DNA of 64,000 nucleotides from Planctomycetota bacterium. GTDB taxonomy: Bacteria > Planctomycetota > PLA2 > JAEUHO01. Every line of letters begins with the position of its first letter. Within the stretch, counting starts at the first letter, position 1. This document shows, one piece after another, positions 1-64,000 of the stretch. The stretch spans positions 1 to 64,000 of the forward strand of contig CBDCWP010000033.1 in NCBI GenBank assembly GCA_965223505.1, written 5' to 3'. The position numbers and the translations under genes were made by a program. Under the pieces are notes generated by a model. The model saw only the letters and a list, made by a program, of their open reading frames with translations. It was not told where the DNA came from and did no database searches.

Positions 1-484
1 AAGATCAATGGATACGAGATCGCCGTGACGGAGGCGTACGAGGGCGGCTGGATCTTCCGCTGCGATCCGGTGCAGGCGGCCATGCTGTTCGCGTCCATTG
101 TCTACGACCCGCGTCCATTCGATCAGTCGTCGCGACCGACGCGACACATGAAGGGCATCGCCGTGCCCTTCACGGCGCACATGCAGGCGTTTGCCGCGCT
201 GGAGGAATCGAAGGGGGCTACGCGACATCACGCGCGGACCGGACTTCGGGATCGCGGGGCCGGTGCAGCGCTGGGCCGAGGGTGCCGAATTCGACGAGAT
301 CCTCGACCACACGACGCTGGCGGCCGGCGATCTCGTCCGCGTCCTGCGGATGAGCATTCAACTCCTGCGGCAAACGGCACATTCGCTGCCCAAGTCCGAT
401 CCATGCGTCTCCGTGCTCCACGAGGCGCGCAACCGCATCGACCGCGACGTCGTCGATGCGAAGCGTCAGCTGGAGCTCGGGTAG
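1..484 (+). CDS. C-terminal part of Ski2/HelY-like DEAD/DEAH helicase (DSHCT region), 5'-truncated by window edge, with apparent frameshift at ~213-217
   Basis: Frame 1 (KINGYEIAVTE...AALEESKG) continues in frame 2 (LRDITRGPDFG...VQRWAEGAEFDEILDHTTLAAGDLVRVLR...RDVV), which resembles the DSHCT motif; the junction is a G5 run. Confidence 0.7.
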
Positions 485-550
485 GCCTCGGCGGAAATTG
501 ACCTCGTTGCCGGGGATGCCCGCACCACCGCCCGCCCATAGAATGACGCC

Positions 551-2620
551 ATGTCAAGCCGTCGACGCAAACGCAGGCCGGTGCCGCGCAAGGCGCCCGC
601 CAAACCCGCCCAAAGCCCTGCGAGACCTGCCGCCGCCAAGCCGGCGTCCGCCAAGCCGGCAAGGCCCGCAACGCCCAAGAAGGGCGCGCTCTCCCATGAG
701 CACCAGCGCGAGACGCGCGATCCGCTCATCGGTCAGCGGGTCGGGCGATGCACGATCCTGGAGCGGATCGGCATGGGGCGTACGGCCATCGTCTACAAGG
801 CGCACTACGAAGCCCTCGACGACGTGGTCGCGGTCAAGATCCTGACCAAGGAAGCGAGCGCGCTCGACGAGCTGGTCGAGCGCTTCGTCACCGAGGCGCG
901 GGTCATCGCGCAGTTGGACAACGAGAACATCGTCAAGATCTACGACGTCGGCTCGGACGGCGACAGGCACTTCATCGTGATGGAGCTGCTCGACGGTGAA
1001 GAGGCCATCGAGATCATCTCGCGCGACGAAGAGGTCGACCCGATGGACGCGCTGCGGGTCATCCGCCAAGGCGCGAACGGCTTGGCCGCCGCCCACGCCA
1101 AGGGCATCGTCCACCGCGACGTCAAACCGCAGAACCTGCTGCTGCTCGCGGACGGCACGGTGAAGGTGCTCGACTTCGGTCTCGCGGCGCGCTTCGAGGA
1201 GAGCAGCAAGCGCGTCGGAACGCCGCACTACATGGCGCCCGAGGTGTGCGAGTCCGGCAAGGCGGAGCTCGGCAGCGACATCTACGCACTCGGCATCCTG
1301 CTCTACCACCTGCTCGTAGGCGAACCGCCGTACGCCGGGGAGAGCATCCGCAACATCCTCAAGCTGCACATCAAGGGCGCGCCGCTCTATCCGGAGCACA
1401 AGCGGCCGGGGCTGCCGAAGGAGATCTGCGAGCTCGTTCGCTCGCTGACGAAGACCGATCCGCTCACGCGGCCGAGCGCCGCGGATCTGGTCGAGATGCT
1501 CGACAACATCGGCGGCGAGGAGCTGCAGCAGAAGGACACGCTGAAGCGCCGCCGCAAGCGCGCGAAGCGCGTCGCGACGGCGCGCGCGCGCCGCTCCGCC
1601 GCGCCGCTGATCGTGGGCGCCGTCGTCGTCGCCGGCGCCGTCACCGCCGTTCTCCTGACGATGAGCACGGGGAACGACGAGCCGAGCGAGCCGACCGAAG
1701 GATCCACGCCCACGCCGGTCGCCGTCGTGGACCCGGAGCCCGAGGTCGTCCCGCCGGTCGTGGACAAACCCAATCCGCCGCTCCCGAAGGTCGAGACCGA
1801 AGGGGAGCGGATCGTGCGCGAACGCATGGAGCGCGAGGAAGAAAAGAAGAAGGAGCAGCGCAAGAAGGAACGCGAGGGACGCGAGGCGTTCGAACGCGCG
1901 CAGGACTGGGTGCGCAAGCACTGGCACGGCAAGGCCGACACACCGGCCGTGATCGACAAGTACAACAGCGTTCGGGCCCGGTTCAAGGGCACGGACATCG
2001 CGACGAAGATTCGCGACCTCGTACGCGACATCAAGGCCAACAAGGTGCACCCGCACCCGGATCGCTCCTACAGCGACGAGGCGTCCGTTGCGGACACGCG
2101 TCGCGAGTGGGCAGCGGCGAGGCCGCTGATCGAGAGGAAGATCGCGCAGCACGCCTACACCGAGGCGGCGGGCATGGTGCCCGACGTGGTCAACGATGCC
2201 GACGGAGAGCTCGCGACGGCGCTCAGGTTCTGGCACGAGTTCATGCGGGACCTGAAGGAGTTCCAGCTCGGCCTGGCGAAGGCGGTGCAGAAGCTCGAGG
2301 GAGACGATCGCAAGATCGTTACGCCGAAGGGCGAGGGCGAGGTCCGCCTGATGGACACCGTCAAGTTCACCGTCCGCGTCGACGGGGCGAATCAGGAGTT
2401 CAGCTGGGCCGAGCTCGACGCGAAGCAGATCTACAAGCTGGCGCGGCGCGCCTACAAGGGCAAGGGCACTCGCTACTTCGTTCACGAGATGGCGTTCGCG
2501 TTCGCGCACAAGCTGGAGGACGAGTTCTGGAACCTCGTGCTCGACATCGAGAGCGCGAGCGACGGAGACCGGTTCAAGGACCGTGTCACCAAGTACCAGG
2601 ACCGCTACGACAACCGCTGA
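551..2620 (+). CDS. Membrane-anchored Ser/Thr protein kinase
   Basis: IGMG, VAVK, HRDVKPQN, DFG and APE motifs; TM segment near aa 353-370; Pro-rich linker and C-terminal extension. Confidence 0.92.
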   Translation: MSSRRRKRRPVPRKAPAKPAQSPARPAAAKPASAKPARPATPKKGALSHEHQRETRDPLIGQRVGRCTILERIGMGRTAIVYKAHYEALDDVVAVKILTKEASALDELVERFVTEARVIAQLDNENIVKIYDVGSDGDRHFIVMELLDGEEAIEIISRDEEVDPMDALRVIRQGANGLAAAHAKGIVHRDVKPQNLLLLADGTVKVLDFGLAARFEESSKRVGTPHYMAPEVCESGKAELGSDIYALGILLYHLLVGEPPYAGESIRNILKLHIKGAPLYPEHKRPGLPKEICELVRSLTKTDPLTRPSAADLVEMLDNIGGEELQQKDTLKRRRKRAKRVATARARRSAAPLIVGAVVVAGAVTAVLLTMSTGNDEPSEPTEGSTPTPVAVVDPEPEVVPPVVDKPNPPLPKVETEGERIVRERMEREEEKKKEQRKKEREGREAFERAQDWVRKHWHGKADTPAVIDKYNSVRARFKGTDIATKIRDLVRDIKANKVHPHPDRSYSDEASVADTRREWAAARPLIERKIAQHAYTEAAGMVPDVVNDADGELATALRFWHEFMRDLKEFQLGLAKAVQKLEGDDRKIVTPKGEGEVRLMDTVKFTVRVDGANQEFSWAELDAKQIYKLARRAYKGKGTRYFVHEMAFAFAHKLEDEFWNLVLDIESASDGDRFKDRVTKYQDRYDNR

Positions 2621-2627
2621 GCGTCAC

Positions 2628-2999
2628 CTAGGGCGCATAGCCGATCGCGGCCGAGACGATCGTCGCGACGTAGAGCGGGAACAGCAGCAGGTAGAGCCGG
2701 TGGTGAATCCGCCATCGGCGCGCGCCGGACACCGCGGTCAGGACCATGACGAACGTGGCGGCGAGGGCCATGCGGCGGTGCCAGAGCACGACGACCGGGA
2801 AGCGCTCACTGGGACGGTAGCCGAACAGATACGTGATCAGCACGACCACGACGATGCCGCCGAACGCCACGGCGACGCCGGTGATCGCCCAGCGCTTGTG
2901 GCGCGGTGTGTTCTTCCGCACCCGGAACGCCTGCACGAAGCAGACGAGGGCGAACGTCATCACGGCGCCGTAGCCGTAGTAGAGAATCGTGGGGATCAC
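2628..2999 (-). CDS. Small membrane protein (DUF420-like)
   Basis: Four hydrophobic segments with HKRW, WHRR and HHR histidine motifs. Confidence 0.6.
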   Translation of the reverse strand: MIPTILYYGYGAVMTFALVCFVQAFRVRKNTPRHKRWAITGVAVAFGGIVVVVLITYLFGYRPSERFPVVVLWHRRMALAATFVMVLTAVSGARRWRIHHRLYLLLFPLYVATIVSAAIGYAP

Positions 3000-3128
3000 G
3001 CAGCGGAGGCTACACCCCCGGACCGCGAGGCCGTCGGGTTGTCGGGGACGCTCGCCGGCTGTGGGAGGCGCGCGGATGGCGGGGCAGGCCGCGCCACGCG
3101 TCGGCCCGAATCGAGAACGTTGCCAAAG

Positions 3129-3156
3129 TTGACGCTCCTGCCGGCAGCCGTATCCT
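3129..3156 (+). promoter_or_regulatory. Putative sigma70 promoter of tRNA-Gly(GCC)
   Basis: TTGACG-N16-TATCCT, 11 nt upstream of the tRNA. Confidence 0.55.
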
Positions 3157-3167
3157 CCACGTCCCTC

Positions 3168-3242
3168 GCGGCCGTAGCTCAGTGGTAGAGCTCAACCTTG
3201 CCAAGGTTGATGTCGTCGGTTCGAATCCGATCGGCCGCTCCA
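3168..3242 (+). tRNA. tRNA-Gly (GCC)
   Basis: Acceptor stem GCGGCCG/CGGCCGC, D-arm TAGCTCAGTGGTAGAGC, anticodon loop TTGCCAA, T-loop TTCGAAT, encoded CCA. Confidence 0.97.
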
Positions 3243-3250
3243 AGTCACGC

Positions 3251-3282
3251 GACGCCCCGCCCGGCAAGCCCGGCGGGGCGTC
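3251..3282 (+). terminator. GC-rich hairpin downstream of tRNA (possible terminator)
   Basis: GACGCCCCGCC...GGCGGGGCGTC inverted repeat with only a weak T tract. Confidence 0.5.
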
Positions 3283-3313
3283 GTCGTTTCCACCGAGTTG
3301 CCCGGAGCGCACG

Positions 3314-3646
3314 ATGGCGAAGGCGCCGAAAAAGAAAGCGAAGCGGCCCGCGTACTACGTCAAGGAGAGCCCCGTTCACGGCAAGGGGCTCTTCGCAGCC
3401 CGTGTGATCGGACGCGACAAACGGATCGGCTTCTTCGAAGCGAAACGAACGCGTACGGACGGCACGCACGTGCTTTGGATCATCGAAGAAGACGGCACGG
3501 AAACCGGCTGGCGCGGCACGAACGAGCTGCGCTTCATGAACCACTCCAAGCGGCCGAATGCGGACCTCTACGGGCGCGAACTGTGGTCGCTGCGGCGCAT
3601 CGAGAAGGACGAGGAGATCTTCATCGACTACGGCTGGGACATGTAG
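3314..3646 (+). CDS. SET domain protein (putative lysine methyltransferase)
   Basis: SPVHGKGLFA, RFMNHS..PN and EEIFIDYG are the canonical SET motifs. Confidence 0.88.
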   Translation: MAKAPKKKAKRPAYYVKESPVHGKGLFAARVIGRDKRIGFFEAKRTRTDGTHVLWIIEEDGTETGWRGTNELRFMNHSKRPNADLYGRELWSLRRIEKDEEIFIDYGWDM

Positions 3647-3698
3647 CCGCCTACGCCGCGGCCTCGTCGATGCGCCGCGTCGCCTGCTCGACCATCTC

Positions 3699-3772
3699 GA
3701 CCTCCCCCGACTCGGTGAACTTCACCCCGGATCGCCCTCGACGTGGATGGGTACGCCGGCGTCCATCGCGCA
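3699..3772 (-). pseudogene. Short remnant of a hybrid histidine kinase HATPase region
   Basis: MDAGVPIHVEGDPG in one frame abuts VKFTESGEV in another; the usual RLRQxLxNLxxNA segment between them is missing. Confidence 0.4.
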
Positions 3773-3928
3773 CAGACGCTCCGGTCCCTAGCTCGTCGAG
3801 GGGTGCGCGGGCCCGATCCGTTCCGGCAGCCCGCGCGTCGGAGACACCATCGACATCGAGGCGATAGGGCGTGCGGGCCGCGACAGCCGTGACAACCGTT
3901 CGGTACCAGTCGCGGCAGACCGCCGCGT

Positions 3929-4339
3929 TCATCCGACGTAGGTGATGACGTAGGCCCAATTCAGCAGGAAGGCGGCGATCAGCACGACCCAGACGATGCG
4001 TCGCTGCAAGGTGGAGAATCCCCAGTCGATGCGCTTGCCGGCGATGAAGCGCAACGCGACGACCACCGTCAGGAACAAGAGGGTCACGAACAGCAACGGG
4101 TTGAACAGGAACGCGCCGAGGACGTCGCCGTCCGCGAGGCGCAGCGCGGCGCGCGTCCCGCCGCAGGTGGGGCACGGCGTCCCGGTGAGCCGCTTGAAGC
4201 TGCAGAGCGGCGCCGCATTGCCGTCCGTCTCCATGATGAGCACGGCGTAAGCGACGAGACCGCACCACAAGGCGAGCATGAAGATCGGACCGCGCTGCAG
4301 CCATCGGCTGCGCGGCGCGTCGACGAGTCGAATGTCCAA
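3929..4339 (-). CDS. DUF2752 family membrane protein
   Basis: C-x-F-K-x-LTG-x-PCPTCGGTRA and FNPL motifs. Confidence 0.85.
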   Translation of the reverse strand: MDIRLVDAPRSRWLQRGPIFMLALWCGLVAYAVLIMETDGNAAPLCSFKRLTGTPCPTCGGTRAALRLADGDVLGAFLFNPLLFVTLLFLTVVVALRFIAGKRIDWGFSTLQRRIVWVVLIAAFLLNWAYVITYVG

Positions 4340-4346
4340 CGCCGCC

Positions 4347-4913
4347 CTAGAAGTCGTAGCCGCGCCCGAAGCCGCCGACGAGGTTGGCGAGCCAGCCGAG
4401 GACGCCGAGCACGACGCCGACGATGCCGCAGATCATGCCGGCCTGGGTGGTGCCTTCCCCGGAGCGGTCCATGGACCCGGAGCGCATCTGACCCAGGTCA
4501 CCGCTCCCCATGACCCACGCGATGATGCCGAAGACGAAGCAGCCTGCGCACACGATGCCGAGAATGCCCATCGTCAGCACGGTGCCGCCGCGATGCGGGC
4601 GAAGCCGCGGACGCCGCCGTCCGCCACGCCGGCCGCTCGAGGGACGGGGCGTCGCGCCCGCCGGGGTGGGCGGCGCGGGCGTGTGCCCCTGGGCGTCGGC
4701 GTAGCCGGCGAGCGGCGCGCTGCCGGCCGCGCCGGCCGGGAACAGATCCGGAACCTGGTGGCCCTGCACCCACGCGCCGCCCTCGAGCGAGAACATCATG
4801 TCGGCGCGGACCTTGCCCTGTTGGATCAGCTCCAAGACGCGGGTGCGCGTAAACGGACCCTGCACGTTCTCCCCTTGGGCGATGAAGTAGCGCGGTTCGG
4901 GGGGTTGGGACAT
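4347..4913 (-). CDS. GYF_2 (DUF4339) plus DUF4190-like membrane protein
   Basis: N-terminal YFIAQG..QGPF...W; C-terminal PHRGGTVLTMGILG...AGMICGIVG. Confidence 0.8.
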   Translation of the reverse strand: MSQPPEPRYFIAQGENVQGPFTRTRVLELIQQGKVRADMMFSLEGGAWVQGHQVPDLFPAGAAGSAPLAGYADAQGHTPAPPTPAGATPRPSSGRRGGRRRPRLRPHRGGTVLTMGILGIVCAGCFVFGIIAWVMGSGDLGQMRSGSMDRSGEGTTQAGMICGIVGVVLGVLGWLANLVGGFGRGYDF

Positions 4914-5110
4914 TCGACCTCCACAGGGGAGGTAGCACGCCGCCGTGCGCACGGCTGGACGAAATGCCCCGCCGGCCTCCCCCAGTCCATCGGCCGGGGA
5001 ACGGCACCTTATCCGTCGATTCCGGGCGCATCAAGGGACCTGGTTGGTCGTGCCTTGATCGTCGGTTGAATCACCCTTCCAATGCGCCTTCCACCGGGGA
5101 GCTCGACGGC

Positions 5111-7561
5111 ATGACCGACTCAGAATCCGCGCCGGGCTTCACGCTGGACCCCATCCCGACGGCCAAGCTGCGCTGGCGGTGTGACGAGTCCGCCTTCACG
5201 TTCGAGACGACGGCGGACGTGGAGCCCATCTCGGGTGTGATCGGCCAGGACACCGCCGTCGACGCGCTCACCTTCGGCCTCGAGGTCGACGCACCGGGAC
5301 AGAACATTTTCGTCCGCGGTCTCACCGGCACGGGCCGGTCGACCCTGTTGCGCCGGCTGTTGGAGACCATGAAGCCCGAGTGCCCGTCGGCGCCGGACCG
5401 CTGCTACGTCCACAACTTCCACAAGCCCGACCGTCCCAACCTCATCACGGTCCCGCGCGGCGAAGGGGAGCCGCTGCGCACCGGCATGGACGAGTTCATC
5501 GAGTTCATCCGCACGGACCTCGGCGAGGCGCTCACGTCCGACGTCGTCAAGGCGCGCGTCTCCGTGATCGAAGGGCGCGCGAAGGGCGAGATCACGAAGG
5601 TGACCGAACCGTTCGACGAAGAGCTGCGCGCGGCGGGGCTGACGCTGGTCCTCGCGCAGTTCGGCCCGACGACGCGCCAGCTGATCGTCCCCCTGATCGA
5701 CGGCGAGCCGGCGACGCCGGAGCGAATGGAAGCGCTGCGCGCCGAAGGCAAGGTCTCGGACGAAGACCTCAAGGCGATGCGCACGAAGATCGAGGAATTC
5801 AGCCAACGTCTCGAGGAGGTCGGAGAGAGAGCGCAGTCGATCCAGGCCAAGAGCCAGGAAGAGCGCCGCACGCTCATCCAGGACGAGGCGCGGACGATTC
5901 TCCACAGCGCGGCGAAGGAGCTGCTCGGCAACGTCCTCAAAAGCGAGGTCGTGGCATTCATCGGCGACGTCGTCGAGGACGTCGTCACCCGCGGACTCGC
6001 GCACCTCGGGGAGTCCGAGGCGTTCACCGAGCGTTACCGGGTGAACTTGATCGAGTACCACGAGCCCGGCGAGACGTGTCCGACCATCGTCGAGAACGCG
6101 CCGTCCGTGCAGGCGCTGCTGGGCACGATCGACCGCAGCATCTCGCCGGACGAGGTCGCGCAGGCGCCGCACATGTTGATCCACGCCGGCTCGCTCCTGC
6201 GCGCCGACGGCGGGTACCTCATCCTGGAGGCGCGCGATCTGCTGTCGGAGCCGGGCGCGTGGAAGGCGCTCATTCGCACGCTTCGAAGCGGCAAGGTCGA
6301 GATGGTCGCGCCCGACGGGCCGGTCACCTGGCGCGTACCGCCGATCAAGCCCGAGCCCATCCCCGTCAACGTGAAGGTGATCCTGATCGGCGACGCGCAG
6401 CTCTACTACATCCTCGACGCGATGGACGCCGACTTCCCCTTCCTCTTCAAGGTGTTGGCGGACTTCGAGGACGTGATCCCGCGCGACGACAAGGGCCTGC
6501 AGTACTACGCCGGCGTGTTGGCGCGCGTCGCGAACGACGAGAAGATGCCGCCGCTGCACCGCAGCGCCGTCGCGGCGCTGTGCGAACACGGTGTGCGCAT
6601 CGCCGCGCACAACGGCAAGCTCACGTTGAAGTTCGGCCGGCTTGCGGACCTGGCGCGCGAGGCGGCGTTCCTGGCGCGCAAGGCGGGCGCCAAGGTCGTG
6701 ACCGGCGACGACGTGCGGCATGCCGTGCGGCGAACGAAGCGCCGGGCCAACCTCCCGTCGCGGCGTTTCCACGAGAACATCGCCTCGGGCACGCTGCGCA
6801 TCCAATGCACCGGGACGGCGGTCGGCCAGGTCAACGGTCTGGCCGTGATCCAGGCGGGGCCGCTGACCTACGGGTTCCCGACCCGCATCACCACGTCGAT
6901 CGGCCCCGGCAACGAGGGCACGATCAACGTCGAAGGCGAGTCGGCGCTCAGCGGCCGCATCCACACGAAGGGATTCCACATCCTGGGCGGCCTGCTGCGG
7001 CGTCTCCTCCGCACGGACCATCCGCTCACGTTCGCGGCGTCGATCGCGTTCGAACAGAGCTACGGCGGCATCGACGGCGACTCGGCGTCGGGCGCCGAGG
7101 TCTGCAGCCTGATCAGCGCGCTGACGGGTGTGCCTGCGCGGCAGGACCTCGCGATGACGGGCGCCATCGACCAGCACGGGCACATCCTTCCGATCGGCGG
7201 CGTGAACGAGAAGATCGAGGGGTTCTACGACGCCTGCCAGAGCTGCCACCCGACCGACACGCAAGGCGTGATCATCCCGAAGACCAACGTCGGCGATCTC
7301 ATGCTTCGCCCCGACGTCGTCGAGGCCTGCGAGCGGGGCACGTTCGCGGTCTACGCGGTCGACCGGATCCACGAGGCGCTCGGCTTGTTCATGAACACCG
7401 CGCCCGGTGAGCTGGACGAAGACGACACCTACCCCGACGGAACGCTGCTCGGGATGGCCGTCGACAGCGCACGGCACTTCTGGGAGATGGCCACACCCTC
7501 CATCAATCTCGAGATGCTGGAGCAGGGCGAAGAGGAACAGGCGGAAGAACCCGAAGCCTGA
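5111..7561 (+). CDS. Lon-like protease (LonC/LonB type, AAA_32 plus Lon_C)
   Basis: IGQ..A, GLTGTGRST, GQVNGL, FEQSYGGIDGDSAS (catalytic Ser) and IGGVNEKIEGF (catalytic Lys). Confidence 0.92.
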   Translation: MTDSESAPGFTLDPIPTAKLRWRCDESAFTFETTADVEPISGVIGQDTAVDALTFGLEVDAPGQNIFVRGLTGTGRSTLLRRLLETMKPECPSAPDRCYVHNFHKPDRPNLITVPRGEGEPLRTGMDEFIEFIRTDLGEALTSDVVKARVSVIEGRAKGEITKVTEPFDEELRAAGLTLVLAQFGPTTRQLIVPLIDGEPATPERMEALRAEGKVSDEDLKAMRTKIEEFSQRLEEVGERAQSIQAKSQEERRTLIQDEARTILHSAAKELLGNVLKSEVVAFIGDVVEDVVTRGLAHLGESEAFTERYRVNLIEYHEPGETCPTIVENAPSVQALLGTIDRSISPDEVAQAPHMLIHAGSLLRADGGYLILEARDLLSEPGAWKALIRTLRSGKVEMVAPDGPVTWRVPPIKPEPIPVNVKVILIGDAQLYYILDAMDADFPFLFKVLADFEDVIPRDDKGLQYYAGVLARVANDEKMPPLHRSAVAALCEHGVRIAAHNGKLTLKFGRLADLAREAAFLARKAGAKVVTGDDVRHAVRRTKRRANLPSRRFHENIASGTLRIQCTGTAVGQVNGLAVIQAGPLTYGFPTRITTSIGPGNEGTINVEGESALSGRIHTKGFHILGGLLRRLLRTDHPLTFAASIAFEQSYGGIDGDSASGAEVCSLISALTGVPARQDLAMTGAIDQHGHILPIGGVNEKIEGFYDACQSCHPTDTQGVIIPKTNVGDLMLRPDVVEACERGTFAVYAVDRIHEALGLFMNTAPGELDEDDTYPDGTLLGMAVDSARHFWEMATPSINLEMLEQGEEEQAEEPEA

Positions 7562-7575
7562 CGTAGTCTGCGCCG

Positions 7576-8367
7576 GTGAACTGGGCCGAGATCATCGCGC
7601 TGGCGGCGCTGCAAGGCGCGACCGAGTTCCTCCCGATCAGCTCGTCGGGACACCTCGTGCTCGCGGGCTCGCTGCTGGAGTCGACCCTCTCCGCCGAGGC
7701 CACGGCGGCCTTCATCGTGCTGTTGCACAGCGCCTCCATCTGCGCCGTGCTCGTCTGGTTCGCGAAGGACATCGTCGCGCTGTTCCGGCGGCCCGATCGC
7801 ATGCGGGCGCTCGGGGCGATCGGGCTCGCTTCGACTCCCGCGATCGTCGCCGCCGGCGCGTTGAAGCTCTGCGGGTGCGAGGCGTTCCTCGAGCAGCTGT
7901 GGATCGCGGGGATCGCCTGGATCGCCACCGCCGTGCTGTTGTTCACGACGCGCGCGAAGCGAACGCGCACCTGGGGCCTGGACGAGGAGGGCGCCCTTCC
8001 GTTTGGGCCCGTGCTCTGGATCGGCATGGCCCAAGCGGTCGCCATCGTCCCCGGGGTCAGCCGCTCCGGCGCGACGATCGCCGTGGCGCTGCTGCTGGGC
8101 ATGCGTAGGCGGGACAGCTTCCGGTTCAGCTTCCTGCTTGCGATTCCGATCATCGTCGGCGCACAGATCGTCGAGTGGGGCGACACACCCTCGTTGCTCG
8201 GCTCGCTGGACACCGCCGCCCTCGCCGTCGGGTTCGTGGTCTGCTTCGCGGTCAGCCTGGGCTGCCTGGCGTGGCTGCAGCGCGTGGTGCTGCACAAGCG
8301 GCTGCACTGGTTCGCGCCGTATTGTTTGGTGATCGGTTGTGTCGCGCTCGCGCTGGGGCTGAGCTAG
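7576..8367 (+). CDS. uppP: Undecaprenyl-diphosphate phosphatase
   Basis: QGATEFLPISSSGHL and PGVSRSGATI motifs. Confidence 0.95.
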   Translation: MNWAEIIALAALQGATEFLPISSSGHLVLAGSLLESTLSAEATAAFIVLLHSASICAVLVWFAKDIVALFRRPDRMRALGAIGLASTPAIVAAGALKLCGCEAFLEQLWIAGIAWIATAVLLFTTRAKRTRTWGLDEEGALPFGPVLWIGMAQAVAIVPGVSRSGATIAVALLLGMRRRDSFRFSFLLAIPIIVGAQIVEWGDTPSLLGSLDTAALAVGFVVCFAVSLGCLAWLQRVVLHKRLHWFAPYCLVIGCVALALGLS

Positions 8368-8389
8368 CCGACTACAATCCGCGCCCATC

Positions 8390-9613
8390 ATGTTTGCGCG
8401 CGCTCTCCTCGGCCGTTGGACGCTTGGCATCGCCTTGCTCGCGTTGTCCGCCGGCGCGGCGTCCGCGCATCCGCACGCGGAGCCGCCGCCGGCGAGCCTC
8501 GCCGTCTATCTGACCGAAGGCGAGCTCGAGCTGTCGGTGCTCATTCGCAAGCGGATCGTGCTCGGGTGGCTGCTGCGCGACGACGACTTCCACAACACGG
8601 CGGAGAACATGCTCCCCCACGCGTCGAAGGCCATCATCGAACGCTGCACCGTCCTGATCGACGGAACGGAGATCGATCTCGACGCGAAGAGCTTCGAAGA
8701 GGTGCGCGACACGGAGTTCGCGTTGACGGTGCGCGCGTACCACGTGACCTTCAAGAACCCGCTCCCGAAACGACCGAAGAAGATCGTCTTGCGCTGGCTC
8801 GACTTCGCGGACATCCGTTGGGACGGCGAACAGGTCGTGCCGCTGATCGTCGACGCGGGTCGGCAACTGGACTCCTTTCAGCTGACGGCCGACGAGCCGG
8901 AATACGTTTGGCATCCGGAGTGGACGCCGGGAACCCGGGCGCCGGTCGCCCTGGTCGCCGGTGCGAGGCCGGCGCCGCCGGAGGACCACCGGCACTGGCT
9001 CTCGATCGCGTTGGTCGTCGTCCTGGGCATCGGGCTCGTCTGGCGGCCCCGCGCGCAGGGACCTCGGATCGCCGTCGCTGCAGCGGTGCTGTCGCTCGCC
9101 GTCCTTTGGTTCGCGATGGCGCCCGACAAGGGGCCTGCGTCGATCCTGCCGAGCGAGGCGCAGGCCGGACAGATCTTCGAGACGCTTCACGAGAACGTCT
9201 ACCGCGCCTTCGACGCGCAGTCCGACGACGAGATCTACGACCTGCTCGCCAAGAGCGTCGAGGCGCCGCTGCTCGATCCGCTCTTCGGCGACGTCAAGGA
9301 GAGCCTCGTCATGCGCGAGCAGGGCGGCGCGGTCTGCCGGGTCGAGCGCATCGAGCGGCTCGACCGCCGTGTCGAGCTGCCGTCCGAGTCGTGGGCGCGG
9401 CATTTCCGCGTCGACGCGAGCTGGCGCGTGTTCGGCTCCGTCGCGCACTACGGCCACGTCCACCGGCGCGTGAACCGCTACGCCGCCACGTTCGCCGTCC
9501 GGCACGACGGCGCCTCGTGGAAGATCGCCGACGTCGAGGTCACCGAGCACGACCGCGTCGACGATCCGGAGGCCGACGATGGAGAAGGAACGGACGAAGG
9601 AGACGACGACTGA
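8390..9613 (+). CDS. Exported/membrane protein of ABC transporter operon
   Basis: Signal peptide ending ASA-HPH, two TM segments, C-terminal HYGHVH; TGA overlaps the ATG of the ATPase. Confidence 0.7.
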   Translation: MFARALLGRWTLGIALLALSAGAASAHPHAEPPPASLAVYLTEGELELSVLIRKRIVLGWLLRDDDFHNTAENMLPHASKAIIERCTVLIDGTEIDLDAKSFEEVRDTEFALTVRAYHVTFKNPLPKRPKKIVLRWLDFADIRWDGEQVVPLIVDAGRQLDSFQLTADEPEYVWHPEWTPGTRAPVALVAGARPAPPEDHRHWLSIALVVVLGIGLVWRPRAQGPRIAVAAAVLSLAVLWFAMAPDKGPASILPSEAQAGQIFETLHENVYRAFDAQSDDEIYDLLAKSVEAPLLDPLFGDVKESLVMREQGGAVCRVERIERLDRRVELPSESWARHFRVDASWRVFGSVAHYGHVHRRVNRYAATFAVRHDGASWKIADVEVTEHDRVDDPEADDGEGTDEGDDD

Positions 9614-10284
9614 TGGCCGGCGCGATCCACCTCGCCGGCCTGCAGTACGCGTACGGCGACGCGTTCACGCTGACCATCGACCGGTTGGACGTCGAAGCCG
9701 GCCGCAGCGTCGCCTGCATCGGACCGAGCGGTTCCGGGAAGACGACGCTGCTCCACATCCTCGCCGGCATCCTCGTTCCGCCTGCCGGAACGCTCTCCAT
9801 CGACGAGTTCGACGTCACGAACGCATCCGACGCGGAACGCCGGGCGTTTCGGCTCACGTCGATCGGACTCGTCTTCCAGGAGTTCGAGCTGTTGGAGCAC
9901 TTGACCGTGCGTCAGAACATCCTTCTGCCGTACGCCCTGCATCCCCGCCTGCGCGGCGGCGAAGACGCGGCGGAACGTGCGGGCGACCTGGCGCAGACGC
10001 TCGAGATCGACGGCGTGCTCTCGAAACACCCGCACACCTGTTCCCACGGAGAGCGACAGCGCGTCGCTGTGGCGCGGGCCCTCGTCACGCAACCGGTGGT
10101 CGTGCTCGCTGACGAGCCGACCGGCAACCTCGACCCCCGCACGGCCGACAAGACGCTCGCGCTGATGCGCCGGGAAGCGAAGCGCCTGGGTGCGACCAGC
10201 ATCGTGGTCACCCACGACCACTCGCAGCTCGAGCGGTTCGACGAGATCGTCGATCTCGCGTCGCTTGCGGGAGCGAACGCCTGA
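9613..10284 (+). CDS. ABC transporter ATP-binding protein (LolD/MacB-like)
   Basis: GPSGSGKTT, SHGERQRVAVARA, ADEPTGNLD and VTHD. Confidence 0.93.
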   Translation: MAGAIHLAGLQYAYGDAFTLTIDRLDVEAGRSVACIGPSGSGKTTLLHILAGILVPPAGTLSIDEFDVTNASDAERRAFRLTSIGLVFQEFELLEHLTVRQNILLPYALHPRLRGGEDAAERAGDLAQTLEIDGVLSKHPHTCSHGERQRVAVARALVTQPVVVLADEPTGNLDPRTADKTLALMRREAKRLGATSIVVTHDHSQLERFDEIVDLASLAGANA

Positions 10285-11438
10285 TGCCGCTGCTTCGACT
10301 CGCCTGGCGCTACGTGCGGTTCCACTGGGTCCGCTCGCTGCTGCTGGTGCTCTGCGTGGCTCTCACGGCGCTCGTTCCGCTGGCGGTCCAACTCCTGGTG
10401 AGCTCGTTCAGCGCGTCGTTTCACGCTCGCGCGAAGTCGACGCCCCTGGTGGTCGGCGCGCCGGGGAGCCGCTACGACCTCGTGCTGCGAACGCTCTATT
10501 ACCGTGGCCGCGTGCCGTCGGAGACCTCGATGGCCGAGGTGGACGCGCTCCTCGAGAGCGGCAGGGCGAAAGCGGTTCCGATCCTCTCGCGCCACACGGC
10601 GCAGAGGGCGCCACTCGTCGGGACGACGCCGGAGTACTTCGAGCAGCGGCGACTGCGCGCGGCACGCGGTACGTTGCCGCTCGTGTTGGGCGACGTGGTC
10701 CTGGGCGCGGACGTGGCCGCGACGCTTGCGCTGGGACCGGGCGACACGCTGCTGACGGACCGCAAGGCGCTCTTCGAGTTCGGCCTGAAGTACCCGTTGC
10801 GCCTGAACGTCGTCGGCGTGCTGGCACGCAGTGAAACGCCGGACGACGACGCTGCGTTCGTGGACATCAAGACGACGTGGATCATCGACGGCATCGGGCA
10901 CGGACACGAGGACGCGGGCGCCTCGTCGCGCGTGTTACGCAAGGACGGCGACGAGGTCGTGCTCGACCCCTCGGTGACGGAGTACACCCGGATCACGCCC
11001 GAGAACATCGGCTCGTTTCACTTCCACGGCGCGCCGGAGTCGTTCCCGGTCACCGGCATCCTGGTGTGGCCGAACGACCCACGGTCCTCGACGATCCTCA
11101 AAGGGCGCTACCGCACCTCTCCTTCGGCGCAGGCCCTCGTGCCCACGGACGTCATCGACGAGGTGCTCGGCTTCGTGTTCCAGCTGAAGCGGTTCTTCGA
11201 CGCGAACACGCTGCTCGTGTCCGTCGCAACGGCGCTCTTTCTCGCGCTCGTCGTGCTGCTGACCCTACGTGCCCGGCGGCGCGAGACGCGCACCCTGTTC
11301 AAGATCGGCTGCAGCCGCGCCCGGCTCGTCGCGTTGCACGCGCTGGAGCTTTGCATCTGCGTCGCGGCCGGGCTGGGCCTCGCCGGACTCGGCGCCTGGG
11401 TGCTCTTCGCGCTGGTCCTTCGCGATGCGGTACCGTAG
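10284..11438 (+). CDS. ABC transporter permease (FtsX/MacB-like)
   Basis: N-terminal TM, large periplasmic loop with GHGH, C-terminal TMs with RRRE...KIGCS. Confidence 0.85.
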   Translation: MPLLRLAWRYVRFHWVRSLLLVLCVALTALVPLAVQLLVSSFSASFHARAKSTPLVVGAPGSRYDLVLRTLYYRGRVPSETSMAEVDALLESGRAKAVPILSRHTAQRAPLVGTTPEYFEQRRLRAARGTLPLVLGDVVLGADVAATLALGPGDTLLTDRKALFEFGLKYPLRLNVVGVLARSETPDDDAAFVDIKTTWIIDGIGHGHEDAGASSRVLRKDGDEVVLDPSVTEYTRITPENIGSFHFHGAPESFPVTGILVWPNDPRSSTILKGRYRTSPSAQALVPTDVIDEVLGFVFQLKRFFDANTLLVSVATALFLALVVLLTLRARRRETRTLFKIGCSRARLVALHALELCICVAAGLGLAGLGAWVLFALVLRDAVP

Positions 11439-11442
11439 CGCG

Positions 11443-13098
11443 ATGCGACGCACGCTCGTTCTGCTCGTTCTCGCGCTCTGTTGGACCGGCTGCGGCGACG
11501 AGACGCAGCGCGAACCCGTACGCGCGACCCGAGCGAAGCCGCTGGTGTACGCCACGTCGTACCCGCTCGCGTACTTCGCGGAGCGCATCGGCGGCGATCT
11601 CGTCGAGGTCGTGTGCCCCGTTCCCCCGGGCGAAGATCCCGCGACCTGGATGCCGGACGCGAAGACGATCGCGGCGTACCAGCGCGCCGACCTCATCCTC
11701 GTGAACGGCGCCGGGTACGAGCAGTGGCTGGACAAGGTGAGCCTGCCCAAGGAGCGCGTCTTCGACACGACCGCACACCTCGAAGCACTCATCAAGATCG
11801 AGAACGCGACGACGCACAGCCACGGCGGCAAGACGCACACGCACGAGGGCGTCAACCCCCACACGTGGCTCGACTTCACCTCGGCGTCGTCCCAGGCCGA
11901 CGCGGTCCGCGCGAGGATGGCGACGTTGACTCCCGCGGAACACGCGTCGGCGCTCGAGTCGCGCTCCGTCGAGCTGCGCGAGGATCTGCTGGCCCTCTAC
12001 GACCGCCTCTCCCTGATGCCGCACGTACGCGTCTGGGCGTCGCACCCGTCGTACGACTACCTCGCACGAGCACACCGATGGACGCTTCACAACGCGCACA
12101 TCGATCCGGACGCGGACCCCGACGACGTGCCGTGGGACGCGTTGCGGCAACGCATCGAGCGCCATCCCGCGACGCACATGCTCTGGGAGCGAGAACCCCG
12201 CGAGGAGCTGGCGGCGCGCATCGACGAGGAGCTGGGCCTCGAAGGCATCGTCGTCTCGACCTGCGAAACGAAACCGGACGGCGAAGAGACGTATCTCACG
12301 GTCATGACTGCGAACGTCGGGCGGCTGTTGAACGCGTTGCCGTTGGCCGAGCTCCCCGAAGAGGTCGTCGACGACGGACTCGACGACGCCCGCACGGTCG
12401 AGCAGCTCCTCGCCGTTCTCACGAGCGGCAACGAGGACGAACGCGAGGACGCCGTGCGCGTGCTGGCGCTGCGCCTCGACGCGGCGGCCTTGGAACGGGA
12501 CGGAGCGAAGCTGATCGCGCCGCTCACGGCCGCGCTGGGCGACGCGTCCGCCGATGTGACGGCCGGCGCCGCGAGCATCCTGGCCCGCATGGGTACGACG
12601 GCCGCGCCCGCCGTCGCGCCGCTCACCAAGGCACTAGAGCGCGACGATCCGATGGTGCGCGCGCGCGTCGCGACGGCGCTCCAGGAGATCGGCCCTGCGG
12701 CCGGATCGGCAACGAGCGCCCTCGTGGCGTTGTTGAACGATGCGACGGAGGTCGTGCGCATCAACGCGGCCGGCGCGTTGATCAAGATCGATCCGGATCC
12801 GGCGGTCGCCCTGACGCCTCTGACAACGTCCCTGCGCGGCGACGAGAGCGACGAGGTGCGCATCCATGCGGCGCTCGCGCTGGGCGAGCTGGGCGCGTCG
12901 GGCGGGCCCGCCGTGGGTGCGCTCGAGGCGGCGCTCACCGACGATCAGAGCGAGGTCCGCGCGGCCGCCGCCTGGGCGCTGGGCAACATCGGCGCGCCCG
13001 CGCGCGGCACGGTCGACGCGCTGAAGGAGCTGTTGAAGGACGAGCTGTTCGAGGTGCGAAGCGCCGCCCGCCGCGCGCTCGACCGCCTGGAAAAGTAG
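11443..13098 (+). CDS. ZnuA/TroA-type metal-binding lipoprotein fused to C-terminal HEAT repeats
   Basis: Lipobox-like WTGC; VPPGEDP, NGAGYEQWL, His-rich THSHGGKTHTH, NPHTWLD; about 6 HEAT-like repeats (VRxxAAxALGxIG). Confidence 0.85.
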   Translation: MRRTLVLLVLALCWTGCGDETQREPVRATRAKPLVYATSYPLAYFAERIGGDLVEVVCPVPPGEDPATWMPDAKTIAAYQRADLILVNGAGYEQWLDKVSLPKERVFDTTAHLEALIKIENATTHSHGGKTHTHEGVNPHTWLDFTSASSQADAVRARMATLTPAEHASALESRSVELREDLLALYDRLSLMPHVRVWASHPSYDYLARAHRWTLHNAHIDPDADPDDVPWDALRQRIERHPATHMLWEREPREELAARIDEELGLEGIVVSTCETKPDGEETYLTVMTANVGRLLNALPLAELPEEVVDDGLDDARTVEQLLAVLTSGNEDEREDAVRVLALRLDAAALERDGAKLIAPLTAALGDASADVTAGAASILARMGTTAAPAVAPLTKALERDDPMVRARVATALQEIGPAAGSATSALVALLNDATEVVRINAAGALIKIDPDPAVALTPLTTSLRGDESDEVRIHAALALGELGASGGPAVGALEAALTDDQSEVRAAAAWALGNIGAPARGTVDALKELLKDELFEVRSAARRALDRLEK

Positions 13099-13149
13099 CG
13101 GCGAGACGGACCGCAGGACCGTCCGTACGCGGCGCTACAACGCGTGGCG

Positions 13150-14157
13150 ATGGCGCTGCGCATGGTCGAGATCTTCCTGCCCGGCCGAGAGGCCGACACG
13201 GTGTCCGCTTCGATGGACGCCGAGCCGCGCGGCGGCCCCTGGACGCACGAGCTCGACGACGGGCGCAAGTGCGTACGCATGCTGCTCGACACCGAAGCCG
13301 CGGGCGACGCCATCGACGACCTCGAGCGCCGCTACGGCTCAACGCCGGGTTTCCGGTTGCTGATCTTCCCGATCCACGCCTCGCTGCCCCGCGCGGAGGA
13401 TCCGGAAGACCTTCCGGCGCACAAACGGCGCGCGACGCGCCACCGGTCCATCAGCCGCGAAGAGCTGTACGCCGAGGTGCAGAAGATGGCGACGCCGAAC
13501 CGCATCTTCTTCGCGACCGTCGTGCTCTCGACCATCGTCGTCGCCGTCGGCCTGTTCCGCGACAACGCGGCCGTGATCATCGGGGCGATGGTGATCGCGC
13601 CTCTGTTGGGTCCCAACGTCGCATTGTCATTGGCCGCGGCGCTGGGCGACCCGGCGATGCTCAAGCGAGGGGTCCAGTCGAACGGCTGGGGTCTCCTGAC
13701 GGCGCTGGCGCTCACGATCCCATTGGGGTACTTCGGCGCCGTGGCGTTGGCCGGTGACGCAGTTCCGGTAGAGATCCTGCGTCGCACGGAAGTGCATTGG
13801 AGCGACATCGTGCTGGCGCTCGCGGCGGGGAGTGCGGGCGCCTTGGCGCTGACGACCGGCGTCGCGAGCTCGCTGGTCGGGGTGATGGTGGCGGTGGCGT
13901 TGCTGCCGCCGACGGCCGTCGTCGGCATGCTCGTCGGCGCGGGGCCGGCGCACTACGACCTGCTGCCCGGCGCGTTGCTGCTCCTCGCGACGAACGTCGT
14001 CTGCGTGAACATCGCCGGAACGGCCACGTTTCGCATTCAGGGCATTCAACCGCGCACCTGGTTCGAGGCCGACCGCGCGACGCGCTCCACGCGGCTCGCG
14101 TTGGTGATCGGGGCCGTCGCGCTCGGCGCGCTGCTGGTGCTCATCGTGCTGCTGTAG
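13150..14157 (+). CDS. TIGR00341/DUF389 family membrane protein
   Basis: DNAAVIIGAMVIAPLLGP and LVGVMVAVALLPP motifs. Confidence 0.9.
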   Translation: MALRMVEIFLPGREADTVSASMDAEPRGGPWTHELDDGRKCVRMLLDTEAAGDAIDDLERRYGSTPGFRLLIFPIHASLPRAEDPEDLPAHKRRATRHRSISREELYAEVQKMATPNRIFFATVVLSTIVVAVGLFRDNAAVIIGAMVIAPLLGPNVALSLAAALGDPAMLKRGVQSNGWGLLTALALTIPLGYFGAVALAGDAVPVEILRRTEVHWSDIVLALAAGSAGALALTTGVASSLVGVMVAVALLPPTAVVGMLVGAGPAHYDLLPGALLLLATNVVCVNIAGTATFRIQGIQPRTWFEADRATRSTRLALVIGAVALGALLVLIVLL

Positions 14158-14168
14158 GCGGGGCGAGG

Positions 14169-15065
14169 CTACCGCGGACGATTGGCGGCAATCAGCTCGG
14201 CCAACAGCGTGAACTCGCGCTTGCGCACCGACGTCTTGCGCCATGCCATGCCGATCGTTCGATATGGTCGCGGCTTCGTGAACGGCAGCGTGACCAACGC
14301 GGGATTCGACCGGGTCTCGGCCTCGATCGCGAGCGACGGCAACAGCGTCACGCCGATGCCCGCCGACACCATCTGCACGAGCGTGCTCAGGCTGCTGGCG
14401 CGCACGTCCGCCACCTCGCTCGAACCTGCCGACCGGCAGATGGCCCACGCCTGATCGCGAAGTCAGTGCCCGTCCTCGAGCAGCAGGAGATCACGCCCGT
14501 CGAGGTCCTGCTCGCGCGCACGCTTTCGTTTCGCGAGCGCGTGGGTGTCGGGAACGGCGAGCACGAAGCAGTCTCGAAAGAGCGCCAAGGGCTCCGCGCC
14601 CACGAGGTCGGCCTCCAACGCGAGCAGGAGCAGGTCGAGGTCGCCGTCCGCGAGCGACCGAACGAGCCGGTCGGTGTGATCCTCGCGAAGGAGGAGTCGC
14701 AGGTCCGGAAAGCGGCGACGAATCGGAGGGATCACACTGGGCAAGAGGTAGGGAGCGATGGTCGGGATCACGCCGAGTCGCAGCGTGCCCGTCAGGGGAC
14801 TGCCGTACGCGCCCGCGGCGTCGACCAGCTCGTCGACCTGCGTCAGGACGCTGCGCGCCTGCTCGATGGCGGTCTCCCCCGCGGCGGTGGGCAACACCTT
14901 GCGTCGGTCGCGCTCGAAGAGCTTCACGCCCAGCACGCGCTCGAGCTGCTGAATCTGGGCGCTGAGCCCGGGCTGCGAGACGAACGCGGCCTCCGCGGCC
15001 TTGCGGAAGTTGCGCTCGTTGCCCACGGCCACGAGGTACTCGAGCTGACGCAGCGTCGGTCGCAT
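14169..15065 (-). CDS. oxyR: OxyR, LysR-family H2O2 sensor, with in-frame TGA (putative Sec201) at the peroxidatic Cys position
   Basis: LysR HTH (NFRKAAEAAFVSQPGLSAQI), GVIPTIAPYLLP, LLLEDGH*LRDQAWAIC, RASSLSTLVQMV; 298 aa if TGA 14463-14465 is read through; divergent from ahpC. Confidence 0.9.
14424..14441 (-). promoter_or_regulatory. Putative bacterial SECIS element of oxyR
   Basis: mRNA AUCUGCC-GGUC-GGCAGGU hairpin; G-containing loop begins 28 nt after the UGA. Confidence 0.75.
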
Positions 15066-15084
15066 TGATAACTCCATATTATCA
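15066..15084. promoter_or_regulatory. Putative OxyR/LysR binding palindrome in the oxyR-ahpC intergenic region
   Basis: TGATAA-N7-TTATCA perfect dyad fitting the LysR T-N11-A pattern, in an AT-rich spacer. Confidence 0.65.
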
Positions 15085-15166
15085 GAACGAGACTGTCTTT
15101 CGATTGGAACGATCAGAGAATTCGCGGAGAGTCACGCGCGTCGAACACCCATCAAGGAGATCCAGC

Positions 15167-15706
15167 ATGTTGACCGTCGGAGACCGCTTCCCCCGCTTCA
15201 AGCTCACGGCCGTCGTTTCCTCGAACACGGCGAACGCGTTCCGGGAGATCGACGAGAGCACGTACGAAGGCGACTGGAAGGTCTACTTCTTCTATCCGAA
15301 GGACTTCACGTTCGTCTGCCCGACGGAGCTCGCCGGGTTCGCGAAGCTCAACGACGACTTCCAGGAGCGTGATGCGCAGCTCATCGGCGGCAGCACCGAC
15401 AGCGATTTCGTGCACCTCGCCTGGCGCAAGGACCACCCCGACCTGCAGAACCTCCCCTATCCGCTGCTCTCCGACATCAAGCGCGAGCTCAGCACGGAGC
15501 TCGGCATCCTCGACGCTGCCGAGGGTGTCTGCATGCGCGCGACCTTCATCGTGGATCCGGACGGGATCATCCGCTTCGTGAGCGTCAACGACGGCAGCGT
15601 CGGTCGCAACCCGGCCGAGGTCCTGCGCGTCCTGGACGCCCTGCAGACCGACGAGCTGTGCGCCTGCAACTGGCGCAAGGGCGAAGAGACGCTGCAGATC
15701 GCATAG
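15167..15706 (+). CDS. ahpC: Alkyl hydroperoxide reductase C (2-Cys peroxiredoxin)
   Basis: FYPKDFTFVCPTE, GRN, LQTDELCACNW; RBS AAGGAG. Confidence 0.96.
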   Translation: MLTVGDRFPRFKLTAVVSSNTANAFREIDESTYEGDWKVYFFYPKDFTFVCPTELAGFAKLNDDFQERDAQLIGGSTDSDFVHLAWRKDHPDLQNLPYPLLSDIKRELSTELGILDAAEGVCMRATFIVDPDGIIRFVSVNDGSVGRNPAEVLRVLDALQTDELCACNWRKGEETLQIA

Positions 15707-15751
15707 GGGGATCTCGAAGGCCTGGGGCCCCTACCGACGAAAAGAGCTTCG

Positions 15752-16306
15752 ATGAGCATCGCCGTACTCAAGGACCGCCTCCCGGCGTTCGCCAAGGATG
15801 TGCGCCTGAACCTGGGCGCGCTCGCGGACACGGAGAGCCTCACCCCGCAGCAGCTGTGGGGCACGTTGCTTTGCGCCGCCGCGTCGGCGCGCAACGCCGA
15901 GGTTCTGAAGGCCGTCGCCGAGGAGGCGCGCATCCACCTGGACGACGACGCTTTCGCGGCGGCGCGCGCGGCCGCGTCGATCATGGCGATGAACAACGTG
16001 TACTACCGCTTCGTGCATCACGTCGAAAACGACGTGTACGGCTCGATGCCTGCTCGCCTGCGCATGCAGGTCATCGCGCGGCCCGGCGTGGACAAGCTCG
16101 ACTTCGAGCTCTGGTCGCTGGCCGCGTCGGTCATCCACGGATGCGGCGCGTGCACGAACGCGCACGAGAACAAGGCGCTGCAGCGCGGCGCCTCGCCGGA
16201 GATGGTGCAGGATGTCGCACGCGCGGCGGCGATTCTCCACGCCGCCGCCGTCACGCTCGATGGAGAGGCCGCGCTCGACGGAAGGCCGGCGGCTACGAAC
16301 GCTTAG
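15752..16306 (+). CDS. ahpD: Alkyl hydroperoxidase D
   Basis: AKDVRLNL, MAMNNVYYRF, FELWSLA.S..HGCGAC..AH. Confidence 0.93.
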   Translation: MSIAVLKDRLPAFAKDVRLNLGALADTESLTPQQLWGTLLCAAASARNAEVLKAVAEEARIHLDDDAFAAARAAASIMAMNNVYYRFVHHVENDVYGSMPARLRMQVIARPGVDKLDFELWSLAASVIHGCGACTNAHENKALQRGASPEMVQDVARAAAILHAAAVTLDGEAALDGRPAATNA

Positions 16307-16327
16307 ATTCAGCGAGAAAGGGATCTC

Positions 16328-16762
16328 ATGTCAGACGTCACGAAGGAACTCAACCTGCTCCTCGCCGACTACCAGGTCTACTACCAGAAGCTCCGCAACT
16401 ACCACTGGAACGTACGCGGACCGCGGTTCTTCGAGCTGCACCTGAAGTTCGAAGAGCTGTACAACGGCGCCGCGCTGAAGGTGGACGAGCTCGCCGAGCG
16501 CGTGCTCGCCCTGGGCGAGAAGCCGTACTCCACGCTCGCGGAGCAGCTCGAGCACGCGCGCCTGTCGGAGGATGCGGGCGACCCCGATGCCGAGGCGATG
16601 GTCCGGAATCTCGTCGGAGACATTGAAACCCTGAACGGCGCGCTGCGTCATACGTCCGAAGCGGCGAGCGGCGCCGGCGACGCGGCCACGATGAACATGC
16701 TGGACGGCATGGCGGACGAACAGGAGAAGACCGCCTGGATGCTGAAGGCGTTCCTTTCGTAG
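16328..16762 (+). CDS. dps: Dps ferritin-like DNA-protection protein
   Basis: NYHWNVRGPRFFELHLKFEELY, DELAERV, EKTAWML. Confidence 0.95.
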   Translation: MSDVTKELNLLLADYQVYYQKLRNYHWNVRGPRFFELHLKFEELYNGAALKVDELAERVLALGEKPYSTLAEQLEHARLSEDAGDPDAEAMVRNLVGDIETLNGALRHTSEAASGAGDAATMNMLDGMADEQEKTAWMLKAFLS

Positions 16763-16837
16763 CCATCCCCGGCCGCGCCCGTCAATAATGGCGTCGCCCG
16801 CCCGAACGGCGGACGACGAGAAGGACGGCACGTCTCG

Positions 16838-18508
16838 ATGGGGTTGGACAACTACGAGTTGGTCGAAGAGCTGTTCACGGCGGCGCCGAGCACGTTCTAC
16901 CGAGGTCGCAACAAGATCCTCGGACACGAGCTCCTGGTGCGCCGGCTCTCCATCGACCCGGCGCGCGCCGAGAACGTGCGCGACACGTTCTTCCGCGAGC
17001 AGCGTCTGTCGGCGGCACTGAGCCACCCGCACATCCAGCGTCCCATCGACGTGCTCGAAGAGGACGGCTACCTGTGGTCCGTGCACGAGTATCACAAGCT
17101 CAAGCCGACCACGGAGATGGTCGAGGAGAACGGGCCGATGGAGCTGGCGGAAGCGGCGCGCATCGGTTCACAGGTGGCAGACGCCCTCGCGTTCATGCAC
17201 GCGAAGAACCACATCCACGGCAAGCTCGCGCCGCGGCTGGTCGTCGTGGACGAACGCGGCGACTCCATGTTGATCAACCTCGTGAAGGCCGCGGATCTCG
17301 CGGCGGACGTGTGGCCGCTTCGTCCCGCCGTTCTCGGCCTGACACCGTTCACCGCGCCGGAGGAGTTCCGCGGCGAGCGACCGACGAAGAGCTCCGATGT
17401 CTACGCGCTCGCCGCGACCATGGTGTATTGGGTGAGCGGGATGTGGCCGCGCGGCGGCGCGAACGAAGAAGAGGCCCTCGAGCGCGCGCGCGACGGCGCC
17501 GAGCTGATCGACTTGACCGCGCTGCATCAGCCGTTGCCGCCGACCCTGATCTCCGCGCTGACCGCAGCGCTCGAACCGGATCCGACCGAGCGCCACGGCG
17601 GCGCGGCGGCGTTCGGCTCGATCTTGATCGACATCTTCCAGCGGCAGGCGGCTGAGATCCCGTCCGGGTTCTCCACGGGCGCGCAGCTGCATCCGACCGG
17701 CACGCTGGACCGGGTGCAGATCCTGGGGCGACACGGCGCGGGCGCCTTCGGCGTCGTGCTGCGGGCGGCGGATCCCACGGATTCGTCCGTCTTCGCGGTC
17801 AAGGCGCTCAAGCCGGAGCACCGGGACGACAGCGAGGCGTATGAGCGCTTCGTGCGCGAGGCGCGGGCGCTCCATCAGATCCAGCATCCGAACGTGGTCC
17901 GCATCCACGGGGTCGGCGAGCAGCACGGAACGCCGTACGCGGTGATGGAGTTCATCTCCGGTCCCGACCTTGCCACGACGCTGTTGCGCGACGGCTGCCT
18001 GCCGGCCCCGCGAGCCGCGCGGCTCGGCGCGGGCATCGCGCAGGGGCTGGACGCGATTCACGCCGAAGGCATCGTTCACCGCGATCTGAAGCCGCACAAC
18101 ATCCTCATCGCCGAAGGCGACCGGCCGGTGATCGCGGACTTCGGCGTCGCGCGCAACACCGCGGCGACCCGCATGACGATGACCGGACGGATCGTCGGGA
18201 CGCCGGCGTACATGGCGCCGGAGCAGTTCGACGACGAGCCGGCCGCGCCGTCGGTCGACCTGTTCGCCCTCGGCGCGATCCTCTATGAGATGCTCGCCGG
18301 GCAGACCCCGTTCCCGGCGAAGGACCCGCTCGAGGCGATCCGTGCCATACGCGAAGCACGTCCGGAGCCGTTGCCGGACGACGTGCCGCACCGACTGGCC
18401 GCCATCGTGTCCCGGCTCTTGCGCAAGGACCCGGCCGAGCGCTACCCCAATGCGGCGCTGGTCGCGGACGACCTGCGCAAGGAATCCGAACGGCTCCCCG
18501 TCTCGTAG
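16838..18508 (+). CDS. Tandem Ser/Thr kinase (N-terminal pseudokinase plus C-terminal kinase)
   Basis: Domain 2 has GAGAFG/AVK/HRDLKPHN/DFG/APE; domain 1 has HGKL and NLVK in place of HRD and DFG. Confidence 0.88.
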   Translation: MGLDNYELVEELFTAAPSTFYRGRNKILGHELLVRRLSIDPARAENVRDTFFREQRLSAALSHPHIQRPIDVLEEDGYLWSVHEYHKLKPTTEMVEENGPMELAEAARIGSQVADALAFMHAKNHIHGKLAPRLVVVDERGDSMLINLVKAADLAADVWPLRPAVLGLTPFTAPEEFRGERPTKSSDVYALAATMVYWVSGMWPRGGANEEEALERARDGAELIDLTALHQPLPPTLISALTAALEPDPTERHGGAAAFGSILIDIFQRQAAEIPSGFSTGAQLHPTGTLDRVQILGRHGAGAFGVVLRAADPTDSSVFAVKALKPEHRDDSEAYERFVREARALHQIQHPNVVRIHGVGEQHGTPYAVMEFISGPDLATTLLRDGCLPAPRAARLGAGIAQGLDAIHAEGIVHRDLKPHNILIAEGDRPVIADFGVARNTAATRMTMTGRIVGTPAYMAPEQFDDEPAAPSVDLFALGAILYEMLAGQTPFPAKDPLEAIRAIREARPEPLPDDVPHRLAAIVSRLLRKDPAERYPNAALVADDLRKESERLPVS

Positions 18509-19909
18509 CTACGTCGCGGCCGACGCGACCTTCTTCAGGTGATAGCGGGCGTACGTCTCCGGCACGACGACGTCGGCATGGCCCTGCTTGCGCAGCGTGT
18601 CCGCGAACTCGATCGCCGTCGACTCGTCGCCGTGGACGAGGTAGATCGAAGAGCCCCATTCGCGGGCGGGCGCAAGGAACGCGAGCAGATCCGAGCGGTC
18701 GGCGTGGGCCGAGTAGGCGTTGAGCTTGGTGACGCGCGCACGAACAGGCACGTTGCGACCGAAGATGCGCACCTTCGGGCGTTTCTCGAGGATGCGCCGC
18801 CCCAGCGTGTGCGGCGCGCACCAGCCGACGAACAACACGGTGTTTCCGCGGTCGCCGAGACCGTGCTTGAGGTGGTGCACGATGCGACCGCCCTCGCACA
18901 TGCCGGATCCCGCGATCACGATGAACGGACCGGGACGGTGGTTGAGTCCCTTGCTCTCCTGGCTGCTCGAGATGTAGTGCACGCCCTTCGGGTAGAAGGG
19001 GCGGCCGCCCTCGGACAAGAAGTCTTCGACGTCCTGATCCCAGCACTCGGGATGGTTCGCGAAGACCTCCGTCGCCTTCTCCGCGAGCGGCGAGTCCACG
19101 AACAACGGGCAGCGCGGCAGCGACTCGTCCCGCCACGCCTTGGCGATCGCGTATACGAGGTTCTGGGTGCGGCCGACGCTGAAGGCCGGAATCAAGAGCT
19201 TCCCGTTGGTCTGGACACAGCGGCGAATCTCGTCGCGCAGTCGCGTCTCCGAGATCTCCGTCGGGCCATGTTCGCGGTTTCCGTAGGTGCACTCGCTCAG
19301 GATCGCGTCCGCGCGCGGCAACGGCGCGGGGTCCTTCAGGATCGGATACATCTGCCGCCCGAGGTCGCCGGTGAAATAGATCGTCGGCGCGTTCTCCGCC
19401 TCCAGCAGGACGCCGGCCGAGCCGATGATGTGCCCCGCCTCGCGGTAGGTCGCCTTGACGCCGGGGATGGGCTCGAAGGGCGTCTCGTACGGCACGGTCT
19501 CGAAGAGACCCAGGGCCTTGTCGACGTCCGCCTCCGTGTAGATCGGCTCGATCGGAAGCGCGTCCGGCCGGCGCTTCTTGTTGGCGTAGCGCGCATCCGC
19601 TGCCGCGATGCGCGCGCAGTCGTGCAGCATGGCCTTGCAAAGGGCCTTCGTCGCCGGCGTGGCATAGATCGGCCCGCGGTAGCCGTCGCGAACGAGCGAG
19701 GGAATCGCGCCGCTGTGGTCGATGTGCGCATGGGAGAGCACGAGCGCATCGGTGTCGATGCCGACATGCCGGTTGCGTTCCGTGGACTCGTGCCGCCGTC
19801 CCTGGAACATGCCGCACTCGAGGAGGAGACGCTGTGAACCGTAGCGAAGCACGTGGCGGCTGCCGGTGACCGTTCGCGCCGCCCCGTGACTCTGAAGGGT
19901 GACTTGCAT
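18509..19909 (-). CDS. MBL-fold beta-CASP ribonuclease
   Basis: GAARTVTGS, LSHAHIDHSG, AGHIIGS, ECTYG, SGMCEGGRI, YSAHAD, LVHGD. Confidence 0.93.
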   Translation of the reverse strand: MQVTLQSHGAARTVTGSRHVLRYGSQRLLLECGMFQGRRHESTERNRHVGIDTDALVLSHAHIDHSGAIPSLVRDGYRGPIYATPATKALCKAMLHDCARIAAADARYANKKRRPDALPIEPIYTEADVDKALGLFETVPYETPFEPIPGVKATYREAGHIIGSAGVLLEAENAPTIYFTGDLGRQMYPILKDPAPLPRADAILSECTYGNREHGPTEISETRLRDEIRRCVQTNGKLLIPAFSVGRTQNLVYAIAKAWRDESLPRCPLFVDSPLAEKATEVFANHPECWDQDVEDFLSEGGRPFYPKGVHYISSSQESKGLNHRPGPFIVIAGSGMCEGGRIVHHLKHGLGDRGNTVLFVGWCAPHTLGRRILEKRPKVRIFGRNVPVRARVTKLNAYSAHADRSDLLAFLAPAREWGSSIYLVHGDESTAIEFADTLRKQGHADVVVPETYARYHLKKVASAAT

Positions 19910-19983
19910 GCCGCGTAGTATCGGCAACCGCGTCGCCGCACGCCAGCGCGAGAGACGTGTTCTTTCGACTTGTTCAGCCCCGG

Positions 19984-20412
19984 CTACGCCTCGCGCAGAA
20001 AGCCCTGGATCGTCTCGAGCAGAGCGCCGGCTTCGTACCGCTCCTTGAGAAACCCGTCCGCGTCGACGCCGTCGTGCCGGTCGTGCAGATCCTGCGGGCG
20101 CTGGCCGCTCGAGAGCACGACACGCACGCCGGGCTGGATCTCGCGCATGCGGTGCAGCGCCTCGGTGCCATCCATCTTCGGCATCGTCACGTCGAGGAGA
20201 ACGACGCCGACGTTCTCGGCGTTCTCGCGAAACACGTCGACGGCGGTCGCGCCGTTGTCGGCCTTGAGCGCCGGGATGCCGTTGGCCTCGAGAATCGACG
20301 CCGCGATGTCGCGAATTCTCGGTTCGTCATCGACGACCAGGACGACGGATGCGTTCTTCGGCGCGGCGTTCAATCCAGCTCCCTCGTCCTCGAACTGCTC
20401 AGTATCGCACAT
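19984..20412 (-). CDS. Single-domain response regulator (receiver)
   Basis: VLVVDDE, LLDVTMPKMDG, SSG, FLK. Confidence 0.88.
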   Translation of the reverse strand: MCDTEQFEDEGAGLNAAPKNASVVLVVDDEPRIRDIAASILEANGIPALKADNGATAVDVFRENAENVGVVLLDVTMPKMDGTEALHRMREIQPGVRVVLSSGQRPQDLHDRHDGVDADGFLKERYEAGALLETIQGFLREA

Positions 20413-20458
20413 CTGGTAGGCCGATTCAGAGGTGTGAGTTTCTCGATATGATCCCCGG

Positions 20459-20917
20459 ATGAGCAGCGACGTGGAGATTCGCCAAGGCGCCTTGTCGGAC
20501 GCCGACACGCTCGTCGCGTTCAACACGGAGATGGCGCGCGAGACCGAGGGCAAGGAGCTCGCGCACGAGGTGATCTCCGCAGGCGTGCGCCGGCTCCTCG
20601 AGGACGATGCCGACGGCTTCTACCTCATCGCCGAAATGGACGGCGGGATCGTCGGGTCCCTGATGGTCACGACGGAGTGGAGCGACTGGCGCAACGGCTT
20701 CTTCTGGTGGATCCAGAGCGTGTACGTCGTGCCGGCCGAGCGCCGCAATGGTGTGTACGGGCGCCTATACGCCCGCGTGAAGTCGATGGCGGCCTTGCGC
20801 GACGACGTCTTCGGCTTTCGCCTCTACGTCGACAAGTCGAATGCAGGCGCGCGCCGCGCGTACGAAGCGCTCGGGATGCGGGAAACGGCGTACCGTTTGT
20901 ACGAGGAAGAGCTGTAG
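20459..20917 (+). CDS. GNAT family N-acetyltransferase
   Basis: EWSDWRNG..WWIQSVYV...RRNGVY...RLYVDKSN..A...YEALGM. Confidence 0.9.
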   Translation: MSSDVEIRQGALSDADTLVAFNTEMARETEGKELAHEVISAGVRRLLEDDADGFYLIAEMDGGIVGSLMVTTEWSDWRNGFFWWIQSVYVVPAERRNGVYGRLYARVKSMAALRDDVFGFRLYVDKSNAGARRAYEALGMRETAYRLYEEEL

Positions 20918-21020
20918 GGGCAGCCCTTGTGGCTGCCCAATTGGGCGATGTAGGGACAGCCCTTGTGGCTGCCCAATTGGGCGATGTAGGGGCAGCCCTT
21001 GTGGCTGCCCAATTGGGCGA
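20914..21020 (+). repeat. Three tandem 36-bp GTAG-type REP-like palindromes
   Basis: GTAGGGGCAGCCCTTGTGGCTGCCCAATTGGGCGAT starting at 20914, 20950 and 20986. Confidence 0.9.
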
Positions 21021-21283
21021 CCACAGGGCACGGGAGGCGCTCAAACGGTGCGCAGTGCGAACGGTTCATTGCAATTCCACCAAACCGCAACTTGCCGAAT
21101 TCGATGAACCACGCCGATTTGCAGCGCGTTGAACAAGGCGGCTGACGCGGAAGACCGCCGACGCCGGGTGGCGCGCACCCGTCCCACGCTCCACCCGAAC
21201 TGACATGCTCGACGACGCCTTCTCGGAGTCGCCGACTCACGTTCCGCATCCTTCGGGAATCTCAGCGGGGGAGGTCCGCACCC

Positions 21284-22897
21284 ATGACACGCCAGCGCTA
21301 CCAGTACGTCCCTTCGTTCGCGCAGACCGACGAAGACTTCAGCACACAGCTCTACGGCGCCCTGCGCCAGAGCCCGTGGTGGATGGTGTCCATCGCCGTT
21401 CACGTCTTCATCTTCGTCGTCGCCGGTCTGCTCAGCACGAGCAACCCGCCTGGTCCCAAGCCGCCTGCGCAGCTCGTCAGCACGTTCGAGACCGATCCGC
21501 CCGAGCAGGAGATCGACGACGGCCCGGAGGATCCGGATCCCGTGCCCGAACCGATCGACAAAGATCCGGAACCGATCGATACGGACGCCCCCGAAGACGA
21601 GGAGAACGTCACCGACAACAACATGAGATTCAACGAGCTTCTCGGCGCGACGGAGGACGGCATCTCCGACGGCATGGTCACGGGGCCGTCGAACAACAGC
21701 TTCATCGGGATCGGCCCCGGTGCGGGCGGTGGTCCCTTCGGGCGAGGCGGACCCCGCGATGGAAATCGCAAGGGAGGGCCCGGCGGAAACAACCGCGACA
21801 ACGCCGTGATGGACGCGTTGCTCTGGCTCAAGGCCCACCAGTCGGCCAACGGCGGCTGGGAGGCGGCGGGCTTCCACCGCTGGTGCGACGGCAAGCCCGC
21901 GTCGGATCAGAAGCCCGACGGACTGGGCAAGGCCATGTACGACCCCGGCGTCTCGGGTCTCGCGCTGTGCGCCTTCCTCGGCGCCGGCTACACGAACCGC
22001 GGGAAGCACCCGTTCAAGACGACCGTGTCGAAGGGGCTGCGCTACCTGAAGAACGTTCAAGACCCCGAGGGGTGCTTCGGCGCGAAGGCCGGGCCCAACT
22101 ACATCTACAACCACGCGACGGCGTCGCTCGCCATGGTCGAGGCCTACGGCATGACCGGCAGCCCCGTCTGGAAGGGCTCGGCGCAGCGCTGCCTGCAGTT
22201 CATCGGCATGTCGCGCAACCCGTACTTCGCGTGGCGCTACGGCGTGAAGCCCGGCGACAACGACACCTCCGTGACCGGTTGGATGATGATGGCGATCAAG
22301 AGCGCCAACCTCATCAACGCCGACGCCCGTCGCCGCGGCCAGCCGGCGCCGCTGCACGTGGACGACACCGCCTTCGACGGCATCCGCGCCTGGCTCGAGA
22401 AGATGACCGATCGCGACTACGGCCGCGTCGGCTACATCCAGCGCGGCAGCGGTCCGGCGCGGCCGAAGGAGCTGGTGGATCGCTTTCCGGCCGAGAAGTC
22501 CGAGTCGATGACGGCGGTCGGCGTGCTGGCGCGCATCTTCATGGGCGAGGACCCGTCGAAGGGCGGCAGGAACAGCACACTCGTCAAGGGCGCGGACCTG
22601 TGCGCGAAGCTCCCGCCGACCTGGAACACGAGCGACGGTTCGATCGACATGTACTACTGGTACTACGGCGCGTTGGCCATGCACCAGATGGGCGGCAAGC
22701 ACTGGAAGGTGTGGAAGGACGCCATGGACGAGTCGATCGTCGAGTCGCAACGCAAGAACACGACCTACTGCGACTTCAAGGGCTCGTGGGATCCGATCGG
22801 CCCCTGGGGTCCCGACGGCGGGCGCGTCTACTCGACCGCCATGCTGGCCATGTGCCTCGAGGTCTACTACCGCTATCCGGTGATGGGTACGAAGTAG
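21284..22897 (+). CDS. Prenyltransferase/squalene-oxidase repeat protein (planctomycete type), N-terminal TM anchor
   Basis: ALLWLKAHQ...GGW, YNHA.A, WRYG...DTSVTGW, YYWYYG, GSWDP...GGRVYSTA. Confidence 0.85.
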   Translation: MTRQRYQYVPSFAQTDEDFSTQLYGALRQSPWWMVSIAVHVFIFVVAGLLSTSNPPGPKPPAQLVSTFETDPPEQEIDDGPEDPDPVPEPIDKDPEPIDTDAPEDEENVTDNNMRFNELLGATEDGISDGMVTGPSNNSFIGIGPGAGGGPFGRGGPRDGNRKGGPGGNNRDNAVMDALLWLKAHQSANGGWEAAGFHRWCDGKPASDQKPDGLGKAMYDPGVSGLALCAFLGAGYTNRGKHPFKTTVSKGLRYLKNVQDPEGCFGAKAGPNYIYNHATASLAMVEAYGMTGSPVWKGSAQRCLQFIGMSRNPYFAWRYGVKPGDNDTSVTGWMMMAIKSANLINADARRRGQPAPLHVDDTAFDGIRAWLEKMTDRDYGRVGYIQRGSGPARPKELVDRFPAEKSESMTAVGVLARIFMGEDPSKGGRNSTLVKGADLCAKLPPTWNTSDGSIDMYYWYYGALAMHQMGGKHWKVWKDAMDESIVESQRKNTTYCDFKGSWDPIGPWGPDGGRVYSTAMLAMCLEVYYRYPVMGTK

Positions 22898-22922
22898 CTC
22901 CACTCACCTCATCACGTCCCGA

Positions 22923-22956
22923 GGCCGCCGGCGAACGCCGGCGGCCTTCTTCGTTT
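22923..22956 (+). terminator. Rho-independent terminator
   Basis: GGCCGCCGGCG-AA-CGCCGGCGGCC followed by TTCTTCGTTTT. Confidence 0.7.
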
Positions 22957-22990
22957 TCGACGCTTGCCGCGCGTGACCGACCGTGATGCC

Positions 22991-24403
22991 ATGCCCGCCA
23001 TGTCCGTCGCGCACCGCGATCTGCCGCCGCTGCCGTTCAAGAACCGATCCTTCCTCGCGTTCCTCGGCACGCAGGCGCTGGGCGCGTTCAACGACAACGT
23101 CTTCAAGCAGCTCGTGCTCCTGCTCTGCATCGGCTACACGGCCGCCGGCGCGGACTTCCAGGCCGTCGTCAACTTCCTCTTCGCGATCCCGTTTCTCGTC
23201 TTCTCCGGTCTCGCCGGCGACCTCGCCGACCGCTACAGCAAGGGCAAGCTGATGGTGGCGTGCAAGATCGCCGAGATCGTGGTCATGCTCGCGGGCCTGG
23301 CGGTCTTCGTCTACGCGTCCGGACACAGCGGTCACGGCGACGGCGAGGCGCCCGCCTACATCTGGCTCCTGGCAGTCGTGACGTTCATGATGGGCACGCA
23401 GAGCGCGTTCTTCGGACCGCCCAAGTACGGCGGTCTGCCCGAGCTCGTCCGCGACGACGACTTGGCGCCCGCCACCGGCCTGACGCAGATGACGACATTC
23501 CTCGCCATCATCTTCGGCGTCGCGGTCGCCGGCTTGCTCGCCGATCACCTCTCGGATCGACTGTACCTCTCGGGACTCGTCGCCGTCGGCATTGCCGTCT
23601 GCGGCACGTTGACGGCACTGCGCATCGAACGGTGTCCCGCGACGAACCCCGAGCGGCGCATCACCGGCAAGTCGTTCTTCAGCATCTTCCCTACGCTCGG
23701 ACGCATCATCCGAACCGATCGGCTCATGTTGACCGTGATGCTGGTGTACTCGTGGTTCTGGCTGGTCGGCGGCGTGTCCTTGGCGGCGATCAACGCGTTC
23801 GGCCTGCTCCAGCTGGGGTTGACGAACACCGAGACGAGCCTGATGGTTGCGACGCTGTCGATCGGGATCGCCGTGGGCAGTGCGGTGGTCGGCCGGTTGT
23901 CACGAGGCAAGGTGCGGTTGGGCCTGACCGCGCCGGGGTTGTTGACGATGGTCGCGTGCCTGCTCGTGTTGCTGTTCGTGCCGGCGCACGACCCGACCCC
24001 CGAGGACCTGCAGCGCTTCGCCGAGCTGAAAGCGCAGCGTGACGGCGACGTCGAACGCATCATCCCGGAGGCCGCTGCGGGTGCGCGCGTTTGCGCGTTC
24101 GCGATCTTCTTCTTCCTGGGCGCGGGCGCGGGCTTCTTCTCGGTGCCGTTGCTCGCGTTCGTACAGGCACGCCCCGACCCCGCGCGCAAGGGACAGGTCT
24201 TCGCGTCGGTGAACTGGCTCAACTGGCTGTTCATCGTTGCGTCCGCGGGCGTCTATGCCGCGGGTACGGCGATCTTCGACGGGCGCGCGAACCTTGTGCT
24301 CGCCGGCATCGGCGTCCTGACGCTCGTAGTCGGCGCGGTGTTCCTTCCGCGGATCTATCGACGGGTGCGTGAGGAGAAGCCCGACTTCGTGTTCCTGAAG
24401 TAG
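22991..24403 (+). CDS. MFS transporter, LplT/Aas-like lysophospholipid transporter family
   Basis: TQALGAFNDNVFK, AGDLADRYSK, QSAFFGPPKYG.LPELV. Confidence 0.85.
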   Translation: MPAMSVAHRDLPPLPFKNRSFLAFLGTQALGAFNDNVFKQLVLLLCIGYTAAGADFQAVVNFLFAIPFLVFSGLAGDLADRYSKGKLMVACKIAEIVVMLAGLAVFVYASGHSGHGDGEAPAYIWLLAVVTFMMGTQSAFFGPPKYGGLPELVRDDDLAPATGLTQMTTFLAIIFGVAVAGLLADHLSDRLYLSGLVAVGIAVCGTLTALRIERCPATNPERRITGKSFFSIFPTLGRIIRTDRLMLTVMLVYSWFWLVGGVSLAAINAFGLLQLGLTNTETSLMVATLSIGIAVGSAVVGRLSRGKVRLGLTAPGLLTMVACLLVLLFVPAHDPTPEDLQRFAELKAQRDGDVERIIPEAAAGARVCAFAIFFFLGAGAGFFSVPLLAFVQARPDPARKGQVFASVNWLNWLFIVASAGVYAAGTAIFDGRANLVLAGIGVLTLVVGAVFLPRIYRRVREEKPDFVFLK

Positions 24404-24710
24404 GGCGAGCCCGAGCGTGTGCGCTCACCCTTCAGTGAGGGTCCTGGGGGTGGAACCCCCAGTGAGGCACGGGCGCACGCCGGATCGTTCGCACACCGCC
24501 GCGGACGTGCTCGTGATCTAGGGGCGGGGCGAGCTCGAACGTGTGCGCTCACCCTTCAGTGGGGGTCCTGGGGGTGGAACCCCCAGTGAGGCACGGGCGC
24601 ACGCCGGATCTTTCGCACACCGCCGCGGACGTGCTCGTGATCTAGGGGCGGGGCGAGCCCGAACGTGTGCGCTCACCCTTCAGTGGGGGTCCTGGGGGTG
24701 GAACCCCCAG
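24403..24710 (+). repeat. About 2.5 tandem copies of a 124-bp hairpin-containing unit
   Basis: Units start at 24403, 24527 and 24651; each contains CTGGGGG-TGGAA-CCCCCAG. Confidence 0.9.
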
Positions 24711-24716
24711 AAACAA

Positions 24717-24750
24717 GAACGGCCGCGCGGTTCGCACCGCGCGGCCGTTC
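24717..24750. terminator. Hairpin between convergent genes (probable terminator)
   Basis: GAACGGCCGCGCGG-TTCGCA-CCGCGCGGCCGTTC, with a T-rich tail on the minus strand. Confidence 0.7.
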
Positions 24751-24776
24751 GATTCGATGTGATGTGGGAAGGGGGA

Positions 24777-25427
24777 CTACTTGTCCGACTTCTTGCCCTT
24801 GCAGCCGCCGCCGCAGCCATCGCAGCCCTTGGCGTCGCCCGTCTCGGATGCGTCGCCGGCAGCGCCCGCGGCGCCCTTGTCCTTCGCCTTGGCCTTGTCG
24901 CAGCCCTGGCAATCGTCGCAGGAACCGCACTTGCTCTTGGCATCGCCCGCCTCGGACGCGTCGCCCGCAGCGCCCGCAGCGCCCTTCTTGCAGGAGTCGC
25001 AGTCACCGGCGCCGCAGTTGCAGGCCTTGTCGCAGCCGTTGCACTCGCTCTTCATCTTCTTGAAGAAGGCGATCGTGCTGTCGGCGGTCCAGCCGTGCTC
25101 GACGAGCATGTCGCGCAGGCCGGCGTGCTTCGCTTCCTTGTTCGCGTACCAAGCGCGCCAGGCCTTGCCACCGGCTTCGGTGGTCGGGCAGGACGGGGTC
25201 TCCATGACCTCGCTCACGAGCCAGTACATCATCGTGTGCATCGGCGTCGGCGTCTTGGTCTTCGGCGCCTCGGCCTTGTCGGTCTTCTCACCCGCGGCCG
25301 GCATCTTCTTCTCGACCTTGGGTGCAGCCGTCGGGGCTTCGTCCTCGGCAACGGCGAGGCTGTTGAAGCCGATGGCGCATGCCGCCAACACGGCGAGCGC
25401 GATCATGAAACGACGAGTTGTGATCAT
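24777..25427 (-). CDS. Secreted protein with Cys-rich, metallothionein-like C-terminal tail
   Basis: Signal peptide; 13 Cys in CxxC-type clusters in the last ~90 aa; duplicated KGAAGAAGDASExGDAK linker. Confidence 0.7.
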   Translation of the reverse strand: MITTRRFMIALAVLAACAIGFNSLAVAEDEAPTAAPKVEKKMPAAGEKTDKAEAPKTKTPTPMHTMMYWLVSEVMETPSCPTTEAGGKAWRAWYANKEAKHAGLRDMLVEHGWTADSTIAFFKKMKSECNGCDKACNCGAGDCDSCKKGAAGAAGDASEAGDAKSKCGSCDDCQGCDKAKAKDKGAAGAAGDASETGDAKGCDGCGGGCKGKKSDK

Positions 25428-25692
25428 CTTGATTCTTCTCCTTTGGGATCCCATCGGTTCTCGATTCTTCGCATCCCCGATGCGATCGGGAACTCAAGCC
25501 GAAGATCTTATCAGCAGGCCTCCGGCCGTGGCCCCCCCGGGCCGGTCTTGCGGGACCTACGTTCTTTGAGACGTGCTGCGGGCCGAACTCGTTCCGCGAA
25601 AAGCGTTTACGCCATCTTCACGATCGCCTGGGAAACGCCGTTCCCGGGACCCGCTACCATCGGGAATCCCGAGCCCGAACCAGGAGCAAGCC

Positions 25693-25899
25693 ATGGAGTC
25701 CTCCAGCCGCAACGACATCCGTTCCCTGCTCAAGACGTTCGGGATCCAGGCAGACGAGGCCATGGTGGCGCATCTCGCCCGCAACCCGGGCACCGAGCCG
25801 CTGCGCGTGCGATTGACGCTGGCGGACATGACGAACTACGGGGGCAACCCGCCGGACGCGCCGCTGCGCCTCGACGTCGAGGGGGAAATCAACCGCTAA
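25693..25899 (+). CDS. Small hypothetical protein (68 aa)
   Basis: AGGAG RBS, ATG, host-like codon usage (MESSSRNDIRSLLKTFGIQADEA...). Confidence 0.65.
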   Translation: MESSSRNDIRSLLKTFGIQADEAMVAHLARNPGTEPLRVRLTLADMTNYGGNPPDAPLRLDVEGEINR

Positions 25900-26005
25900 C
25901 CCGGTCGAGACAGGACGTTCCGCCTGGGGAATCGGCTGCAACAAGGACCGGTGTGGCTCCGTCTATCTCCCGAACGCGGGAATGGACCCGCGACGGAGTC
26001 GTCCC

Positions 26006-26530
26006 TTGAGCCGCATTGTCATCGCATCCGTCTTCGTCGTTGCCCTGTTCGCCGTCGCGGCAACGACCGCGGATGCCGAGAAGCGGGTCAAGAAGATCCC
26101 GCCGCGCACGGTCTATCTCGAGTCCGACGACCTCACCTGAGTGGTGTGCCAGGGCAAGATCGTCCGCGCGTTGCGCAATGTTCCGGGTGTCAAAGAGGTC
26201 AACAAGGGCTCCCACCGCAAGGAGTTGGAGATCGTTCGAGACGGAAGGAAGAAGAACGACAAGGAACTGACGGCGGCCGTGAAGGGCGTGGGCTTCGCCG
26301 CGTCCGTCGTACCGACGGCGACGGTCAAGCTGACGGTCAGGGGACTGGACTGCGGCGGCTGCGAGGCGCGGGCGAAGGCGACGCTCGAGAAGGCGGCGGG
26401 GACGAAGAGCGCCGCCGTGTCGAAGAAGACGAAACAGGCCGAGATCACCTACGACACGCGCAAGACCACAACCACGAAGCTCGTCGCCGCGCTGAAGAAG
26501 GCCGGATTCCCCGCCGAGAAGAAATCGTAG
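26006..26530 (+). CDS. Secreted double HMA-domain protein with in-frame TGA (putative UxxC)
   Basis: TTG start after GGAG, signal peptide, DDLT*VVC (TGA 26138-26140) in domain 1, GLDCGGC in domain 2. Confidence 0.8.
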
Positions 26531-26534
26531 CGGA

Positions 26535-26858
26535 TCAGCGAGACGCCATCCGGAGCACGAACAAGACGGCGACGATCGCGACGGCGACGCCGATGACGGT
26601 CATGATCACGTCGTCGCGGCTGTAGCGCGCGGGGTGTGCGGGCGGCGGCCGGCCGTTCGCGCGCCGACCGCGCCTTCGCTGGATGCGTTCCTGTTGACTC
26701 TTGCGCCACCCGCTGCGCTCCGCCGCGATGAAGAGGAAAGTGAGAATCACTGCGGGGACGTAGCCGGCATTGCGCCCGAAGAGCATGAGCAACACCGGGA
26801 TCGCAACGACCATCACAAGCGCCAGGACCTCGATCCACGACACGCCCCGCCGGGTCAT
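26535..26858 (-). CDS. Small membrane protein (paralog of adjacent gene)
   Basis: IPVLLMLFGRNAGYVPAVILTFLFIAAE..GW; Arg-rich loop; C-terminal TM. Confidence 0.65.
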   Translation of the reverse strand: MTRRGVSWIEVLALVMVVAIPVLLMLFGRNAGYVPAVILTFLFIAAERSGWRKSQQERIQRRRGRRANGRPPPAHPARYSRDDVIMTVIGVAVAIVAVLFVLRMASR

Positions 26859-27292
26859 AGCAGCGGCTGGATCCACCGGACCCAGATCACGAAGAGCGCC
26901 GCGGCGACGCCGAACGCAATGAGGACGACGTTCCCGGAGTCGGTCCCGTGGTTGCCGGGCGTGCGTATCCGCGTCCTTCGTGCGCCGAGATGGCGCACCC
27001 GGTGAGCGAACCGGCCTGCGGCCATGGGCGGCGGTGGCGGTCGCCGGGGCGGGTCGCGCCGCCGGGCGCGGCGACGACGGCGACGATCGGTGCGATCACG
27101 CTGGTCCCGTCGCCAACCGGCCGCCTCCGCCACGATGAAGAGGAACGTCAGCAGCACGAGCGGGATGAACCCGCCCGCCCGGCCGAAGACCACCATGAAC
27201 ACGGGAATCGAGAGAACGAGAACGACGGCAAAGATGTCGATCCCGAAGCGTCTTTGCGCCGCCCGCCGGCGTAGCCCCCTGCGCAGTCCCAC
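26855..27292 (-). CDS. Small membrane protein (paralog of adjacent gene)
   Basis: IPVFMVVFGRAGGFIPLVLLTFLFIVAE..GW; stop overlaps next ATG; start uncertain. Confidence 0.6.
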   Translation of the reverse strand: MGLRRGLRRRAAQRRFGIDIFAVVLVLSIPVFMVVFGRAGGFIPLVLLTFLFIVAEAAGWRRDQRDRTDRRRRRRARRRDPPRRPPPPPMAAGRFAHRVRHLGARRTRIRTPGNHGTDSGNVVLIAFGVAAALFVIWVRWIQPLL

Positions 27293-27352
27293 CGCGGCCT
27301 CCTGTCCGGCGCGGGGAACGTCCGCATTGTCGCAGCGCGCGAGGGTCGCGCG

Positions 27353-29968
27353 TCAACGATCGACGGCGAGGTCCAGCTTCAGGTCGGCTTCGCCCAGGAC
27401 GAGCTCCTTCAGATGCGGTGATCCGCTCTGCGACATGGACAACCGATAGCGCCCGGGCGCGAGGCCCTTGATCTCGTACTTGCCGTCGTCGCTGTCGACA
27501 CCCGTCTCCTTGTGCGGCATGCGCTTCCACGTTCCATCCGGCTGTTCGTGGAAGACGTGCAGCAACGTCTCGACGTTGCCTTCGCCCTGGCGCACGGTTC
27601 CGGAGATCGCGGCGCCGTTCGGCAGGTCGAAGTCGAGCACGAGCGGCTGCGCGCTGCTCTCGATCGTCACGGGCTTCGACGTGTACGGCGCATAGTGCAA
27701 GGAGATGACACGGAACACGTACGCGCCCGGTTCCAGGAACGCCTGGAAGACCCCGGGAATGGGCGTATGTGAGATCCGGGCGCGCGCGTCCTGCCACAAT
27801 AGCGTCTTCCAGTCACCGCCGGACGCCGGCCGAGCGTCGATGGTGTAGAGGCGATCGAGATTCTCGGCCTTGACGACGCGGCCCTCGGAGCGAACGAGCT
27901 CGACCTCGACGACGGCGGGTCCGCCGACCTCGAGCTCCTTCTCGACCGTCTCGAAGCCCGGCACGACGACGCGCACGGTGTAGACGCCCTTCGGCATCCC
28001 CTTGAGCCACATGTCGCCCTTGTCCGTGCGCTCGACGGGCGGAGGGAACGCATGGCTGAATTCGGACGGGCGGACTTCGATCGATCCGTCATCCGCGCGC
28101 GCTGCGCGGAACCCGACGGGCTCTTCCCCGGCGGCGTTGCCGACGACGTCGACGTGCCCGCGAACGCCGTTCACGTCGGCGGGTAGCCGCACGCGCAGGC
28201 CGACCTGCTCGTCGCCCTCGATGTCGATCACGATGGGCTCGCCGGTGACCGAGATGACGAGCTCGCGTTCGGTCGTCCAGGCGTGATAGTCGTCGTCACG
28301 CGGGGTCTCGGTGGTGTTGCGAACGAACACCCGGTACTTCGCGGCCGGCAGCCCCTTGATCTCGAACGTGCCGTCGTCGGCGACGTCGATCATCTGCTGC
28401 TGGAAGGGCCCCTCGACGGGCCGCACCCAGAGCCAGGTGCTCTTGGGGTCGAAGCCTTCGGGCAGAACGACGCGTCCCTTCGCGGACACGGACGCGCGTA
28501 GGACGATGCGCTCGTCTTGCCGGTTCTTGGTGACGTCGATCTCGTTCTCGTACTTCTCGACGCCCTCTCCCTTCAGGTGCACGTCGTAGACGCCGGGCCG
28601 CATGCCGTTCAGGCGGAACGTGCGATCGCCGGTGAGCGTGAGCTTGCGAACGCCCCAGCGCGCCCACGAGATGCCCCCGGCGCCGATGGTCCGGTAGTCG
28701 AGCCACATCTCGATCGGGCCGTCCCCTGGTGCCTCCACGACGCCGGCATAGACGAGGTCGCCGTGCAGGTGGAAGTCGTGCTCGAGGTCGGCATCGATCC
28801 AGTGCCGCAACGCCAGCGACTTGCCGAAGCCGCCTTCGGACGGCACGGCCAGCGCCAGCGAGCCGCCGGGCACGTTCTTGATCTCGTATCGGCCTCGCGC
28901 GTTGGTGTACACGGTGCCGTCGCCGAGCCGCTTCGGGACGTCCTCGTGGCCGGGCGCGCCGGCGCCGCAGCCCCTGCCGCCGCAAGCGGCGCCGCATGAT
29001 GCTTCGCCGGCGGGCACGACCGGGGCCGGCGGCTCCTCGGGGTTGCCGTCTTCGTCGACGCGCGGCTTGGGCAGGCGGTCCATGACCGCCCACGAGACGC
29101 CCATGCCGTCGACGGGTCGCTGCTTCGCGTCGACGATGCGGCCGCGGATCGTGAAGCGCTTCGCGCTCTCCTCTCCGCCCGACTTGGGCGCCGCTTCGTC
29201 TCCGTCGTCGGGCTTGGCGACGCCGGGCAGGAGAATCGGACGGTCGCGATTCGAGAGCGTCAGCGTTCCGTCGCCGGTGTCACGCACGTCGCCGATGGAA
29301 GAGCCCGCCTCGGACGACGCGTCGGAGAGGGCGCGAATGCCCGCGTACGCACCGAAGGACAATCCGCCGATGAGGAGCAAGAGAAGCACGACGGCGACGG
29401 GCGAGAGGGCGGTCGCAAGCCCGGCGGGACTGGAAAACCAGCCACCGAGGACGGCGCGCCATTGTCTGACATCGCCGTGTTCCTTGTCGAGGTGCGCGCG
29501 GATCTTGTCGAGGCCTCGTTTGATGCGTGTGCGAACGGTCTCCACGGGAAGGTCGAGCTTGGCGGCGATCTCCCTCGGCGGCAGGTCTTCGTAGTAGCGA
29601 AGGAGCAGTGCTTCGCGGTACTTGTCGTCGAGCGCGAGCAGCGCGCTGGTCATGTTGCGTCCGATCTCGGCGCGGGCTGCGAGCTCGGACGTGTCCGTCT
29701 CGCGCGCGGACTCGGGCGCGGCGTGTTCGTAGCGTTTGCGTGTGGACTCGCGGCGGTGGAGATCGAGGGCGCGGCGCCGTCCGACGGAGCCGAGCCAGGA
29801 GCGCAGCTTGCCGGGTCGTGCGCGGCCGCCGTGGAGGACGGCGAGCCAGGTTTCCTGAACGGCGTCTTCGACGAGGTCGTCGCCGCCGAGGACGCCGCGT
29901 GCCATGGCGCGGACGAAGTTGGTGTGGGACAGGAGCTGGTCGGGGGAGGGCATGGGGGCACGTGACAT
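27353..29968 (-). CDS. ECF sigma factor with TM and long extracytoplasmic extension (carboxypeptidase-regulatory-like beta-sandwiches)
   Basis: EDAVQETWL, LLRYYEDL..REIA..L..PVETVRTRIKRG, TM, repeated GR.VD / G.Y.I.GL.PG.Y motifs. Confidence 0.88.
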   Translation of the reverse strand: MSRAPMPSPDQLLSHTNFVRAMARGVLGGDDLVEDAVQETWLAVLHGGRARPGKLRSWLGSVGRRRALDLHRRESTRKRYEHAAPESARETDTSELAARAEIGRNMTSALLALDDKYREALLLRYYEDLPPREIAAKLDLPVETVRTRIKRGLDKIRAHLDKEHGDVRQWRAVLGGWFSSPAGLATALSPVAVVLLLLLIGGLSFGAYAGIRALSDASSEAGSSIGDVRDTGDGTLTLSNRDRPILLPGVAKPDDGDEAAPKSGGEESAKRFTIRGRIVDAKQRPVDGMGVSWAVMDRLPKPRVDEDGNPEEPPAPVVPAGEASCGAACGGRGCGAGAPGHEDVPKRLGDGTVYTNARGRYEIKNVPGGSLALAVPSEGGFGKSLALRHWIDADLEHDFHLHGDLVYAGVVEAPGDGPIEMWLDYRTIGAGGISWARWGVRKLTLTGDRTFRLNGMRPGVYDVHLKGEGVEKYENEIDVTKNRQDERIVLRASVSAKGRVVLPEGFDPKSTWLWVRPVEGPFQQQMIDVADDGTFEIKGLPAAKYRVFVRNTTETPRDDDYHAWTTERELVISVTGEPIVIDIEGDEQVGLRVRLPADVNGVRGHVDVVGNAAGEEPVGFRAARADDGSIEVRPSEFSHAFPPPVERTDKGDMWLKGMPKGVYTVRVVVPGFETVEKELEVGGPAVVEVELVRSEGRVVKAENLDRLYTIDARPASGGDWKTLLWQDARARISHTPIPGVFQAFLEPGAYVFRVISLHYAPYTSKPVTIESSAQPLVLDFDLPNGAAISGTVRQGEGNVETLLHVFHEQPDGTWKRMPHKETGVDSDDGKYEIKGLAPGRYRLSMSQSGSPHLKELVLGEADLKLDLAVDR

Positions 29969-30066
29969 TGTGGGATCTCCGGAGGCTGAGGACGAGCCTC
30001 CACCGAACGGTCGCGTGCGGTGCGGAAAGCGGTTCAGGGCGAGCGGGCCTGGGGGTTGGGCGCTGG

Positions 30067-30095
30067 TTGACAGGGTTGGGGGGCGTTTCTACGTT
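30067..30095 (+). promoter_or_regulatory. Putative sigma70 promoter of tRNA-Gly(CCC)
   Basis: TTGACA-N17-TACGTT. Confidence 0.65.
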
Positions 30096-30110
30096 CGTGC
30101 GTCGCTGAGG

Positions 30111-30186
<76 letters not shown>

Positions 30187-30358
30187 CTCTCCCCTCCGCG
30201 CGTCCCCACCTCGTGTCCCGTCCTCCGACGTGGTGCCACTCACGACATTCATTGGGGGATAGCGACGGCCGGAGCGAAGCGCAGGCCGTGCGTAAGGGGG
30301 TCTTGAGAAGACCCCCTTGAGAAAGCGAGTCGGTTCTGACCGCGGGCGAAGCCACGCG

Positions 30359-30386
30359 GTCGGTTCGAATCCGATCGGGCGCTCCA
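30359..30386 (+). repeat. Exact duplicate of the tRNA-Gly(CCC) 3' end (att-like)
   Basis: GTCGGTTCGAATCCGATCGGGCGCTCCA identical to 30159-30186. Confidence 0.9.
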
Positions 30387-30475
30387 ACCGAGTCATCTCC
30401 AAACGGTTTTGCCGAACTCTTGCACGTGCGCGCCGAACCACGCCGTACGCTCCCGCCAGGCACAAGGAGGCAGCC

Positions 30476-31474
30476 ATGCGGACACTCGTGATCGGCCTGT
30501 TGCTACTGGCAACCAACTTCGCGATTGCCGACGACAAGGCGAAGACCGGCGAGCTCGCGCTCGAGATACGGCTGCCAAGGTCCGTCGAGAGCGGGGAGCC
30601 GTTCGCGCTCTCGAGTGTGTTCGTCAACACCGGCAAGACGACGGTTTCGTTCGCGATTCCGGAGCACCTCGAGCACAGGAAGTTCCCCGTCTTCGTGTTC
30701 ACGGACGCCGAAGGCCAACAGTGGCGTCCGTACGACGCGCCCTTCCAGAGCCGATGGACGATCGGTCTCCACGGCGAGGTCGTCGAGCTCGCACCGGGTG
30801 CGAAGCGTGTCTTCGACCACAGGATCGCCAAGTTCGTGCGAGTCCAAGATCCGAACTCCCAGAAGTGGAACTCACCCGCACCCCTGCGCGCCGGGACCTA
30901 CACGGTCACAGCCGTCTACGAGCAGAAGGACAACGAGCTCGTGTACGGCGTGGATCGTGGTCCCGCCAAGCCCTTCGCATCGGAGAAGCGAGCGTACCCG
31001 GGGCTGTGGACCGGCAAGATCACGGCAAGACCCTTCGAAGTCGAAGTCTCGCCCCCGCGCGCATTCACCCTCACCATCGACAGCCCCTATGAGCTCCATC
31101 CCGACAGACCCTTCGAGCTGAACCTCGAGCTTCGCAACGGAAGCGACAAGCCCTTCGTCTTCGACGGCAGCATCCAGGTGATCGGCGCGAGCAAGGCCTA
31201 CGGCTCGGGCGCGCTCGTCTTGCATCCGCCGGGCTACGAGAAGGGCAAGTCCATTACGATCGGGCCCGGCAAGGTGCTGACCTGGAACGTCGACATCGGC
31301 ACACTCGACTTCGAGCCGGGCCACCGCGCCAAGAAGCGCGGCGCCGAGCCGAAGCCGCTTGCCGGCATCCTCCACAAACAGGGCATCTTCCTGCTCCACG
31401 CGAAGATCGTCGATGCCGAGCACGCGCACGTGACGTCGAACGAGCTCTGGCGGATGCGCAAGCACGCGCGGTAG
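30476..31474 (+). CDS. Secreted hypothetical protein with two beta-rich domains
   Basis: AAGGAGG RBS, signal peptide MRTLVIGLLLLATNFAIA. Confidence 0.8.
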   Translation: MRTLVIGLLLLATNFAIADDKAKTGELALEIRLPRSVESGEPFALSSVFVNTGKTTVSFAIPEHLEHRKFPVFVFTDAEGQQWRPYDAPFQSRWTIGLHGEVVELAPGAKRVFDHRIAKFVRVQDPNSQKWNSPAPLRAGTYTVTAVYEQKDNELVYGVDRGPAKPFASEKRAYPGLWTGKITARPFEVEVSPPRAFTLTIDSPYELHPDRPFELNLELRNGSDKPFVFDGSIQVIGASKAYGSGALVLHPPGYEKGKSITIGPGKVLTWNVDIGTLDFEPGHRAKKRGAEPKPLAGILHKQGIFLLHAKIVDAEHAHVTSNELWRMRKHAR

Positions 31475-32043
31475 GAAGACCGGCGCGTAGCCTCGCTCGC
31501 CGACGAGCCCGGCGTACCTTCGTGCCGGCAGTCGCCGAATCACAGCCCCTGCTCGCGTAAATCGTCCACGCGAGGACGAATCCCCGCCGCCGCCAGACGG
31601 CAGGGAGATCGCGGCGCGTAGGGTTCCGAAGAAGCGCCACCGATCGCCGGCAGGAGTTCCTTGGGGGCCATTGCACTCGAGAAGACGAACGACCCCGGCG
31701 TTTCGGATACACGAGAGCGCGAGCGACGCTGATCGGCTCGAGCGCGTCGCCAACATTTCCTTCATGAAGTCCGAGGGCCCTCGGGGCAGCCGACTGCTCG
31801 TTTCACACCGCCACACGAGTACCACACCGCGACAAGGGCTCTCGGAGCCCGTGGAACCCGCCGAAACGGTCGAATAACGGGATTCGACGCGAAAGAGACG
31901 CACGTCGATCCAGCTAGTATCCGTGACCGATGTCGTCGGTACGCCCAGATCGCAGCCCGTGCTAGCGGTCGTTTCCGCCGTGCACCGTCACGGCGCGGGC
32001 GCATTCGACGTGTTGATCGGGGGCTGGTCCGGAGGGGTTGTCC

Positions 32044-35000
32044 ATGTCGGAGAAGCGCGAAGCCGACCAGGAAGCTGGCGAGCCGCAGCAGGAGCGAAAG
32101 ATCCTCAAGGAGGAAACGCTTCACATCTCACCGCCGAAGAAGGTCAAGAAGCCGGTCAAGCCCGAGCCGCCGAAACCAGCCGCGCCGGTCCCGGCGCGCC
32201 TCAAGCATCGGATCGAGCCGTCGCCGAAGCCGAAGGCGCCCAAGAAGAAGAGCGCGCCAAAGCCCAAGGTTCCGCCCGTTGCGAAGGTCAAGGTCCCGCC
32301 GATCGCCGACATCAAGGTGCCGCCCGTCGCCAAGGTGGACCCTGCAGCAGAGAAAGAGAAGGCCGCGAAGGCCGACGACGAGAGCCCGGTGAGGATGGGC
32401 GCCGCGCAGAGCGTGCTCATGCGCATCGAGGAGAAGGCCGGCAAGGTTCCGCGCGTCATGCTGCAGGACATTCCCTCCGGCCCGTCGCCCCTGGTCATGC
32501 CGGGCGCGGACACCGTTCCGAGCGACCGCACCCTCGACCATTACGACATCGCCGGTGAGATCGGCCGCGGCGGCGTGGGCGTCATCTTCAAGGCGCGCGA
32601 CGTGGACCTCGGGCGCGACGTCGCGATCAAGCTTCTGCGCGAGGACATGAGCGGTCGCGTCGAGCTCGCACAGCGCTTCGTCGAAGAAGCGCAGATCAGC
32701 GGGCAGCTGCAGCACCCCGGCATCGCGCCCCTGTACGAGCTCGGCGTGCATCCCGACGGTCGCCCGTACTTCGCCATGAAGCTGATCAAAGGCCGCACGC
32801 TCGCTGGCCTGCTCAACGACCGGCACGACATCGCGAAGGGGCGGCATCGCTTCATTCAGATCTTCGAGAAGATCTGCCAGGCGATGGCGTACGTCCACTC
32901 GCGCGGCGTGATCCACCGCGACATCAAGCCCTCCAACGTCATGGTCGGCGCCTTCGGCGAGGTGCAGGTGATGGACTGGGGCTTCGCGAAGGTCCTCGGC
33001 CGCGGCGGCGTCGAGGACGAGCGCTCGGCGCGGCGGCTGCAGAGCGTCATCAGCATCATCGAGACCGTTCGCAGTGCTGGGGACGACGTAGGCTCGCAGT
33101 CGCTCGCGGGCTCGCTCATGGGCACACCGCCGTACATGCCGCCCGAGCAGGCCTCCGGCAACGTCAACTTGGTCGACGCACGTTCCGACGTGTTCGCACT
33201 CGGCGCGGTGTTGTGCGAGATCCTGACGGGCAAGCCGCCGTACACGCCCACCTCCGACGAGTCGGGCCAGTACGAGATCGTGCAACAGGCGTCGCGCGCG
33301 CAGCTCAACCCCGCACGAGAGCGGCTGGACAAGTGCGGCGCCGACGAAGAGCTCATTCGCATCTGTCGTGACTGTCTCGTGCCCGCCCAGGCGGCCCGTC
33401 CCGCGGACGCGGGCGTGCTGGCAGCGGAGATCGGCAACTACCTCGCGCACGTCGAGGAGCGAGCACGGGAGTCCCAGCTCGCCGCGGTCGCCGAACGCGG
33501 CAAGGCCAACACCGCGCGCGCCGAAGCGAAGGCGGCGGCGGCGAAAGCCGAACACGAACGCCGCGCGAGGCGACTCACGCTCGGACTCGGCTCCGCGGTG
33601 CTCGCGCTGGTGCTGCTGGGCGGCGGCGGGTTCCTGTTCTATCAGAGCAAAGCGAAGGAACGCGAAGCGCAGACCCACCGGGACGTGTCGACGGCACTGC
33701 AAGAGGCGGCGCGCCTGCACGGACTCGCGAAGGCCGATGCGCTCGGCGAATTCTCGAACTGGACGGCCGCGCTGACGAGGGCGAAGCAAGCCAAGGAGGA
33801 CGCCGCATCCGAAGACGGCAGCGCGAGCCTGCTCGCGCGCGCAACGGCGACCCTCGAGGAGATCGAGGCCGAAGAGGCGGCCGCGCGCCAGCGCGCCGAA
33901 CAGGCCGCGCGCGACGCCGCCATGGTCGCGCGACTCGACGAGATCCGCTCCCAGAAGGGCGACGACTTCGTGCCGCAGCGCTCCGAGGACCAGTACTGGC
34001 AAGCATTCAAGGAGTACGGGCTCGACATCGACACCGGCGCGCTCGACGCGTTGGGGGACCAGGTCGCGTCGTCGGCCATCGCGAAGGAGCTGATCGCCGC
34101 GCTTGACGAATGGGCGTGGGTGCGCGCCTACGGCACCGTTCCGCAGTCCAAGGTCGGGCGGCCGACGGGCGTCGCGCAGCGCGCGGACAAGGACAGCTGG
34201 CGCAAGGGACTGCGTACGGCGATTCGCAACAACGACGTCAGTCGTTTGAAGGAGCTGAGCAACAGCGCGAACGTAGCGTCACTGGGCGTGACGTCGGTGC
34301 ATCTGTTGGCCTCCGCGCTCGCGAACAGTGGCGAGCACGAACGCGCCGTCGACCTCCTGCATGAGGCGCAACGGCACCACGCGCAGGACCTGTGGATCAA
34401 CTTCTACCTCGGCCACTGGCTCACACAGCTCTCGCCCCCCCGCTGGGAGGAGGCGGCCCGCGCGTACACCGCCGCCATCGCAATTCGCCCCGAGGCCGCG
34501 GCGACCTGGAACAACCTCGGCATCGCGCTGCAGTCGCGCGGCGCGCTGGACGACGCCGTCGTAGCGTACAAGCGCGCCATCGAGCTGCGCGCCAACTACG
34601 CATCCGCGCACAACAACCTGGGAACCGTCTACGTAGACCGCAAGCAATACAGCGAGGCGCTCGCTTCGTTCCGCTCAGCGGTGCAGGCGCAGGCCGACCA
34701 CGCGCTCGCCTACTTCGGGATCGGCTCCGTGCTCCAGAAGCAGAAGAGGGTCGAAGACGCGATCCACGCCTACAAGCAGGCGCTCACCTACCGTCCGAGT
34801 CTGCACGAGGCCCACGATGCCCTCGTCGCGCTGCTCGGCACGGCGGGTCGCGGCGGCGAGATGTTGGCAGCATCGAAGCGCGTCGTCGACGCCAACCCGG
34901 ACGCGGGTTGGGCGCACCGCAACTACGGCTACGTCCTGTGGTCGCAGGGCCAGACCGACGACGCGATCAAGCACTACAAAAGAGCGGTCGAGCTCGATCC

Positions 35001-36276
35001 GAACGACGGCGTGGCGCAGCACGACTACGGCGTCGCGCTCGGACGCACCGGCGACTGGGACGGCGCGATCAAGGCCATCGAAGCCGCGTGCAAGGCCGAG
35101 CCGGAGGACGCGCTGTACCAGTCCAACCTGGGGTGGGCCCTGGAGAACAAGGGTGATCTCGGGGGCGCGGTGGTCGCGTTCCAGAAGGCCGTCGTCATGG
35201 ATCCCGGACTCGCCGTCGCGCACGACCAGCTGTCCAACGTGTATCTCAAGACCGGCAGGTTGGAGCCGGCCATCGACTCGCGCATCAACGCTGTCAAGGC
35301 CAACCCGGCCGCGTCCGGCTATGCCGCCGGGCTCGGCAACCTGCTCGGACGCGTGATGAGCCGCGCGCGCGCAGAAGCGCTCGTCGCCGAGCGTGTACCC
35401 AACATGTCGAAGGCGAGCCGCGTCAGATTCCAGGCCGAGCTGGCGTACGCGCTGTTCAACACCGGCGGCGATCGGGAGGGCGGGCATGCGGCGCTTCAGA
35501 TCGCGCTCGATCTCGCGCCGGGCGAAGCCTGGCTGCAGGAGCTGAAGGGCCGCTTCCTCTGGGCGGAGTTCGACTTCGAGGGTGCGGAAGCCGCGTTCCG
35601 AAACGCCACGCGCATGGACGCGAACCGCCCCTCCGCGCAAGCCCGCCTGGGATTCGCGCTCCAGAAGCTCGGACGATTCGGCATCGCGCTGGACGCGATT
35701 CGGCGAGGCCACGAGCTGGGCACGGAACAGGGCTGGACCGAGCCATCGGCGGACTGGGTGGAGGAGGCCGAGCGACTCGCAACCGCCCACGCCGAGATCA
35801 TCCTGTATACGACCGGCAAGAAGCAGCCCGCGGACGCGACGATGGGAAGCGCCGTGGGGATGGTGTGTCTCGCAACCGAGCGCTGGAGCAGCGCCGCGAA
35901 GTTCTACGAGGCGGTCGTGCAGGATCCCGAGCTCGACGCAGCGAAGAAGCCCTTCGAGCTCTACAACGCGGCGTGCGCGGCGGCGCGCGCCGGCACCGAA
36001 CCGACGCGCGGCAACGACATGGAGCGCCCGGACGACGACGCGCGCAAGGTGTGGCGCGGAAAGGCGCTCGCCTGGTTGCGCATGAGCCTCAAGCACTGGA
36101 CGACACAGGTCAAGAACCCCGAGATGGCCGCGGTCGCGCGCGGCAACCTGCTGTCATGGCTGCTGGATCCCGACCTCGCGCGTGTGCGCGACGGGGATCA
36201 TCTCGAGGAGCTCGATCCCGCCGAGCGCAAGGCGTTCGAAGCGTTGTGGATCGACGTCGCCACCGCCGTTAAGTGA
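32044..36276 (+). CDS. Ser/Thr kinase with TM segment and TPR repeats
   Basis: GRGGVG, VAIK, HRDIKPSN, DWG, PPEQ; many TPRs (WNNLG.AL, AHNNLG, YNAAC). Confidence 0.93.
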   Translation: MSEKREADQEAGEPQQERKILKEETLHISPPKKVKKPVKPEPPKPAAPVPARLKHRIEPSPKPKAPKKKSAPKPKVPPVAKVKVPPIADIKVPPVAKVDPAAEKEKAAKADDESPVRMGAAQSVLMRIEEKAGKVPRVMLQDIPSGPSPLVMPGADTVPSDRTLDHYDIAGEIGRGGVGVIFKARDVDLGRDVAIKLLREDMSGRVELAQRFVEEAQISGQLQHPGIAPLYELGVHPDGRPYFAMKLIKGRTLAGLLNDRHDIAKGRHRFIQIFEKICQAMAYVHSRGVIHRDIKPSNVMVGAFGEVQVMDWGFAKVLGRGGVEDERSARRLQSVISIIETVRSAGDDVGSQSLAGSLMGTPPYMPPEQASGNVNLVDARSDVFALGAVLCEILTGKPPYTPTSDESGQYEIVQQASRAQLNPARERLDKCGADEELIRICRDCLVPAQAARPADAGVLAAEIGNYLAHVEERARESQLAAVAERGKANTARAEAKAAAAKAEHERRARRLTLGLGSAVLALVLLGGGGFLFYQSKAKEREAQTHRDVSTALQEAARLHGLAKADALGEFSNWTAALTRAKQAKEDAASEDGSASLLARATATLEEIEAEEAAARQRAEQAARDAAMVARLDEIRSQKGDDFVPQRSEDQYWQAFKEYGLDIDTGALDALGDQVASSAIAKELIAALDEWAWVRAYGTVPQSKVGRPTGVAQRADKDSWRKGLRTAIRNNDVSRLKELSNSANVASLGVTSVHLLASALANSGEHERAVDLLHEAQRHHAQDLWINFYLGHWLTQLSPPRWEEAARAYTAAIAIRPEAAATWNNLGIALQSRGALDDAVVAYKRAIELRANYASAHNNLGTVYVDRKQYSEALASFRSAVQAQADHALAYFGIGSVLQKQKRVEDAIHAYKQALTYRPSLHEAHDALVALLGTAGRGGEMLAASKRVVDANPDAGWAHRNYGYVLWSQGQTDDAIKHYKRAVELDPNDGVAQHDYGVALGRTGDWDGAIKAIEAACKAEPEDALYQSNLGWALENKGDLGGAVVAFQKAVVMDPGLAVAHDQLSNVYLKTGRLEPAIDSRINAVKANPAASGYAAGLGNLLGRVMSRARAEALVAERVPNMSKASRVRFQAELAYALFNTGGDREGGHAALQIALDLAPGEAWLQELKGRFLWAEFDFEGAEAAFRNATRMDANRPSAQARLGFALQKLGRFGIALDAIRRGHELGTEQGWTEPSADWVEEAERLATAHAEIILYTTGKKQPADATMGSAVGMVCLATERWSSAAKFYEAVVQDPELDAAKKPFELYNAACAAARAGTEPTRGNDMERPDDDARKVWRGKALAWLRMSLKHWTTQVKNPEMAAVARGNLLSWLLDPDLARVRDGDHLEELDPAERKAFEALWIDVATAVK

Positions 36277-36288
36277 CGGTGTCCGCGC

Positions 36289-36759
36289 TCAGCGTCGGCT
36301 GAGCGCCTTGAGTCCGGCGAGCGACGCGCCGAACCCGCTGCCTGCGCGTTGGGAGACGCGCCACGCCTCGCGCGCGCGTTTCGACGGCTCCGACCGCCGC
36401 TCTTCCACCATCTGCTCCTCGCTCGGCGCCTTCTCCGAAGTCCGCTCCACCCAGCCCCCCAAGAAGAACGCGAGCAGGACGGCGGCCGCTGCCGCGATCC
36501 ACGTACGTCGGATCCGCCGGCGCAGCACGGTCGTGTCCGCCCGTTCGATCAGCTCCTCCGCCGCGATGGCCGGCGGCGTCGCCTCGTCCTCGAAGCGACT
36601 GCCCGCCAGCCCGCGAACGACGTCTTCGACCTCCGCGAGAACGCGGCGATTCTCCGCTGATGCCGCAAGCCACGTCTCGACCCGCCGCTTCTCTACGGCA
36701 TCGAGATCGCCGGTCACGTACAGCGGCAACAGCTCTTCGATCGGTTCACGCATCGACAT
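36289..36759 (-). CDS. Anti-sigma factor (zf-HC2-like N-terminus, Cys-less) with TM
   Basis: EELLPLYVTGDLD..E.RRVE.WL; overlaps the upstream ECF stop. Confidence 0.75.
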   Translation of the reverse strand: MSMREPIEELLPLYVTGDLDAVEKRRVETWLAASAENRRVLAEVEDVVRGLAGSRFEDEATPPAIAAEELIERADTTVLRRRIRRTWIAAAAAVLLAFFLGGWVERTSEKAPSEEQMVEERRSEPSKRAREAWRVSQRAGSGFGASLAGLKALSRR

Positions 36760-37267
36760 GAGGGGGTCCTCCGGAGGTGAGTGACAGCTTGCGCCGAAGC
36801 GCGAGAATGCCGCGGCGAAAGTGCACCTTCGCCGCGCCTTCACTGATCTCGAGCGCGCGGCTCAGCTCCGTGAAGGTCATCTGTTGCAGGATGCGCAGGC
36901 TCACGACCTCGCGCTGTCGTACCGGCAGCCGCGCAAGCGACTCGTGCAGGCGCCGGCGCTCCTCCTGCGCCATGACGCTCGCATCCGGCCCGCGCTCGGC
37001 CGTGACCGTCCCTGCGTCGTAGGGGTCGGGCACGAGCCGAACGCGCGCGCGTCGCCGGGCACGATCGATCGCGCGATTCGTAGCGACACGGGCCAGCCAG
37101 CCCGCGACGCGCTCGGCATCGACGGCGGACGAGCGCTCATAGAAGGCCAGGAGCGCGTCTTGCGCCACCTCGAGCGCATCCTCGCGATTGCCGAGCACGC
37201 GATAGGCCGCCGCGTACGTCGAGCCCTGATGAGCCTTCACGATCGTGGCGAAGCGTCCCGCGTCCAT
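36746..37267 (-). CDS. ECF sigma factor
   Basis: AYRVLGNREDA..VAQD, WLARVATNRAID, LPVRQREVV.LR, AAKVHFRRG. Confidence 0.9.
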   Translation of the reverse strand: MDAGRFATIVKAHQGSTYAAAYRVLGNREDALEVAQDALLAFYERSSAVDAERVAGWLARVATNRAIDRARRRARVRLVPDPYDAGTVTAERGPDASVMAQEERRRLHESLARLPVRQREVVSLRILQQMTFTELSRALEISEGAAKVHFRRGILALRRKLSLTSGGPPHVDA

Positions 37268-37278
37268 GGCCCCGTTCG

Positions 37279-38295
37279 CTACTTCTCGACGACCGACGTG
37301 GCGACGAGCACGTGCCGCCGGTCGCGCAGATCAAGTCCGTGAAACGTCCAGACCAACGCGCTGCCGTCGCGCTCGTCGGCATTGCTTCCGACCACGCGCC
37401 CCGGCATCTCGAGACGGACGACGAAGTCCTCGTCGCCCAGGTCGTGCGACAGGTCGAAGTCGAACTGCTCCCGCAGGAGCGCTTTCTGCAACGCCAGCGC
37501 CTGCGCGTCCGAGAGCGACAGCGCCGCGCGCGCGCGTTCGACGACCAACGCCCGCATCGCTTTCTGCGCCTTCGCAGCGAACGCCTCGACCTCGCCCGCG
37601 TCGCGTGAGAGCACGGTGACCACTTTCTCGGGCGCGAGGTGCGTTCGACAGTGCTCGGCAATCGCGTCGCGAACGTCGAGCTGCGCGTCGAGCAGTCCTT
37701 TCGCATCGGGCGCGACCGCAGCCAGCGCGCGATCGGCCCACAGCTGCATGCTCATGCGCTCGTAGCGGACCATCGCGTCGATCAGGCGCAGCCGGTCCTC
37801 GAGGGAGAGCTCGGGGATCGCGTCGGGATCCTCGTAGAGCGCCTCGATCTCCGGCGGGAAGCACACGCGCGAGAAGTAACGGTAGTCGGCCCAGTCACGG
37901 GGTTCGTACACGCGCGTAAAGCGGTAGTACGTGCGCCCGGCCTCCTCGCGGATCGAAACCGAGGTGCGAAAGCGAAGAACGCGCTCCGCGAAGGGATCCC
38001 CCTCGGCCGCGAACGACGTCGGCATGGCCTCGGCCGAGTCGTAGCTCGCGCGCGCGGTCCAGGTGTGCTCGACGTCTCCGTCATCGCGAGTCTCGACCGT
38101 GCGCGACGTCTCGTAGCCCTGGCCGTCGGGCTTGCGAACCGGACCGTAGTCCAGGTCGTCGCCGTCGCCGATGAAGGCATGCTCGACGTCGATGCGACCG
38201 TCGGCGTGAAGAACGATCGCTTCCTTGCGTTTCAGACAACCGCCCAGGAGCAAGGGCACGGCCAGAATCGCGATGATGGCGTGTCGGCGCTTCAT
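37279..38295 (-). CDS. Hypothetical lipoprotein
   Basis: Lipobox LLGGC; GAGGTG RBS. Confidence 0.75.
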   Translation of the reverse strand: MKRRHAIIAILAVPLLLGGCLKRKEAIVLHADGRIDVEHAFIGDGDDLDYGPVRKPDGQGYETSRTVETRDDGDVEHTWTARASYDSAEAMPTSFAAEGDPFAERVLRFRTSVSIREEAGRTYYRFTRVYEPRDWADYRYFSRVCFPPEIEALYEDPDAIPELSLEDRLRLIDAMVRYERMSMQLWADRALAAVAPDAKGLLDAQLDVRDAIAEHCRTHLAPEKVVTVLSRDAGEVEAFAAKAQKAMRALVVERARAALSLSDAQALALQKALLREQFDFDLSHDLGDEDFVVRLEMPGRVVGSNADERDGSALVWTFHGLDLRDRRHVLVATSVVEK

Positions 38296-38480
38296 TGTTC
38301 ACCTCACTTCGCTTCAAGGACGAGCGGCGGTCGCCAATCGGATACAAGAACCACGGTTGCTTGCCAGCGTGGATCATAGCGACTCGCACTCACCAGCGGA
38401 CGGTGAGGTGCGGCACGCACCGCCCGACCTGCATGAGCGCGAGCGCGACCAACGCGCAGAGCGCAAGCAGCGTCGCAATC

Positions 38481-39062
38481 CTACGGAGCATGGCGCTCGG
38501 TCGCGGCGGGCACAGCGCACACGGCACCTTGCGAGAATTCCTGCGACTCGACACCAAAGGCGTGATCGAAGCGTGCACGGAAGTTCTCCCATGCGATGCA
38601 CGCCGTCAGCTCGACCAACTGCGCGTGGTCGTAGCGCGCCCGCAGCCGTGCGAACAGCCGGTCGTCGACGGAGACCGGCGTTCGCGTCATCTGCTCGGCG
38701 TACTCGAGGACGTCGCGCTCCTCATCGGTGTAGACCGCCGCACCGCGCCACACCCCGAGGCTGCTGATCTTCGCCGGTTCCAGTCCGAGCTCTCTGCCGA
38801 CGGCAGAGCCGATGTCCAGTCAGAACGGACAGCCGACGAGCTGCGCGACCTTCAGGTTGGCGAGCTCTTTCAGCGCAGGCGGCAGGCGCCGGCACTTCTC
38901 GAGCTTCATCTCCATCGCGCCGTATCCGCGCAAGACACGCGAGTGGTGCGCGAGGATGCGAAGCGGCGTGATCACCTCGCCGACACGCCGCTTGCAATAC
39001 CAAAAGGCCGCCCGCGCGAGCAGCCCGGCCTTGTCGTCGGTAACGCCTTCGATGCGCGACAT
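38481..39062 (-). CDS. AhpD/carboxymuconolactone-decarboxylase-like protein with in-frame TGA (putative CxxU)
   Basis: LKELANLKVAQLVGCPF*LDIG...YTDEER..LEYAEQMT...QLVELT..IAWENFRARF; TGA 38820-38822; 193 aa if read through. Confidence 0.88.
38792..38808 (-). promoter_or_regulatory. Putative bacterial SECIS element of the CMD-like gene
   Basis: mRNA CUCUGCC-GUC-GGCAGAG hairpin; loop begins 18 nt after the UGA. Confidence 0.75.
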
Positions 39063-39069
39063 CGAACCC

Positions 39070-40218
39070 TCACGGCAGCGGAACGGCGGACAGGGAGGTC
39101 CGCACGAACCGGGGATAGAGGAAGTCGGGGTTCGCGATCACCTCGTTCTGATCGAGGTGGTTCGGCACGTACGTCGAGACCAGCTCCGCCCCGAGGAGAT
39201 GCGGATGCGCGTGGCCGCCGTTGACGAACGCGTCGACGTCGTTCTGGACCTCGGCCGGACGGAAGATCGAGTACGAGATGCCGAACGGCCCTTCGATGCG
39301 CGATGCGAAGCGCACGCCCAGGTGGTTCGCGAGGAATCCGCCGTTGTGTCCGAGGCTCTCGGTCAGGACGATGCGACTGCGCGTCGCGTCGTAGCTCACG
39401 CTGAACGAGGGCGGCGTCTTGTGGAAGACGGGTGCGACGACTCCAGCGGTGCCGGAAATCCAACCGGCCTGGTCGCCGCTCCACCATTCCGGGGCGGTGA
39501 GGTCCGCGCTCTCGAACTGGGCGTCCGTCCATCGGAGCAGGTACGCCCCATTGGGGGCGTCCGGGACCTCGTAGGCGTAGACGAATCCGTCTCGTCGGTA
39601 GGTGCTCACGCCGATGGCGGCATCGACGCCGATCGCCGGCAGATCGACCTCGACGACGAGCCACGACGACGGGTCGTCGTCCGGGTTCATCACGCGAAGC
39701 GCGACACAGCCGACGCGTGTGAACTGGAACGGACCGGGCGTCACGGTCGCGCGCATGCGCGAGTAGAAGAGGATCAGCGTGTCGCCGATGCGCATTCCGT
39801 CGTTCGGCCAGAGCCAATCGCCGTCGTCGCGCGCGAAAAACGCTTCGGGCGCGCCGCCGGCGTCGCCCCAATGGAACTGGATCGTCGCGAGGCTCGGATC
39901 GAGGCCGGTCTGGACGGCGACCGTGTTCCGAACGCTCGTCGCGAGGGCGCGATCGCCGGTCAATCCGAGATCGACGTAGCTGGTTCCGAACAGCCAGAGT
40001 GTGCGCTCGTCTCCGAGGGGGACGGCGTACGCGATGTCGCCGCCCAACCAGCGCGGATCGCTCTTGAACAGCGCATCGGCCTCCGGCCACGCGGACGAGG
40101 TGCCCGTCGGCGGCGGCTCGCTCGGACCACCGCAACCGACGGCGAGCAGGAGCGCGAGTAGGAACAAGAACAGCAGCGACACCCCGTAGGGCATCCGCAT
40201 CGAGAACAAGGGGAACAT
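39070..40218 (-). CDS. Lipoprotein, DUF4185/DUF5005-like beta-propeller
   Basis: LAVGC lipobox; WLGGDIAY.VPLG..RTLWLFG, GPF, HAHP, YPRF; start uncertain. Confidence 0.65.
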   Translation of the reverse strand: MFPLFSMRMPYGVSLLFLFLLALLLAVGCGGPSEPPPTGTSSAWPEADALFKSDPRWLGGDIAYAVPLGDERTLWLFGTSYVDLGLTGDRALATSVRNTVAVQTGLDPSLATIQFHWGDAGGAPEAFFARDDGDWLWPNDGMRIGDTLILFYSRMRATVTPGPFQFTRVGCVALRVMNPDDDPSSWLVVEVDLPAIGVDAAIGVSTYRRDGFVYAYEVPDAPNGAYLLRWTDAQFESADLTAPEWWSGDQAGWISGTAGVVAPVFHKTPPSFSVSYDATRSRIVLTESLGHNGGFLANHLGVRFASRIEGPFGISYSIFRPAEVQNDVDAFVNGGHAHPHLLGAELVSTYVPNHLDQNEVIANPDFLYPRFVRTSLSAVPLP

Positions 40219-40496
40219 GGCAGGCTCTCCGCGCTTGGGGCATGGGCAACGGTCGCTACCCACCGATCAAGACGCACGGGACCTGCGAATCGGATACGCG
40301 GAATTCGAGACATGCGGACGCGGGGCAACCGCCGCCACGACACAGCACGCCTCCTTCCTAGATGCCGCCGACGGCGAATCGGATTCAACGCCGACGAACG
40401 TCACGAAAACCCGCGAGAAAGGCCTGCATCGGCCCAACGCGCCCGTGCCGCGCCGCGTACGTAGCGCGAAACCAGGCCCGACGTGGAGGTGCGATA

Positions 40497-41339
40497 ATGC
40501 GCATGCGTTCGATGGTCGGCGGGCTGACCGCCTTGTTGATGAGCTCCCTTGCGTTCTCGGAAGAGGAGATGGATCCGGCAACGTCGGCCTTGACGACGTG
40601 GCTGAACGCGCCGGCCGTCAACGCGGCGTGCGAGGTCTCGCGTAGCAAGTCGAGCGCGAACCCGAGCTTCGGCGGAACGCGAATCCTCATGTCGGGCGGC
40701 GGCCCCGCGTTGGAGCCCTTCGCGGGGAAGTTCCACATCCGGGTCGACGGCGACACGCGCGTGGTCGCAAGCGACTCTGCCAATCCGGGCTTCGTCCTGT
40801 TCTCGACGGCGGAGCACGACGTCATTCGCCAGACATACGAGGACGTTCCGATGGGCCTTCGCGAGGTGCGTCAGGATCTCGACGCACTCCTCGATCGCGC
40901 CCGGCTCGGCAAGTGGCTGTTGCGCGCGACGTGGATGAAGTCGGGCGAACGAACGTACGAGGCGACGCTCTCGCGCCGTACGTTCCCCTCGCCGCCGTCG
41001 AGCAATCCCATCGCGGCCGCGCCGCGCAACCTGGCGGTACACGGGAAGATCGAGCTGTCCGAGACCGGAGCGCTGTCGCGCATGGAGCTACGCGTCGAAC
41101 GCACGGACCCCTCCGCCGCGCTGCAGCGTCGGATCATGAAGGGCGGCGTGCCCGGCCTGGAGGGCCTACCGCTCGGCGGCGGCCTCGACGAAGAAGAAGA
41201 GGACGACGACGGCGCCCCGAAGGCCGATGTGGTCGTGACGTATGTCCTCGCCCCCACGGCGAAACCGCACGCTCGGGTCACGCTCGCCGAGCGTCAGCTG
41301 CGCGCGACACTCGACGGCAAGCCGACGACGGGCCCGTAG
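40497..41339 (+). CDS. Secreted hypothetical protein
   Basis: GGAGG RBS, signal peptide, first gene of a tight three-gene run. Confidence 0.65.
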   Translation: MRMRSMVGGLTALLMSSLAFSEEEMDPATSALTTWLNAPAVNAACEVSRSKSSANPSFGGTRILMSGGGPALEPFAGKFHIRVDGDTRVVASDSANPGFVLFSTAEHDVIRQTYEDVPMGLREVRQDLDALLDRARLGKWLLRATWMKSGERTYEATLSRRTFPSPPSSNPIAAAPRNLAVHGKIELSETGALSRMELRVERTDPSAALQRRIMKGGVPGLEGLPLGGGLDEEEEDDDGAPKADVVVTYVLAPTAKPHARVTLAERQLRATLDGKPTTGP

Positions 41340-41341
41340 CC

Positions 41342-43495
41342 ATGAGGATCACGGCGCTCGCTCTTGTGCTCTGTCTCGCCCCCGTCGCGATCGCGGACGA
41401 GAAGTCGTCGTCCACGAAAGACCCCGTCGTCGAGTCGACGGCCAAGGCGTTGGACGCGTTGGTTCGGACTCTGTTCGAGCCGTCCAAGGACACGTCGAAC
41501 GTCCACAATGCGTCGGGCGTGGGTCGAACCCTGGTCGCGCAGGCGCTGACGGCGCTCGCCATGAAGGCGCATCCCGACACGCAGCGCTGGGAGCGTCCCC
41601 TCAAGCGGCTGGACCGCGAGCTGCGGGCCTTCATCTACGGCGGGATGAGTGTGCAAGAGACGTGGCCGCTGGCCGTCACGTCGCTCTACTTCGCGGAGCG
41701 CGCGCATCGCGGGCGCGCGTCGAAGCGTTCGATGGAGGAGCTCGTCTACCGCCTCGAGGCCGGTCAGAACAAGGAAGGTGGGTGGGCACACGGCTCGCAG
41801 ATCACGGAGCAGATCGACTTCTACCCGTCGACGCTGATGAGCTCGACCGCGGCGTGCATGGGCGCGCTCGGTGCGCTGGAGCGCGCGGGCGCGGACGTGG
41901 ACCCCGACGTCGTCGACGCGGCCTTCAAGCTCCTGAACGACGTGCAAGGACCGCATGGCGCGCTGCCGTACGGCGGACGTGCGTACCGGAAGGGGTTCGA
42001 GGCGGGTCGAACGGCGGCGGGTGCATTCGCGTTGGCCGCGCTGGGACGAACGGAAGACGACGCGTTCCTGCGCGCAGCCGCGTACGTGCGCGAGCACGTC
42101 ACGGCGATCCCGCGCGGCCATGCCAGCGCCGCCTGGCACACCGTCTTCGGCGCCCTGGGGTGCCATGCCGCGGGCCGCGACACCTTCGAGCGCTACAAGC
42201 GAGACGTGCTTGGCCCGCTGCTCAGAACCCAGGCCGACGACGGGCACTTCGCTGCGCCGGTCCCGTCGCCGGACGACATGACGTTCATGGGCTCGGAGGC
42301 GTCGCGCAAGTCCTACACCACGGCCGCTGTTGCATGCGCGCTGCTCTCGGACCGGCTGGAGGTCGTCAAGCGCATCCCGAAAGCGCCGGCTCGTCTTCCG
42401 GGCATCCAGAGCGAGACCCGGCTGCCGACCCGCGCACCGCTGTGGTCGGCGCTGGCGATGTCGCGCGGTGTCGTGCGATCGGGACCGCATGCCGTCGCGG
42501 CGAGCCATCGTCCCGGAGAGCTCGAGGCCTACGTCGGCACGACGGGGAAACGAGCGTGGCGCGCGACGTCGAAGTCGGCGCGGTCGGCGAACGCGCGGGG
42601 CACGCAGCTCATCGGCGCGGCCGACGGTCGGATCGTCGCCGTCTTCGCGCGCGTCGAGCCGGGGCGCGCCGTGATCGGTTCGACGGGCTCGGGCGTGATC
42701 GGCGGCGCGAAAGTCAGCAGCATCGTCGCGGCGTTCGACGTGAAAGGACGCGAGCTGTGGAGCACGCCCGTCGACAACGCGGTGCTCGCGATCGATGCGA
42801 CGAAGACGCGCGTGCTCATCCTCGCGCGCGGCGGCGCCTACGAGGTGCGGTCGCTCGACGACGGCACGCTGCTGGGCGACGGGCAAGGCCCGAAGATGAT
42901 CGTCAACGGCAGCGGCGCGCTGATCGGCGACGACGTCGTGCTCGCGGGAGAGAGTCGCGTCGTGCGCGTCACCGTCGAGGGTTCCGTGCTGTGGACGGCC
43001 GCCGCACGCAGTATCGACGGACTCGCCAAGCACACGTTCGGCGGCGTGGTCGCCACGGAGGACGCGGTCGTCGCGGCGGCGACGAACGGCCGCGTGTACG
43101 GATTGGACCCGCGGAGCGGCAAGGAGCGCTTCGCGCTCTCCGTGGGCAGCGCACCGGAGGCGGTGGCGATGGTCGATGGGCGCGTGCTCGTCGTCGGCTT
43201 CGACGGCACGGCGACGTTGATCGACGGCGCCAAGGGCGAGGTCGTCTGGCGCCGCTCGTTGCCGCGGGGCGACACGAGCGAACGCCGTGCGTCGATCGCC
43301 GCGTCGAGCACGGTCGTCGGCGTGAGCAGCGGCGCGTTGCGGGGCGTGGTCCTGCTCCGGCTCACGGACGGCGAGGCGCTCGCTCGGCTCGACGTCGAGC
43401 ACGCGGCGTCGGTCGCGATGGACGAAGAGCGTGCCTACGTGGCAAGCGTGAACGGCGTGGTCGCGTTTCCGGCAACCGAGGACGCCGGACGATGA
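41342..43495 (+). CDS. Secreted prenyltransferase-like alpha/alpha-barrel plus PQQ-type beta-propeller protein
   Basis: Signal peptide; QNKEGGWAH, GRTAA; C-terminal G.E.W / G.V.W repeats. Confidence 0.7.
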   Translation: MRITALALVLCLAPVAIADEKSSSTKDPVVESTAKALDALVRTLFEPSKDTSNVHNASGVGRTLVAQALTALAMKAHPDTQRWERPLKRLDRELRAFIYGGMSVQETWPLAVTSLYFAERAHRGRASKRSMEELVYRLEAGQNKEGGWAHGSQITEQIDFYPSTLMSSTAACMGALGALERAGADVDPDVVDAAFKLLNDVQGPHGALPYGGRAYRKGFEAGRTAAGAFALAALGRTEDDAFLRAAAYVREHVTAIPRGHASAAWHTVFGALGCHAAGRDTFERYKRDVLGPLLRTQADDGHFAAPVPSPDDMTFMGSEASRKSYTTAAVACALLSDRLEVVKRIPKAPARLPGIQSETRLPTRAPLWSALAMSRGVVRSGPHAVAASHRPGELEAYVGTTGKRAWRATSKSARSANARGTQLIGAADGRIVAVFARVEPGRAVIGSTGSGVIGGAKVSSIVAAFDVKGRELWSTPVDNAVLAIDATKTRVLILARGGAYEVRSLDDGTLLGDGQGPKMIVNGSGALIGDDVVLAGESRVVRVTVEGSVLWTAAARSIDGLAKHTFGGVVATEDAVVAAATNGRVYGLDPRSGKERFALSVGSAPEAVAMVDGRVLVVGFDGTATLIDGAKGEVVWRRSLPRGDTSERRASIAASSTVVGVSSGALRGVVLLRLTDGEALARLDVEHAASVAMDEERAYVASVNGVVAFPATEDAGR

Positions 43496-44349
43496 ACGCG
43501 CTGCGCGACGAGTCGCCGGCCGCCGTGACGCTTTGGTTGCGCGCGTTGGCGCGTCGCATGGGCGCCGGCGCCGAGGTCGCGGACGACGCGGCGCAAGATG
43601 CGCTGTTGGCGTGGCTGCGGCATCCGCCGCAGAAGCCGGAGCGGCTGCGGCCGTGGCTTGCGACGGTCCTGCGCAATCGCGTGCGGGAGCACGCGCGGCA
43701 GGAGCGCCGGCGCACACGACGCGAGCATGCCGCGGCGCGCGCCGACGTGGAAGCGACCACGAGCGAAGCGTTCGAGCGGCGTGAGCGCTGGCGCGCGGTG
43801 ATCGCCGCGTTTCGAACGCTGGATCGCCGTACGCGTCGCGCGTTGTGGCTTCGCTACATGGTCGGACTCCCGCCGCGGCAGATCGGCGCCGAGCTCTCGG
43901 TGCCGGTCGCGACGGTGAAGACGCGCCTTCGACGCGGCCTCGCGCGTCTGCGCGCGCAGCTTCGCGAACGGTGGCGCCCGGCGTGGTTGCTGCCCTGGCT
44001 GCCTCGCCGCGAAGACCGCGCGATCTTGCGACCCGCCGCCGCGGTCTTGCTCACCGGCGCCGCGCTGTTGGCACCCACGTCGACGATGTCCGCCCCCCCT
44101 TCCGATGCCGGTTCGACGACGTCGGTGACGGAAGAGCGCGCGCAGGACCCGCTGCGCAAGCTGATCGACGGGCTCCGCGGCAGGTCGGTTCTGACGATGA
44201 CGTCGATGGAGTCGCACGTGATCATGAACGAGACGCTCGTGCTCGATCCCGCGGATGCCCGGCAGCTCATCGAGGCCCTTCTGGAGGGGCGCGGCGCCGG
44301 CGCGAAGGAAGACGACAGCAAGGAGGGCGACGCTTCGCCCGGGCCCTAG
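43492..44349 (+). CDS. ECF sigma factor with short C-terminal extension
   Basis: ADDAAQDA, WLATVLRN, LRY..GL...QIG..L.VPVATVKTRLRRG. Confidence 0.85.
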   Translation: MNALRDESPAAVTLWLRALARRMGAGAEVADDAAQDALLAWLRHPPQKPERLRPWLATVLRNRVREHARQERRRTRREHAAARADVEATTSEAFERRERWRAVIAAFRTLDRRTRRALWLRYMVGLPPRQIGAELSVPVATVKTRLRRGLARLRAQLRERWRPAWLLPWLPRREDRAILRPAAAVLLTGAALLAPTSTMSAPPSDAGSTTSVTEERAQDPLRKLIDGLRGRSVLTMTSMESHVIMNETLVLDPADARQLIEALLEGRGAGAKEDDSKEGDASPGP

Positions 44350-44876
44350 CCGCGACGATCGCCCGGTCCGGTGCCGGGGTCCCATCCGATGCTGACCGAG
44401 TCGTTCCACTGCGGATGATCGTGATCGCGCAGATCGCCGCCGCCGCGCAGCACGGACCGCAGGTTGGTCATGAAGTAGATCCAGCAGCTCCGGCAGTTCA
44501 GATGCATCCATGCGCGTCCGGGATCTTCGGCGGGGCATCCGGTCTGGTGCAGGTCCACCTCCGTGGCCTCCCCCACGTCCCGGAATCGGATCTCGACGGT
44601 GGGCCCGCCGAACGTGAATCGCACGAGGGCGTTTGGCTCGACGGCCTCGATCGTTCCCGGGTGCGCGAATTCGTGAACGTACGTCCAGTCGTAGGTATCG
44701 CCGGGCTGGACCATCTCGTCAGGCGCCCTCACGGTTCCGTCCGGCGCCGTGTGCACGGCGCGGCCGATAAAGAACGACTCGAGCCCCTCCGCCGTCGAGA
44801 AGCGCCGGAAGACCTCTTCGATCGGCGCGAGGTAGTACATGTGTACGTGGAATTGGGACCAGTCGTATTCGGACAT
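44346..44876 (-). CDS. SRPBCC/AHSA1 domain protein
   Basis: APIEEVF...T.EGL..F, T.V.L.Q, W..FMTNLRSVL. Confidence 0.8.
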   Translation of the reverse strand: MSEYDWSQFHVHMYYLAPIEEVFRRFSTAEGLESFFIGRAVHTAPDGTVRAPDEMVQPGDTYDWTYVHEFAHPGTIEAVEPNALVRFTFGGPTVEIRFRDVGEATEVDLHQTGCPAEDPGRAWMHLNCRSCWIYFMTNLRSVLRGGGDLRDHDHPQWNDSVSIGWDPGTGPGDRRG

Positions 44877-45017
44877 GGCGGGAACCTACCCGTCGCGCGT
44901 CGCAAACCGCAACACTCATGTTCCGGCACCGCTCTCGTCGATGAGACGGTGGAGGTGTGCGTGCCGTTTCCGCCCGCCAAGATCGTCGAGTCACCGCAGG
45001 ACGTCGGTCCCACACCG

Positions 45018-45785
45018 ATGACCGTCCGGCTGTGCGCCGCGGTCCCGCACCTCGTCGCGGCCGCCGTGCTCTCGGCGATCTTCGGCGACTACATCGGCGG
45101 CGAGATCCGCATCACCGGGCGCGTCCACGACGCGTCGGCCTGGCTCATGTACGAGCTGCTGGCCTGCGTCTACATGTCGCTGCTGCCGCTGGGCATGGTC
45201 TTCGTCTCGCTCGCGCGCGTCGTGCTGACGCATGCATCGCTGAAGGGCCTGCGCGACGGGTCCGTCCTGCTCGTCCTGCCGTTCGTCTACCTGGCGTGGT
45301 CGCTGTCACCGGACGGCGCCGCGGGCTGGGGACTGCTCGCGTTCCTCGTGCTCGCGTTCGCGCGCTGGGTCCCGTACCGGCACGAAGCCGCTCTGCTCGG
45401 CGGCATCCTCGGCGTCGCGCGGGGCGCTTGGCGCGCGGTGCGGGTCTGGGGCTTCTTCACCGCGGCGTTCCTGCTCTCCGCGCTGTTGATCCTGCCGCTC
45501 GAGCCGTTGCTCGGGCTCGAGATGCCCAGCGTCGAGCACGGGCAGTACTTCCTGTTCCTCGGCATGGGGATCATCTACTTCGCGCTCAACGCCGTGTTCG
45601 AGCTGTTCGACTTGAACCGCAAGCTCTTCCCGCCGCACCGCAGGCTGCGCAATCCGTTCCGACCGGTCTTCGAAGATCCGCGCGCAGACGTCAACGCCGG
45701 CGCCGCCGCACCTTCGCGTCCCCGACATCCACGAGAGGTTTCGGCAGCGTCCACCCGCCGTCCATCTTCAGCACCGTTCCCGTGA
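45018..45785 (+). CDS. Hypothetical multi-pass membrane protein
   Basis: Six or more hydrophobic segments, host-like codons; 3' end overlaps the convergent SDR gene by ~95 nt. Confidence 0.65.
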   Translation: MTVRLCAAVPHLVAAAVLSAIFGDYIGGEIRITGRVHDASAWLMYELLACVYMSLLPLGMVFVSLARVVLTHASLKGLRDGSVLLVLPFVYLAWSLSPDGAAGWGLLAFLVLAFARWVPYRHEAALLGGILGVARGAWRAVRVWGFFTAAFLLSALLILPLEPLLGLEMPSVEHGQYFLFLGMGIIYFALNAVFELFDLNRKLFPPHRRLRNPFRPVFEDPRADVNAGAAAPSRPRHPREVSAASTRRPSSAPFP

Positions 45786-46521
45786 TCCACGGCGACGCGC
45801 TGCTCGCGAGCCAACACACGACCTCCCCCACCTCCTCGGCGGTCCCGAAGCGCCCGAGCGGGATCTGCTCCAGCACCCTCCGTTCGAGCTCTTCGGACGG
45901 CCACAGGCGATCGGCGGCGCCCTCGCTCACGAACGGTCCGGGCGACACCGCGTTGACGCGAATGCCCAACGAAGCCCATTCCGCGGCGAGGCTGCGGGTC
46001 ATCGCGTCCACGCCCGCCTTCGCGCACGCCGAGTGCACGACGCCCGGCTTGCCTTCGTGCGCGTACGGCGCGGAGATGTTCACGATCGTGCCGCCGCCGT
46101 CGCGCATCAGCCGCCCGACCTCCCGCGACATGTAGAACACGCCGTTGAGCGCGATGTCGATGACGGTGGCGAACGCCTTCGGCGCCAGCATCAGCGACGG
46201 ACGGATGAAGTTGCCGGCCGCGTTGTTCACGAGCATGTCGATACGGCCGAAGTGATTCGCCGCGGCGCGCACGACGCGGCGCACCTCCTTCGCGTCGCGT
46301 ACGTCGAGGGCGAGACTGAGCACCTCGAACCCGTCCTTCGCCCCGCGTTCGATCAGCTCGGCGTGGTGCTCGACACTGCGGCTCGCACAGACGATGTTGG
46401 CGCCCAACCGGCCCATGCGCGTACACACGGCCAGGCCCAGGCCCGTTCCACCGCCGGTGACCAACGCCGTCTTGCCCTCGAAGATCCCGTCCGGAAGCAG
46501 CTCGCTCACGCGGTCCCCCAT
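45691..46521 (-). CDS. SDR oxidoreductase, 2,4-dienoyl-CoA reductase-like
   Basis: TGGGTGLG, NNAAGNF, HSACAKAGV, IPLGRFG. Confidence 0.9.
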   Translation of the reverse strand: MGDRVSELLPDGIFEGKTALVTGGGTGLGLAVCTRMGRLGANIVCASRSVEHHAELIERGAKDGFEVLSLALDVRDAKEVRRVVRAAANHFGRIDMLVNNAAGNFIRPSLMLAPKAFATVIDIALNGVFYMSREVGRLMRDGGGTIVNISAPYAHEGKPGVVHSACAKAGVDAMTRSLAAEWASLGIRVNAVSPGPFVSEGAADRLWPSEELERRVLEQIPLGRFGTAEEVGEVVCWLASSASPWITGTVLKMDGGWTLPKPLVDVGDAKVRRRRR

Positions 46522-46889
46522 GTCTCTGCGATCCGCTCCGTATCCAGGTAGTCCTGGATCTCGCAGATCGTCTCGCCGTCGAGCCGGAACACCGTCACGC
46601 CGCGATTCGCGTACTCGACCCCGGTCTTCGTGGTTCCGGCATTGGTCCACTGCGCGATCGCGCGGTCACCCGCGACGGCCGCCCAGTGAACCGTGAAGCG
46701 CAGCCCGTCTCGAAACAGCCGCTGGTTCTGGCGCAGGAAGATCACGATCTTGCGCTTGCCCTGGTGGCGGCCGCCGAACGTGCGCCCGGGAAACTCCAAG
46801 ACACAGTCGTCGGCGAGTCGATCGGCCATGGGCGTCACGTCTCCCGAGCTGAGCGCGTCGAAGCAGCTACGAATGTCGTCCTCGGTCAT
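46506..46889 (-). CDS. SnoaL/NTF2-like protein
   Basis: LADDCV..FPG, Y.N.GV.VF, I.DYLDT. Confidence 0.85.
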   Translation of the reverse strand: MTEDDIRSCFDALSSGDVTPMADRLADDCVLEFPGRTFGGRHQGKRKIVIFLRQNQRLFRDGLRFTVHWAAVAGDRAIAQWTNAGTTKTGVEYANRGVTVFRLDGETICEIQDYLDTERIAETWGTA

Positions 46890-46913
46890 GCGCGCAGCGT
46901 ACCGAATCCGGCG

Positions 46914-47639
46914 TCACCGCAGGGGTGTCAACCTGTCGTTCGAGATCAGCAGGCTGCGGAGTCCCTCGTCACGCAACACCTGGTCGCGCACCTTCGAGAC
47001 GATGCCTGCGCCACCGCGCGCCGTGATGCGAATGTCCCGGGCGTCCGGCTTCAGCGTGCGCAGGGTGATCTGATCGGCCTTCAGCGTGAGCTCGCGGCAG
47101 ACCAGACGCGCATTGCCCGTCGCCCTTCGGCGATTGGCCGCGAGGTCCTTCACCTCGGCGCCGGTGAGCCGCACCTCGGGCAGGTAGCCCGGCGGCACGT
47201 AGAAGGTGATGCGTTCGGCCTCGATCGTCGTCGGGTTCGTGAGGTAGTGCTCGCGCGCGACCTGCTCCGGGCTCCTCGTGAGCTTGGTGCCGCGCGGCTT
47301 GACCCTGCCAGGATCCCGGTGTGTGGGGACCGCGAGCTTGGGGGCCGGCTCCGGCGCGCGCACCGCGAACGCGGGTGGCGGCGCGCGCTCGGGTTCGGGT
47401 GACGGGTCCTCCGTCTTCGGCTCGAGATCGGCGAGATCGATGGAGGCCGGCTCCTCGAACCGGTCGTTCGCGAGTCGCCAGACGCCCCCGACACCGTCGT
47501 CGCCCGTCTCGCTCCACGGCCCGTCGTCGACCTCGAGGTTCACCTGGGAGGCGTCCACGACCGGCAGATCGTCGACGGCCTGCCAGCTGCTACAGGCGCA
47601 GAGCACGAGCCCGGCAACGAGGGCGAGCGCGACACGCAC
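46914..47639 (-). CDS. Hypothetical lipoprotein coupled to secretin gene
   Basis: GTG overlapping the secretin TAG; lipobox LCAC. Confidence 0.7.
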   Translation of the reverse strand: MRVALALVAGLVLCACSSWQAVDDLPVVDASQVNLEVDDGPWSETGDDGVGGVWRLANDRFEEPASIDLADLEPKTEDPSPEPERAPPPAFAVRAPEPAPKLAVPTHRDPGRVKPRGTKLTRSPEQVAREHYLTNPTTIEAERITFYVPPGYLPEVRLTGAEVKDLAANRRRATGNARLVCRELTLKADQITLRTLKPDARDIRITARGGAGIVSKVRDQVLRDEGLRSLLISNDRLTPLR

Positions 47640-48982
47640 TACTTGGGGTCCGGGTCCCACTCGTGCTTCGGATGGAAGATGTCCATGAGCTGGATGTCGT
47701 CGTCGGGACAGCAGCCTTCGCCCGACTTCTTCGGCGCGCCGCCCTCGAGGCGCTCCAGCTCGGACGGCGGCACGACGATCTTCATGTCGTGCGTCTTGCG
47801 AACGATGTGCGGGGTGATGATGAAGACCAGCTCGCGCTTCTGCTTCGTCTCCCGCGTGCGCGAGAACATGTCGCCGATGAGCGGCAGGTCCGAGAGCAGG
47901 GGTGTCCCGGCCTTCTCGGTGATGTTCGAGTTGGTGTAGAGACCGCCGATCACCAACGTTTCGCCGTCGCCGAGGGTGACGGTGGTCTTGACGTTGCGAA
48001 GCGTCGTGATGGGCGTGAACGTGCCGCCGACCTGGTTCACCGTCAGGCCTTGGATGCCACGAACCTCCGGCGCGATGTCGAGCGTGACGAAGCTCTCTCC
48101 AATGTGTTTCGGGTTGACGGTCATCTTGACGCCCGCCGGGGTGCTGGCGAAGTTGAACGTCTCGTTCGTGCGCGACGCGTTGACCAGACGGGTGAGCGGG
48201 ATGTTCTCCTCGGTCTTGAACGTCGCCTCGATGCCCTGGGTCGCGATGATCGAGGGCCGCGAGAGTACCTCCGCCTTGCCGTCCTGCTGGAGCGCCTGGA
48301 GCGTGATGTCCAGGTCGCCGTACTTCATGGCGTTCTCGCCCACGAAGCCCCAGAACAAGCTCGTCCCCTGGAACGGGAACGACGGCGGGAAGGTCGAGCG
48401 CAGGAACGACGGCGGGTTCAACACGCTGCCGGACCCGCGGAAGAGCGTGTTCGGGCCGTTCGCGCTGCGGTCGAAGAGCTGGTCGAAGCCGATCTCGAAG
48501 TTCGACTGGTAGGTGATCTCGACCACCTTGGCTTCGATGTAGACCTGCGGCGTCGCGACGTCGAAGTAGGCGATCGCATCCAGCACGATCTCCACGAGGT
48601 CGGGGTCGCCCTCGATGACGAGCTGATTCTGCTTGTCGTAGGGCTTGAGCTTCATCTGATCGAAGCCGTTGAAGCCGAGCTGCTTGATGCCGTTCATCAG
48701 GTCGGCCGGCTTGACGAAGTTCGTGCGATAGAAGTACGCGACCGTCCCGTCGTCCTTCTCGATCATGCCCTCGTTGTGGAACTTCAGCGGCGGCTTCTTC
48801 TTCGTTTCCTCCTTGGGAGCCGACTTCGGCGCCGGCTTGGGCGCCGCCTTTTCGTCCGGCTTCGGCGCCGGCTTGGGCGCAGGCTTCGGCGCCGGCTTGG
48901 GCGGGTCGTCGGCCCAGGCGGCGGCGCTGCTCACGCACAGAACGAGGACGACGGCGACGAATCGAGCGATGTAGATGTTCAC
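47639..48982 (-). CDS. Secretin (GspD/PilQ family)
   Basis: D...PQVYIEAKVVE, LSRPSI, V.LGDGETLVIGGL, PLLSDLPLIG.MF, ELVFIITPHIV. Confidence 0.92.
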   Translation of the reverse strand: MNIYIARFVAVVLVLCVSSAAAWADDPPKPAPKPAPKPAPKPDEKAAPKPAPKSAPKEETKKKPPLKFHNEGMIEKDDGTVAYFYRTNFVKPADLMNGIKQLGFNGFDQMKLKPYDKQNQLVIEGDPDLVEIVLDAIAYFDVATPQVYIEAKVVEITYQSNFEIGFDQLFDRSANGPNTLFRGSGSVLNPPSFLRSTFPPSFPFQGTSLFWGFVGENAMKYGDLDITLQALQQDGKAEVLSRPSIIATQGIEATFKTEENIPLTRLVNASRTNETFNFASTPAGVKMTVNPKHIGESFVTLDIAPEVRGIQGLTVNQVGGTFTPITTLRNVKTTVTLGDGETLVIGGLYTNSNITEKAGTPLLSDLPLIGDMFSRTRETKQKRELVFIITPHIVRKTHDMKIVVPPSELERLEGGAPKKSGEGCCPDDDIQLMDIFHPKHEWDPDPK

Positions 48983-49295
48983 GGCGGCTCCCTGACTGCT
49001 GAATCGGACGGCCTTCCCTGGATCGGTACGAGAATCGAATGGCGGGCCAATCGCGGTCGCCGGACCGGCGAGAAGCAAACCGCTGGAAACTGCGGCCTGC
49101 GAGCGTCACGCGGTTGCACGCTGCGTCACCGCAGCGTCTCCGGAATCCGCCACGATCCGCCAGGCGACGCCGGGCGCGCCCCCCGAGCGGCCGTTGCCGT
49201 GGGTTGTCGACGGGCTACAATCCCCGCCGCGTCGCGCCCCGGGCAGGGGTTTTGCGACACCGCCCGCCGGTGCGGGACGCTCCAGGGAGGATCGA

Positions 49296-50732
49296 ATGGC
49301 CGACAGCTACGACGTAGGACTCTTGCCGCGCACCTACTTCCGGGCGCCGCGCGTCCCCTTCGACTTCCGCGCTCTGGCGCTGGGCATCCTGGGATACATC
49401 GTCTTCTGGTCCGGCGGGCTGCTGCTCAGCAAGATCTGCGACAAGAACGACATCTGCGGCGCCTTCCTCGGCGCGGGCGTCAGTCTCTTCGACGGCCTCC
49501 CGTTCATCGGCGAGGAGGTCCAGCGCTTCGTGATGCGGGTCTTCCAGATCAGTCCCGACGACTACCTGGGCGACGGCTACACCTTCTGGCACAAGCTGCT
49601 GGGCGGCATCTGGTTCTTCGCGGTGTGGGCGTTCTTCGGCCAGGCCATCCACCGCATCACCAGCCTGCGCATCGCCCGCGACGAGGGCCTCTCGTTCGCC
49701 GAGGCGATCGGCTTCTCGCTCAAGAACTGGAAGACCGTCGTCCTCGCACCGGTCATCATCTTCGGCGCAATGGCGTTCTTCTACGGCTGCAACGCGCTCG
49801 CCGGCCTGGTGACGTCGATTCCGGGCCTGGGCGGCTTGCTCGGCCTGGTCCTGATCCCGCTGGCTGCGATCTCCTCGCTCCTGATCCTGCTGATCGGGCT
49901 GGGCGGGGTCTTCGGCCTGCCGCTGATCGGCGCGGCGGCCGCGTGGGAGGTCAACGGCAGCCTCGACGCCATCAGCCGCGCGTTCTCCTACGTGTTCGCG
50001 CGCCCGCTGCAGTACTTCTGGAACTATCTGCTCATCTTCCTGTTCGCCGGCGTCATCCTGCTGGTGGGTGACTGGTTCACCTACACCATCGTGAAGTCGG
50101 TCGATGCCGGCACGCTGAGCGACCAGCAGTCGGTGCTCATCGACGCGCCCGAGCACAGTAACGAGGACGACAGCGACTACCAGGACCTGAGCAACGACGC
50201 GAAGGACAAGTACGTCACGTACGCGGAGAAGACCGGGTACGGGCGCCGCGGCGTGCACGCGCCGGGTCGCGGCCGGCCGACCGAGCCGTACGTGCGCGAC
50301 CTCACGACCGTGTATCACGCGCCGTGGACCTACAAGCTCAACGCGTTCATCTTCTGGCTGCTGCTGAACCTGATCTGGCTCGGCGCGTTCGGCTATGCGG
50401 TCTACTGGCTGCTGGGCGCGTCCTCGTCGGTCTACGCCGATCTGCGCGCGGACGTGGACGGAACGGAAGAGGACGAGATCTACCTCGCGGAAGAGGAAGA
50501 GGACTACGAGGCGCTCGCGGAGGGCGGTCCGACGTCCGAGGCCGATGCCGAGGATCCGAAGGCCGAGGAGAAGCCGGCTGAGGAGACGAAGGCCAAGGAA
50601 GAGCCGAAGGCCGAGGAGAAAGCCGAAGAGGCTGCCGAAGACGAGCCGTCGGACGACGCGAAGGACGAGGAATCCGACGACGGGTCGGAGGAAGCGGCCG
50701 ACGACGAGTCCGACGACGAGACCAAGTCGTAG
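49296..50732 (+). CDS. Multi-pass membrane protein with acidic C-terminal tail
   Basis: GGGAGG RBS; several TMs; DAISRAFSYV; Y..LR..VDG.E.DEI; Glu/Asp-rich tail. Confidence 0.8.
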   Translation: MADSYDVGLLPRTYFRAPRVPFDFRALALGILGYIVFWSGGLLLSKICDKNDICGAFLGAGVSLFDGLPFIGEEVQRFVMRVFQISPDDYLGDGYTFWHKLLGGIWFFAVWAFFGQAIHRITSLRIARDEGLSFAEAIGFSLKNWKTVVLAPVIIFGAMAFFYGCNALAGLVTSIPGLGGLLGLVLIPLAAISSLLILLIGLGGVFGLPLIGAAAAWEVNGSLDAISRAFSYVFARPLQYFWNYLLIFLFAGVILLVGDWFTYTIVKSVDAGTLSDQQSVLIDAPEHSNEDDSDYQDLSNDAKDKYVTYAEKTGYGRRGVHAPGRGRPTEPYVRDLTTVYHAPWTYKLNAFIFWLLLNLIWLGAFGYAVYWLLGASSSVYADLRADVDGTEEDEIYLAEEEEDYEALAEGGPTSEADAEDPKAEEKPAEETKAKEEPKAEEKAEEAAEDEPSDDAKDEESDDGSEEAADDESDDETKS

Positions 50733-50750
50733 GACGGACGGGTCCGGTCC

Positions 50751-51110
50751 CCTTCGCTATCCCCAAGCCGTGCCCCCTCTTCATCCGGCCAGGGCGAGGT
50801 CTCCCGAGGGCGGAGCCCGAGGGCCGAGCGAAGCGAGGGACCGGTCGCGGCCGGTAGGCCGCGAGTGAGGACCGATGGTCTCAGGTACGAGGCGCCGAAG
50901 GCGCAAGGCAGGGGGATAGGGCGAAGCGAAGCGGAGCCCGCAAGGGGGGCCATGCCCTCCTTGAAGACGATTCTTCCAGGTCGGACGCGCGCTTGCGCGC
51001 GTCTCCCGAGGGCGGAGCCCGAGGGCCGAGCGGAGCGAGGGACCGGTCGCAGCCCGAAGGGCTGCGAGGAAGAACGAAGATGGCGGCGCGGGTCTGAAAC
51101 CCGCGCCGCC
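50751..51110. repeat. Intergenic cluster of REP/MITE-like repeats and hairpins
   Basis: 50-bp direct repeat at 50799-50848 and 51001-51050 (1 mismatch); GGGGATAG motifs; hairpin 51082-51110. Confidence 0.75.
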
Positions 51111-51202
51111 GGGCAGGACGGGACCTCCCCCCTGGTTGGTCCCGCAAACGAACCTCTGCGCGTTGGAGGCCACCACTGCGCGAGGCTCGCAATGTCACGT
51201 CG

Positions 51203-51979
51203 TCAAACGAAGAGTTCCGCGTTGCGCGTGCGGTGCAGCTCCCGCAGGCGACGGATCACCTTGCTGTGGATCTGACACACGCGGCTTTCCGTGAGCCGCA
51301 ACATGCCCGCGATCTCGCGCATGGAGAGGCCCTCGAAGTAGTAGTACTGGATGACGGTCTGCTCTTTCTCGTTCAGGTTCTTGAAGAGCAGGTCGCGCAC
51401 GTCGCGGCGCTGCTGCGAGAAGCGCGGATCGTCGCCGTGCTTGTCGCCGAGCAGGTCGATCATCCGGCTGCCCGATCCCTCGCCGTCGTCGCCCGAGTCG
51501 TCCGTCAGCGACAGCACCGACGTGGGCGTGGCTTCCTTGCGGAGCTTCTCGTACTCGGGCATCGTCATCTCGAGCTCGGCCGCCATCTCGGGGTCGGTCG
51601 GCTCGCGGCCCAGCTGGGCGTAGAGCTTGCGAAGCGTCTTGTCGACCATGTTCGTGCGCAAGCGCACCAGACGCGGCACCCAGTCGTTCGTGCGCAGGTT
51701 GTCGAGAATGCTGCCGCGGATGCGCGCCGTGCAGTAGGTCTTGAACTGAATGCCGCGGCTCGTGTCGAAGCGGGCGAGCGCCTCGATCAGGCCGAACGTG
51801 CCCATGCTGATGAGATCGTCGACGTCGACGCTGGCCGGCAGGGTCGTCACCATCCGCTCCGCCAGGTACTTGACCAGGGGGAAATACGCCGCAATGAGCT
51901 GTTGTTTGGCGTCCTCGGACTTCGTCTTGGTGTACTCGTCCCAGAGGTCCTTGTAGTCCGCGTCTCGAATCTTCCGCAT
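51203..51979 (-). CDS. FliA/WhiG family sigma-28 factor
   Basis: DDLIS.G.FGLIEA..RFD..RGIQFKTY...RIRGSILD.LR..DWVPR, LTESRVCQIHSK. Confidence 0.93.
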   Translation of the reverse strand: MRKIRDADYKDLWDEYTKTKSEDAKQQLIAAYFPLVKYLAERMVTTLPASVDVDDLISMGTFGLIEALARFDTSRGIQFKTYCTARIRGSILDNLRTNDWVPRLVRLRTNMVDKTLRKLYAQLGREPTDPEMAAELEMTMPEYEKLRKEATPTSVLSLTDDSGDDGEGSGSRMIDLLGDKHGDDPRFSQQRRDVRDLLFKNLNEKEQTVIQYYYFEGLSMREIAGMLRLTESRVCQIHSKVIRRLRELHRTRNAELFV

Positions 51980-52097
51980 GCCTTCGACTCCGTTCGAGCC
52001 GGCTCTGCCGGCCACATCCACCTGTCCCGAATGCCCTGACTTGGAGTCACTGATGCAGGTGGAAAACGGAGGAGGCGATCTGACCCCCCCGGATCAC

Positions 52098-52189
52098 CAT
52101 GGCTTGGTAGCTGGCTGCCACCCGGTAGCACCGGAAGGCCCTCTAGCTTTGCGCCCCTGGCTTTCGCCAGGTTTGCCCGTTCATCCATG
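52098..52189 (-). ncRNA. c-di-GMP-I (GEMM) riboswitch upstream of the FliA/WhiG gene
   Basis: Minus strand GGGCAAACCUGGC-GAAA-GCCAGGGGCGCAAAGCU...GGCCU...GGCAGCCAGCUACC, with CAUGG/CCAUG as P1. Confidence 0.85.
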
Positions 52190-52339
52190 TCGCGGGAAAA
52201 CAAAAGAGCTTTGCAACCGCTACGTCGCCCTAGTGAGCCACCCTCCGGCTGCATGGGGAAACCTAGCCCAACTGACGGTCCTGGCCACCGATGTCGAAAA
52301 AAATCTCACTCAAGTTCGAGCGGGTCCACAAAACCCCAT

Positions 52340-53173
52340 CTATTGCGGCTTGTGGACGAGCGCGCGGTACCACTCGGGCCGCCGCTCACGCAAGATGTCG
52401 TTCCCGGACGCGACACGTTTGGTCCGTGCTAGTGCGACGTCGACGTTCGCCGTGACGACCTCGTCGCCGCTCGCCTGCGCTTGCGCCATGCGCTCACCGG
52501 TGACGTCGATGATCTGGCTCGCGCCCGTGAACGCGAGCGCCTTGCGCGGCTCGCGGTGCTCGTCGCCGTACCGATTGGCGGTCGCGGTGTAGACGCGGTT
52601 CTCGATCGAACGAACGCACATGGCACGCTGGCACAACCCGGGAAGCACGAGGTTGCTCGGATGCGCGATGACGTCCGCGCCTTGAAGGGCCAGGGCACGA
52701 GAGGCTTCCGGGAAGATCCAGTCGAAGCAGATCATGACGCCGACGTTCAGCCCGTGGTGCTCGACGACCGGGAACGGACGGTCGCCGGGCTCGAACACCT
52801 CCTGCTCGAAGCCGAACAGGTGGATCTTGCGGTAGCTCGTGAGCGGCTCGCCGTTCGCGACGACCGCCGCGGCGTTGTAGGCCTTCAGCTCGTCGCGCTC
52901 GGGGTACCCGCCCACGATCACGCCCTTGGTCGCCTCGCTCCACCGGACCATGCGTCGAAGCGTCGGGCCGGTCGGGAACGGCTCGGCGAGCTCGAGTGCC
53001 TCGTCGGCGTCGCGGAAGCTGTATCCGGACGCGAAGAGCTCGGGCAGCACGATCAGGTCGGCTTCCACACCCTCGATGAGTGTCTCGACGACGTCGAGGT
53101 TCGCCTCGACCTCCCCGAACCCGGGATTCGTCTGCACGCAGGCGACGGTGTAGTGCGTGGCGGACGCGCTCAT
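52340..53173 (-). CDS. Nitrilase-family carbon-nitrogen hydrolase
   Basis: E-K-C triad: VLPEL, YRKIHL, ICFDWIFPE. Confidence 0.92.
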   Translation of the reverse strand: MSASATHYTVACVQTNPGFGEVEANLDVVETLIEGVEADLIVLPELFASGYSFRDADEALELAEPFPTGPTLRRMVRWSEATKGVIVGGYPERDELKAYNAAAVVANGEPLTSYRKIHLFGFEQEVFEPGDRPFPVVEHHGLNVGVMICFDWIFPEASRALALQGADVIAHPSNLVLPGLCQRAMCVRSIENRVYTATANRYGDEHREPRKALAFTGASQIIDVTGERMAQAQASGDEVVTANVDVALARTKRVASGNDILRERRPEWYRALVHKPQ

Positions 53174-53206
53174 GCGTCGAGCGTACCGCGGGCGGCGCGT
53201 GCGAAG

Positions 53207-54457
53207 CTACTTGCCGTCGCGAGCGGGCCGCTTCTTGCCGTTCTGTCCGTTCGGACCACGGGGCGGCCGGTCCCGCAGCTTGTTGCGCGCGTCGTTCGCG
53301 CGCTGGAGCCCGCGCTGCATGTTGCTGACGAACTCGTCATCGAGCTTCCCGTGCCGCTGTAGGAATGCGAACACCTGTCCTCTGCGGACCCGCCAGTCCT
53401 GTCGCGGCAGGAACACGGGGTAGTGCTCGATCGCCTCCTTCGGCACGCCGAAGCCACGCGTGAGAATTCCGTCGAAGAGCATCTTCGCCTTCTTGTGCAA
53501 CGGCTCGTCGCTCGCGAGCAGCGGCAACGTTCGCTCGAGCTGCATCAACGCGCCGAAGAGCTGCTGCTGCTTCTGCCCGCGCTTCTGATTCGCCTGCAGG
53601 ATCTGCCGGATCTTCTCCGGATCTTCGATGGCGCCGGCCAGGTCGTCTCGTGCCGCGTCGAACGCCTGCGGCCACTGCGCTTGCAGCTTCTGCACGATCA
53701 TCTGTGCATGCGCACCACGGGCCGCTCGATCCGTGGGCTTCTCGAGACGACGAACGAACGCCTCGACGCGCAGGTGCCCGGCCTTACGCCGGATTCCGCG
53801 CTCGAAGCGCTCGCGCTTCTTCGGATCCTGCTCCTCGTCGAGCCGGGCCCGCATCTTCTCGAGGTGCGCTCGCACCCGATCCGGAAGCGCCGTGATCTCC
53901 GCTTCGGTGAGCGCCGTCGCGCCGACGTGCTCCTTGAACCGCTCGAAGACCGCGATCTGGAACGGCAGCAACGGCAGGCCCATCTGCTTGAAGCGGCGGC
54001 GCTGCTCCGCGTCGAGCATGCGTTCGAAGAACACGTGCGAGATGCGAATGAAGTGGGCGCCTTTGCGCGCGCGGGCATCGTCCTTGCGGATCCCCTCGAG
54101 CCGCTTCCCCATGCGCTCCTTGCGTTCGAGCTCCTCGCGCCGGATGCGCTCCAGCTTGCCTCGGAAGCGCTGACGCTCCTCCTCGGTCATGTCGCGCATG
54201 CGCACGACCGCGAACGCGAGCCGGTTGCGGGTCTGTGGTTCGAGCGCGTCCCAGGACATGTCGCGCTTGGCGAGCATCTCCTTGACCGCGGCAAGCTCTT
54301 CCTTCGTCAGCTTCGCCACGTAGTCGCGGTCCTGCTTGGCGCCGCGCGGCGACTCGTCCTTCGCGGCCGGCTCGTCGTCGGCGTACGCGACGCCGGCCGT
54401 GCACGTCAGCGCGAACGCGACCAGGAACGACAGGGAGAGGGCGCGGACCCACGTCAT
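53207..54457 (-). CDS. Secreted helical/coiled-coil protein of ECF operon
   Basis: Signal peptide ending AYA; DUF3106-like W..L.P / MTEEERQR; abuts the anti-sigma gene. Confidence 0.7.
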   Translation of the reverse strand: MTWVRALSLSFLVAFALTCTAGVAYADDEPAAKDESPRGAKQDRDYVAKLTKEELAAVKEMLAKRDMSWDALEPQTRNRLAFAVVRMRDMTEEERQRFRGKLERIRREELERKERMGKRLEGIRKDDARARKGAHFIRISHVFFERMLDAEQRRRFKQMGLPLLPFQIAVFERFKEHVGATALTEAEITALPDRVRAHLEKMRARLDEEQDPKKRERFERGIRRKAGHLRVEAFVRRLEKPTDRAARGAHAQMIVQKLQAQWPQAFDAARDDLAGAIEDPEKIRQILQANQKRGQKQQQLFGALMQLERTLPLLASDEPLHKKAKMLFDGILTRGFGVPKEAIEHYPVFLPRQDWRVRRGQVFAFLQRHGKLDDEFVSNMQRGLQRANDARNKLRDRPPRGPNGQNGKKRPARDGK

Positions 54458-54994
54458 CTAGCTACCGAGCTCCTCTTCGTCGACGCCGTAGAGCGCGAAG
54501 TCGAGCTCGTCGTCGTCGAGCTCCACCAGGAGGTCGACCTGATCGAGCAGCTCGGTCGGCACCTCGTTCAGCACCGCGGTGAGCTGGGTCGGGCTGGGCG
54601 ACACGTCGGGCGGGGGCGTCTTCCACGGCGACCAGGCCCACAGGGCGCCGACGGCGACCAGCAGCACGGCCGCGGCCGCCAGCGGGTGGCGGTACCAGGC
54701 CATGCGCAAGACGCGTCCCTGCTTCGCCGGGCGCTCGATGCCCGTGGCGTCGAAGACACGGGCCGCGAAGCCCTCGGGTACGGGCTCGTCCTCGTACTCG
54801 TCGAGCAGGTCCCAGGTACGGCGGATGTGCTCGACCTCGCGCAGCGCGCCGGGGTTGGTGTCGAGCCATTCCGTCACGTACCGCGACTGGTCGGCGGTCA
54901 GCTCCCCGTCGAGGTAGGCCGAGATCAGCTCCCGACGCTGCTGGACGTCCAGCGCATCGAGGTCCGGCCGGCGAGGCTCATCGAAGGCAGTCAT
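54458..54994 (-). CDS. Anti-sigma factor
   Basis: ELISAYLDGEL...V.EWL, TWDLL, single TM. Confidence 0.85.
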   Translation of the reverse strand: MTAFDEPRRPDLDALDVQQRRELISAYLDGELTADQSRYVTEWLDTNPGALREVEHIRRTWDLLDEYEDEPVPEGFAARVFDATGIERPAKQGRVLRMAWYRHPLAAAAVLLVAVGALWAWSPWKTPPPDVSPSPTQLTAVLNEVPTELLDQVDLLVELDDDELDFALYGVDEEELGS

Positions 54995-55058
54995 TTCGTC
55001 GTCGGTCTCCAAGCGGGCTCCGGAAGAGCCCCTCTATTGTTCTGAACACGGCCGCCCA

Positions 55059-55706
55059 TCAGGAGTTTCCGTCCGGATCGGCGCCTGCGGGTTCCTTCTC
55101 CCGAGTCCCCGCGTCCTGGTCCACGAGATCCCGCAGGGAATTCCGCAGATTCTCGCGGGCACGGGTCAGCAGCGACTTCACCGCGGGGACGGTCGTGCCC
55201 ATCGCCTGGGCCACCTCCTCGTAGGAGCAGTGGTGGAAGCGCGAGAGCACCAGCGCAAGGCGCTGCTGCTCCGGTAGTCGGTCGACGGCCGCCCGGACGC
55301 GGATCGAGACGTCGCCCTCCTCCATGCCACCGGTCGGCTTCTCGCTTCGGGCATCCTCGAGCTCGGGGCCGCCGTCCTCGCCGGTCTTGTCGCCGAAAAC
55401 GGCCGTGAACGAGGACACACGCCGGATCTTCTCGGCCCGCAGGTGCCGGATCTCGTTCAGGCAGGCGTTGACGGCGATGCTGTAGAGCCACGTCTTGACC
55501 TTCGCGCGGGGCTGGTAGGTCATCCGCCCTTTGAAGACGCGGATGAACACCTGCTGGGCCACGTCCTCGATCCCCGCGTAGCGGGAGCCGAGGTACCGCC
55601 GAGCCAAAGACAGCACCAACCCTTGATACTTGTGGACGAGGACCTCGAAGGCGGAGTGGTCCCCGTCCTGGAAGCGCTTCATGAGGACCTGGTCCGCGTC
55701 GGGCAT
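55059..55706 (-). CDS. ECF sigma factor (RpoE-like)
   Basis: GD..AFE.LV.KY, EDVAQQVF, TWLYSIAVN, LPEQQR, SYEEVA, VKSLL.RARE. Confidence 0.92.
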   Translation of the reverse strand: MPDADQVLMKRFQDGDHSAFEVLVHKYQGLVLSLARRYLGSRYAGIEDVAQQVFIRVFKGRMTYQPRAKVKTWLYSIAVNACLNEIRHLRAEKIRRVSSFTAVFGDKTGEDGGPELEDARSEKPTGGMEEGDVSIRVRAAVDRLPEQQRLALVLSRFHHCSYEEVAQAMGTTVPAVKSLLTRARENLRNSLRDLVDQDAGTREKEPAGADPDGNS

Positions 55707-55823
55707 GGGTGCTCACAACACTCCCACGCGATGGAACCCCGCGCAAACAGCGGGGTTGCGCAGGTTTGTCGACCCGCGATCGCTTTCTGGGCTCCACGTG
55801 CCCCTATTTATTTGCAATCATCA

Positions 55824-55832
55824 ATTATATCA
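55824..55832 (-). promoter_or_regulatory. Putative extended -10 promoter of ECF operon
   Basis: TGATATAAT on the minus strand within an AT-rich patch. Confidence 0.45.
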
Positions 55833-55842
55833 GCACGAAGGC

Positions 55843-57429
55843 CTATTTCGGGCGGCCGAAGCGCCCGGGCGGGAGGATCCGGAAGACGACCGGGCCCACC
55901 AGACTCTCGACCTTCACGGGCCCCATCTCCCGCCGGCGGCTGTCCCCGCTGTTCAGGGTGTTGTCGCCGAGCATGAAGAGCTGGTGGGACGGGATCCGAA
56001 ACTCGTAGTTCGAGACGAGGGTCTCGAGGGGGTCGTTGGGCACCGCCAGCTCCCCGATGTAGCCGTAGTGGATGTCCTGGTCGAGGCGTAGGACCGGGTC
56101 GGCGCCCGCGAAGGTGACGAACCCGGGCCGCAGGGGCGCGTAGGGGGCCTTGCGCGGTCCCGACCAGGACCAGTCGCCGCACTGCGCGCGCAGCACGCCG
56201 TCGACGTAGGAGAGCCGCATGCGAACCCTGCCCGACGGCGGTCCCGGACTGTGCTCGTCGAGGGTCTCGACCGACGAGGCGATGCGCTGGTGGCGGTCGT
56301 GCGCCTCGAGGCGGATCCTGCCGTCGCCGACCCTGAGCCGCCATTCAGCGAAGTCGGGGTCTTCCGCCTCTCCCCGCGTCAACGAGAGCACCACCTCCGC
56401 CCCCGGCTTCCGATCGAGGGTCAGCTCCAGATACCCGTCCTGGACCTCGTGACTGGGGTACTGGATCGCCGGCTTCTTGCCGTAGAGGCGATCGGCGATG
56501 AGCCGCGTGACCGGCGCGAGCGCCCACCGCACGCGTCCGTCGTCGTCGGTCTTCTTGCGCCAGCCCTTCGGCGTGCCGTCGCTGAAGTCCCAGGTCGCCT
56601 TGTGGTACCGCAGCTGTTCTCGCACCTCATCGGGCTTCCCGATCAAGATGCCGTCGATGTAGATGTCGCCGTGGAAGATCGCAATCCGCTCGTCGGGCAG
56701 CCCGACGACGCGCTTTACGTAGGTCTTGTCCCCGATCTCGAAGGTGACGATCTGCCAGCGCTCGGGCAGCTCCTTGCCGCCCGGCTTGTAGACCGCGACG
56801 CGGTCGCCACGCTGCAGCGTCGGGTGCATGCTGTCCGACGGGATCTGGAAGACCTCGACGAGGAATCCGCGCACGAGGAAGAACGCGACGACGGCGGCCA
56901 GGATCCAGGGTCCTTCGTGAAACGCGACGCGACGCGCGCGATCGCCGAAGTCGGCGGCGAAGTACACCGACGCCTTGCCGCGATCCGCGCGCTGCACCAA
57001 GTGCTTGGCCTGCCGCACGGTTCCGAACGCATCCTCCTTGCCGGCGGCCTTCAGCTCCTCGAGGTGCGCGATCACGTCGGCCAACACGCGGCCGCGTTCG
57101 GCGGGGTCGCGCACCGGCTTCGCGACCCGCAGCGCGTCGCGCGAAAGCGCGTGGTCGAGCGGTGCGGGCTCGGGAGGGTCGGCCGTGTCGCCGGCTTCCG
57201 CGCCCGGCAGCGCATACAGCGCAAGGCCCCGTTCGGAGCGACCTGCCGTGACGAGGTCACCGACTCTGAGCTGTCGCAACACGTAGCCGTGAAGCGCGCC
57301 CTCCTGCCTGCGCATCAGCTTCGGCTTGGAGCGCCGCAGCGCCTCCAGCAGGTCGATCAGGTCCCGCGGCTGCTTAGCGAGCGCGGTCGAGATGCCGACG
57401 GCCAGCTGTTGATCCCCATGCCCGCTCAC
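55843..57429 (-). CDS. lepB: Signal peptidase I with long N-terminal extension
   Basis: IPSDSMHPTL (Ser), YVKRVVGLP (Lys), GDNTLNSGDSR. Confidence 0.85.
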   Translation of the reverse strand: MSGHGDQQLAVGISTALAKQPRDLIDLLEALRRSKPKLMRRQEGALHGYVLRQLRVGDLVTAGRSERGLALYALPGAEAGDTADPPEPAPLDHALSRDALRVAKPVRDPAERGRVLADVIAHLEELKAAGKEDAFGTVRQAKHLVQRADRGKASVYFAADFGDRARRVAFHEGPWILAAVVAFFLVRGFLVEVFQIPSDSMHPTLQRGDRVAVYKPGGKELPERWQIVTFEIGDKTYVKRVVGLPDERIAIFHGDIYIDGILIGKPDEVREQLRYHKATWDFSDGTPKGWRKKTDDDGRVRWALAPVTRLIADRLYGKKPAIQYPSHEVQDGYLELTLDRKPGAEVVLSLTRGEAEDPDFAEWRLRVGDGRIRLEAHDRHQRIASSVETLDEHSPGPPSGRVRMRLSYVDGVLRAQCGDWSWSGPRKAPYAPLRPGFVTFAGADPVLRLDQDIHYGYIGELAVPNDPLETLVSNYEFRIPSHQLFMLGDNTLNSGDSRRREMGPVKVESLVGPVVFRILPPGRFGRPK

Positions 57430-57445
57430 GGATGCCGCTCCCTGA

Positions 57446-57625
57446 CTATTGCAAGAAGACTACGGCGACGATGAGGATGACTGCGATGATCAATCCGATG
57501 ATCAGCCCGACCGGCGGGGGGCCCTTGAGGCGCCCCTGATCGTCGAACTCCGACGCGACGAACGCGTCGTACTCGTCGTCGTCGAAGTGTGTGTCGGGGT
57601 AGTCGTCGAAGTCGTCGTCCGCCAT
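57446..57625 (-). CDS. Small acidic protein with C-terminal TM
   Basis: ATG overlaps the HNH stop; MADDDFDDY...GLIIGLIIAVILIVAVVFLQ. Confidence 0.6.
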   Translation of the reverse strand: MADDDFDDYPDTHFDDDEYDAFVASEFDDQGRLKGPPPVGLIIGLIIAVILIVAVVFLQ

Positions 57626-58209
57626 CACCGACGGCTCGACCCGTTGGCGCCGCGCACGAAACGATTCCAGACCGGGCGCTCGCGCAGCGACGTCGGATCG
57701 AGGCCGCCGGGCCAGCGCGGCGCTGCGGGTGTGCGCGTGAGCTTGAAGCCGATCTCCCAGGGCAGTCGGTCCGCCTTGCGGGCGTTGCAGCTGATGCAGG
57801 CGGTGACGCAGTTCTCCCAGCTCGTCGTGCCGCCACGCGCTCGCGGCAGGACGTGATCGATCGTCAGATCCCCCATCGAGGGCGCCGATGAACAGTACGC
57901 GCACTGGAATCCATCACGACGGTAGACGTTGCGGCGCGTGAACGCGACCGGACGATCCGGGAAGCCGTTGTAGACGTGCAGAACGATGACCTCGGGCACC
58001 GGAAGCCGGAACCCGACGCCCCGCAGGCTCCCGTTGTCGGTCGGCCCGCGTTCGATCCAGACATCCCAGTCGGCGACCTCGTACGTCGCGGGATGTACGG
58101 CGCCGGCGGCGCCCGTCGCCAGCAGCGCGACCGCGCGGCGCACCGTCGTCAACGTGACGGGCAACCAAGAGCGGTTCAGGACGAGGGTCTTCTGTTCGAG
58201 CACCCGCAA
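57625..58209 (-). CDS. HNH endonuclease (McrA-like)
   Basis: LVLN, RRNVYRRD...CAYC, TIDHVLP..RGG..SWENCVTAC..CN.RK. Confidence 0.9.
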   Translation of the reverse strand: MRVLEQKTLVLNRSWLPVTLTTVRRAVALLATGAAGAVHPATYEVADWDVWIERGPTDNGSLRGVGFRLPVPEVIVLHVYNGFPDRPVAFTRRNVYRRDGFQCAYCSSAPSMGDLTIDHVLPRARGGTTSWENCVTACISCNARKADRLPWEIGFKLTRTPAAPRWPGGLDPTSLRERPVWNRFVRGANGSSRR

Positions 58210-58257
58210 ATCCTACCGAGCGTCGAAGCTCGTGCCAGGACGCAGTGGCGGAACGTG

Positions 58258-59262
58258 TCAGGCGCGCTGGGTCGCGAGCACGAGACGAACGTCACCGACG
58301 AGCACGGCCGCGCGCGAAGCGAGACGCAGCAGCACCGCGAGCTCGATGACGACGAACATGACGAGGAGCGCAATCCAACCCTCGCCAGGCGCCCAATCGA
58401 CGAGGAACGAGAGCGCGAGGATGAGGCCGAAGGCCGGCAGTCCGAGAACGAGCGCGAGTCCGAACGTGCGAACCGGATGCCGCAAGGTCCGGCCGAATCC
58501 CCGCAGCAACGCCATCGCCGCGCTGCTGCGTCCGAACGCGACCATGTCGGCGCGCGCGAGATCGGCGGCGACGCGTAGCCACAGGAACGCCAACACCATC
58601 ACGCCCTCGCGAATGCGCGCGTTCCACCAACCGACGGACGAGGAGCTTGCGGCTTGCTCGTCGGGCTCGACGGCACCGGCCCAGACCTCCAAGACGACGC
58701 GCGCGACGATGTAGTACGTCACCGCGAACACGAGGCCCACCCGTAGCATCCGGCCGAAGTGGCGTCCGCCGTGGATGAGGAAGTTCGTGAATGACACGCG
58801 GCGAAGCGGCTCCATGGCGGTGCCGAGGTACCCGCCGTTGACGAGCGCGCCGAACAACCAGGCGATCAGAGCGACCCAGAAGAGTGTGATGCGCTGCGTG
58901 TCGAGGAGCGAGGCGTCGAGGCGTTTGAAATCCGACCAGATGCCGTAGTCGATGCCGCCTTGGTCCCACCCGGTCGAGACGTCGTACGCATCGGGCTCGC
59001 CGGCGAGCGCGGGCGCGTGCGCGTGCGTGTCGAGGCGCGCACCGAGTGCGGACTGGAACGGCAGCACGACCGTCAGTCCGAGAATCAGGTGAAAACCAAG
59101 GACGATGAGCAGCACGCGCCACGCGGACGTGAGATAGCGCAACCCGTCCTGAATCGGGGACCAGAAGCCCTCGTGATCGCCTGCGCGTTCGACCTCGACC
59201 TCCTGCGGATCGGGGAAGGGAGAGAGCGGCGTGTCCATGCCCGGATCGTGCTCGGCGGACAT
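58258..59262 (-). CDS. Membrane protein coupled to M1 peptidase
   Basis: Multiple TMs; 2 nt from the peptidase stop. Confidence 0.75.
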   Translation of the reverse strand: MSAEHDPGMDTPLSPFPDPQEVEVERAGDHEGFWSPIQDGLRYLTSAWRVLLIVLGFHLILGLTVVLPFQSALGARLDTHAHAPALAGEPDAYDVSTGWDQGGIDYGIWSDFKRLDASLLDTQRITLFWVALIAWLFGALVNGGYLGTAMEPLRRVSFTNFLIHGGRHFGRMLRVGLVFAVTYYIVARVVLEVWAGAVEPDEQAASSSSVGWWNARIREGVMVLAFLWLRVAADLARADMVAFGRSSAAMALLRGFGRTLRHPVRTFGLALVLGLPAFGLILALSFLVDWAPGEGWIALLVMFVVIELAVLLRLASRAAVLVGDVRLVLATQRA

Positions 59263-59264
59263 GA

Positions 59265-61646
59265 TCAAAGCCCTCCGTAGAAGGACGTGTTCAGCTGGGC
59301 CAAACCGAGCGCCCGCAACGCGACGCGCCACGACGCGACGTGATTCGCCTCCGTGCGCTTGCCGTCATTGGACCGGTCGCGGTCCAACCAGTACCGCCGC
59401 TGTGGGTCGACCTCCGCGATCGCGACCTTGGAGGCGCCCTCGAAGTAGAGCTTCACCCACTCGGATTGCTCGCCGCGCGCCGGCGTCAGGACCTCGGGAT
59501 CGCCCTTGCCGTCGGTGGCGCGCACGATGTCATCGCGCTCCCACCGGAAGTTTCGAATCGTCCCGTCGTCGAACGCGACGTTGACGTCCATGGGGAAGCG
59601 CACACCGGCGAAACGGCGAACGGTGACCATGCTGGCGAACCACTTGCCGTCCTGTTCCGGTGTCGGCGGGCGCGCGTCCTGGATGGTGATGTCTTGAATG
59701 CCGAAGTCGAACGCATTCGGTTGCCGGAACAGCTCGTCGAACAGCCACCCGATGTCCTCGTGGTTGTCCCGCGCCGCCACCTCTGTTGCCAGATCGAAGA
59801 AGTCCTCCGGCTTCGGATGCTTGAAGCGGTACGTCTCGGCGTACGTGCGCATGATGCGGATCATCGTGGGCTCGCTGACGAGGCCCTGGAGCGTGTGCAA
59901 CGACGACGACGGACGCCCGTAGGAATTGACGCCGTAGGACCTGCGATTCATGTACTCCCAGGCCTTGCGGCCGGCGATCGGGTCGACCATCGGCTGAGAC
60001 GCGACCCAGCTCCGATAGCGCTGCTTGACGGGGGCCGGCAGCGGCTTCACGTGCGACAGGAGCGGCGCATCGCGCAGGAACGCGAGAGGTCCGACCTGAT
60101 CGAACCCCGCCCAGAGGGAGATCGTCTCCGGCGGGTGGTTCACCCCGATGCCGCGCGAGATCGACCTGCCCAGGCCCGAACGTCCCCAGGGGACCTTGAG
60201 GTACTCGTCGAAGACGTGCGCGAGCGCGGGCATCGCGGCGCGGGAGTCCGCGGCCATGCCCGCGAACCGGAACGGCGGCTCCGAGTAGAGCGGAAGCGAG
60301 CCGTACCACGTCACGCTCGGCTGATCGGGATAGGCCCGCATGAGCGTCTTCGCGGTGGCGTAGGTCGTCATGCCTTCGTCCATCCACGCGCTCTCGAACT
60401 CGTTCGTGCCGACGAGGCCGTAGAAGTGCTGGTGCGCGAACTCGTGGACGAGCACGCCCTCCGGACTCATCTGCCGCGCGGGGCGGACGATGCGCGTGCC
60501 CCCCGTGATGAGGGTCGGGTACTCCATGCCGCCCGCGTCGCGACCGCGATGGTCGGGATCGACGACGGTGAGCGTCTTGTACGGATACGGCCCGAACCAG
60601 AATCCCATGTAGGTCAACGCGTTCTCGACGGCGTCGATGTGGCGCTGCAGCTGGTCTTCGTGCTCGGGCTGAAGCAGGTAGTTCACCGTCACCGTGGGCA
60701 ACGCGAGCGAGGCTTTCGGACGGCCGAGGATCTCCGCGACCTTGGCGTGCTCGTCCTCGCTGCGGCCGGAGCCCCCCTCGAAGACCTTGGTGTGCAGCAC
60801 GAAGTCCTTGCCGCAGACCCACGAGAAGTCGTGGACGTCGTTCACCCAGTGCTCGTAGGTGATCGTGCCGTCTTCGTTCTCGCGCTCGCTCACGCGCTCG
60901 CCGGACGCGCCGACCTTCCCCTTGTAGGCCTCCGGAACGGTGATGAACACGCGGTACTCGCCGTAGTCGGCGTAGAACTCGCTGCTGCCGTGAAACTGGT
61001 GGCAGTTCCAGTGCCATACCTCCTCGCCGTCGTGCTCGTGCATCTCGAAGACGCCCGGCTTGGGGAACCACTGCGCGACCATGTGGAAGTCGCCGCCGTA
61101 GCCCGTGCGCGCGAAGACGCGCGGCAGCTTGCTCTTCCACTTGAGGCGCAGCTTGATCTCGCCGCCGTTCGGCGCGATCCAGTCGGCGGGCGAGTCACCC
61201 AACGGCACGCGGATGACCGTCGTGTCTTGCTCGTTGTCGCCGTCCGGATGTGCGAACTCGGCCTTGTCGATCAGCTCGGGACCGCCGTCGCGCTTGAACG
61301 ACTCGAGCTCGATGTAGCCGGGGGCATCCTCCTTGAAGCGATGGCCTCGATGCGAGGCGCCGGACTCCATCATGAACTGCGTGTACTTGTCCTTGAACGC
61401 GTTCAGGTACAGGTGCAGCCACATGTCCTTCACGGGCACGGGCGAGTCGTTGCGCCACGTCAACGTTCCGGTCGCCTCGAACACGTGCGCCTTCGGATCG
61501 AGGACGACGTCGATCTCGTACTTCAGCGTGCGTTTGCTCTGCTCGGGCACGTCCGCCTCGAGCACCGCTTCCGGAATCCACCCCGGGCCGAAGTGCGCGA
61601 CGAGCGCCAGGCACCCCCACAGCAGCAACAACGTGCGACGCTTCAT
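59265..61646 (-). CDS. M1 family zinc aminopeptidase
   Basis: QWFPK, GGMEYP, HEFAH...WMDEG, FKHP. Confidence 0.92.
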   Translation of the reverse strand: MKRRTLLLLWGCLALVAHFGPGWIPEAVLEADVPEQSKRTLKYEIDVVLDPKAHVFEATGTLTWRNDSPVPVKDMWLHLYLNAFKDKYTQFMMESGASHRGHRFKEDAPGYIELESFKRDGGPELIDKAEFAHPDGDNEQDTTVIRVPLGDSPADWIAPNGGEIKLRLKWKSKLPRVFARTGYGGDFHMVAQWFPKPGVFEMHEHDGEEVWHWNCHQFHGSSEFYADYGEYRVFITVPEAYKGKVGASGERVSERENEDGTITYEHWVNDVHDFSWVCGKDFVLHTKVFEGGSGRSEDEHAKVAEILGRPKASLALPTVTVNYLLQPEHEDQLQRHIDAVENALTYMGFWFGPYPYKTLTVVDPDHRGRDAGGMEYPTLITGGTRIVRPARQMSPEGVLVHEFAHQHFYGLVGTNEFESAWMDEGMTTYATAKTLMRAYPDQPSVTWYGSLPLYSEPPFRFAGMAADSRAAMPALAHVFDEYLKVPWGRSGLGRSISRGIGVNHPPETISLWAGFDQVGPLAFLRDAPLLSHVKPLPAPVKQRYRSWVASQPMVDPIAGRKAWEYMNRRSYGVNSYGRPSSSLHTLQGLVSEPTMIRIMRTYAETYRFKHPKPEDFFDLATEVAARDNHEDIGWLFDELFRQPNAFDFGIQDITIQDARPPTPEQDGKWFASMVTVRRFAGVRFPMDVNVAFDDGTIRNFRWERDDIVRATDGKGDPEVLTPARGEQSEWVKLYFEGASKVAIAEVDPQRRYWLDRDRSNDGKRTEANHVASWRVALRALGLAQLNTSFYGGL

Positions 61647-63478
61647 GCGTACGCCTCCTCGATCAATCGCGCGTAGCGCTCGACGATGACATGGCGGCGA
61701 GGCTTCAGCGTGGCGGTCAGACAACCATTTTCGGGTGTGAGCGCCTCCGGGAGCAACCCCACGCGGGAAACCCGCTCGAACGGCTTCAGCGCGGAGGTCG
61801 CTCGAATGCACTCCTTGCGCAGCATCCGACGCTGCTCGGACGCGTCGACGTGGCCCGAGCCGCTTGCCTTCGCGACCGCCTCGGTGTCGGGCCACAGCAA
61901 GACCGCGAGCGTCTTGCGATCCTGGCCGACCACGATCGCCTGCTCGATCAGCGGCGACGCGAGAATCGCCTCCTCGACGCGGCTCGGTTCGATGTTCTCG
62001 CCGCCGGCCAGAACGATGGTCTCCTTGGCGCGGCCGCGGAAGCAGATGTCACCGTCCTCGGTGATCAGGCCCAGGTCGCCGGTGTCGAGCCAGCCGTCCG
62101 AATCGATGACCTGGTTCGTCAGCTCCTCGTCCTTGAAGTAGCCCTTCATGACGTGCGGACCGCGCGTGCAGATGATGCCGACCTCGCCCGCGGGCAGGAA
62201 CGCGCCCGTCTCGGGCGAACGCACGCCGACCTCGACCTCGTCCACTGTCACACCGATCGTCCCAAGGACGTTGCGATGCTCGCGGCGCACCGAGATGACG
62301 GGGCTCGTCTCGGTGAGACCGTAGCCGACGAGGATCGGGACGCCGATGTTGCGAAAGAAATGATCGACGTGCGCGGGCATCAACCCGCCGCCGGAGATGG
62401 CGCCGCGCAGCCGGCCGCCGGTTACCTTGCGCAGCTTGCTGAACACCACGCGGTGGGCAAGCCGGTCGGGCAGCAGCGCCAACAACGTGACCAGGCCGGC
62501 GGCGCCGCGAACGAGCAGCTCCGGGATCCACGCAACGCCGCGCGGACGACGGGGGCGATACACGTGCCCGCGCGCTCGATCCCATGCACGCGCCCGAACG
62601 GACGCGACCGCATAGCCGACGCGGAAGATCGCGCGGCGAACCGCCGATCCCTCGGTGAGCCTCTTCTGGACGGCGTTGTAGACGGTCTCCCAGATGCGCG
62701 GAACGGACGGCACGAACGTGGGCTCGTGCCGCGCGAGATCCTCACGGAAGCGCCGCTGATCCGTGTAGACGAGCCGGCAACCTGCGGTCAACGCGATGTA
62801 CTCGACCGTACGCTCGAAGATGTGCCACGGCGGCAGGATCGAAAGGAAGCACTCGTCCGACTTGAACTCGAACGCGTCGGGACACACCGCCGCCTGATGG
62901 CCGAGGTTCGACTGCGTCAGCATGACCCCTTTGGGTCGGCCGGTGGTGCCCGACGTGTAGATGATCGTGACGAGATCGTCCGGCTCGACGGCGGCCGCGC
63001 GTTCTTCGAAGAGCGGGCCGTCCCGGCCGTCCGCGATGAGCGCGTCGAGGGTCCGCGCGGGCGCGTCCTCGGGGTCGATGCAGATGATCTCCCCCATCGA
63101 CGGACAGCCGTCGCGCGCCTTCTCGAGCGCGTCCGCATGCCTCGCACCGTGGGCGAAGACGATGCCGACACCTGCGTGGTCGAAGAGTGCGACCATCTCG
63201 TCGACGGGCGTATCCGTGCCGCGAGGGACCGAGACGCCGCCGGCCAGCTGGATCGCGAGGTCGGTCAGGATCCAACGGCGGGAGTTGTCGGCGTAGAAGC
63301 CCACCTTGTCGCCGCGCTTCAGACCCGCGCGCTCGAGTCCCTCGGCCGCGGCCGCGGCATCGTCCAGCAGCTGGCGTAGCCCCGTTTCGCCGTCGCGATC
63401 GCGCAAGAGGGGATAGTCACCCCGCAGCTCGAGCGCGCGCTGAAAGTGGGCCGGGATCGTGCGCGCCGTGGCGGACAT
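61643..63478 (-). CDS. Long-chain fatty acid-CoA ligase
   Basis: IYTSGTTGRPKGV, GYGLTET, WLDTGDLG, GRAKE.IV..GGENI. Confidence 0.93.
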   Translation of the reverse strand: MSATARTIPAHFQRALELRGDYPLLRDRDGETGLRQLLDDAAAAAEGLERAGLKRGDKVGFYADNSRRWILTDLAIQLAGGVSVPRGTDTPVDEMVALFDHAGVGIVFAHGARHADALEKARDGCPSMGEIICIDPEDAPARTLDALIADGRDGPLFEERAAAVEPDDLVTIIYTSGTTGRPKGVMLTQSNLGHQAAVCPDAFEFKSDECFLSILPPWHIFERTVEYIALTAGCRLVYTDQRRFREDLARHEPTFVPSVPRIWETVYNAVQKRLTEGSAVRRAIFRVGYAVASVRARAWDRARGHVYRPRRPRGVAWIPELLVRGAAGLVTLLALLPDRLAHRVVFSKLRKVTGGRLRGAISGGGLMPAHVDHFFRNIGVPILVGYGLTETSPVISVRREHRNVLGTIGVTVDEVEVGVRSPETGAFLPAGEVGIICTRGPHVMKGYFKDEELTNQVIDSDGWLDTGDLGLITEDGDICFRGRAKETIVLAGGENIEPSRVEEAILASPLIEQAIVVGQDRKTLAVLLWPDTEAVAKASGSGHVDASEQRRMLRKECIRATSALKPFERVSRVGLLPEALTPENGCLTATLKPRRHVIVERYARLIEEAYA

Positions 63479-63493
63479 GGGCAGAGAGCCTAC

Positions 63494-64000
63494 CTATTTT
63501 TTCTTCGGGCGCGGGCAGTCGGGCACTTCGCGGAAGAAGGCGTGCTCCGGGTTGCGTTCGTCGCCGTAGATCTCCGTTGCGACGGCGCCGGTCACGGGCG
63601 CGTCCTTGGAGAGGGACATCACCCACGTGCCCTTGATGTCGAAACGCCGCATGACGACCTGGTAGACGAAATGCTCGCGGCCGCCCCAGCGCTTCCACAA
63701 CGGTCGAATCGAGTCCACGACCACCTGACTGCCACTGACCATGCCGAAGTCGTTCAGGGGATACAGGTTCAGGATCTCGGGGCCGTCGTCGGCGCCGCCG
63801 CAACCGCCGCGGCCCTCCCCGGCGCCGGCGTTGTGCAACCGCACCACGAGATAGGGACGCGTCTGTTGCAGATCGAGGTGCCCGGCGAGATGGTTCGGTC
63901 CTTTCGCCGGCCGCTCGACGCGGCGCACGACGACGAAGCAGCGTTCGTTGCCGGGATCGTCGGACCCCTTCCCGCGCACGCAATCACCGGGCATCGCCTC
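63494..64000 (-). CDS. Hypothetical protein, 5'-truncated by window edge
   Basis: Open frame to the edge with host-like codons, ending 15 nt before the ligase start. Confidence 0.55.
   Translation of the reverse strand, partial: EAMPGDCVRGKGSDDPGNERCFVVVRRVERPAKGPNHLAGHLDLQQTRPYLVVRLHNAGAGEGRGGCGGADDGPEILNLYPLNDFGMVSGSQVVVDSIRPLWKRWGGREHFVYQVVMRRFDIKGTWVMSLSKDAPVTGAVATEIYGDERNPEHAFFREVPDCPRPKKK

Follow-up and report, generated by a model that had tools for sequence, protein, structure and literature searches.

A predicted selenocysteine form of the peroxide sensor OxyR in the Planctomycetota

The closest described relatives of the protein considered here, which is encoded in a stretch of 64,000 nucleotides from the genome of a Planctomycetota bacterium (hereafter the window), are the OxyR transcriptional regulators. 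Those with solved structures, from E. coli (1i69 and 1i6a), P. aeruginosa (4x6g) and C. glutamicum (6g1b and 6g4r), have the same domain architecture and fold as the window protein and the same motif, LLEDGH-x-LRDQA....C, with the partner Cys nine residues past the sensing residue. The T, T, H and R residues of the pocket are common to both, and OxyR genes are likewise found with divergent ahpC, dps or katG-like neighbours. The two differ in that the sensing residue of OxyR is a Cys whereas that of the window protein is encoded by UGA; because this residue is predicted to be selenocysteine (Sec), the switch would be a selenenylsulfide and not a disulfide.

The pocket residues of P. aeruginosa OxyR are given as Thr100, Thr129, His198, Cys199 and Arg270 (R266/270) in PMC7231847, a study of 2020 in which density functional theory was applied to Sec placed in this pocket, and in which oxidation was found to be favoured both kinetically and thermodynamically. 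The paper also notes that no Sec variant of OxyR had come to light by 2020; the genes described below would be natural counterparts of the Sec-OxyR modelled there.

Two other groups of proteins invite comparison. The Sec peroxiredoxins (Prx, TxxU) and glutathione peroxidases (GPX) listed in Table 1 of PMC9312934 likewise have a UGA-encoded Sec in place of the peroxidatic Cys, with Cys/Sec alternation among orthologues and a hairpin after the UGA, but these are enzymes that destroy peroxide, whereas the window protein is a DNA-binding, peroxide-sensing transcription factor. The LysR_Se/HrsM proteins (NF040786; PMC9312934) belong to the LysR family and are linked to selenium, as is the window protein, but they regulate selenium-related genes and are not themselves selenoproteins, unlike the protein predicted here.

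The original prediction knew of no seleno-OxyR, and the literature that we searched, in which subscription journals are only partly covered, agrees with it in reporting neither a Sec-OxyR nor any other Sec-containing transcription factor or regulator. Table 1 of PMC9312934 (2022), presented as a "complete list" and comprising 87 selenoprotein families of prokaryotes, contains no LysR or OxyR and names LysR_Se only as a regulator; OxyR, LysR and HTH are absent from the main text of a 2026 review (PMC13188914), OxyR and LysR are absent from the main text and one supplement of the BSepDB paper (PMC13326102), and PMC8318568 likewise has no OxyR or LysR. The families described in that table and in those parts of the review and of the BSepDB paper either act as enzymes or redox carriers or have no known function, and no transcription factor was found among them. 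The Sec-OxyR therefore appears to be undescribed, and would constitute a novel selenoprotein family nested within a well-known family of regulators.

The oxyR gene and its neighbours

The features of the locus are listed in Table 1. The original prediction had joined two open reading frame fragments, 14463..15077 and 14169..14414, into a single frame broken by one TGA, and had placed this TGA at the codon of the peroxidatic Cys with the resolving Cys nine residues further on; both readings stand. The frame begins with the ATG at 15065, with a second possible ATG start at 15077, and ends with a TAG at 14169-14171; codon 201 is its sole internal stop, and reading through it gives the sequence ..LLLEDGH-U-LRDQAWAIC... 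The TGA is also present in contigs assembled from another sample of that study, which match positions 14150-14492 with 0 differences, this comparison being one of contigs and not of raw reads, and the full-length matching run may be the assembly's own source.

Table 1. Positions of the features at the oxyR locus, and of the hairpin classes relative to the UGA (U of UGA = nt 1)
Feature	Position	Strand	Remarks
oxyR, 298 codons + TAG stop	15065..14169	minus	one internal UGA; Pfam HTH_1 + LysR_substrate
LysR-type HTH DNA-binding domain, residues 5-64	14874..15053	minus	Pfam PF00126, E = 2.3e-21
LysR substrate-binding (regulatory) domain, residues 90-293	14187..14798	minus	Pfam PF03466, E = 3.6e-44
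UGA codon 201, proposed selenocysteine	14463..14465	minus	in the alignment column of E. coli OxyR Cys199
UGC codon 210, partner (resolving) Cys, Cys208 equivalent	14436..14438	minus	invariant in aligned forms
SECIS-like hairpin AUCUGCC-GGUC-GGCAGGU	14424..14441	minus	-9.2 kcal/mol; loop GGUC 14431-14434
Palindrome GATAATATGGAGTTATC, candidate OxyR operator half	15067..15083	minus	directly before oxyR start codon
ahpC (peroxiredoxin), divergent from oxyR	15167..15706	plus	Pfam AhpC-TSA, E = 1.7e-35
ahpD-like alkylhydroperoxidase (CMD family)	15752..16306	plus	Pfam CMD, E = 3.1e-14
dps (ferritin-like DNA-protection protein)	16328..16762	plus	Pfam Ferritin, E = 4.3e-26
Class 1 hairpin, GCGCUCGC-CGUGU-GCGAGCGC	loop start nt 24		loops CGUGU, GGUCU, GGCUU; 12 distinct sequences including G001, G027, G321
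Class 2 hairpin, CUGCC-GGUC-GGCAG	loop start nt 32		G000, G003, L101
Class 3, two hairpins, the second CGGCCC-GUG-GGGCCG	loop starts nt 18 and nt 38		five second-family-like sequences

By sequence, fold and gene context this gene encodes an OxyR-type protein. Among NCBIfam models the best match is OxyR (NF008361) at 282.5 bits, which is below the equivalog cut-off of 329, and the runner-up is a non-OxyR model, CynR, at 167; the LysR_Se/HrsM model gives 131 bits against a cut-off of 250, well under the OxyR score. In a sequence search the closest solved structures are OxyR proteins, and the regulatory domain aligns to that of E. coli OxyR with E = 1.2e-47, such that U201 falls on C199 and C210 on C208. 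The column of U201 is identified as that of Cys199 because it is occupied by Cys in 1i6a and by Ser in 1i69, the PDB entry titled as the reduced form of OxyR. Residues T102, T131, H200 and R269 of the regulatory domain match E. coli OxyR in this alignment, and together with position 201 and C210 they are invariant in an alignment of 28 proteins (7 TGA and 21 Cys forms); we take T102, T131, H200, U201 and R269 to be the counterparts of the P. aeruginosa pocket residues. An AlphaFold model of the product has a pLDDT of 90.8, and its top PDB matches are full-length OxyR proteins (6g4r, E = 2e-31; 4x6g, TM 0.80-0.81), with a regulatory domain that is nearer to that of reduced 1i69 (target-normalised TM 0.90-0.91) than to that of oxidised 1i6a (0.86).

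The divergent neighbours of the Sec-oxyR genes are ahpC-ahpD-dps in the window's own genome, ahpC-ahpD in G321, and dps in G003, G001 and G027; in G229 (locus L046, 2-1468, minus strand) the gene is divergent to a heme peroxidase (PF00141, katG-like) and not to ahpC or dps. Upstream of oxyR in the window (15067-15113, minus strand) are the GATAATATGGAGTTATC palindrome and a CCAATCGA box, both of which recur before Sec and Cys orthologues, and elements resembling GATAG-N7-CTATC are found at the same place in G001, G229, G244, G015, G021 and G057. The GATAATATGGAGTTATC and GATAG-N7-CTATC elements presumably resemble the site bound by OxyR in E. coli. From the divergent neighbours and these operator-like palindromes, the oxyR product is predicted to control genes of peroxide defence.

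On its other side, oxyR is convergent with a gene for a DUF389 membrane protein (13144-14157, plus strand), which is preceded by a gene for a ZnuA-type periplasmic metal-binding protein with fused C-terminal HEAT repeats (11575-13098, plus strand). We note that all six genes ending between 13098 and 16762 – znuA-HEAT, DUF389, oxyR, ahpC, ahpD and dps – end in TAG, whereas long open frames across this genome mostly end in TGA.

Recurrence and decoding of the in-frame TGA

Searching with the read-through protein through the window's family, its class and a 401-genome sample of the phylum yielded 38 loci that were inspected codon by codon, a set which leaves out eight weaker matches without an internal stop. 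The homologues alternate between Cys and TGA at exactly the codon where the original prediction had proposed to look for such an interchange: seven of the 38, in three families, have TGA at the Cys199-equivalent codon and the remaining 31 have TGC or TGT, and the second Cys (Cys210) is kept in all 38. Four of the TGA forms represent four genera of the window's family (the window's own genome, G000, together with G003, G001 and G027, whose proteins are 61-66% identical to the window protein), two are from a second family (G229 and G244; 55-56% identity), and one is from a third (G321; 43% identity). All seven are free of other internal stops, a second TGA at residue 296 in G027 having the appearance of the normal stop, and each of the seven genomes has one OxyR-like match. 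The 401-genome sample by itself contains TGA in 6 of 46 matches. A further search of two other Sec-holding families produced no new Sec cases, with OxyR matches in 2 of 11 genomes of f23 (both TGA) and in 4 of 8 genomes of f55 (one TGA), and a related-locus search of genome contigs gave six distant relatives with 39-48% identity.

The same arrangement is found in metagenomes. A degenerate DNA pattern of LEDGH-TGA-xR matched 91 stretches, and of the 80 that were retrieved 17 are contigs with OxyR genes containing an in-frame TGA and 63 are chance matches. Thirteen of the 17 genes are full length in one frame, two are cut by contig ends and two look damaged, leaving 15 that look intact. In the protein database, 43 of the best 120 relatives of residues 1-200 are only 200-236 amino acids long (the window's own and 42 others), and all 42 of the others end in ..L[EQD]DGH; from these protein ends the stop codon is presumably TGA. 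Genes of this type would thus be systematically mis-annotated, being stored as truncated regulators of 200 residues. Some of the Cys-type database relatives (∼61-62% identity) carry the names of Myxococcota or Planctomycetota MAGs, and Sec-OxyR proteins appear to be widespread in environmental bacteria. The recurrence of TGA at this codon is far beyond chance, and because the same codon is TGA in six further species genomes and in 17 metagenome contigs, that of the window is not a lone nonsense mutation.

We consider it very likely that the gene is intact and encodes an OxyR-type sensor of H2O2 whose sensing residue is Sec (U201), inserted by SelB and tRNA-Sec with the aid of a downstream hairpin. 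The original prediction had pointed to tRNA-Sec and SelB as the factors to look for, and the window's own genome, which is 92% complete, has tRNA-Sec (69 bits, above the Rfam cut-off; reported by ARAGORN as SeC with anticodon tca), SelB (336 bits), SelA (507 bits) and SelD (338 bits), the three proteins all scoring above their family cut-offs. Of the five other Sec-OxyR genomes tested, all have tRNA-Sec and four have SelB; no SelB was found in G244 at E ≤ 1e-60, this genome being incomplete. In the phylum sample, 288 of the 401 genomes have a SelA match, G003, G001, G244 and G321 among them, and G229, whose genome is 86% complete, is not among these matches. In the window's own genome we also observe that selA adjoins selD (G000:C8:36851-39232, locus L018) and that selD itself has an in-frame TGA, in the context ..YAGAGG-U-AAKV.. 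(UxxK type), followed by a hairpin CAAGGCC-ACCUUGGA-GGCCUUG with its loop starting at nt 25.

Among the alternatives, the one that survives best is that UGA is read through as a residue other than Sec, either by near-cognate insertion of Trp or Cys or by a general recoding of UGA. The inserted residue cannot be named from sequence alone, and in most Sec forms the UGA is followed by C, a context that is leaky. We nonetheless judge this quite improbable. The only tRNA with a UCA anticodon among the 66 of the window's own genome is tRNA-Sec, its tRNA-Trp having the anticodon CCA, and parts of the Sec machinery are carried by all seven Sec-OxyR genomes. In the window's own genome, long open frames end more often in TGA than in either other stop codon (1376 TGA, 1189 TAG and 144 TAA), from which it follows that UGA is not generally reassigned. 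Moreover, Cys is the only residue with which the codon alternates, and the site is redox-active, a combination that is a hallmark of selenoproteins, and Trp at the sensing position would be expected to abolish sensing.

A still less probable explanation is that the gene is a pseudogene, inactivated by mutation of the Cys codon to a stop and left with a truncated or non-functional regulator. The change of TGC or TGT to TGA requires only one base, and two of the metagenome contigs with the same TGA look damaged: L139 (GC 54%), with TGA at 285 of the oriented sequence, has an upstream frameshift as well as an early stop, lacks a hairpin and looks like either a genuine pseudogene or a poor assembly, while L121 is without the N-terminal part. 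Decay at this codon is therefore possible. Against this, the same lone lesion is present in seven species of three families and in the 15 metagenome genes that look intact, all of them otherwise free of stops and frameshifts, the catalytic residues past the TGA are invariant, and the gene is the sole OxyR-like gene of each genome. In nine pairs, dN/dS downstream of the TGA is about the same as upstream (0.30 downstream and 0.24 upstream in the closest pair), with synonymous rates that are near saturation in the distant pairs; the sequence after the TGA is under purifying selection like the part before it, and the absence of decay in the rest of the gene that the original prediction had remarked upon is borne out. 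Because of the TGA recurrence, the dN/dS values and the single OxyR in each genome, the pseudogene explanation is untenable for the family as a whole, even though single decayed copies exist.

That the gene is instead split, with translation stopping at the UGA and a C-terminal piece made from an internal start, so that the regulator would come in two pieces or consist of a DNA-binding fragment alone, might be proposed from the downstream GTG-initiated open reading frame at 14169..14414 and from the ATG directly after the TGA in G001 and L101, but it is highly implausible, since every Sec form retains the protein sequence LR[DETN]QA....C after the TGA, the TGA is mostly followed by CTN and not by a start codon, and the GTG open reading frame would omit Cys210.

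Hairpins downstream of the UGA

The hairpin that the original prediction described as SECIS-like is present in the window, with its GGUC loop at nt 32-35 (numbered so that nt 1 is the U of UGA), 28 nt past the A of the UGA, but it is not exceptional: the fold of the 71-nt segment does not differ significantly from shuffled sequences (z = -0.99), and within the gene, which is 69% GC, 28 of 276 windows are equal or better. An Rfam search returned no SECIS family and only a chance miRNA match (E = 1.2). In the oxyR genes that we examined, whose GC content is 62-78%, hairpins of this strength occur frequently; because the background is so GC-rich, a hairpin alone is weak evidence. As the window hairpin is not significant, we have therefore put weight on the comparison of Sec with Cys forms and on covariation.

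A perfect hairpin of ≤ -6.6 kcal/mol with its loop starting at nt 15-42 is found in 19 of 21 distinct Sec sequences. The median for the Sec sequences is -10.3 kcal/mol, compared to -5.3 kcal/mol at the same place in 31 Cys forms (Mann-Whitney p = 6e-5, a value which overstates the contrast because the sequences are related), and a good hairpin occurs at this place in 7 of 29 Cys forms. The hairpin of the window is also found in G003 and in the metagenome locus L101, with an A-U stem pair of the window replaced by G-C in L101.

The Sec forms can be sorted into three hairpin classes (Table 1). In class 1, 87.5% of cells are paired and two pairs show compensatory changes; the covariation score is reached by 0 of 500 shuffles and control pairings slid along the alignment are at most 63.5% paired, whereas Cys forms pair only 2-6 of the 8 class 1 positions. 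Conservation of the hairpin, which had been proposed as a check on the prediction, thus has a mixed outcome: hairpins with compensatory changes are present in the Sec relatives, but their distance from the UGA varies by clade and no single SECIS conserved across the Sec forms was found. The bSECISearch rule includes a G in the first two letters of the loop, and one hairpin class lacks it. Loops containing GGUC or GU presumably resemble the loop of the E. coli fdhF SECIS. Taken as candidate working SECIS elements, the hairpins are SECIS-compatible, a reading that is mildly supported by the covariation.

The predicted switch and the history of Cys and Sec forms

The mechanism that we envisage is modelled on that of Cys-OxyR. 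H2O2 would oxidise the selenolate of Sec201 to a selenenic acid, which would react with Cys210 to form a selenenylsulfide; this would switch the regulatory domain and convert the tetramer to its activating form. The activated Sec-OxyR would then turn on the divergent ahpC-ahpD-dps promoter together with the rest of the regulon, and cellular thiol reductases would reset the Se-S switch. Under selenium shortage, translation would be expected to end at codon 201, giving a DNA-binding fragment of 200 residues.

A more far-reaching interpretation, which we regard as speculative and rather unlikely, is that Sec-OxyR is a natural selenium-based redox-switch regulator that arose at least two to three times from Cys-OxyR and has made the peroxide regulon selenium-dependent. 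If this were true, the full-length sensor made when selenium is available would be a fast Se-S switch that resists over-oxidation, any such kinetic advantage being one that Sec might confer, and the selenium-free 200-residue fragment could sit on operators as a competitor that cannot be induced. Sec-OxyR also suggests a connection between the supply of selenium and the response to oxidative stress. The Cys and Sec forms of OxyR would offer a natural pair in which the exchange has been made in a signalling switch and not in a catalyst, and which allows one to ask what selenium buys a sensor, whether in rate, in resistance to over-oxidation or in speed of reset.

The Sec forms occupy three places in a maximum likelihood tree built from the 38 proteins. 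The four Sec forms of the window's family cluster together (support 85/76), as does the Sec pair of the second family (100/100), and G321 pairs with a Cys form from the family to which it belongs (100/100). At least two changes between Cys and Sec are forced by well-supported branches, and there are three in the best tree. The differing positions of the hairpins fit with repeated Cys/Sec switches, although two hairpin classes are present within the group formed by the window's own family. Finally, G021 (locus L028), a Cys form of the window's family, has a hairpin, GCUCGCCG-CGUG-CGGCGAGC, of -14.9 kcal/mol at the place where the Sec forms have theirs, and this may be the relic of a reversion from Sec to Cys.

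Follow-up and report, generated by a model that had tools for sequence, protein, structure and literature searches.

Candidate SECIS hairpins behind in-frame UGA codons of oxyR and a CMD/AhpD-like gene in a Planctomycetota genome, and a probable selenocysteine form of OxyR

The two UGA-containing genes

The window, that is, the whole 64-kb stretch of DNA analysed here, holds two minus-strand genes that each contain one in-frame UGA followed on its 3' side by a short hairpin (Table 1). Both hairpins are present where a preliminary description had placed them. The peptides that they encode in different frames are also as it reported: the oxyR hairpin (AUC UGC CGG UCG GCA GGU) reads I-C-R-S-A-G, its 5' arm including the codon of the resolving cysteine, while the CMD-like hairpin (UCU GCC GUC GGC AGA) reads S-A-V-G-R in another codon register. 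With different peptides and different registers, the match is one of RNA and not of protein. From the UGA it is 28 nt to the loop and 21 nt to the foot of the stem in oxyR, against 18 nt and 11 nt in the CMD-like gene. With short flanks included, the hairpins fold at -9.8 kcal/mol (oxyR) and -11.3 kcal/mol (CMD-like).

Table 1. Positions of the genes, codons and hairpins discussed in the text
Feature	Position	Strand	Remarks
oxyR, 302 codons read through one UGA	14172..15077	-	translation with TGA=U
oxyR stop codon	14169-14171	-	
oxyR in-frame UGA, predicted Sec205	14463..14465	-	context LLLEDGH-U-LRDQAWAIC
oxyR candidate SECIS hairpin AUCUGCC-GGUC-GGCAGGU	14424..14441	-	7 bp, -9.2 kcal/mol
Loop GGUC of oxyR hairpin	14431-14434	-	
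Cluster divergent from oxyR: ahpC-ahpD-dps	15065..16762	+	NCBIfam and Pfam matches
AhpC-type peroxiredoxin	15065-15706	+	actual start probably more internal
AhpD-like CMD protein	15752-16306	+	
Dps/ferritin-like protein	16328-16762	+	
CMD/AhpD-like (YciW-related) predicted selenoprotein gene, 193 codons	38484..39062	-	active-site motif C-P-F-U
CMD-like gene in-frame UGA	38820..38822	-	U of C-P-F-U
CMD-like candidate SECIS hairpin CUCUGCC-GUC-GGCAGAG	38792..38808	-	7 bp, -10.0 kcal/mol
Loop GUC of CMD-like hairpin	38799-38801	-	

Read through its UGA, the oxyR product carries the Pfam domains HTH_1 (PF00126) and LysR_substrate (PF03466). Its top NCBIfam match is OxyR (NF008361), ahead by 79 bits, although the score of 282.5 bits lies below the curated cut-off of 329 bits. 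Its 17 best matches of solved structure are, without exception, chains of OxyR or of hydrogen-peroxide-inducible activators. In the alignment, Sec205 corresponds to E. coli Cys199 and Cys214, nine residues downstream of U, to the resolving Cys208. U also aligns with the peroxidatic cysteine of the C. glutamicum OxyR chain 6g1b; the pocket His, both Thr, Arg and the resolving Cys are all kept, and the GVIPT, EDHT, GH, WAIC and IGMAWR segments match the C. glutamicum residues. The peroxidatic cysteine of the GHC motif (E. coli C199) is not found literally, the codon being UGA and the predicted chalcogen a different one, which makes this product a variant.

The ahpC-ahpD-dps cluster, divergent from oxyR, is in keeping with an OxyR regulon. 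Among 32 loci searched with tblastn (flanks of 0.7-1.5 kb), ahpC was seen beside oxyR only at this one. Adjacency to ahpC was rejected as a conserved trait of Sec-type oxyR genes, being absent within 1.5 kb at the other such loci.

The CMD-like product matches Pfam CMD (PF02627; cut-off 23 bits) with 41.6 bits, and NCBIfam NF053654, 'YciW-related (seleno)protein', with 128 bits, which is under the equivalog cut-off of 310. The gene combines a CMD domain, a CxxU motif and a candidate SECIS, the features by which members of its family are recognized.

In both genes the UGA aligns with a redox cysteine of homologues, and the genome encodes selA, selD (itself with one TGA), tRNA-Sec (selC) and selB, the last as a 662-codon open frame. 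A Sec-type formate dehydrogenase, sought as a positive control, was not found; the molybdopterin oxidoreductase matches contain no internal stop and all score below cut-off. Rfam returned no match to SECIS-type families within the window.

Conservation of the UGA codons and hairpins in other genomes

A search of 401 genomes of the phylum gave 23 matches to the CMD-like family, 20 of them with a TGA. In all 20 the TGA is the U of C-x-x-U, and in all 20 a hairpin follows, while the two Cys forms examined lack one. Across the aligned family the stem pairs in 81.4% of cells, where slid partners reach 36-49%, and it contains 17 double-change cells, a count that none of 500 shuffles equalled. Its U-A pair covaries (UA 11, GC 4, CG 3). 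The CMD-like stem is old and phylum-wide, conserved because it encodes S-A-V-G-R.

Sec-type oxyR was found in 23 sequences, from seven representative genomes and 16 metagenome contigs. The TGA occupies the same codon in three other genomes of the same family, two of a second family and one of a third. Of 17 pattern matches in metagenomes, 16 lie in OxyR genes with 58-114 open codons past the TGA, the shortest of these frames being cut by the contig end; the other match proved not to be an OxyR and was left out. Identity to the oxyR studied here is 48-66% before the TGA and 44-66% after it. At the protein level, 41 of the 120 closest protein clusters are short and every one of these ends exactly at ...DGH; of 79 full-length homologue clusters, 77 have Cys at the position of Sec205. 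Two Cys-type homologue clusters are named 'Myxococcota bacterium', a hint only.

A hairpin follows in 18 of 20 distinct Sec-type oxyR sequences, compared with 2 of 32 Cys-type ones. It takes one of three placements within the gene, and a single common structure was therefore rejected: across 22 sequences, the two registers considered pair 67.7% and 56.4% of cells, and neither fits all. The CUGCC-GGUC-GGCAG core is present in only 3 of the 23 Sec-type genes, namely the one described here and two others, in one of which (L112) the outermost A-U pair has become G-C; the rest place other hairpins elsewhere. The closest Cys-type relative examined has UGC CGA UCG GGA at the hairpin site, two base changes from a full hairpin. 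A search of genome contigs with a single OxyR protein gave only six distant Cys-type OxyRs.

These data bear out the proposal in the preliminary description that the UGAs are recoded rather than broken. Its best evidence had been the resemblance between the two hairpins; the conservation of TGA, downstream frame and hairpin across many genomes is better evidence.

Loop, stem and competing explanations

The published bSECIS model (PMC13188914, Fig. 2 legend) describes a loop of 3-9 nt with a G among its first two positions, mostly then G or U, an upper stem of 4-16 bp, a distance of 16-37 nt from the UGA and a free energy of at most -7.5 kcal/mol. Both hairpins agree with it in all four respects. 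For comparison we assembled 17 other supported Sec-UGAs of the genome, SelD included; three members of this set have Pfam scores below the gathering score, the Pfam match of an HMA gene stops short of spanning its TGA, and the candidates sent to Pfam were picked after their folds had been seen. A strict detector was set to hairpins of at least 5 bp without bulges, whose loop of 3-5 nt begins with GU or GGU and which lie 16-30 nt past the codon. It finds one after 10 of these 17, but in the background after only 0.9% of codons of each kind: 6 of 663 for ordinary TGA stops, 63 of 6760 for random codons and 25 of 2769 for Cys codons. Loop motif and spacing are thus enriched about 60-fold after Sec-UGAs. 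Because such hairpins are rare in the background, two chance matches are very unlikely. With the published model the counts are 8 of 17 Sec-UGAs, 23 of 663 TGA stops, 323 of 6760 random codons and 133 of 2769 Cys codons.

At the other supported Sec-UGAs, the stems are unrelated in sequence, but the loops, 18-28 nt from the UGA, start with G(G)U, often as GUC or GGUC. Seven of the 17 fail the strict detector, and the best hairpin of SelD has ACCUUGGA as its loop; the SECIS consensus of the genome is accordingly loose. Folding energy was rejected as evidence, since the z-scores (-1.90 and -0.08 for 60- and 48-nt stretches, -1.35 and -1.73 for the bare hairpins) are too weak in a genome of 67% GC.

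The preliminary description regarded UCUGCC-(G)GUC-GGCAG as a whole as the SelB-recognition motif of the organism. The part of this claim that identifies the hairpins as SECIS elements holds up, but the inclusion of the stem is not supported: it occurs at none of the 17 other Sec-UGAs. A scan of the 5.15-Mb genome for the exact CTGCC-N3/4-GGCAG gave 11 sites, of which only the oxyR and CMD-like hairpins follow Sec-UGAs, and the whole motif was rejected as a genome-wide signal. Its absence from the other supported selenoprotein genes, SelD included, is part of what the preliminary description had itself named as counting against it. The probability that two such hairpins agree in their top five pairs is about 1 in 323, and among roughly 13 hairpins about 0.24 identical pairs are expected. 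The identical CUGCC/GGCAG stems look like coincidence, each probably derived from the history of its own gene. Judged from sequence, what the genes have in common is a small loop that begins with G(G)U, carried by a GC-rich stem at 18-28 nt spacing.

Among the alternatives, the one that fares best, though we consider it unlikely, is that the lineage's SelB has a preference for an apical GCC-G(G)UC-GGC module, with loop and top three pairs selected and the lower CU/AG pairs left to chance. GCC-GGUC-GGC or GCC-GUC-GGC is found in oxyR, in the CMD-like gene and in deiodinase-like and AhpC/TSA genes, and about 4 of 13 SECIS hairpins have GCC/GGC as their top three pairs, where the background rate is 6.9% (438 of 6370 hairpins), so the top of the stem may be under some selection. 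The numbers are small, however, and the pattern was noticed post hoc; many SECIS hairpins of the genome close otherwise, with a G-C pair on GGU, GUUU or GUU, and other Sec-type oxyR genes use CGC-CGUGU-GCG and CCC-GUG-GGG.

That the organism has a specific SelB-recognition motif with the entire stem included is considerably less probable still. The rarity of the motif, with 2 of only 11 genome sites lying behind Cys-aligned UGAs, and the somewhat over-represented GCC/GGC closing pairs speak for it; against it stand the lack of the stem at the other Sec-UGAs and in all but three Sec-type oxyR genes, the free covariation of the U-A pair in the CMD-like family, and the chance expectation given above.

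We give even less credence to a role of the hairpins in ribosome pausing or mRNA stability, with the UGA read by a near-cognate Cys or Trp tRNA. GC-rich coding RNA does fold easily, and some hairpin lies downstream of 18% of random codons, but the genome has a complete Sec system, the enriched loop motif and spacing fit a SelB-type model, and the Cys forms have no hairpin. Least credible of all is that the oxyR TGA is a true stop (in a pseudogene, a split gene or an assembly error) behind a fortuitous hairpin, with only the CMD-like gene encoding Sec: gene callers do end the protein at 200 residues, the coding score per codon falls from 0.61 before the TGA to 0.37 after it, and no OxyR selenoprotein is in the 2026 selenoprotein catalogue, but the TGA recurs at this codon in 23 sequences, whose downstream frames are intact and conserved, all 41 short clusters end at one residue, hairpins go with the Sec-type sequences, and the sensing Cys codon alone is not an expected target of random decay.

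We therefore regard it as likely that both hairpins are functional SECIS elements, with the G(G)U loop as shared determinant and the stems alike by coincidence. If they are, oxyR would encode a selenoprotein, with Sec205 in place of the peroxidatic cysteine.

Proposed mechanism and relation to known systems

From the sequence, structure potential, enrichment, conservation and covariation described above, we infer the following course of events. As the ribosome nears the UGA, SelB with Sec-tRNA(Sec) would bind the apical G(G)UC loop 18 nt (CMD-like) or 28 nt (oxyR) downstream and deliver selenocysteine in place of termination. The CMD-like stem would be an old feature laid over the codons for S-A-V-G-R, and the oxyR stem a lineage-specific solution over those for C-R-S-A-G. 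Upon oxidation by H2O2, Sec205 and Cys214 of OxyR would form a selenenylsulfide, by which the adjacent ahpC-ahpD-dps cluster would be switched on.

A theoretical study of 2020 modelled Sec at the peroxidatic position of OxyR and computed a kinetic and thermodynamic advantage; it states that Sec variants of OxyR were undiscovered (PMC7231847). We found no description of an OxyR selenoprotein in the literature. On balance, though with appreciable reserve, we favour the view that Sec-OxyR is a natural, recurrent and uncatalogued protein and the first selenoprotein transcription factor, sensing H2O2 through a selenenylsulfide, probably faster and more reversibly than a thiol would. On the same view, the exchange of Cys and Sec would have occurred at least three times, and on each occasion a SECIS would have arisen at another point of the same short run of codons. 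Since Sec-OxyR could be made only with SelB, Sec-tRNA and a SECIS inside the gene, the oxidative-stress regulon would depend on the supply of selenium.

The hairpins themselves are ordinary bacterial SECIS candidates with little sequence specificity: any stable stem will do beneath a loop that starts G(G)U. Their worth lies in pointing to the read-through of oxyR and so to a probable natural selenium form of the best-studied bacterial peroxide sensor. Such a protein makes testable what selenium gains in rate, resistance to over-oxidation and reset, as well as the coupling of oxidative-stress regulation to selenium status. The three hairpin placements offer a small natural experiment on SECIS invention within a constrained coding sequence. 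In practice, gene callers shorten these regulators to about 200 residues, as in the short clusters among the closest homologues.

Both hairpins resemble the bSECIS of E. coli fdhF, which is read by SelB: they lie within the ORF directly 3' of the UGA, with a small loop starting G then G/U, a stable GC-rich stem and a spacing within 16-37 nt. The fdhF loop also contains GGUC, and its G and U are contacted by SelB. Nothing essential differs from bacterial SECIS elements in general; the spacing is 18 nt in one gene and 28 nt in the other, and the oxyR hairpin overlies the resolving-Cys codon.

The CMD/AhpD-like CxxU family is already among the known prokaryotic selenoproteins in the literature. 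The gene described here shares its CMD fold, C-P-F-U motif and family-wide conserved SECIS, and is a more distant member by its NF053654 score.

The oxyR product has the domain architecture of OxyR from E. coli, P. aeruginosa (4x6g) and C. glutamicum (6g1b), together with the GH-[C/U]-L-R-D-Q motif, the resolving Cys nine residues on and the Thr/Thr/His/Arg pocket, and the divergent ahpC-ahpD-dps cluster is a further likeness to the OxyR system. It differs from known OxyR in the predicted selenocysteine that replaces the peroxidatic Cys199.

A UGA at the sensing position of OxyR

Read through its TGA, oxyR encodes a 302-residue LysR-type regulator. Its top NCBIfam match is OxyR (NF008361; 282.5 bits, under the cut-off of 329), and each of the 17 solved structures most closely related to it is a chain of OxyR or of a hydrogen-peroxide-inducible activator. 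An alignment with 6g1b, an OxyR chain from C. glutamicum, places the UGA opposite the peroxidatic cysteine (LLLLEDGH-U-LRDQAWAIC versus LLLLDDGH-C-LHDQIVDLC), and the pocket Thr, Thr, His and Arg are kept together with the resolving cysteine nine residues on. Three genes that diverge from oxyR, coding for an AhpC-type peroxiredoxin, a CMD protein resembling AhpD and a Dps/ferritin-like protein, give it the surroundings of a textbook OxyR regulon. The longest ahpC ORF overlaps the oxyR start codon region; AhpC homology starts at about residue 35 of this ORF, so the true start is probably further in, leaving a short divergent promoter region.

When stops are read through, TGA also occupies this codon in six further representative genomes: G003, G001 and G043, of the same family as the window but of three further genera; G229 and G244, of a second family; and G321, of a third. 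The remaining OxyR matches of these searches have GH-C. Seventeen metagenome stretches matched a degenerate DNA pattern for [EQ]-D-G-H-TGA-x-R-[DE]-Q-A. In sixteen of them, which are OxyR genes, about 200 codons precede the TGA and 58–114 open codons follow it, the shortest frames ending at contig ends; the other stretch, L108, is unrelated to OxyR and was left out. Identity to the window's oxyR is 44–66% after the TGA and 48–66% before it, so the two halves are under similar constraint. When the N-terminal 204 residues were used as query, 41 of the best 120 of 4017 protein clusters had 240 residues or fewer, all 41 terminating in ...DGH, and 77 of the 79 full-length clusters among these 120 had Cys at the sensing place.

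Features of the window and in-frame TGAs elsewhere in the genome (C, contig)
Feature	Location	Strand	Details
tRNA gene	window 3168–3239	+	
oxyR	window 14172–15077	−	
oxyR hairpin	window 14441–14424	−	AUCUGCC-GGUC-GGCAGGU; loop GGUC, 7 bp, 28 nt, −9.2 kcal/mol
oxyR in-frame TGA	window 14465–14463	−	
Overlap of longest ahpC ORF with oxyR start region	window 15065–15077		TTG start at 15065
HMA-domain gene	window 25832–26527	+	
HMA gene in-frame TGA	window 26138–26140	+	L-T-U-V-V-C
tRNA gene	window 30111–30183	+	
CMD-like gene	window 38484–39062	−	
CMD-like hairpin	window 38808–38792	−	CUCUGCC-GUC-GGCAGAG; loop GUC, 7 bp, 18 nt, −10.0 kcal/mol
CMD-like in-frame TGA	window 38822–38820	−	
c-di-GMP-I riboswitch aptamer	window 52103–52187	−	Rfam RF01051, 62 bits
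selD	C8:38345		hairpin loop ACCUUGGA
Deiodinase-like	C7:88282	+	
Deiodinase-like	C24:62874	−	
Pfam-less TGA frame	C39:7798	−	
Pfam-less TGA frame	C44:232837	−	
Pfam-less TGA frame	C43:73840	+	
Pfam-less TGA frame	C25:5367	−	
Pfam-less TGA frame	C44:227969	+	
Pfam-less TGA frame	C38:23616	+	
Pfam-less TGA frame	C21:433793	−	
Pfam-less TGA frame	C5:43516	+	

Selenocysteine machinery and other selenoproteins

The window covers positions 1–64000 of contig C33 in an assembly of 5.15 Mb (67.4% GC, 44 contigs). This assembly carries selA, selB (a 662-codon open frame), selD and a tRNA-Sec gene, and the organism is thus able to make selenoproteins. selD itself contains a single internal TGA, which its NCBIfam match spans. 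The selenoproteome is rich and of an aerobic type, with at least 17 further genes in addition to oxyR and the CMD-like gene; a formate dehydrogenase of the Sec type was looked for in the genome and not found.

A de novo scan of the genome gave 83 TGAs with coding-like frames on either side. Pfam was run on 32 of these candidates, chosen after their folds had been seen, together with the window's HMA gene and selD; the inclusion criterion was a protein-family match. A Pfam domain extends across the TGA in 15 genes: five AhpC/TSA, seven thioredoxin-like (a DsbD C-terminal domain among them; three of the seven matches are under the gathering score), two deiodinase-like and one DUF3179. These 15, the HMA gene and SelD make up a set of 17 supported Sec-UGAs, from which oxyR and the CMD-like gene are excluded. 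An ArsC-family gene, the sixteenth with a domain over its TGA, is outside this set.

In the HMA gene, the Pfam hit does not span the TGA, and our own detector found no canonical hairpin 3' of it. CxxC is usual in HMA domains at the position of this U, and a second, Cys-type HMA domain lies downstream in the same gene. The two deiodinase-like proteins (Pfam T4_deiodinase) have N-terminal EF-hand domains and the TGA motifs T-U-G-P-F and T-U-Q-P-F. Eight more in-frame TGAs occur in coding-like frames without a Pfam family. A Cys lies within four residues of the TGA in six of the eight (for example G-C-U-G-D-G, F-C-U-A-N-G and G-C-T-U-N-N), a G[GU]-loop hairpin lies 3' of it in five, and these frames may represent uncatalogued selenoproteins.

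The two hairpins as SECIS elements and their shared stem

As the preliminary description had reported, a hairpin follows the in-frame UGA in both genes, encoding I-C-R-S-A-G in oxyR and S-A-V-G-R in the CMD-like gene, in differing codon registers. The published bSECIS model describes a loop of 3–9 nt, a stem of 4–16 bp and a folding energy of at most −7.5 kcal/mol, with G within the first two nucleotides of the loop, then G or U, at 16–37 nt from the UGA (PMC13188914). Both hairpins agree with all four criteria of this model, and both pass our strict detector (at least 5 bp, a loop of 3–5 nt starting GU or GGU, 16–30 nt, at most −6 kcal/mol, no bulges). This detector, which disallows bulges, misses 7 of the 17 other Sec-UGAs.

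Hairpins after Sec-UGAs and after control codons of the genome
Detector	Other Sec-UGAs	Long-ORF TGA stops	Random codons	Cys codons
Published model	8/17	23/663	323/6760	133/2769
Strict	10/17	6/663	63/6760	25/2769
Any hairpin	10/17	116/663	1216/6760	496/2769

By the published model, 16 of 20 distinct Sec-type oxyR sequences have a bSECIS-type hairpin after the codon, versus 4 of 32 Cys-type sequences; by a short-loop form, the counts are 18 of 20 and 2 of 32. Folding energy by itself is unremarkable (z of −1.90, −0.08, −1.35 and −1.73), which counts against the SECIS reading.

The second gene encodes a CMD-family protein with the motif C-P-F-U, its top NCBIfam match being 'YciW-related (seleno)protein' (128 bits, under the cut-off of 310). 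CMD-like CxxU proteins are among the known selenoproteins in a 2026 review's table (PMC13188914). We found 23 CMD-like matches in 22 of 401 genomes sampled from the phylum, 20 of them with one TGA. Each of these 20 has its TGA at the U of C-x-x-U, with a hairpin downstream; the two Cys-form loci examined (L090, L105) have no hairpin. Most of the family's hairpins read UCUGCC-GU[CG]-GGCAGA, the window's own stem, coding S-A-V-G-R. In the 20-sequence alignment, 81.4% of cells are paired versus 36–49% for slid partners, and both sides change in 17 cells, matched by none of 500 shuffles. The U-A pair within CUGCC/GGCAG is UA in 11 cases, GC in 4 and CG in 3. The family conserves structure, not letters. 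On sequence evidence, both hairpins are genuine, ordinary SECIS elements.

The identity of the two stems (CUGCC/GGCAG) is best read as coincidence. Across 6370 strict hairpins of the whole genome, the chance that a given two agree in their top five pairs is 0.0031 (about 1 in 323), so that about 0.24 coincidences are expected among the roughly 13 SECIS hairpins. A minor alternative is some preference for GCC/GGC at the stem top, in line with a mild excess of such closing pairs (about 4 of 13 SECIS hairpins versus a 6.9% background). That the stem belongs to the SelB motif, as first proposed in the form UCUGCC-(G)GUC-GGCAG, is contradicted by the genome's other SECIS hairpins, whose stems are unrelated to each other (for example CCAGGUG-GGU-CACCUGG, CGGGAUCG-GUUU-CGAUCCCG, GCCGCUG-GUC-CAGCGGC and CGCGGGG-GUU-CCCCGCG), and by the restriction of the oxyR stem to three loci.

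Across the 23 Sec-type oxyR genes (L006–L008, L051, L069, L074, L107–L124 except L108), the hairpin takes three placements on codons around the resolving cysteine. At about 20 nt from the UGA, it surrounds the V-C codons, its loop being CGUGU or GUC and its arms, for example, CGCUCGC/GCGAGCG, GCUGGCG/UGCCAGC or CCUGGC/GCCAGG; at 28 nt, it reads CUGCC-GGUC-GGCAG (L006, L007 and L112 only); at 33–34 nt, GGCCC-GU[GC]-GGGCC. The recurrent feature of the genome's other SECIS hairpins is a loop that begins with G(G)U, in many cases GUC or GGUC, 18–28 nt from the UGA. The proposed motif should shrink to a G(G)U(C) loop carried by a stable stem. The selD loop is outside the G(G)U-first rule; either SelB accepts loops of other kinds, or the true element is bulged and was missed by the detector.

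The Cys/Sec switch and a proposed selenium-based sensor

In a quick maximum-likelihood OxyR tree (54 rows, 20 Sec-type; three short sequences and L108 omitted), eight changes of the Sec label are required, at least three of them being forced by well-supported branches alone. This fits the three hairpin placements. Either the Cys/Sec switch was repeated or the SECIS was rebuilt. At the hairpin site, the sequence of G010, the nearest Cys-type relative examined, is GUC UGC CGA UCG GGA, two changes short of the window's hairpin: CGA-to-CGG, which is synonymous, and GGA-to-GCA.

The analysis shows a UGA at the sensing position, a SelB-type SECIS, a full Sec system and a conserved downstream frame with a conserved resolving Cys. 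In the proposed mechanism, SelB and Sec-tRNA would bind the GGUC loop, and Sec205 would be inserted. Its selenolate would be oxidised by H2O2 to a selenenic acid, which would condense with Cys214 to a selenenylsulfide. The selenenylsulfide form of OxyR would be the active conformation, switching on ahpC-ahpD-dps.

A full-text literature search, with subscription journals and supplements outside its scope, returned no report of a selenocysteine OxyR. OxyR and LysR are absent from the 2026 review's table of prokaryotic selenoprotein families (PMC13188914), and in a 2022 review LysR figures solely as a regulator associated with selenium and not as one of the selenoproteins. The main value of the hairpins is that, on sequence evidence, they certify a Sec-containing OxyR, and the real worth of the finding lies there: a selenocysteine-containing OxyR would be a new variant of the classic sensor.
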